Below, piece after piece: positions 1-26,172 of a stretch of 26,172 nucleotides of DNA; the first letter of the stretch is position 1; every line of letters starts with the position of its first letter. The position numbers and the translations under genes were made by a program. Location: contig JBCNUU010000014.1 of NCBI GenBank assembly GCA_039630545.1, positions 1 through 26,172 on the forward strand, given 5' to 3'. Under the pieces are notes generated by a model. It saw only the letters and a program-made list of their open reading frames with translations. It searched no databases and had not been told where the DNA came from. The stretch comes from Endomicrobiia bacterium. GTDB lineage: Bacteria; Elusimicrobiota; Endomicrobiia; DTEH01.

Positions 1-183
1 TGGATTATAAACTAAAGATTCTGCTTCATCACTTATGCTTATAAAACTATCACCTATGCTTCTTCCTTTTGCAGTATATAATTCAACAGAATAAATAAAA
101 TTAGTGTTAAGAATTATTACTAAAATTTTCGAAAGAATTTTTTTTGCTTTCATGTATATACCTGTATTAATTTCTTTTTTCAT
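1..183 (-). CDS. PorV/PorQ-family outer-membrane barrel, N-terminal fragment (runs off the left edge)
   Basis: Not in the ORF track. Hand translation from ATG at 183 gives MKKEINTGIYMKAKKILSKILVIILNTNFIYSVELYTAKGRSIGDSFISISDEAESLVYNP, open to base 1. SD GAGGT at 191-195; alternative ATG at 153. A signal-like N-terminus is followed by a motif matching the other four paralogues. Confidence 0.8.
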   Translation of the reverse strand, partial: MKKEINTGIYMKAKKILSKILVIILNTNFIYSVELYTAKGRSIGDSFISISDEAESLVYNP

Positions 184-225
184 ATAAAAAACCTCATTTG
201 AATTTATATTATTTATTTAAAAAGA

Positions 226-2769
226 TTACTTTTTAAAATATGCAGATAAAACAACTAAAGGAGCTGAGAAATCAATTGCATTTTCATTAGTAAGCCAAGA
301 ATCAGGAACATCAAAATAACCCTTTGGCCCTAAAGTATCGCTGTTTGGACCTTGGACTAAAAGACCAGGGAATACAATTCCTTTTGAAAGAGTAAGACGG
401 TTATGAACATTCTGAGGATAGTCACTACCTAATCCAGTTACATAGCTTTTAGTAAGAGGATTTTTCCCAAACACATAATTAAGTTGTTCTAAGCAAGCAT
501 CTAGATATTTATTGTCTTTTGTGATTATATAAGCCATCAGTAAAGTTACTCCACTGGCAAGTACCCTTTTGTTTGAAGTATAGGTAAATTCTAAAAGACC
601 TGTTCTGTAAAAATTATCTTTTATATTTATTAACCTTAAAATTCCATCAGCAGTTTGTATTATTTGAGTTTTAATGAATTCTTTCAATGGCGGTTCAGTT
701 TTTGAATTAAAATATAAACTATAATATGCTATGGGATGAACCATATCCCATGATATGTTAGTTATAGGACCTCTACCTGAAAATTGCTTAGTATAATTTA
801 GCTTTACATAATCATAATACTTCTGTTCACCTGTTGTTAAGTATAACTCTGCAGCAGCCCAGAATCTTGCAGATTCATCCTGACCTACAGGATATTCTCC
901 TGTGTTTATGTCAGAAGGATTTTTAAAACCGACAAAACCATTTTTTTCAAGCCAACTCCACGCTTTTTTTGCCGCTTCTAAACACTTGTTTGCAAATTGA
1001 ACATCGTATTTTTTGTATATTCTTGCAGCCTGTGCCATATTTGCAGCAAATACACCTACATTGTGAGACATTACACCAATTATGTAGATCGTATCATTGT
1101 CTTTCTCCGGAGGAGTCCATAAACTTGGAAATTCTTTTGTGGTTGCTTTGTGATAAACCACACCATCTTTATCTTGCATCTTTAACATCCATTCAAGTTC
1201 ATATCTTACTTCATCTAACAAATCTGGAATTCCGTTTCCTGATTCAGGAATATCTAGTTCTTTATCTTTAAACTTTTCTGGCATGATTTCGTAAAGCAGT
1301 AAAAACTGTCCTACTGTGACAGCTGCTGAAGGCAAATATTTTCCATAGTCACCTGCATCATGCCATCCTCCGTTTACTTCAAGTGTGCCTTTTTTGTTTA
1401 ATGAGGGGTGAAATTCCGCAGGTCTATTATGACATGGACCTTTTTTAAAACCTGTAATTTTGTCATCTATTTCTATGCCACACCTCTGTAAGTAGTAAGA
1501 CCTCATAACTTTGTAGAATACTTCGTTGTAAATATTTTCTGCTATAACAAACTCATAACTTTCTTCATTTAAAGAAGGAATGAATATCTTATATCTTCCA
1601 GGAGTAGTTAACTGTGAAAAATCCCCTTCCCAGATGTTATCCTTGGAGGACCTATCTATACCTTTATTTTCCAATTTACCTTTAAATACAACTTTTGATG
1701 TCTTGACATCTATCACTTCAAACTCAGTAGCTTCTTTATCAACTAAAACAATTTTTTTAGAGGTAGGAAGATACCCAACCTGGTTAATTTTTATAGGAAG
1801 CGGTTCTTTTTTAAGAACAAGTACTACTTCTTTGGTTACTGTTTGATCTTTATGTTTCCCGGTAATTTTTGTCCTTCCGGAACCTTTAAGCAATACTTCA
1901 GCATAGCTTTCTTTATTAGTATAATAATTTTTGTTGTCAACAGAAATCTGCACTCCTTCAATTGAAGAAAAATTAGATACAGCGTAGATTTTAACTTTTT
2001 CTCCTTTGGGTGTAAGATTTTTCTTTAAAGGTGTGTAAATATTAAAAAATTGAAAATCATCTACTTTTTTAAGAATAGCACTGCCCCATACTGTGGTCAT
2101 TTGCCATCCTTCGCCATCTCCATTCCAGGTAAGTTGACTTTTTCGCAATTTTCCTTCATCTGCATCATCTATTGCAACATCAAAAAGGTATTCTTTAGAA
2201 TCAATAGGAACTACATAAATTAAGTTTTCTAAAGGTACAGAGGCCTCCAAGTTATAACCTTTATTATCTTGCCATTTTTTAACTACTAATCTGGCATTTT
2301 TTACTTCTCCTCTTGCTAACACCTCAGATATATTTGACCATGACCAAACTTGCACATCACTTCCAGCTTTAAATCCTATTTGATAATCAGTAGGTGTATA
2401 AAACTTCTTTGGCTTATCCGGCGTTTTTTCTCCAATATATAATTCAATGCAGTCTCCATTATAGATACTATCATTTGTTGAAAGGTTGTGTGCAGGAACA
2501 TTATCTCTAACCTTCGCTGCGAGATATAGGTTTTTGCTATCCATTGCCACATATATTTCTGCAGATAAGTCGTTTACTCCATCCCAGCTACCACGAGTTA
2601 CAAGTGATTTTTCATTCAAAATAATTGGTTTACCAAAAGTATTCCATTCCAGGATTTCTCCATCAACTTTTATAATATTATCCTTTATTAAAGGGATCTC
2701 ATATTTTTTACTGCAATAAATGTAGTTTATTAAAGCAGCTATTAGTAAAATTTTTGTAAAAATATGCAT
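226..2769 (-). CDS. Exported GH9 endoglucanase with N-terminal CBM9-like (DOMON-like) domain and CelD_N Ig domain
   Basis: GH9 motifs GGWHDAGDYGKY, NPLTKSYVTGLGSDYPQNVHNR and SWLTNENAIDFSAPL; CelD_N start IKINQVGYLP; CBM9-like IKVDGEILEW...DLSAEIYVAMDSKNLYLAAKVRD...YNGDCIELY...GYNLEASVP. Signal peptide has a Cys at position 19 (possible weak lipobox). SD GGAGG upstream. Confidence 0.93.
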   Translation of the reverse strand: MHIFTKILLIAALINYIYCSKKYEIPLIKDNIIKVDGEILEWNTFGKPIILNEKSLVTRGSWDGVNDLSAEIYVAMDSKNLYLAAKVRDNVPAHNLSTNDSIYNGDCIELYIGEKTPDKPKKFYTPTDYQIGFKAGSDVQVWSWSNISEVLARGEVKNARLVVKKWQDNKGYNLEASVPLENLIYVVPIDSKEYLFDVAIDDADEGKLRKSQLTWNGDGEGWQMTTVWGSAILKKVDDFQFFNIYTPLKKNLTPKGEKVKIYAVSNFSSIEGVQISVDNKNYYTNKESYAEVLLKGSGRTKITGKHKDQTVTKEVVLVLKKEPLPIKINQVGYLPTSKKIVLVDKEATEFEVIDVKTSKVVFKGKLENKGIDRSSKDNIWEGDFSQLTTPGRYKIFIPSLNEESYEFVIAENIYNEVFYKVMRSYYLQRCGIEIDDKITGFKKGPCHNRPAEFHPSLNKKGTLEVNGGWHDAGDYGKYLPSAAVTVGQFLLLYEIMPEKFKDKELDIPESGNGIPDLLDEVRYELEWMLKMQDKDGVVYHKATTKEFPSLWTPPEKDNDTIYIIGVMSHNVGVFAANMAQAARIYKKYDVQFANKCLEAAKKAWSWLEKNGFVGFKNPSDINTGEYPVGQDESARFWAAAELYLTTGEQKYYDYVKLNYTKQFSGRGPITNISWDMVHPIAYYSLYFNSKTEPPLKEFIKTQIIQTADGILRLINIKDNFYRTGLLEFTYTSNKRVLASGVTLLMAYIITKDNKYLDACLEQLNYVFGKNPLTKSYVTGLGSDYPQNVHNRLTLSKGIVFPGLLVQGPNSDTLGPKGYFDVPDSWLTNENAIDFSAPLVVLSAYFKK

Positions 2770-2778
2770 GATAACCTC

Positions 2779-4953
2779 CTAAAAATCTATTCTCAAAACT
2801 AATTGTAAATAAGAATCTGGCATATGATCAGACCACTCTTTGTAATCACCATCACGAGTGTCGGCTATTGAACCGCTTGAACCACCAAAGCCACCTACTT
2901 CTAAAGCTGAGGGATCAGTTTTTTTGTATCTTAAACGAAGATTTATATTTGGAAAAAGTTTTGCTAAGATTTCAGCGTACATTATCTTTTTTGTGTAAAA
3001 ATATTCATGGTACAATTTAACATCGCCTGCGTCGTCCTGTCTGTAGCCAAAGGCAACCTCCAAGTTACTTCTTATGGGAACTTTAGCACCTAATTCTATA
3101 TATGTCTGTTTTATATCTAAAACTTCATCTTTATAGTTTTGTATTCCATAATAAAGCAATAAATTAACTAAACCACCACCTATTTTTGTTGTATTGCCAC
3201 CTATCTCTATAGTTGTTTCTTTTATGTTTGGGTTTACGATACGATTTACTGAAATATAATTTGCAGAAAGATTTAACTGATATTTTCTTAATCCAGCTTC
3301 AATCTCAAACCCTTGCTGGTCATTATATCCAACACCTATTATATGTGCAAATTTATTTTGAAGTATGGTATTTTCATTTCTTCTTTCTACATGAAGAACA
3401 TTTGACTTTTCTTCTACATACCATGGTAGACATACATCAGTATACTGATAAGAACCAAAATCCGGGGTAATTAGTCTGAAACCCCCACCAAAATATATGT
3501 CTTTGTAAGTTTCAGCTACTGCTTTAAATATTAAAGCTTCTCCTGAAGTAACAAGAGGTTTTTCAAAAGGTTCCACATAAAGTATGCTCCTTACTTTTTC
3601 GTCTTTTTCCATATCTTTTTTCCAGTAAGCATATTGTCCTGCCGCTTCATAAGCATATTCTCCACTGAGAGTAATTCTTGATAAACCTTTTATATCTTTC
3701 ATTATGTAATAACCACTTAACCCATATACTCCAAAATCAGAGATTGTTTTGTTTTCTCCAGTGTTTATATCTTTAGCGATTTGATAACCAATCAAAAATG
3801 TTGGATATATAAATATATTTTCACCCAGAGAGGGCTTTCCTTTAGCTCCAAAAATAATTTTCCCTTTCCAGTGATCATAACCTAAAAATGTTTCCCATCC
3901 ACCCGCTCTTCCTATAGAACCTACAATGTGTCCACCGATTAGTCTGCTTTGACCAAAAAGAGAAAAAGGAGACCATCTAAGCCAGAGTGTACCTAATCTA
4001 AAGTTGTCTATGTAAGGTAGAGGATCCTGTAAAGTAGCATATAATTCTTTTATAGAAATTGCATATTCTGGATTGTTTACTATTCTGAAGTCATCTCCAC
4101 GCATAAAATCTATTTTTCTAAAAGGTGTATATCCTGTAATTACATATTTGCTTGGAAGTGCTATTTTGGTTGTAAAAGATAGATTGCCAGAGTAAATTGT
4201 AGGCATAAAATTAATTGAAGTATATAAGCCCTTTCCACCACCTAAACCAGAATCTTTCAGTTCATCGTCTTCGTAATACTCCACCAACATATAACCATCT
4301 GGAATTTTTGCCCATATAGGTTGTTTCATGGAAGGTGCGCCTGATACTATTTCTAATTCATCAATCCAACAAGTTCCTACTATTGGGACATCTCGAGGTG
4401 CTCCATTGTTGTTTAAGGCTATCTGGAATGTAATTGCTACTATTTTTGTCCAATCCAAATCCTGCTGTTGAATGATTCTGCCTGGAGTTGCTCCCCATGC
4501 TTTTTCTGTCATAAATGAAAAAGGAATAATTATTCTTTGCCATTTGTTTCCATCTAATACTATTTCGTTTCTATATTGAAGCTTTCGTTTGTTATTGTCT
4601 TCAACAACCACCCAGAATTCTCCACCGCTTCCGGAACCTTTTACCCATACAGACAAAGCATCAGCAGATGTGAAATCCTTCATTCCTATTACTCTTCGCA
4701 CTACAATCCAGTTATTATCGTAGTCAAACGAATTGATTCTATAATCTATTCTCATACTGTATTCTCCAAATAAACCTTTATCGCTTTTCACATTCACTTC
4801 AGACATGGGACCACTTCCCCACCAGTATAACTGTTCGTGAGATGCTCTTTCAAAATTGTCAAGAGTTTCAACTGACACTATCTTTGCTGAGTATAAATAA
4901 AAATGTAAAGCAAAAATTATTAGTAGAAAATTTAGTATTACTGTTTTTTTCAT
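2779..4953 (-). CDS. CBM11/CIA30-like carbohydrate-binding domain fused to a probable outer-membrane beta-barrel
   Basis: Signal peptide. Residues ~28-203 show LDNFE...DFTSADALSVWVKGSGSG...WQRIIIPFS...LDWTKIVAITFQI...GTCWIDELEIV. The remainder has amphipathic Gly/aromatic strands (LSGEYAY, FGGGFR, LEVAFGYRQ, INLRLRYKK) and ends YLQLVLRIDF with a terminal Phe (BAM-type signal). Confidence 0.7.
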   Translation of the reverse strand: MKKTVILNFLLIIFALHFYLYSAKIVSVETLDNFERASHEQLYWWGSGPMSEVNVKSDKGLFGEYSMRIDYRINSFDYDNNWIVVRRVIGMKDFTSADALSVWVKGSGSGGEFWVVVEDNNKRKLQYRNEIVLDGNKWQRIIIPFSFMTEKAWGATPGRIIQQQDLDWTKIVAITFQIALNNNGAPRDVPIVGTCWIDELEIVSGAPSMKQPIWAKIPDGYMLVEYYEDDELKDSGLGGGKGLYTSINFMPTIYSGNLSFTTKIALPSKYVITGYTPFRKIDFMRGDDFRIVNNPEYAISIKELYATLQDPLPYIDNFRLGTLWLRWSPFSLFGQSRLIGGHIVGSIGRAGGWETFLGYDHWKGKIIFGAKGKPSLGENIFIYPTFLIGYQIAKDINTGENKTISDFGVYGLSGYYIMKDIKGLSRITLSGEYAYEAAGQYAYWKKDMEKDEKVRSILYVEPFEKPLVTSGEALIFKAVAETYKDIYFGGGFRLITPDFGSYQYTDVCLPWYVEEKSNVLHVERRNENTILQNKFAHIIGVGYNDQQGFEIEAGLRKYQLNLSANYISVNRIVNPNIKETTIEIGGNTTKIGGGLVNLLLYYGIQNYKDEVLDIKQTYIELGAKVPIRSNLEVAFGYRQDDAGDVKLYHEYFYTKKIMYAEILAKLFPNINLRLRYKKTDPSALEVGGFGGSSGSIADTRDGDYKEWSDHMPDSYLQLVLRIDF

Positions 4954-4976
4954 TTTTTGCTCCCTTAAAATTAAAT

Positions 4977-5885
4977 TTAAAATTTAGCTACGCAACCAAT
5001 TCTATAAGTATTTGGTAAACCTGTCTGTGATATTAAATATACAAAATCAAATCGCCATGCTCTGAGAGTTAAACCTATACCTAAACTTATATTACTTCCT
5101 CCACTAACCTGTTGGTATCCGACTCTTACATCAAGAAGTCTGTAAATTAAAGCATACTCTCCACCCGCAGAAATAGATTTTTCAGAAATATCGTAATCTA
5201 AAGAAACCAAAGCTTTTTTCTCTAAATTGTAAGCGACACCTGTTCTTATATTTGAAACGTTAGATCCATCAACTTGGTTGTTTCTATAACTTACTCCTAC
5301 TCTTAATAAATTTTTGTCCATTTTCATTGAATATAAAACGCCTATATCATATCCCAAATTCATATCTACAAATGTTTTTTCTTGTTGAGCAACTACATTT
5401 CCATCTTGATCATATACAGTAGAAAATATATCAGGTTTGTCCTCATATAATCTGTGCAAAAGTTTCAAACTTAAACCTGCATATAGTTCCGAAGTAGGTT
5501 GGGTTACTAATCTTCTTGCATAACTTAAACTGAAAATTTTTTCACTATAGTAAGAAGAAAAACCTAATATGGAAGCATTGATACCCAAAGCTCCTTTTCC
5601 TTTATCAGGAGTAGCTATACCTAAGTAAGAATAAGAAAGTTCAGGAATGTTGAAAAGTTTGGTATACATTAAAGAAACCTCTTTGTAGATTCTGTTTTGT
5701 GCTAATCCAGCAGGATTAATAAAACTTCCTTCTGATTCTTCTGCAATGGCTGTGTAAGCACTTCCAAAACCTAAAACTCTTCCACCAACATTTTTTACTC
5801 CAGAAAATTCAAAAGATGAAAAAGAAATCGTAAATAATAAAAACTCTGCTATAAATATTTTTACTAATGGATTTTTATTTTTCAT
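4977..5885 (-). CDS. PorV/PorQ-family (FadL-like fold) outer-membrane barrel
   Basis: Signal peptide; GGRVLGFGSAYTAIAEESEGSFINPAGL; YDIGVLY; LDVRVGY; about 300 aa; terminal Phe (GCVAKF). SD GAGGAG. Confidence 0.82.
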   Translation of the reverse strand: MKNKNPLVKIFIAEFLLFTISFSSFEFSGVKNVGGRVLGFGSAYTAIAEESEGSFINPAGLAQNRIYKEVSLMYTKLFNIPELSYSYLGIATPDKGKGALGINASILGFSSYYSEKIFSLSYARRLVTQPTSELYAGLSLKLLHRLYEDKPDIFSTVYDQDGNVVAQQEKTFVDMNLGYDIGVLYSMKMDKNLLRVGVSYRNNQVDGSNVSNIRTGVAYNLEKKALVSLDYDISEKSISAGGEYALIYRLLDVRVGYQQVSGGSNISLGIGLTLRAWRFDFVYLISQTGLPNTYRIGCVAKF

Positions 5886-5915
5886 TTTTTACTCCTCTTG
5901 TGTAAAAGTTAATTC

Positions 5916-7400
5916 TTATTTAACTTTGTAACTTTTTACTAAAGCTGTAGTATACTTAGTATAAGTTGTGCCATCTATTTCAACATCTACTTTTATAATG
6001 TAAATTCCAGGAGGAACCAGTTTGTCGTTGTTATCATATCCTCTCCAGGATATTACAGCATTTCCTCCAGCTAATGGTTGTTCAGATATGTAGTTTTTAG
6101 CAGTATTTTTGTCTGCTATCAATTTACCTGAAGAATCATAAATCTTTAAACTTACTTTGCCTGATTTTGTAGAATCTCTCAAAGAAATCAAGATTACAGT
6201 ACCTCCACCCTGAACTTTTTTTCCATCTTTTAGTTCAAGTAGTTCTCCTGTATCTCCAGGATAAAAAACCTGAGGAGAAACTTCTACTTTTTTTATCATA
6301 CTTTCTTCTTCTGTAGACTTGCCTGTTTTAGAATATGCTACAGGGTAGGAGTTTGGATCGCTTGGGTCTGTTGCCGCTGCAAACTCTTCGTAGTCGTTCC
6401 ATCCATCATTATCTGTATCCTTTGTCCAAGTAGAGGTATCATAGGAGATTAAATATATATCATCTACCCACACTTCTCCAGTTCGCGCACCATCAGCTTT
6501 TCCCATGGTTTGAAACTGTATTGCTTTTATTTTGTCAAATTTTCCTCTGGTTAGTCTTGAAGGTTTATCTTCAAGAGGTGGATATTTTGTGGTGTCCTTA
6601 AGCTCTTCTCTTCCTAAAGATTGTCTAGGTTCAGTTGCTTGGGTGCCATCTTGAAGAGTATCATATGGTTCCAGGTCGTCATAAGGATCACCAAAATATC
6701 TATCGTTATCAACCCATGCGAAAGGCCACCCACCATCTTGTAGTTTGTTAAAAAGTATTACATGAAATTGCCAATCACGAGAAAGTTGTCTTCCAGAGGC
6801 AGAAGCAATTCCTACCTCTTTTGGCACATCACCATAGGTACCAGGTGCAAGTTTATATGTGAGTTTTATTTTTACTTCTTTTCCTCTTCCTGTAGCATTT
6901 AATATGTCATCCGAAACTTTCATCCAGAAAGCAATACCATTGAATTCTGAAAGATCTACATATTGTTTTATCTCTACTGAAGGCAAATCTTTGTTTTGTC
7001 CTACATCTATAAAATTTGTTCCCATGGAAGCATATGCATAGTTAAAATTGCTTCTGCCTACATCAAATCTAAAATATCCACAGTATTTACTGTTTTTCAC
7101 ACCATGAGGTTGTGGTTGAAACGGTGTAGCAGTTCCAGTGGGATCTGGTTCTGGAAAAACGAATGAATGAGTTGAACCGTTTACAACTTGAGGTCTTTTG
7201 TATCTTAAAGTTACAGGTTCAATTTCTCCCAAAACATCGGCTCTGTCATCAAATGTAAACCAGTATCCTCCAAACTCGTTTCTGTGGTTTCCATCTTCAA
7301 AGTTATCAACTAAAACTCTTTTGTATTGTTGCGAATAGGAAAAACACCATATTAAAAAAATGATAGAACTTCCTATTATTGCTTTTTGGCTGATTTTCAT
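5916..7400 (-). CDS. Exported, apparently non-catalytic glycan-binding protein: CBM11/CIA30-like domain, TSP3-like Ca-binding motif, C-terminal FlgD-Ig/T9SS-CTD-like domain
   Basis: LVDNFEDGN...GGYWFTFDD; YVDLSEFNGIAFWMK; DWQFHVILFNKL; KIKAIQFQ; GEVWVDDIYL; DTDNDGWNDYEEFAAATDPSDPNSYP; CTD VSPQVFYP...VSLKIYDSSGKLI...ISWRGYDNNDKLVPPGIYIIKV. SD AGGAGG. Confidence 0.78.
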   Translation of the reverse strand: MKISQKAIIGSSIIFLIWCFSYSQQYKRVLVDNFEDGNHRNEFGGYWFTFDDRADVLGEIEPVTLRYKRPQVVNGSTHSFVFPEPDPTGTATPFQPQPHGVKNSKYCGYFRFDVGRSNFNYAYASMGTNFIDVGQNKDLPSVEIKQYVDLSEFNGIAFWMKVSDDILNATGRGKEVKIKLTYKLAPGTYGDVPKEVGIASASGRQLSRDWQFHVILFNKLQDGGWPFAWVDNDRYFGDPYDDLEPYDTLQDGTQATEPRQSLGREELKDTTKYPPLEDKPSRLTRGKFDKIKAIQFQTMGKADGARTGEVWVDDIYLISYDTSTWTKDTDNDGWNDYEEFAAATDPSDPNSYPVAYSKTGKSTEEESMIKKVEVSPQVFYPGDTGELLELKDGKKVQGGGTVILISLRDSTKSGKVSLKIYDSSGKLIADKNTAKNYISEQPLAGGNAVISWRGYDNNDKLVPPGIYIIKVDVEIDGTTYTKYTTALVKSYKVK

Positions 7401-7425
7401 TTATATCCTCCTAAAAATTTTAAAT

Positions 7426-7446
7426 TAATACAAGTTATTACAAGTA
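7426..7446. repeat. Tandem direct repeat ACTTGTA with a 10-bp period (candidate operator)
   Basis: Plus strand taatacaagt-tattacaagt (7426-7445), just downstream of the putative -10 box. The repeat is seen directly; the operator role is inferred. Confidence 0.4.
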
Positions 7447-7447
7447 A

Positions 7448-7477
7448 ATAATATAAAATTTATTTATAGTTTGTCAA
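7448..7477 (-). promoter_or_regulatory. Putative sigma70 promoter upstream of the CBM11-CTD gene
   Basis: Perfect -35 TTGACA at 7477-7472, followed by TATATT (16-nt spacer) or TATTAT (18-nt spacer), in an 82-bp intergenic gap. The AT-rich background weakens the -10 call. Confidence 0.55.
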
Positions 7478-7482
7478 TACTT

Positions 7483-8013
7483 TTAAAAATATATATGGAA
7501 AGAAATGTTTAAATCTAAATCTCTACCAATACCAAATGTTATAATTTGAGTAGAATTATCTCCAGCATTAGGTCTACTTTCACCTAACAAAACTAAACCT
7601 ATTCCTAAAGGAATCTCAAATGAGAATTTTTCTGTGACAAAAATTTCAGGAATAAAACCAACAGAAATATGAATGTTTGTCCTTGTGGCATCTTCTTGAT
7701 GAGTATCATCCATAATTATTCCACCTTCTACAAACTTTTCTACTTTTACTTTTTTAAAATCCCAGAATTTGCTTCTTATTCTTAAAGCTCCTCTTAAATC
7801 AAATTCTGCATCATCATCGTTTTCTCTCTTTGTTTCATAAAACATTCCAAGGATTAACTGTAAATTAGTATTTTGCATTGCTTTTTTAAAAGAAATACCA
7901 TTATAAAAACTTTCATAACCTAAAGCATCAAATAATCTGTCTTGTGTGTAAGATAAACTTATAGAGATTAAAATTGCAAATAAAGAAATCCAGATAGATT
8001 TTATTTTTTTCAT
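7483..8013 (-). CDS. Small (probably 8-stranded) outer-membrane beta-barrel protein
   Basis: Signal peptide; 176 aa; alternating strands (GISFKK, LQLILGMFY, HISVGFIPEIFVTEKFSFEIPLGIGL); ends LNISFHIYF. SD GGAGG. Confidence 0.7.
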   Translation of the reverse strand: MKKIKSIWISLFAILISISLSYTQDRLFDALGYESFYNGISFKKAMQNTNLQLILGMFYETKRENDDDAEFDLRGALRIRSKFWDFKKVKVEKFVEGGIIMDDTHQEDATRTNIHISVGFIPEIFVTEKFSFEIPLGIGLVLLGESRPNAGDNSTQIITFGIGRDLDLNISFHIYF

Positions 8014-8055
8014 ATTTTTCCTCCATTATATTAAAATTTATAAAAAATTTATTAA

Positions 8056-8084
8056 AAAATAATAAAAAAAACAAGTATTGTCAA
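8056..8084 (-). promoter_or_regulatory. Putative sigma70 promoter upstream of the small barrel gene
   Basis: TTGACA at 8084-8079, 17-nt spacer, then TATTTT at 8061-8056, in an 83-bp intergenic gap. The spacer contains ATACTTGT. Confidence 0.45.
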
Positions 8085-8096
8085 CAAAACACAATT

Positions 8097-10226
8097 TTAT
8101 TTCAATACAAAAATAATTCCTCTGTTACCAGTTTTTGTTTTATAAAAATAAATTCCAGAGGATACTGTGTTTGAATTTTTATCTTTGCCATCCCACAAAT
8201 TGCTTTTTATCTCTGTAATTTTTTTGCCATTAACATCGTATATATAAACTTCATCTGAATCAAAAGATATCAAATCATTTATATAATCGTTATTTAAACT
8301 TATTACTTTTTTTGTATTGTTTAAAGCTTGGTTACCTTTTGATAATGAAAAAATTTCTATCTGAGGTGAATTAGGCAACTGCCTTTCTATACCTCCATTG
8401 TTTTTGGATTTTATAATTAAATTGTAACTACCAGTAACATTTGAAATTTTGACATTTCTTATAAAAACATCAAATTTTTCTCCTTTGAAAATTTTTAAGA
8501 ATTTCATATGTAACATTTTATCTGTAAAATCATACCAAAGCAAAACAGGACTTCCATATCTATTAATTATTTCAAACTGAGATGGTGAATCCAATATGGT
8601 TAATTCTTCAGGAAAAATAAAAATTATATCTGCTAATTCTAAATTTGCAGTTGCTGTATAAGAAAAAATAAAGTCGTGTAGAGTATTTTGAAAAACTTTA
8701 TTGGGGGATACATCAACTTTACCCGTTCCATCTCCTTGAATGGATTGTTTTGCTTTAATAGTTAAATTTACAAAATAAGAATAAGAACTTTGATTTATGT
8801 TATAGACTGTTGCTTTCAAAGTTCCAGTAGAGTTTAGAAAATTATTAATATCTAAATCATAAATCAATTCAAAAACTTTACTTGAAATTGAAACTTCGTG
8901 TATCAAATTATTGTTATATGTAAGTTGTATTTTTCTGAGCTCAATTTCATCTTTTGCTAAAACTTTTATTTTTATATTTTCGGATATAATTTCATCTTCA
9001 AGTGGATAAAGTATTTGACATGTAGGAACAGTAAAGTTTGAAGTTGTTTCTTTAGCAAAATTTGTAAAATTTCCTGTCATAGTCAACATTGTTAACATTT
9101 TTAGGCAATCTTGATAATATCCCCAACTACCTCCGTTAGGATAATTTTTGAGTTTATTATATAAAGAATTACAATAGCCTTGAAAATTTTCATCTATCAT
9201 ACTTCCAACTCCAAAAGGTCCTATAAAGGCTGCATTGCTGTAGTTAACAAGAGGAGTCCCATTGATTTGATAACCAGATACTATCCTATCAACATTTCCT
9301 TCGGTAGAAGTAACAAGCCAGTTTAAAATTTTATTATTTATAGAATATGCTCTTTCTTCACCATACCATATATAATCTATTCCCACTCTCCACGGAATTC
9401 TACAAGCATCGTAATAGTAATTGTATCCATAACCCTCAACAGATTTACCTTCAGCGTTGCACCAGTCAGGTATTAAACCTGTTTGAGAATGAGCTGCTTT
9501 TTCCAAAATAGAATAGCAGCTGTCTATAACTTTCTGCCAATTTTCATCTTTTGAAATTTCTTTAAATATTCTCCACCACGAGAAAGCAAAATAACTAGGA
9601 TTAGTAATGTCTGACCCTCCAAAACTATCTCCTGGTCTTAAGATGTAAGAGGGTTTTTCTACTTGATATTTCATAATTTTTGAAATTATTTTTTTTGCTT
9701 CTTCTAAATAGTTTATAGCACCATCACTTCCCCATTGATAATGAGCAAAAATTAAAGCTAAAGCTACATCTTCATCTGCATCAGTTGCAGCGTTGTAGCC
9801 TATTATATTGCCGTCTTTATCTATCTGCCAGTTCATAAGTCCATTCTGGTCAAGATAACACTGATAATATCTATAAAGTCCATCAAAATAGCATCTATTT
9901 GTATTTATATGATTATCTGTAACAACTAAAATTAACATTCCATAACCAATTCCCTCTGAAACTGTATCAAAATTGTTTGCAGAACCTCTTTGAATCCTAT
10001 AGGTTCCCTTTGGTGCACCTGATTTTGTTAAATAGTTACTCTTCCAGGCCAAAAAAGTATTTTGAAGATGTAAATACATCTCTTCATTTGTGAAATTATT
10101 TGGTTTTATTCCATAAGGATATTTCTTAAATTGAGGAAAAGCGAATTTAGCTGCTAATAGATGATTAAAAAGAGTAAACAGAAAAAGTAAAATTTGATAA
10201 TACTTGTTTATACTTGTATTTTTCAT
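8097..10226 (-). CDS. Exported GH8 endoglucanase (CelA-like) with Ig-like domain(s) and a short C-terminal CTD-like domain
   Basis: GH8 motifs DTVSEGIGYGML (catalytic Glu), NAATDADEDVALALIFA, TNPSYF, GLIPDWC and YYYDACRIPWR; Ig-like PTCQILYP...IKIKVLAKD; tail ISLNNDYINDLISF...VYIYDVNGKKI...WDGKDKNSNTVSSGIYFYK...IIFVLK. Confidence 0.92.
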   Translation of the reverse strand: MKNTSINKYYQILLFLFTLFNHLLAAKFAFPQFKKYPYGIKPNNFTNEEMYLHLQNTFLAWKSNYLTKSGAPKGTYRIQRGSANNFDTVSEGIGYGMLILVVTDNHINTNRCYFDGLYRYYQCYLDQNGLMNWQIDKDGNIIGYNAATDADEDVALALIFAHYQWGSDGAINYLEEAKKIISKIMKYQVEKPSYILRPGDSFGGSDITNPSYFAFSWWRIFKEISKDENWQKVIDSCYSILEKAAHSQTGLIPDWCNAEGKSVEGYGYNYYYDACRIPWRVGIDYIWYGEERAYSINNKILNWLVTSTEGNVDRIVSGYQINGTPLVNYSNAAFIGPFGVGSMIDENFQGYCNSLYNKLKNYPNGGSWGYYQDCLKMLTMLTMTGNFTNFAKETTSNFTVPTCQILYPLEDEIISENIKIKVLAKDEIELRKIQLTYNNNLIHEVSISSKVFELIYDLDINNFLNSTGTLKATVYNINQSSYSYFVNLTIKAKQSIQGDGTGKVDVSPNKVFQNTLHDFIFSYTATANLELADIIFIFPEELTILDSPSQFEIINRYGSPVLLWYDFTDKMLHMKFLKIFKGEKFDVFIRNVKISNVTGSYNLIIKSKNNGGIERQLPNSPQIEIFSLSKGNQALNNTKKVISLNNDYINDLISFDSDEVYIYDVNGKKITEIKSNLWDGKDKNSNTVSSGIYFYKTKTGNRGIIFVLK

Positions 10227-10276
10227 TTAAAAATTTTAAACAACTATTTATTCTTTATATTAAATATTAAATGAAA

Positions 10277-12208
10277 TTAAGGTCTGTAAACTAAACTTAT
10301 CTTATAGGCCTGTCTGAAGGAATGAAAACCTTCTTTTGCTAAAATTGAACCAGTATTTTCTAAACCTAAATTTCTTGATGTTTCAAAGTAATGTCCCTCT
10401 TCAACCTGACCTTCAATATAAAAAGTAGGTGTAAATTCATATCTTACAGAAAAAAGATAACTTTGTTCACTTACTGTGGTTAAACCACCCCGTCCATCGT
10501 CATATGTATAATCTGGTTTATAATAAATTCCTCCGCTTAAAGTGAGTTGAGATTGAGAAAATAAAGCTTGTGTAGTGTATGAGTATGCCAGTTCATAAAT
10601 TATAAACCTTTGATATATATCAAAAAAAGCCCAGGGCTGTGTATATCTATCTGAAGACAAAATATGTTCTCTTTTATAATAAGTTTTACCCACTGAAGAT
10701 TGTTGAATGGAAAGTCCTAAAGTAAATCTGAGTGTTCTTAAAGTAACTCCTACTTTTTCTTTTTCTTCCAGTTGGTAAGAGCTATTTTTTTCTATTAACC
10801 ATACATCTGGCTCTCTAAAATCAACATAAATTTCTGAAGGTACTCTATAGTCAGTAGAGATATTTCTGTAACCTTTTTCCACTTTAATTTCAAATAATGC
10901 AGTTGGTTTATAAAATGCTGAAAATGTATAATCATAAAAACTTTCAGTAACTTCAGCAAAGGTGGAATGCCTTCTGGTTACAGGAAAATTATAAACTATA
11001 CCTGCAGAAACATATAATTTTTGCATAATTGGTCTGTAAAAGAAACTAAGTTCCAGAGAATAACCTTCAACCGAACTATCCCATCTCGTCCACAAAGTGC
11101 TCTTTTCTTGTCCATATAAGATACTTTCCTCATATTCATATAGTTTGTCCTCTGTGAATCTTGAAAATCTTCCAGATATATTTAAACCTTGATATTTGAA
11201 GTATCTGTTTAAAGATAATAAAATACTACTATTATTAAGATAAAAATTATTTTTTTCAATTTCCCACATTTCAATATTATTTGAAAAAGTTTTGTTTTTT
11301 ACTTCTGAAGAATAACTGTAATGTTTATTGCCGACTTTTACTCCTAACTCCCAAATTTCTGTTAATCTATATTTAATTTCAAATGGATAATTTCTTTCTT
11401 TCTCAATAACAAAAGTATCATCTGGCTGGTTAGTATAGGATATTTTATCTCCATATGAGCCTAAAATATCTAATTTAACTGCTGGATTAAGAAAATAATT
11501 TATACCTATTTCATTTTCTTTCTTTAAAAAATTATCGGAGTTATTTGTATAACTTAAAGTAATAAAATCTGGAGGAATTCCTCTTAATGCTGGCAGATAA
11601 TTATATACATCCACCATAGTAGTATATAGATTAAAATTACCCCAATCTAAAGTAACTTTGGTACCTATAGTTACAGAATCAGAATTAACATTTGACAATT
11701 TATATTCTTTATTTTCTTCACCTATTAAGGTAGAAGTTGGAAATAATAAACTTCCAAGTGAATTGTTTTCTTTTTTGTTAAATATTACACCATAAAGGCT
11801 CCATCTTGGAGAAATAAAATATTCTATATCAAGTTGTGAATTTCTTTGATGAGTATTTTTTAAAAGTGAATTGTTATAATCATATATACCTTTTGAAATG
11901 ATATCCTCATATGTCAGCTTTAAAGACAATCTAGAGGTAGGTCTTGCAGAAATATAATAAATATATTTTTCTAAAGGATAGTAGTAGCCATGGTATATAT
12001 TCAAACCTATATTATTTAATTCAGAATAGTTTATCTCATTCCTGTGAGGAAATTCTATACCAGTTGAGACATACTCATACGAAACACCAAACCCTATTTT
12101 AGCATCTGAGATTATGTTATAAAGATCCGTTCCAAATTCTTTAATTTTATTAGAGGAAAATAAAAAATTATTTATAAAAAACAATAATGCTAAGAATTTT
12201 ATCATCAT
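10277..12208 (-). CDS. Large probable outer-membrane beta-barrel protein of unknown family
   Basis: Start is probably ATG at 12208, overlapping the upstream stop as ATGA and giving signal MMIKFLALLFFINNFLFS; the ORF track starts at 12226. Tyr/Phe/Ser-rich alternating strands throughout (LSLKLTYE, LDIEYFISPRWSLYG, YSLELSFFY, FSVRYEFTPTFYIEGQ); ends YKISLVYRP. Confidence 0.55.
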   Translation of the reverse strand: MMIKFLALLFFINNFLFSSNKIKEFGTDLYNIISDAKIGFGVSYEYVSTGIEFPHRNEINYSELNNIGLNIYHGYYYPLEKYIYYISARPTSRLSLKLTYEDIISKGIYDYNNSLLKNTHQRNSQLDIEYFISPRWSLYGVIFNKKENNSLGSLLFPTSTLIGEENKEYKLSNVNSDSVTIGTKVTLDWGNFNLYTTMVDVYNYLPALRGIPPDFITLSYTNNSDNFLKKENEIGINYFLNPAVKLDILGSYGDKISYTNQPDDTFVIEKERNYPFEIKYRLTEIWELGVKVGNKHYSYSSEVKNKTFSNNIEMWEIEKNNFYLNNSSILLSLNRYFKYQGLNISGRFSRFTEDKLYEYEESILYGQEKSTLWTRWDSSVEGYSLELSFFYRPIMQKLYVSAGIVYNFPVTRRHSTFAEVTESFYDYTFSAFYKPTALFEIKVEKGYRNISTDYRVPSEIYVDFREPDVWLIEKNSSYQLEEKEKVGVTLRTLRFTLGLSIQQSSVGKTYYKREHILSSDRYTQPWAFFDIYQRFIIYELAYSYTTQALFSQSQLTLSGGIYYKPDYTYDDGRGGLTTVSEQSYLFSVRYEFTPTFYIEGQVEEGHYFETSRNLGLENTGSILAKEGFHSFRQAYKISLVYRP

Positions 12209-13113
12209 TTTCTTTTTAAACTCCATTTTATTTTAAAATCAAACATATGAATCATTCCAAAATCTATATTACTGTAAGATCTGTTTAATGCAAATGCATA
12301 ATTAAACTGAATATTTTGTCTTGTAATACCTATCCCCAAAGCAATCTCTGTATCGTTAACTCCTCCTCTAACAGAAAAAAGTTTCCATAAAGTATATTCT
12401 ATACCAAAATTTATATTTTTTATCTGTTTAGATTGAATAGTATCTACGCCTATTTTTAAACTTTCGTCAAAAATTAAAAGACCAACTCCCATTCTAAATA
12501 TAAAAGGTATTTGCTCATCTATGTAAAACTTAAGAGAACTGCTTATTAAATTTCCAAAGTTAAATCCACAAAGAAGTTTATAAAATCCAAAATCAAAATC
12601 AATCTGGTTAGCAATATCTATACTTATTCCTCCTGCTTCTAAATTATAAATTTTTTGTGAAATAAGCTTCGCAGATATACCGGTTCGTAAAGTTATAAAT
12701 TCTGAAGAAATAAAAAGTTCATTTAAGTTAATTCCATATGAAAAATATATTGAAGTTAACCTTGCATCTGCAGTTCCTAATATCTTACCAGCAAGATCTC
12801 TTAACTTGACATCAGATATAGATAAATTTTGAATTCCTATTCCAGCGGTTCCATACAAAGCAGGAGATAAAAAGCTTAAATATCCATAACCATTATTTTC
12901 ATAAAATAATGCATAACTACCAAGAAATTCAAATGTCTTAACTTTAGAAAGCAAAGATGGATTGTAAAATATAGAAGTTCCATCTTCAGCTAAAGAAGTA
13001 TGAACTCTCCCCATACCTATACTTTTAGCAGAAACACCCCAGCTTAAAAATGTATCGATTTGAGAATAAACTACGCTATTATAAAGTAAAATTAAAATTA
13101 TAATTTTTTTCAT
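12205..13113 (-). CDS. PorV/PorQ-family outer-membrane barrel
   Basis: Signal peptide; GVSAKSIGMGRVHTSLAEDGTSIFYNPSLL; GISAKLISQKI; PFIFRMGVG; NFGIEY...FSVRGG; 302 aa. Confidence 0.85.
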   Translation of the reverse strand: MKKIIILILLYNSVVYSQIDTFLSWGVSAKSIGMGRVHTSLAEDGTSIFYNPSLLSKVKTFEFLGSYALFYENNGYGYLSFLSPALYGTAGIGIQNLSISDVKLRDLAGKILGTADARLTSIYFSYGINLNELFISSEFITLRTGISAKLISQKIYNLEAGGISIDIANQIDFDFGFYKLLCGFNFGNLISSSLKFYIDEQIPFIFRMGVGLLIFDESLKIGVDTIQSKQIKNINFGIEYTLWKLFSVRGGVNDTEIALGIGITRQNIQFNYAFALNRSYSNIDFGMIHMFDFKIKWSLKRK

Positions 13114-13118
13114 AAAAA

Positions 13119-14006
13119 TTATTTAAACTTGATGTTAAATGAAGCAGAAAAAGCATTTCCCAACTCAATTGAAGGTATATATGCTAGGTTTAGTATATAT
13201 ATATCCTCACCACGAATCAAATTAAACCTCACTCCTGCTGAAATGTTTTCTCCATATCCTATTTTGTAGCCCACCTGTAAAGCCAATTCTCTAAATAAGA
13301 AATATTCTGCACCTAAATGTATTCCTAAAGCAGTAGTAGCTCCAAATAAAGGTATTCTAACATCGGCTGCAAAACAAAATTTTCTAAAAAACTTAGCTAT
13401 ACCAAAAGATAAACTAGCAGGCAACATTTCTTCTGTATCTTTATATTTCAATGGTATTAATTGATAAGAATTTATTGCGACTCCAATATCTACTACACTT
13501 AAAAGAATAACTCCCACATCTACTATTGCTGAAAATGAAGAATGTCTTCCTAAAGTTGAGGTAAGATATTTTATGTTTGTTCCTAAAGATAATTTATCGG
13601 ATAACTTAGTAGCTAAAGATAAAAGTGTTAAAGATTCCATAACTTTAACTTCTCCAATTTTTACTCCATTTATGTCCGTTTTTTCTAATATATCATCAAA
13701 CCACTGAAGCCCAAGTCCTACATTTAACCCCTTGTAAAATTTAGGATGTACATAACTTAAATATTGTGTATCTATATCACCAAACCACTTTACATAACTT
13801 ATCATAAGTTCTTTTCTCAAAAGAAAAGAAAGACCAGCAGGATTATATTGTACTAAATTTGCATCATCTGAAACTGCAGTAAAAGCTCTGCCCATAGCAT
13901 TACTTCTTGCCCCGACTTTTATATCTATGAATTCTGTTGAATAAACACTACTGCTAATAATTATTAAAATAAAATAAAAGAAAAAAAACATTGATAATTT
14001 TTTCAT
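13119..14006 (-). CDS. PorV/PorQ-family outer-membrane barrel
   Basis: Signal peptide; GARSNAMGRAFTAVSDDANLVQYNPAGL (closest to the canonical motif); LSLGTNIKY; VDVGV; LPASLSFG; HLGAEY...LALQVGY. SD AGGAGG. Confidence 0.88.
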   Translation of the reverse strand: MKKLSMFFFFYFILIIISSSVYSTEFIDIKVGARSNAMGRAFTAVSDDANLVQYNPAGLSFLLRKELMISYVKWFGDIDTQYLSYVHPKFYKGLNVGLGLQWFDDILEKTDINGVKIGEVKVMESLTLLSLATKLSDKLSLGTNIKYLTSTLGRHSSFSAIVDVGVILLSVVDIGVAINSYQLIPLKYKDTEEMLPASLSFGIAKFFRKFCFAADVRIPLFGATTALGIHLGAEYFLFRELALQVGYKIGYGENISAGVRFNLIRGEDIYILNLAYIPSIELGNAFSASFNIKFK

Positions 14007-14024
14007 TTTAAACCTCCTTTTTAA

Positions 14025-15731
14025 TTATCTTAATACAAGCATTTTTTTAGTTATTGTTTTTGTTGGTGTAATAAGTGCATAAAAGTATAAACCTGACTCT
14101 ACATATTTCCCGTCTTCACTTTTTCCATCCCATACGACTTCCCAGCTTCCAGCTGGTGTTGTTTTTTTATCTATCAATGTTTTTATAACTTTACCTGTCA
14201 TAGAGAAAACTTTAATTGTAACTTCTGTTTCTTCAGAAAGTTCATATTTAATTTTAGTGAAAGGATTGCTTACAGATAAATCAAAAGGATTGGGACCATT
14301 TTGATAAAGTTTTATATCAATTGGAGCAGGAACTACTTCAATTATTATACTTTTTTTAGCATAAGGATATTCTGGAAATGTCTTGCCATCTGAAGATCCT
14401 AAAGTCAAAGTAACTTTATATACACCAACATTAGAATATAAATGTTTAACAGAAACTCCACTACCTTTTGTATTATCACCAAAGTCCCAGTTATAACTTA
14501 CTATATTAGTATTTAAATTATGCACTACACTCTCTGAAGCATCAAATTCTACTTCAGATCCCACGGTGACAACATATTTGCCACTTATATAATTAAAAAC
14601 TTTTCTTACAGGATCATATTCCCACTTTGCTTCTTGAGTAACATTTTTTACGTTTATATTTGCATAAATTCCAGGAAGCGGAGTAATAACATATGCTTCA
14701 GCTTTATAGTAAGTAGCCATCCAGTAAGGTTTTTTGTTATCTACTATTAAATCAGCTGGTTCAAAGTTATTACCAATGTATAACTTATAAAAATCCTGAA
14801 TCTTATCAGGAACTAAAAACTCAAAAATAATCCAACTATTGGAAACAGCTCCAGTATATCTGCCATCTATCGGATAAACAACATCCTTCATAGGATGTTT
14901 ATATCTTGAATCTTTAAGTTCATAGACAATTCCATCACAGTAAGCCCTAAGATCTTTTTCTGCACCTGCGTCATCATCACCTATAAGTTTCCAACGAGCG
15001 TTATCACTTCCATAAAATAAAACACCAATTTCAACAAAACCCCTTGCTTTATCTGCTAAGGAAATATAATTTGTAATATCTATCCAGGGAGAAATTTCTT
15101 TAGCTATAAACTCCTGTGCTGCTTTTTCCTGAAGAGATTCATATATTTCACATCTTGTTTCAAGTTTTGCAAATTTTTCATAACTGTAGCCTGAATAAAG
15201 TCTAATATCATCTATATATAGGTTAAATGCTATGTTGAACTGTGAAGATTGTTGAAATCTAAGCGTTATCCTATTTATACTAGTTAAATCTACATTGCCA
15301 GATGTTGGTTTATCTAACCAAAATGTATAAAATTGCCATTCATTTAAAGGAACTTTATAATAGTAACTCCATGTAGCAGAACTATTGTTTGTATCATAAA
15401 GAACAACCTCCATATTTTTTATTCTTCCAGCATTGTCTGGCAAATAAAGCCAGAAAGACAAAACTTGAGCTACACTAAAATTTGTAATCTGAGGAGTAAA
15501 AGAAACCCAACCCCAGCCTCCCATAACTAATGTGGGTGCTGCTTGAATCATTACACTTGCTCGCCCTTCAATGTATATGTTGTTATCTGAAGACACAATC
15601 AAATTTGTAGCTGTCCAGCCTGAAGAGGTGTCACAATTTGAAATTTGTATACTTTGGAAAGTTTGTAGAAAAGCATTTTTGTATAAAAAAAGTAAACAAA
15701 AAAGACATATTGTTGAAAATGATTTTTTCAT
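14025..15731 (-). CDS. Exported protein: CBM11-like beta-sandwich, unknown domain, PKD domain, T9SS type-A-like/FlgD-Ig C-terminal domain
   Basis: NFSVAQVLSFWLY...EWQFYTFWL...VDLTSINRITLRF...NLYIDDIRL; PKD TVGSEVEFDASES...VSYNWDFGDN...VKHLYSNVGVYKVTLT; CTD LYQNGPNPF...IKYEL...VTIKVFSMTGKVIKTL...VVWDGKSEDGKYVESGLYFY...TKKMLVLR. Confidence 0.8.
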   Translation of the reverse strand: MKKSFSTICLFCLLFLYKNAFLQTFQSIQISNCDTSSGWTATNLIVSSDNNIYIEGRASVMIQAAPTLVMGGWGWVSFTPQITNFSVAQVLSFWLYLPDNAGRIKNMEVVLYDTNNSSATWSYYYKVPLNEWQFYTFWLDKPTSGNVDLTSINRITLRFQQSSQFNIAFNLYIDDIRLYSGYSYEKFAKLETRCEIYESLQEKAAQEFIAKEISPWIDITNYISLADKARGFVEIGVLFYGSDNARWKLIGDDDAGAEKDLRAYCDGIVYELKDSRYKHPMKDVVYPIDGRYTGAVSNSWIIFEFLVPDKIQDFYKLYIGNNFEPADLIVDNKKPYWMATYYKAEAYVITPLPGIYANINVKNVTQEAKWEYDPVRKVFNYISGKYVVTVGSEVEFDASESVVHNLNTNIVSYNWDFGDNTKGSGVSVKHLYSNVGVYKVTLTLGSSDGKTFPEYPYAKKSIIIEVVPAPIDIKLYQNGPNPFDLSVSNPFTKIKYELSEETEVTIKVFSMTGKVIKTLIDKKTTPAGSWEVVWDGKSEDGKYVESGLYFYALITPTKTITKKMLVLR

Positions 15732-15734
15732 TTT

Positions 15735-16580
15735 TTATTTCTCCTTTTTATCTAAGAATTTATAAGTTGCTATTCTATAAACATCTTCATTTGTATTTGA
15801 ATCTCTTCCATCATACAAAGTAGAACGGTATCTTATAAAACCACTATCAGGATAATTAAAATTATATGTCTTTATCCAACTACAACAATACAAAGGATGA
15901 ACATCAGAAAATGTCTTTGTCACATTAAAGGTATGAAAAAATGTATGAGCGTTATCTATTACATTTATTCCCCACTTTTTTCCTTCCTCTGTGATAGATG
16001 CACTTTTAGCTGGAGTAGTTAAGGTAAGTTCAGCTCCAGTTTCATAATCCACAAGTCTTCCACCTGTAATATCTAAAATATCCCAAGCTATTTCCTCACC
16101 AAAACTCTCCGTGTAGCCTCCACTACTTCCTATAACCCAGAGTGGATAGTCTCCTATCCAGACAATTCTTCCTCCTGCTTTTAGATACTTGTATAAAATA
16201 CATTCTTTATTTCTGGGAGTAACTAAATTTCTAGGGGCCACACCCATAGCCATTACACATGAAGTACCATAAGCAGATTCTTTTTCTACATGATACTCCA
16301 TCCAAGCCTGAAGTTCAAGTGCATTTAATCTTTTAAATCCTTTTTTTTCTAAAAAAGAAACTAAATTTTGTGGATAAACTACCCAACTAGTTGTATAATC
16401 ATTATCATAAAACACAATGAATTTTGATTGTGCTAATTTTTCCTTATCTATTTTAACAACTTCTTTTTTTGTAATTTCTCCTTCTTTGTTTATAATTGGA
16501 TCCCAGCTAAATCTGTCCACTGTTGTACAGCTTATAATAAAAAATAAAATTAACCATCCAAATGATAACTTGTTTTTCAT
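15735..16580 (-). CDS. Lipoprotein of unknown function, possibly with a class I GATase-like/flavodoxin-like alpha/beta fold
   Basis: Lipobox-like FFIIS-C18 after a basic N-terminus and hydrophobic core; ILYKYLKAGGRIVWIGDYP resembles the 'l..yl..GG.l' element of GATase-like domains; ATGA overlap with the upstream gene. Confidence 0.6.
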   Translation of the reverse strand: MKNKLSFGWLILFFIISCTTVDRFSWDPIINKEGEITKKEVVKIDKEKLAQSKFIVFYDNDYTTSWVVYPQNLVSFLEKKGFKRLNALELQAWMEYHVEKESAYGTSCVMAMGVAPRNLVTPRNKECILYKYLKAGGRIVWIGDYPLWVIGSSGGYTESFGEEIAWDILDITGGRLVDYETGAELTLTTPAKSASITEEGKKWGINVIDNAHTFFHTFNVTKTFSDVHPLYCCSWIKTYNFNYPDSGFIRYRSTLYDGRDSNTNEDVYRIATYKFLDKKEK

Positions 16581-17878
16581 TGCTGTGTTCCTTCTTTTTC
16601 TAGTTCTAATAATTTTTTCATTATATCATCTTCCACACTTTCTTCTTTAATTTCTTTAGATTTTTCTTTTTTAAGTTGTATAGATGGTTGATGTGTGGTT
16701 TGTGGTGTTAACTCCTGTTTAATCTGTGGTGGTTCAGTTTCTGGTTGTTCTGTTTGAATAGTAGTAGATTTTAATAAATCCTTTTTTAATTCCTGTGGTG
16801 GCTGCTGTTGAGGAGTTTCTTCTTTAAATATCTCTTCAAGTAGTTCTTCTTTTACTTTTATTTTTTGCTCTATTATTTCTTTTTTCTTTTCAGTAATTGG
16901 AGAACCAAAACTATAATACAGACTTATATTGTGAATACCATAATTATCTGTTATTCTAAATGGTAAAGAAAAACTATAATGAAAATCTAAATTCATATTT
17001 TTATTTTTTGAAATATTTTTAGAATAACTAGCACCTAAAGAAATGTTATTTAAATTAATCCCCGAGCGTAAAATTATAGGAAATCTCTTAAAGTATAATT
17101 CTAATGAAGTATGAAAATTAAACCTATCTGAAAAATCTCCCCATGTTTGTGCTCTATAGGATATATCGCAATTTATATTAAATCTATTTATAATTTTGTT
17201 ATCTTCAAGCGGTTTTCTAAAGGAAATACCTGTTTTTATATCCTGGGGAACAATATCTTCATAATAAATTCCCACATTAGCAGGAATAACATTATTAAAA
17301 CTAAAACCCAAATAGGTTATTCTGCCTAATCTTATCAAACAACCGATATCTAAAGTAAAAGCAGAAGCAGAAGTACCTTTAGTTAACACAGGATCTCCTA
17401 AGTATTCTGCAAGTTTTTTAGCTTCTTCATCTAAAATATAAGAATGCGAAAGGAATTTAAAATTTATTCCGGTATATATTTCTGTAGCTAAACTTTCAAA
17501 AAAATCATTTAATTTATTAGAGTAAAACAAATAAACCAAATTTTCTTTGTATAAGTTTCCAGCACCGAAATGAACATAATTCAATCCTAAACAACCAAGA
17601 GCTTCAATAGGATGTAAATATCCAATACCTGCTAAACTTAACCCTTCGACAGGAAGCCCAACATATGGCAAAGAGTAAGAAATATTCACAGTTTTGACTA
17701 AAACTTGTCTTAATCCAGCAGGATTATAAAAAACAGCTGAAAGATCATCTGCTAAACCCACAAAACCACCAGCTAACCCATTTGTTCTTGCTGAACTATC
17801 TATGTGTTGAAATGCACTAAATGAAAAATATGTAAAAGATATTAATGTTAATGTCAATAAAGTAATGTTAAGTTTCAT
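16577..17878 (-). CDS. PorV/PorP(SprF)-like outer-membrane barrel with a 109-aa charged, Pro/Gln-rich C-terminal extension
   Basis: Signal peptide; SARTNGLAGGFVGLADDLSAVFYNPAGL; FTLDIG; barrel ends ...GIHNISLYYSF, followed by a low-complexity E/K/Q/P/T tail (16580-16906). Confidence 0.8.
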   Translation of the reverse strand: MKLNITLLTLTLISFTYFSFSAFQHIDSSARTNGLAGGFVGLADDLSAVFYNPAGLRQVLVKTVNISYSLPYVGLPVEGLSLAGIGYLHPIEALGCLGLNYVHFGAGNLYKENLVYLFYSNKLNDFFESLATEIYTGINFKFLSHSYILDEEAKKLAEYLGDPVLTKGTSASAFTLDIGCLIRLGRITYLGFSFNNVIPANVGIYYEDIVPQDIKTGISFRKPLEDNKIINRFNINCDISYRAQTWGDFSDRFNFHTSLELYFKRFPIILRSGINLNNISLGASYSKNISKNKNMNLDFHYSFSLPFRITDNYGIHNISLYYSFGSPITEKKKEIIEQKIKVKEELLEEIFKEETPQQQPPQELKKDLLKSTTIQTEQPETEPPQIKQELTPQTTHQPSIQLKKEKSKEIKEESVEDDIMKKLLELEKEGTQQ

Positions 17879-17883
17879 GTTTT

Positions 17884-18294
17884 TTATTCTGTAAATGAAA
17901 TATTTGTTATATTAGCTGCTGCACAGGCATTTAAAACATTTACCACATTTTGGTGATGTGTTTCTTTATCTGCTTCAATTATTACCGATTGATCAGGGAA
18001 AAACTTCTTAAGTCTAGAAAGTAAACCAATTAGTTCAGGAATTTCATATTTTACCACCTGATATTCTTTGTTTCCAACAAATATTCTTCCATATTTGTCT
18101 ATTCTTACAACTACATCTTCCATTTTTTTCTGAACCACTTGTTCTGACATAACAGGAATATTAGACCTTAAATCCCTTTCATATTTTTGGAAAGTAGTAG
18201 CACACATGAAAAATATTATAAGTTGAAACACTATATCTATCATTGGTGCCATCTGCATTTCAACTTGTTCTTCTTCTGGTTCCTGTAGTTTCAT
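17884..18294 (-). CDS. exbD: ExbD/TolR-family biopolymer transport protein
   Basis: MAPMIDIVFQLIIFFM transmembrane segment with the conserved Asp; periplasmic VIIEADKETHHQNVVNVLNAC..ANITNISF. SD GGAGG. Confidence 0.93.
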   Translation of the reverse strand: MKLQEPEEEQVEMQMAPMIDIVFQLIIFFMCATTFQKYERDLRSNIPVMSEQVVQKKMEDVVVRIDKYGRIFVGNKEYQVVKYEIPELIGLLSRLKKFFPDQSVIIEADKETHHQNVVNVLNACAAANITNISFTE

Positions 18295-18313
18295 GTTGCC
18301 TCCAAATATTATG

Positions 18314-18730
18314 TTATTCTCTTTGTACAGATGTAAACGCTATTTTACTTATACCATTTTCCGAACAAGCTTTTATGGCTTTTAAAACATATTTATGAGG
18401 TGTTCTGGCATCTGCTCTTATAGTAGCAGAAAAATCTACTTCAGGATTCTTTTTTACTGTTGTATATATTAAGTCAACTAATGAGTTTTCATCATATTTT
18501 CGCTGATTAACTACATATGTCCCATCTACTTTTATATTAATCAAAATTTCTCCAGGATTTGGTTGTTTCTCTTGAGAGTAAAAAGCTACTGGTAATTTTA
18601 TATCTTCTTCCACCTGTAAGTTATTAAATGTTGAAACAACCATAAAAAATATTATAAGCTGAAATACTATATCTATCATTGGTGACATTTGAAAACCTAC
18701 TTCTTCTTCTTTTTGAGGTTTTAATTTCAT
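18314..18730 (-). CDS. exbD: ExbD/TolR-family biopolymer transport protein
   Basis: MSPMIDIVFQLIIFFM with the conserved Asp; LPVA; TIRADARTPHKYVLKAIKAC..NGISKIAF. SD GGAGGTGAGG. Confidence 0.93.
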   Translation of the reverse strand: MKLKPQKEEEVGFQMSPMIDIVFQLIIFFMVVSTFNNLQVEEDIKLPVAFYSQEKQPNPGEILINIKVDGTYVVNQRKYDENSLVDLIYTTVKKNPEVDFSATIRADARTPHKYVLKAIKACSENGISKIAFTSVQRE

Positions 18731-18778
18731 AAAACCTCACCTCCATTTAAACATGCAATGGTAAATAAAAAATAAATT

Positions 18779-19594
18779 TTATTCTTCTTGTTGAGAAGCA
18801 GTTCCTCTTTTGCTATAACATAAATTATCAATAAAATCCGAGGCTAACACACTTAAATGTGTGGCAATATTTCTAATTTTACCTCTAATAAAGAAATAAA
18901 ATGACATCACAGGTATTGCTATTATTAAACCTGCTGCAGTTGTAATTAAAGCTTCAGAAACACCCTTAGCAAGAAGTTCTGGTTTTCCTAATCCTGCCTG
19001 AAAAGCTATAACATTGAAGGCATTTATCATACCAGTAACAGTACCTAAAAGACCCAACATTGGGGCTACTACTGCTACAGAATTAATATACATATTTTCC
19101 TGTGTAAGATCTCCTATCACTTTATCCAGCGTTTCGCCTACTACTGCTTCTATGTCATTTTTTCTATAATCTCTTTTCTCTATACCAGCTAAAAAAGCTT
19201 TACATATCACTAAAGGTGAATTTTTACATATTTCTGTAGCTTTTTCATATTCTTTTGCTAAAATTAAATCGTTCACTTCTTTTACTATTTTAGGATCAGA
19301 AAAATTTTTGAGTTTTAATTTAAAAACCAACATGTCTATAATTAAAGCCGTACCAATTATAGAAGACAAAGCTAATGGTATCATTACTGGACCACCGGCT
19401 ACTAATAAACCCCATAATGTCATTTTTGGAGCTTCTGCTGGTGGTTGTTCAGGTTGAGGCATCGATAGATCTAAAGGTACCGCTTGTTGAGTTTGCTTTT
19501 GCTGTTGCGTCTGAGCTACTAAAAGTGAACTATAACATATTATACAATAAAGAAAATTTAGTACCACAATCGCTTTTAAAACCTTTTTCATCAT
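18779..19594 (-). CDS. exbB: MotA/TolQ/ExbB proton-channel family protein with an N-terminal signal peptide and Gln/Pro-rich linker
   Basis: GGPVMIPL; APMLGLLGTVTGMINAF; LAKGVSEALITTAAGLIIAIP; adjacent to two exbD genes. SD AGGAGG. Confidence 0.93.
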   Translation of the reverse strand: MMKKVLKAIVVLNFLYCIICYSSLLVAQTQQQKQTQQAVPLDLSMPQPEQPPAEAPKMTLWGLLVAGGPVMIPLALSSIIGTALIIDMLVFKLKLKNFSDPKIVKEVNDLILAKEYEKATEICKNSPLVICKAFLAGIEKRDYRKNDIEAVVGETLDKVIGDLTQENMYINSVAVVAPMLGLLGTVTGMINAFNVIAFQAGLGKPELLAKGVSEALITTAAGLIIAIPVMSFYFFIRGKIRNIATHLSVLASDFIDNLCYSKRGTASQQEE

Positions 19595-19615
19595 ACATCC
19601 TCCTTTTTTGTTAAG

Positions 19616-22453
19616 TTATTTTAATTTTTCTGCAGCTTTTGATGCATATTCTGAGTTAGGATATTTCTGAACTATTTCTTTATACATCTCTTTGGCTTTT
19701 TCTATTTCTCCTAACTTTTCATAACAGTTACCAGCTTTAAAGTAAGCAGGTAATAAGTATTGTGGCTGGTTTCCATAAACCAAAACTATTTTAGCATAAT
19801 ATTTTAATGCCTGTTGATAGTCTTCAATTAGAAAATAGCTTTCTGCCAACATAAAAATCCAATCAGGACCTTCCTTTTCTTCTAAAATTGGAACCACCTT
19901 TTCTAATATTTCAGCTGCTTTTTTATAATTACCTATTATATAATAACTTTTTCCCAAAGTCTGCAGTACAACTGGCACATTTTGTAATTTTGAGTAATAG
20001 GGTCCTACTAAAGAAACTACTTCACTACTTAATGTTTTGTCATTTAAAGCAATATAACACTCGCTTAAGCCCCAGGCGGCGTTTTCGGCTGTTTTACTTT
20101 TTGGTGCTGTTTGAATAGATTTTTTATAATAAGTATATGCATTTTTATAATCTTTGCCATTAAAAAATATATCTGCTATAAAATAATATTCATCAGCATT
20201 TCCTTTGTATTTTGATAAACCATCTTCAACCATATATAAGTATTTTACAGCAGATGTGTAGTCTTTTTTAAGATAATAAAACTCTGCTACCTTTAAGGCT
20301 ACTATTGTGCCTACTTTAACAGATTTGTATTGATCTATAATTTTACTAAGTAAACCAACAGTCTCTTCTTCTGTTTTTGATAATTTTTTCATTGATAATT
20401 CAAAAATTTTATCTACTATTGAAAATAAAATAGATGTTTCCAATTGGGGTTTTTCATAAAAAGATAAAAGTTTAATATATTCATTTATTGCTGATTCATA
20501 TTGTTTAAGTTTTTCAAAACATTCTGCTTTATCATACTGTGCAACCACTACATTTTCATCATCAGGAAATTTAACTATTAAGTTTTCAAAATAAGATGTA
20601 GCATCTTGATATAAGCCTTGCTCTTTATTAAACCAACCAAGCCAGTACAAGGAAGTTGGTGCTACTTTAGGATCATCTGGATATTTTTCTAAAATTTTTT
20701 TAAGCATCGCAGCCATATCTGAGTATTGTTTATTTTCTTTATACACCACAGCTACCTGCAACATTGCATCTTTTACCATTTCATGGTTGGGATATCTATT
20801 TACAAAATCAACATAATAGTTTATAGCATTCTGATAGTCTTTAAGTTCTAGATATAAGTTTCCAATTATTATTAACACATTTGGTACTTCAGGATCAGTT
20901 GGGTATCTATCTATAAAAGTATTATAGTAAAAAATAGCATTTTTTAAATCACCTATAGTTTTGTAAATTTCAGAAAGTTGAACTATTGCTGCTTTTACAT
21001 ACTCTTGTTCATTTGGATGTTTTGAAAGTATATTTTTATATTCCTCTATAGATGTTTTATAATCTTTTAATTCAAAAAATGACATTGCAAGATTACTTCT
21101 TGCCACCACTGCATATTCACTTGAGGGAAATTTTTCCAGAAATTCTTTATATAATTTTATAGCCTCACGATACTCTTTAATCATAAAAAATGAAGTAGCT
21201 ATTATATAAGTTGCAGGTTCTATATACTCTTTTTTTGTAAAATTAAATACTCCATTTTTATATTCGGATGTAATAATTTGGTATACTTTATCATTAAAAA
21301 GTGCTTGAAGAAGTTGAATTTTTGCATCTTCATCCTTAATTTCTGCTATTTTCTTCACAAGTTGGTCGTACTTGCCTTGTTTTGCAAAAAGAAGAGCTTC
21401 TGCTTGCGGAATTTTAGCTATTATTTCTTTTTCTTCTTTGTATTTTGTTTTAAGTATGGTAAATGTTTTATCTGCTATATCAAGTCTTCCCTTAGCTAAA
21501 TAACAGCTACCAATTTTGAATAAAGTTTCGGGATAAAAATTTTTAGATTCTTTTGCTTCTTGATAAAGAGCTTCGTAATCATATTCTTTCCACCATTGTT
21601 GTTCTTCAACTCTATCATATAAAGTCTCAGAAAAAGTTGCTTCAAGACCGCGTCTTTTGGCTTCTCTATAATCTTTAAGTTTTGCTTCTACAATTTTTAA
21701 AAGCTCTTGTTTATCTTTTACCATATTGTAGTAAATAAGTGCTTTATCGTAATCTCCCTTTATAAAGAAGTATTCAGCTACGTTAAAATAAATTTCATTT
21801 AATCTGATAATGTTTGGAGATTTCTCTACATCTTCTAATCTTTTAAGTGCTTCCTGAGGTTGTTCTTTTTGCAAAAATACTCCTATAAGAAAATACTTAA
21901 CATCAGGCATCAAAGCACTTCTTTTAAATTTTCTTTCCATATCTTTAAGGACAGAGATTGCTTCGTCCAGTTTTTGTGAATCATATAAACTTTTTGCTAG
22001 ATTAAAATATGCTAAAGGTAAATATGGACTTGAGGGAATTTTATTTATAAACATTTGATAAGAAACAACAGCATAATCGTGTTTTTTCTTATTAAAATAA
22101 TACTCTCCTATAAAAAACAAAGCTGTTTTACCAATTATTTCATCTTTATAATCTCTCGCTATTTCTTTAGCAACAGAAAACATTTCATCGTACATTTTAT
22201 TTTTATAGTAACTTACCATCAAATTAAATTTCGCTTCTTTATAAATATCTTCTAAATCTTTATATTTAGTTGTAATAACTAAATACTTAGCTATTGCCGC
22301 ATCATATCTACCTTGATCCATTAACTTTTCTGCTTCTTGATACATCTGGATTGCCTCTGACTGTTTCGGATTAGAAATTTGTTCTCTTATTTGAAATATA
22401 CTTTGTACCAGAAAGAAAAAAGTTAAACCTATAAGTCCTAATTTTGTAATCAT
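19616..22453 (-). CDS. Large exported tetratricopeptide-repeat protein (BamD/CpoB-like repeats)
   Basis: N-terminal hydrophobic signal or anchor, no lipobox. Many TPR units (e.g. EAIKLYKEFLEKFPSSEY, NAINYYVDFVNRYPNHEM), ending AGNCYEKLGEIEKAKEMYKEIVQKYPNSEYASKA. Confidence 0.9.
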   Translation of the reverse strand: MITKLGLIGLTFFFLVQSIFQIREQISNPKQSEAIQMYQEAEKLMDQGRYDAAIAKYLVITTKYKDLEDIYKEAKFNLMVSYYKNKMYDEMFSVAKEIARDYKDEIIGKTALFFIGEYYFNKKKHDYAVVSYQMFINKIPSSPYLPLAYFNLAKSLYDSQKLDEAISVLKDMERKFKRSALMPDVKYFLIGVFLQKEQPQEALKRLEDVEKSPNIIRLNEIYFNVAEYFFIKGDYDKALIYYNMVKDKQELLKIVEAKLKDYREAKRRGLEATFSETLYDRVEEQQWWKEYDYEALYQEAKESKNFYPETLFKIGSCYLAKGRLDIADKTFTILKTKYKEEKEIIAKIPQAEALLFAKQGKYDQLVKKIAEIKDEDAKIQLLQALFNDKVYQIITSEYKNGVFNFTKKEYIEPATYIIATSFFMIKEYREAIKLYKEFLEKFPSSEYAVVARSNLAMSFFELKDYKTSIEEYKNILSKHPNEQEYVKAAIVQLSEIYKTIGDLKNAIFYYNTFIDRYPTDPEVPNVLIIIGNLYLELKDYQNAINYYVDFVNRYPNHEMVKDAMLQVAVVYKENKQYSDMAAMLKKILEKYPDDPKVAPTSLYWLGWFNKEQGLYQDATSYFENLIVKFPDDENVVVAQYDKAECFEKLKQYESAINEYIKLLSFYEKPQLETSILFSIVDKIFELSMKKLSKTEEETVGLLSKIIDQYKSVKVGTIVALKVAEFYYLKKDYTSAVKYLYMVEDGLSKYKGNADEYYFIADIFFNGKDYKNAYTYYKKSIQTAPKSKTAENAAWGLSECYIALNDKTLSSEVVSLVGPYYSKLQNVPVVLQTLGKSYYIIGNYKKAAEILEKVVPILEEKEGPDWIFMLAESYFLIEDYQQALKYYAKIVLVYGNQPQYLLPAYFKAGNCYEKLGEIEKAKEMYKEIVQKYPNSEYASKAAEKLK

Positions 22454-22462
22454 ATGGAGCTA

Positions 22463-22981
22463 TTAGTTAAAGAATGATTTATATTTTCTTATTATTCCAT
22501 TTACTAAAATACTTACCACTACAATAAACAACGCATAATTTACTATCTCTCCTACTCTTATAAGTTTTGTATCCGCACTCACTAAATAAGGAACTACCCT
22601 CATGTAAAATATCAAAATTAACCCTATTGAGGAAATTAAAGAAACAAAAAAAGTTCTTAAAAAATCACTATAAACAGCTGTACCTAAACAACTCAACATT
22701 AAAAGCAACCATATTGGTGTCCAAAAAGGGATAAACATATAAACTAATACTAAATTTAAAAGCAAATTTACCACCACTCTTATTAAAACTAAAATAGCTA
22801 AAGAAGAAGTTTTTAACATAGCTGTAACATTATTAAAAACTATAGTAAATAAAACAATTAAAAGACCTATACCTGCTAAAATGGTATCTGCATTTGAAAT
22901 CAAAACTGCACATATTATCAAAAAAGCAGCTAACGGGGTAAGAAACACATGAATAGTTTTTACTTCTTTTTTTAATTCCAT
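22463..22981 (-). CDS. Integral inner-membrane protein of unknown function (about 5-6 TM helices)
   Basis: 172 aa, almost entirely hydrophobic segments with short loops. SD AGGAGG. Confidence 0.75.
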   Translation of the reverse strand: MELKKEVKTIHVFLTPLAAFLIICAVLISNADTILAGIGLLIVLFTIVFNNVTAMLKTSSLAILVLIRVVVNLLLNLVLVYMFIPFWTPIWLLLMLSCLGTAVYSDFLRTFFVSLISSIGLILIFYMRVVPYLVSADTKLIRVGEIVNYALFIVVVSILVNGIIRKYKSFFN

Positions 22982-22993
22982 AAAAAATCCTCC

Positions 22994-25900
22994 TTATCTA
23001 AATATAATAAATTTTTCAGTAAGATATTTTTTGGATTTGTTTTTTAGCATAAGTTTACATACATACACACCGGAATGGACTAATTCATTGCTGTTACTTA
23101 CTCCATCCCAGTTTATAGTATTCCAACCTTTAATACCACCAGGTGCGCCTTTTACAAATTCATAATTTTTTATAATTCTTCCAAACATATCATATATAAC
23201 GACAAATACATCAGCATCTTCATCCAGATAATAACTGATATTTAAATTTTTTTGTGATATTCTAAAAGGAACAGGATAAATATTTAAAGTGTTTTTATCA
23301 AGATAAACATCTTCCTGGGAAGGTGTTGTTTTTTTAGAAACATTTATAACAAATTCTTTTGAAGAAGTCAATCCCATATTGTCAGTAACTACTAAAGTAA
23401 CTTTGTAATTGCCCTCTTTTTTATATATATGAGACACTATCTTACCTGAAGCAGATGTTCCATCTCCAAAACTCCAGACATACGAAACAATAGTTCCATC
23501 TATATCCACAGAAGAAGATGCATCAAAAGTAACTTCTTTTTCAACTTCACAATCTAAAGGAACAATTACATCAATTACAGGCGTTGCAGAAAATAAAATT
23601 TTTACAGAATCCGTACTTATTAATCCATCATCTCCTACAGCTGTCAAAATAACAGTGTATGAAGAGGTGACACTGCTATATACGTGTCTTATCTCAGAAG
23701 AAGTTGATGTAATAATATTACCATCCCCTAAATCCCATATATATTCAACAATATTTCCATTAGGATATTCTGCTAAAGCTTTTAACTCTAATTCTTCTGA
23801 ATATCCAAGAACAATTGTTTTTGTTTCGTTTAATATATGCTTGCTAGAGGTTATCTTTGCATGAGGGTAACCTCTTACTATAACTTTTACTGTTGTGGAA
23901 CTTACAAGAAAATCATTATCTAAAACATACAACTCAACTGTAAATGTTCCAATATCTACATAAGTATGAGAAACAGTTTTAAATTCATTAAATGAACCAG
24001 AAGAGATACTTGTTTCATAGTCGCCAAACCACCAAAATACATCTGTTATCTCGCCATCCGGATCGTAGGAATCACTACAATCAAAAGTCACAGGTTGATT
24101 TATTCGGGCTTGTTTTATACTTTCACCACTTATTTTAGCAACCGGGAAAATTTTAGGTATTTCTATTGGTGGTTCTTCCGGAATAGTTAAAATTTCAGGT
24201 GTTGCTGGTAGAGGAATCAAAATATTTATATAACTATAAAATCCATCGTTATCAAAAGCAGTCACAGTAAATGTGAATGTAGTATAAGTAAAGGTGTAGG
24301 TACTTGCAGGAGTAGTGTAGTATGTATGTGTTACATAAGGGACCTGTGTGGTTTGAACTTCTCCATCGCCAAAGTTCCACATATATCTTACAATTTGCCC
24401 ATCTAAATCATAAGAATTACTAAAATCAACATAAACAGTAAACTGATTCATCTGCCAATTATATTCTATAAAATAAAATGTTGTAAGCTGTAAAATAGGA
24501 GCAGATCTTGTTCTGTAATAAAAAGTAATATCATCGAACCTAGGAGTTTCCCTTATTCCTAAAACATTTCTTCCTTGTTGATCCTTTACTGAATATGCTA
24601 CTGTGCTGTAAAAAATTATGCTATATTCTATTAAAGAACCATTAGTTAATATATTTATTTCTTTATCTTTTTGCAATTTTATCCAATTATAATTCACTGC
24701 GTCAGTAGAACCAAACACAAACACATCTAAAAAAGTTGAAGGAGGAACATTTGCTGTCCAGGTCACTGAAGAAATAACTGAAGGTGCTCCACAGTCAAAA
24801 ACTCCAGATCTATAGCTACCTAATGCATAATAAAAATCTTTTGGATCTTCACCATCATCAATTACAACTGGTTCAGGATACACATATTTTCTTACCATTA
24901 TGTCGTCTATTATATGTTCATTACCACTTGAAGCTGCTGAGAAACCTAAAGAAGTATAAGTTTTGTCTATTATAGCCGTATAGTTTATCCTATCCATGAA
25001 CACTCCATTTGGATCGATTGTTCTTACAAAAATATTAGAGGAACTCGTATATTGAGTAAAAGTAAACTCTACAGTATACCATTTCTCATCCCGCACAGCA
25101 TCAGTTGAATAAGGAGTACCCGCAATGTGTGGATAAGTTACATCCTTTATTAAAGCAAAATGTGCAGCATTATTTACATCTGTTTCTCCACTCCATACAG
25201 CATCAAGTTCCAACCCATACCCTGGACCGGAACCACCTGAAGTAAATCCTAAATAAGAACCAGTATCTGGATAAGAACCAGCTGCAAATTTTTGCTTGTA
25301 AAACATAAATGTCATTCCTTCACCACCATCTGCAATATTATTATAATTTGTTACACAATATCTAAATTTAGCCTGCCAGGAAGATGTGGTGGGTAAAGAA
25401 TAATTCTTTATAAATATAGCTCCTGCTGTTCCACCTGCAGTTTTGGTTAAAGAAAAGTTTCTTGCTGTGGAATTCCATACACAAGCAGAAGTTGGCTGGT
25501 TTCTATCATATACATCCCAGTAACCACTTGTCCTTGGGTCTGAAGAAAAATCTTCAAAAACTTCAAATACAGCTCTTCCATCAGCTGCTGAAACTGCTTG
25601 AGGATTTCCATAATACATATAAATTTTTACATAAGATGGATTATTAATTGAACCAGCAGGAATTGTAGAAATTTTTATCCATATTTTTGTATTTTCTGTA
25701 TTAATACCTGACTCAATATAATGTGGTAAAAGCGTTTGATTGTCTTCTGCTACAAATCTTATATCTGAACAATCATTTTTCATTTTACCAGCCGAAATTA
25801 ACGCCTTTGTGTTAGTTGTGAATAACACCTGGAAGTTATTTAGTTGTTGATTTACAAAATTGAACACATAAAGCACTCTTCTGTAGCGCCAGTTTGAATC

Positions 25901-26101
25901 CCACCATTGAATAGTAAAAGAGGAAAGAACTATTGATGCAGAAATCCCACTTCCTATAATAGTAGTAGAAGAAAATGTTCCATCTAAAAAATCACTTGCT
26001 GAAGTTTCGGTGTAAATATGCAGTGTCCCTTGTTGAGCAAACAAAAAATTAGAAATTATTAAAAACGGCAATATTAGAGTAAAACAAATGTATTTTTTCA
26101 T
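22994..26101 (-). CDS. Large exported surface protein: DUF2341, L-type (ConA/legume) lectin-like domain, four PKD domains, T9SS-CTD/FlgD-Ig domain
   Basis: DUF2341 WWDSNWRYRR...KMKNDCSDIRF...IWIKI...IYMYYGNP; lectin-like FSLTKT...AGAIF...DGGEGMTFMF...LGF...YGLELD; PKD cores WNFGDG, WWFGD, WDLGDG, WSFGDG; CTD IYPVPF...ISYYL...VVIYDMFGRIIK...GWNTINWDG...VHSGVYVCKL...KFIIFR. Confidence 0.85.
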   Translation of the reverse strand: MKKYICFTLILPFLIISNFLFAQQGTLHIYTETSASDFLDGTFSSTTIIGSGISASIVLSSFTIQWWDSNWRYRRVLYVFNFVNQQLNNFQVLFTTNTKALISAGKMKNDCSDIRFVAEDNQTLLPHYIESGINTENTKIWIKISTIPAGSINNPSYVKIYMYYGNPQAVSAADGRAVFEVFEDFSSDPRTSGYWDVYDRNQPTSACVWNSTARNFSLTKTAGGTAGAIFIKNYSLPTTSSWQAKFRYCVTNYNNIADGGEGMTFMFYKQKFAAGSYPDTGSYLGFTSGGSGPGYGLELDAVWSGETDVNNAAHFALIKDVTYPHIAGTPYSTDAVRDEKWYTVEFTFTQYTSSSNIFVRTIDPNGVFMDRINYTAIIDKTYTSLGFSAASSGNEHIIDDIMVRKYVYPEPVVIDDGEDPKDFYYALGSYRSGVFDCGAPSVISSVTWTANVPPSTFLDVFVFGSTDAVNYNWIKLQKDKEINILTNGSLIEYSIIFYSTVAYSVKDQQGRNVLGIRETPRFDDITFYYRTRSAPILQLTTFYFIEYNWQMNQFTVYVDFSNSYDLDGQIVRYMWNFGDGEVQTTQVPYVTHTYYTTPASTYTFTYTTFTFTVTAFDNDGFYSYINILIPLPATPEILTIPEEPPIEIPKIFPVAKISGESIKQARINQPVTFDCSDSYDPDGEITDVFWWFGDYETSISSGSFNEFKTVSHTYVDIGTFTVELYVLDNDFLVSSTTVKVIVRGYPHAKITSSKHILNETKTIVLGYSEELELKALAEYPNGNIVEYIWDLGDGNIITSTSSEIRHVYSSVTSSYTVILTAVGDDGLISTDSVKILFSATPVIDVIVPLDCEVEKEVTFDASSSVDIDGTIVSYVWSFGDGTSASGKIVSHIYKKEGNYKVTLVVTDNMGLTSSKEFVINVSKKTTPSQEDVYLDKNTLNIYPVPFRISQKNLNISYYLDEDADVFVVIYDMFGRIIKNYEFVKGAPGGIKGWNTINWDGVSNSNELVHSGVYVCKLMLKNKSKKYLTEKFIIFR

Positions 26102-26109
26102 TTTTTTAC

Positions 26110-26172
26110 CTATTTACATACTACTATATATTTATATTCCACTCTCCCAGATCTTTTTACTTTACAAACATA
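26110..26172 (-). CDS. C-terminal fragment of an upstream gene, probably another CTD/FlgD-Ig-bearing exported protein
   Basis: Not in the ORF track. Hand translation gives YVCKVKRSGRVEYKYIVVCK-stop (TAG at 26112-26110), 8 nt before the next ATG. It mirrors the neighbour's ending (G)VYVCKL...KFIIFR. Only 20 codons are visible. Confidence 0.55.
   Translation of the reverse strand, partial: YVCKVKRSGRVEYKYIVVCK

Follow-up and report, generated by a model that had tools for sequence, protein, structure and literature searches.

Introduction

In Bacteroidota, polysaccharide utilization loci (PULs) are defined by SusC/SusD, and uptake through an ABC transporter and a GH94 enzyme is the pattern of Gram-positive cellulose degraders. 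The AglRQS motor of Myxococcus, which works with Glt/Nfs, combines a single TolQ-like subunit with two of TolR type, and its TPR and TonB-like partners act on outer-membrane complexes. To our knowledge, type IX secretion (the T9SS) has been described as confined to Bacteroidota and their allies, and as dependent on GldLM for the energy that empties SprA. Our search of open-access article text found no link of T9SS or PorV to Elusimicrobiota.

In the available part of one study, release from SprA is the step that requires energy (PMC10994853), and the accessible portion of another describes a type B cargo-shuttle layout in which cargo goes with cognate PorP/SprF shuttles (PMC12618676). Loci of the order TPR-tolQ-tolR-tolR with vWA-headed SHLS force transducers are already in print for PVC bacteria (PMC12204202), so that the TPR-ExbB-ExbD-ExbD arrangement is a known one; what is new here is the cellulolytic host and a new transducer head. 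Elusimicrobiota are said in the accessible text to be largely without cellulases, yet one member was enriched 500-fold on cellulose (PMC7031533). The SprA-like/PorV/CTD set reported below carries a full cellulase kit in this very phylum, and the locus places TPR-tolQ-tolR-tolR motors, so far uncharacterised, in a setting where their substrate can be tested.

Results

Gene content of the locus

The window, meaning the whole 26,172-nucleotide stretch that was analysed, is the entire contig C6 of an Endomicrobia genome (1.60 Mb, 95.5% complete, about 1343 genes), whose classification gave Elusimicrobiota and not Bacteroidota. This genome is referred to as G000, the relatives' genomes by other G-numbers, metagenome loci by L-numbers and contigs of G000 by C-numbers. 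As annotated at first pass, the genes form one tight single-strand cluster, with 18 complete ORFs that share the minus strand and intergenic gaps of -22 to 83 bp. The features, in the direction of transcription, are as follows.

26110..26172, minus: CTD-like tail (last 20 codons), likely of a giant fn3/PKD(/CBM11) cargo that runs off the contig; translation resembles the tails of upstream giant genes in G002 and L072-L075
22994..26101, minus: 1035-aa exported cargo, DUF2341, four PKD domains, CTD-like tail; kept in G002, G003, G009 and L072-L078
22463..22981, minus: 172-aa membrane protein, about six hydrophobic segments, no family match; in G002, G003 and L072-L076, not in L078 or G009
19616..22453, minus: TPR protein of 945 aa; the helix at its N-terminus is conserved and, by comparison of orthologue N-termini, probably anchors it uncleaved in the inner membrane
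18779..19594, minus: ExbB/TolQ-like motor subunit of its own clade (PF01618, tree)
18314..18730, minus: ExbD/TolR-like 1 (PF02472, PMID motif)
17884..18294, minus: ExbD/TolR-like 2 (PF02472), about 35% identical to ExbD/TolR-like 1
16577..17878, minus: PorV-like barrel (NF033709, 52 bits); its C-terminal tail is of low complexity and has a conserved helix at the end (tail alignment)
15735..16580, minus: 281-aa predicted lipoprotein, no family match; overlaps the stop of the preceding PorV-like gene
14025..15731, minus: 568-aa exported protein; weak CBM11/CIA30-like N-domain (E 0.011 only), PKD, CTD-like tail
13119..14006, minus: PorV-like barrel directly behind its likely cargo (NF033709, 110 bits)
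12205..13113, minus: PorV-like barrel (NF033709, 74 bits)
10277..12226, minus: 649-aa predicted large outer-membrane barrel (Atlas model; no Pfam/NCBIfam match)
10200..10220, plus: repeat motif at the GH8 start, operator candidate; also in G003
8097..10226, minus: GH8 glucanase, Ig domains, CTD-like tail; motifs SEGIGYGM, ATDADED and YYYDACR present
7483..8013, minus: 176-aa likely 8-stranded barrel
7427..7477, minus: promoter-like TTGACA site, then direct repeat ACTTGTA-N3-ACTTGTA; 21-nt stretch identical in G002 and G003
5916..7400, minus: 494-aa exported protein, TSP3 repeat, CTD-like tail; no family match for the N-domain
4977..5885, minus: PorV-like barrel directly behind its likely cargo (NF033709, 55 bits)
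2779..4953, minus: 724-aa protein, CBM11 domain (CtCBM11 of CelH, E 2e-6) and predicted barrel with Phe as last residue; may be a glucan channel
226..2769, minus: GH9 glucanase with CBM9_1 and CelD_N, tail-less; WHDAGDY and TNENAI present
1..180, minus: fifth PorV-like gene, 5' part only, as the contig ends here; a repeat motif lies near 148

The window joins two modules. Module A is a motor-carrier-cargo cassette (tagged cargo, TPR protein, ExbB, two ExbDs, PorV-like barrels, lipoprotein and large barrel), and module B holds the glucanase genes (GH8, CBM11-barrel and tail-less GH9).

Glucanases, barrels and uptake genes

The GH8, GH9, CBM9-like and CBM11-like assignments made at first pass were all borne out by family matches: GH9 by PF00759 (E 2e-84), with an N-terminal CBM9_1 (E 4e-19) and CelD_N; GH8 by PF01270 (E 6e-62); and CBM11 at the N-terminus of the 724-aa protein (E 2e-7). 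Since it has no tail, the GH9 enzyme is likely periplasmic. For the further CBM-like domain proposed in the protein at 5916-7400, searches with Pfam, PDB and our own CBM11/CIA30 profile gave no match. Three other barrels had also been proposed, and they fared unequally. The 649-aa protein is supported by an Atlas model that resembles large barrels, MtrB/PioB among them, with TM 0.63-0.69; the C-terminal part of the 724-aa protein forms a strand meander in a low-confidence AlphaFold model only (8 sequences, pLDDT 43), and the 176-aa protein is assigned by sequence pattern alone; a crude strand count failed to separate barrels from soluble controls. Kinship between the two large barrels was rejected (profile comparison probability 0.15%).

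Beyond the window, the cellulase kit of G000 comprises eight GH9 matches, two GH48, GH8, GH5 and GH44, and genes for an ABC binding protein, permeases and GH94 lie at C12:203754-210499. The repeat motif of module B is common to other cellulase genes. Candidate regulators for the ACTTGTA repeat are a LacI protein (C3:31922) and a GntR/LacI protein (C12:248510). Over positions 1-13200, promoter and terminator counts were at chance (60 versus 66 +/- 10), and the repeat-motif matrix at 12 bits gave no excess (33 versus 30-42). The locus thus described resembles a SusC/SusD PUL in that glucanases, binding modules and outer-membrane proteins are clustered and have a candidate operator in common; unlike one, it has no SusC or SusD, and the inner-membrane uptake genes are those for ABC and GH94.

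Carriers, tailed cargo and a SprA-like gene

CTD-like tails were found on four full proteins of the window and on the fragment at 26110-26172, in line with the four to five tagged proteins counted at first pass, and TIGR04183 was at or above cut-off for the GH8 (23.3) and for 14025-15731 (31.2). All five PorV-like barrels were recovered, four of them full genes that match NF033709 and the fifth cut by the contig end. The cut-off of this model is 90 bits; three loci in G000 exceed it, of which 13119-14006 is the one in the window. In addition, the profile of the PorV-like gene 16577..17878 matches PorV 6H3I at E 0.005. Across G000 there are 31 tailed proteins (by our own profile) and 18 PorV-like genes, 12 of which lie directly behind a tailed gene and two more directly before one. 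This placement of the carrier gene directly behind the cargo gene fits the type B cargo-shuttle layout as given in the accessible portion of PMC12618676.

The window was said to lack SusC, SusD, TonB, SprA and PorKLMN. This holds within the window; genome-wide, it fails for a SprA-like gene and for a TonB-like transducer. The SprA-like gene (1733 aa, C12:74846-80047) matches TIGR04189 with 79 bits (E 1e-22), below the cut-off of 200, and has an Atlas feature score of 0.99 to SprA_N clusters and no PDB sequence match; such genes occur in 38 of the 41 genomes of the class. The absence of SusC/SusD extends to the whole of G000: SusD (PF07980) gave no match there, the B. thetaiotaomicron control being matched, and no SusC-type receptor was found, the best SusC-model score being 52 bits for TIGR04056 (cut-off 368) and the only two TonB-dependent receptors having BtuB/heme-like best models. 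GldL, GldM and GldN had no match in G000 in searches whose cut-offs no control genome passed, leaving no positive control, and for a PorU-type peptidase (C25, PF01364) G000 and the controls alike gave none.

Compared with the T9SS of Bacteroidota, as far as the available portions of PMC10994853 and PMC12618676 describe it, the PorV-family barrels, the C-terminal Ig-like tails and the carrier gene directly behind the cargo gene are alike, and the SprA-like protein is a candidate for the pore. The differences are a shorter SprA-like protein (1733 aa versus a 2319-position model) that stays below cut-off, GldL/M/N and a PorU-type peptidase not found in searches without a working positive control, and 18 PorV-like paralogues with type-A-like tails. 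Overall, export of the tagged proteins likely uses a type-IX-like pore whose gene lies outside the locus. Secretion or display by T9SS-like parts, as first proposed, is plausible with respect to tails and PorV-like barrels, but a system without SprA or TonB is not supported at genome level.

The motor and its transducer

The TPR-ExbB-ExbD-ExbD run was confirmed. The PMID aspartate is retained in both ExbDs, the conserved Asp and Thr motifs of the ExbB/ExbD motor are present, and the cassette ExbB groups in a clade of seven rows that is distinct from the housekeeping ExbB (support 100/100). The first 22 aa of the TPR protein have 9-18 identical positions in seven orthologues, compared to 4-8 for neighbouring signal peptides. 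Six metagenome loci and G009 have, between cargo and TPR, a 435-aa gene whose product combines an S-x3-H helix, a long linker and a globular head, and S125-x3-H129 is invariant in seven of seven aligned sequences (of the SHLS-type motif, S and H were scored). In G000, one of two S-x3-H membrane helices belongs to this transducer, a TonB-like arm whose helix is of SHLS type (within residues of about 104-175) and whose head is not that of TonB, encoded outside the cassette at C12:29412; the other is TolA-like, and TonB_C exceeds its cut-off only in the TolA-like gene of the tol-pal cluster. The transducer belongs to the cassette and was moved away from it in G000. Both G000 and G003 have it joined to an N-terminus of anti-sigma type and placed behind an ECF sigma gene, so a signalling role is possible; it was not found in G002 (88% complete) or at locus L078.

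The PVC loci, in the available portion of PMC12204202, have the same order of TPR, tolQ-like and two different tolR-like genes, and likewise a transducer with an S-x3-H helix, a disordered linker and a non-TonB head. That head is vWA there, whereas here it gave no vWA match and a weak DUF4114 match only (E 0.02). The transducer gene here lies upstream of TPR or elsewhere in the genome, the cassette adds PorV-like carriers, tailed cargo and a large barrel, and the host is an elusimicrobial one. The motor may resemble Myxococcus AglRQS, in which a TolQ-like subunit likewise goes with two TolR-like ones and with partners of TPR and TonB-like kind; the partners here are PorV-like.

Conservation in relatives

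The predictions that the locus runs on past both edges and that its synteny is conserved were upheld in relatives' genomes and metagenome loci. A PorV-like gene directly follows ExbD2 in G002, G003, L072, L074-L076 and L078, and the gene after the 649-aa barrel is GH8 in G002, G003 and L074-L076. The cassette core is retained at 23-61% identity in a 63%-GC contig (L078), and in all three full-cassette genomes the cassette sits with glucanases. Locus L080, an unrelated locus, was dropped from the comparison. Cassette and cellulases also occur apart. The same-genus genome G005 (96% complete, about 90 contigs) has SprA but no match for five cassette genes including the motor, an absence that could be an assembly gap, and the TPR gene of G009, where the cassette start is present, ends at 170 aa near a contig end.

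Proposed function and alternatives

The best explanation, to which we give a probability of roughly 45%, is a conserved motor-carrier-cargo cassette joined to glucanase genes, with SprA-like export, dedicated PorV-like carriers and a motor pulling on the carrier complexes. From gene content, order and conservation, the SprA-like gene, the SHLS-type arm and the pairing of cargo with carrier, all read directly from the genomes, we infer the following steps. Tailed proteins would be exported by Sec, and their tails would then be recognised by the cognate carrier at the SprA-like pore. Since no PorU-type peptidase was found, the cargo may remain on its own PorV-like carrier. ExbB-ExbD-ExbD would pull on these outer-membrane complexes via the TonB-like arm and the anchored TPR protein, as an accessory machine that releases, positions or moves the surface complex of the cassette; the motor likely acts on surface cargo rather than importing sugar. 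Glucan fragments could enter through a barrel needing no TonB box, either the CBM11-barrel or the small barrel, and would be trimmed by the tail-less GH9 before passing via the ABC transporter to the GH94 phosphorylase encoded on C12. A fuller version is unlikely: a cellulolytic surface platform without Gld motor or SusCD, in which a shortened SprA exports GH48/GH9/GH8/GH5 to private PorV-like carriers and ExbB-ExbD-ExbD, with the new transducer head and the anchored TPR protein, pulls the platform and feeds glucan through the CBM11-fused barrel.

A rather unlikely alternative is a SusCD-free equivalent in which glucan oligomers enter by way of the 649-aa barrel or the CBM11-barrel and the motor supplies the energy via TPR or the TonB-like arm. 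In its favour, the neighbour of the tail-less GH9 unites a glucan-binding module with a predicted barrel, the genome yielded no SusC-type receptor, and of 401 phylum genomes only 3 have the two barrels at full length, the same 3 that have the full cassette; however, these three are close kin, so that the co-occurrence is one event. No Plug domain was detected in either barrel or any other window protein, and the transducer is without TonB_C. Importantly, G005 has GH48, four GH9 matches, GH94 and ABC genes and no match for either barrel or the motor, and G009 shows the reverse, with the cassette start and no GH9/GH48. Motor-driven import, the role first proposed for ExbBD, is thus weakened by the gene content of both genomes.

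Also unlikely is that the cassette serves the envelope or adhesion, has no tie to glucan use and merely came to lie next to the cellulase genes, its transducer perhaps serving surface signalling as the anti-sigma fusion. The G009 gene content fits such a machine, as do a 14.5-kb insertion at the cassette/glucanase boundary of G002, the separate clade and patchy distribution of the cassette ExbB, and the internal promoter-like sites and repeat motifs, which occur only at glucanase genes. Against it, the giant upstream cargo of G002 carries CBM11 (E 4e-19), and GH8 directly follows the cassette in six loci spanning 43-62% barrel identity.

A general GldLM replacement powering all SprA-like export in the lineage, suggested by the failure to find GldL, GldM or GldN and by a motor encoded among carriers and cargo, is highly improbable and largely refuted by distribution, the cassette TPR occurring in 4 of 401 phylum genomes (top two candidates per genome scored) against the near-ubiquity of SprA-like genes in the class.

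Counting against the best explanation, G057 and G065 have a PorV-cargo-PorV-lipoprotein unit without motor genes in the 20 kb read, indicating that carriers are not always accompanied by the motor. In G005, the 176-aa barrel gene lies directly upstream of the run of ABC binding protein, GH94 and permease genes.

Host and gene content of the window

The window spans the entire contig C6 in a draft Endomicrobia genome, G000 (1.60 Mb, 82 contigs, 95.5% complete), and because its ExbB is 91% identical to an Endomicrobia protein and 87% identical to an Elusimicrobia protein, the host is assigned to the Elusimicrobiota and not to the Bacteroidota. All 18 full ORFs lie on the minus strand. Searches against Pfam and NCBIfam bore out the GH9 (with CBM9_1 and CelD_N), GH8, CBM11 and TPR-ExbB-ExbD-ExbD genes, and catalytic motifs are retained in both the GH8 and the GH9. 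The five proposed PorV-like barrels (carriers) comprise four full genes, detected by Pfam/NCBIfam, and a fifth cut off at one contig end; the four to five proteins with a C-terminal T9SS-like sorting tail (cargo) comprise four complete proteins and the terminal piece of a fifth at the other contig end. The GH9 has no tail. The three other proposed barrels have weaker support than the rest of the inventory, on a basis that differs per protein:

649-aa barrel: matches to Atlas models
724-aa barrel (CBM11-barrel): low-confidence predicted model
176-aa barrel: sequence pattern

The cassette is conserved

Conserved synteny was found across genomes. Gene order was identical to the window from end to end in genome G003, and was kept in G002 except for a 14.5-kb insertion after GH8 containing LacI, GH9, ABC binding protein and pentose genes. 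A metagenome scan yielded nine loci, one of them (L080) unrelated; five (L072-L076) encode TPR proteins 61-63% identical, L079 is a fragment, and L077 and L078 come from a 63%-GC organism. The readable part of L078 retained the order giant cargo, PKD cargo, TPR, ExbB, ExbD, ExbD, PorV-like, lipoprotein, cargo, two PorV-like, 649-aa barrel, with proteins 23-61% identical to their window counterparts. The cassette ExbB forms a separate clade (7 rows, support 100/100), distinct from the housekeeping ExbB, in a tree where MotA rows are long branches. Among 401 phylum genomes, profiles matched the TPR protein in 4, the 649-aa barrel in 3, the CBM11-barrel in 10 (full-length in 3, CBM alone in 7) and the lipoprotein in 9 (a stand-alone gene in 5); in loci L098 and L099 of other Elusimicrobiota (G316, G341), the lipoprotein domain occurs once or twice within larger proteins. 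The cassette is real and conserved, and what is new is its cellulolytic host and the head of its transducer.

Export genes, receptors and a TonB-like transducer elsewhere in the genome

The first-pass annotation saw no SusD, SprA or TonB. SusD was likewise not found in the rest of G000 (control positive), and the two TonB-dependent receptors are both BtuB/heme-like, one within a cobalamin operon. In contrast, a SprA-like ORF (1733 aa, C12:74846-80047) is present outside the window, with three TIGR04189 stretches totalling 79 bits against a cut-off of 200, an Atlas feature score of 0.99 to SprA_N clusters and no sequence match in the PDB; 38 of the class's 41 genomes encode a relative of it. 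Altogether, G000 encodes 31 proteins with CTD-like tails and 18 PorV-like genes, after a weak match and a PorV that matched internally were set aside. Of the 18 PorV-like genes, 12 immediately follow a tailed gene and 2 immediately precede one, mirroring the type B cargo with cognate shuttles described in PMC12618676. Searches of G000 turned up no GldM, GldL, GldN or peptidase C25, and no control genome reached the cut-offs used either. Contig C34 ends inside a tailed ORF that is at least 6718 aa long (C34:121050-141206). Near the SprA-like gene, locus L002 (C12:82233-87149) encodes another large TPR protein, a 485-aa barrel-like protein and the housekeeping ExbB; the tree of this ExbB tracks host families. 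The genome also has two sets of MotA/MotB-like genes, and a FliG-domain/TPR protein encoded after a PorV-like gene; these lie at C34:12028-13542, C2:16520-18675 and C12:56392-58287.

TonB also proved to have a counterpart, a TonB-like transducer at C12:29412. Its 435-aa gene lies immediately upstream of TPR in L072-L076, L079 and genome G009, while in G000 (region C12:28769-31055, L082) and G003 (L081) it stands behind an ECF sigma gene and carries an extra 105-aa anti-sigma-like N-terminus with an HxxxCxxC motif, fused in frame in both. It was found in 3 of 41 genomes, G002 not being one of the three, and was not found in L078. The protein combines a single membrane helix with an invariant S-x3-H, an extended linker rich in Q, K, P and G, and a ~120-aa head whose sole match, a weak one, is DUF4114. 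The first 22 residues of the TPR protein are conserved far above neighbouring signal peptides, suggesting that its N-terminus may be a membrane anchor. PVC loci with TPR, tolQ-like and two tolR-like genes and SHLS transducers with a vWA head, of function not known, are described in PMC12204202; the cassette appears to work like that class, but its transducer lacks the vWA head.

What the motor may act on

Beyond the parts, gene order, cargo-carrier pairing and distribution observed here, tailed cargo would exit via SprA on private carriers and would remain attached to them. Because the energy-requiring step in Flavobacterium is release from SprA (PMC10994853), and because the motor is encoded among carriers, it would most simply act on those carriers (probability roughly 0.45). 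Two findings count against this: all three full cassettes adjoin glucanases, and the giant cargo of G002 bears a CBM11. Energised glucan import, as proposed in the first-pass annotation, is weakened by relatives, and we consider it unlikely. Genome G005 (same genus, 96% complete) holds GH48, four GH9 matches, GH94, GH8, GH5, ABC genes, a SprA-like gene and the 176-aa barrel, the last directly upstream of an ABC binding protein-GH94-permease run, yet gave no match for the cassette ExbB orthologue, TPR, transducer, lipoprotein, 649-aa barrel or CBM11-barrel. In G009 (93% complete), cargo and transducer genes accompany a TPR gene truncated at a contig end, and neither GH9 nor GH48 was found; in G057 and G065, genes for carrier, cargo and lipoprotein occur with no motor genes close by. 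This distribution, in draft genomes of non-independent kin, argues that the motor is neither a general export motor nor essential to cellulose use. An unrelated envelope or signalling machine is somewhat less probable still, and a general GldLM substitute is very improbable, with SprA-like genes so widespread in the class and TPR in so few phylum genomes.

Elusimicrobia are reported to largely lack cellulases, yet one member was enriched 500-fold on cellulose (PMC7031533). No paper linking T9SS to Elusimicrobiota was found among the main texts of non-subscription papers.

Regulation and other cellulase genes

TTGACA sites occur in 83-bp and 82-bp intergenic gaps of the window. The second site is followed by a 21-nt direct-repeat stretch that G000, G002 and G003 share letter for letter. 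The direct repeat ACTTGT(A)-N3-ACTTGTA precedes cellulase and LacI genes:

window: 7447, 10200, 148
G000: C12:6470, C12:213281, C3:31823
G005: L124:16991, L125:10346

With a matrix trained solely on the window locus and its orthologues, six sites reached at least 18 bits, compared to 0-3 in five shuffles. Two of the six belong to the training set and one is the orthologue of such a site; the other three are independent and precede genes for a CBM4_9 cargo, a GH9 and a LacI. In the window's motor block, whose promoter lies beyond the contig, no such site was seen. Since the repeat also precedes these independent genes, and similar sites precede GH8 and GH9 clusters in G005, co-regulation of the glucanase half (GH8, CBM11-barrel, GH9) with cellulase genes is modestly supported as a prediction.

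Large cellulose/hemicellulose clusters of G000 lie at C12:1-32000, C12:203754-254381 and C1:111950-131072 and encode two GH48, GH9, GH8, GH44, GH5, GH52-like and GH94 enzymes, together with ABC genes, an FGGY kinase and a xylose-isomerase-like gene; some of the GH48, GH44 and GH9 proteins have no tail. A 536-aa barrel-like gene of no family (C1:125526-127136), directly before an ABC sugar cassette, is a candidate TonB-independent sugar porin. One GH9 gene (C12:232936-236082) is broken by a single TGA stop, and its G002 counterpart is a single ORF.
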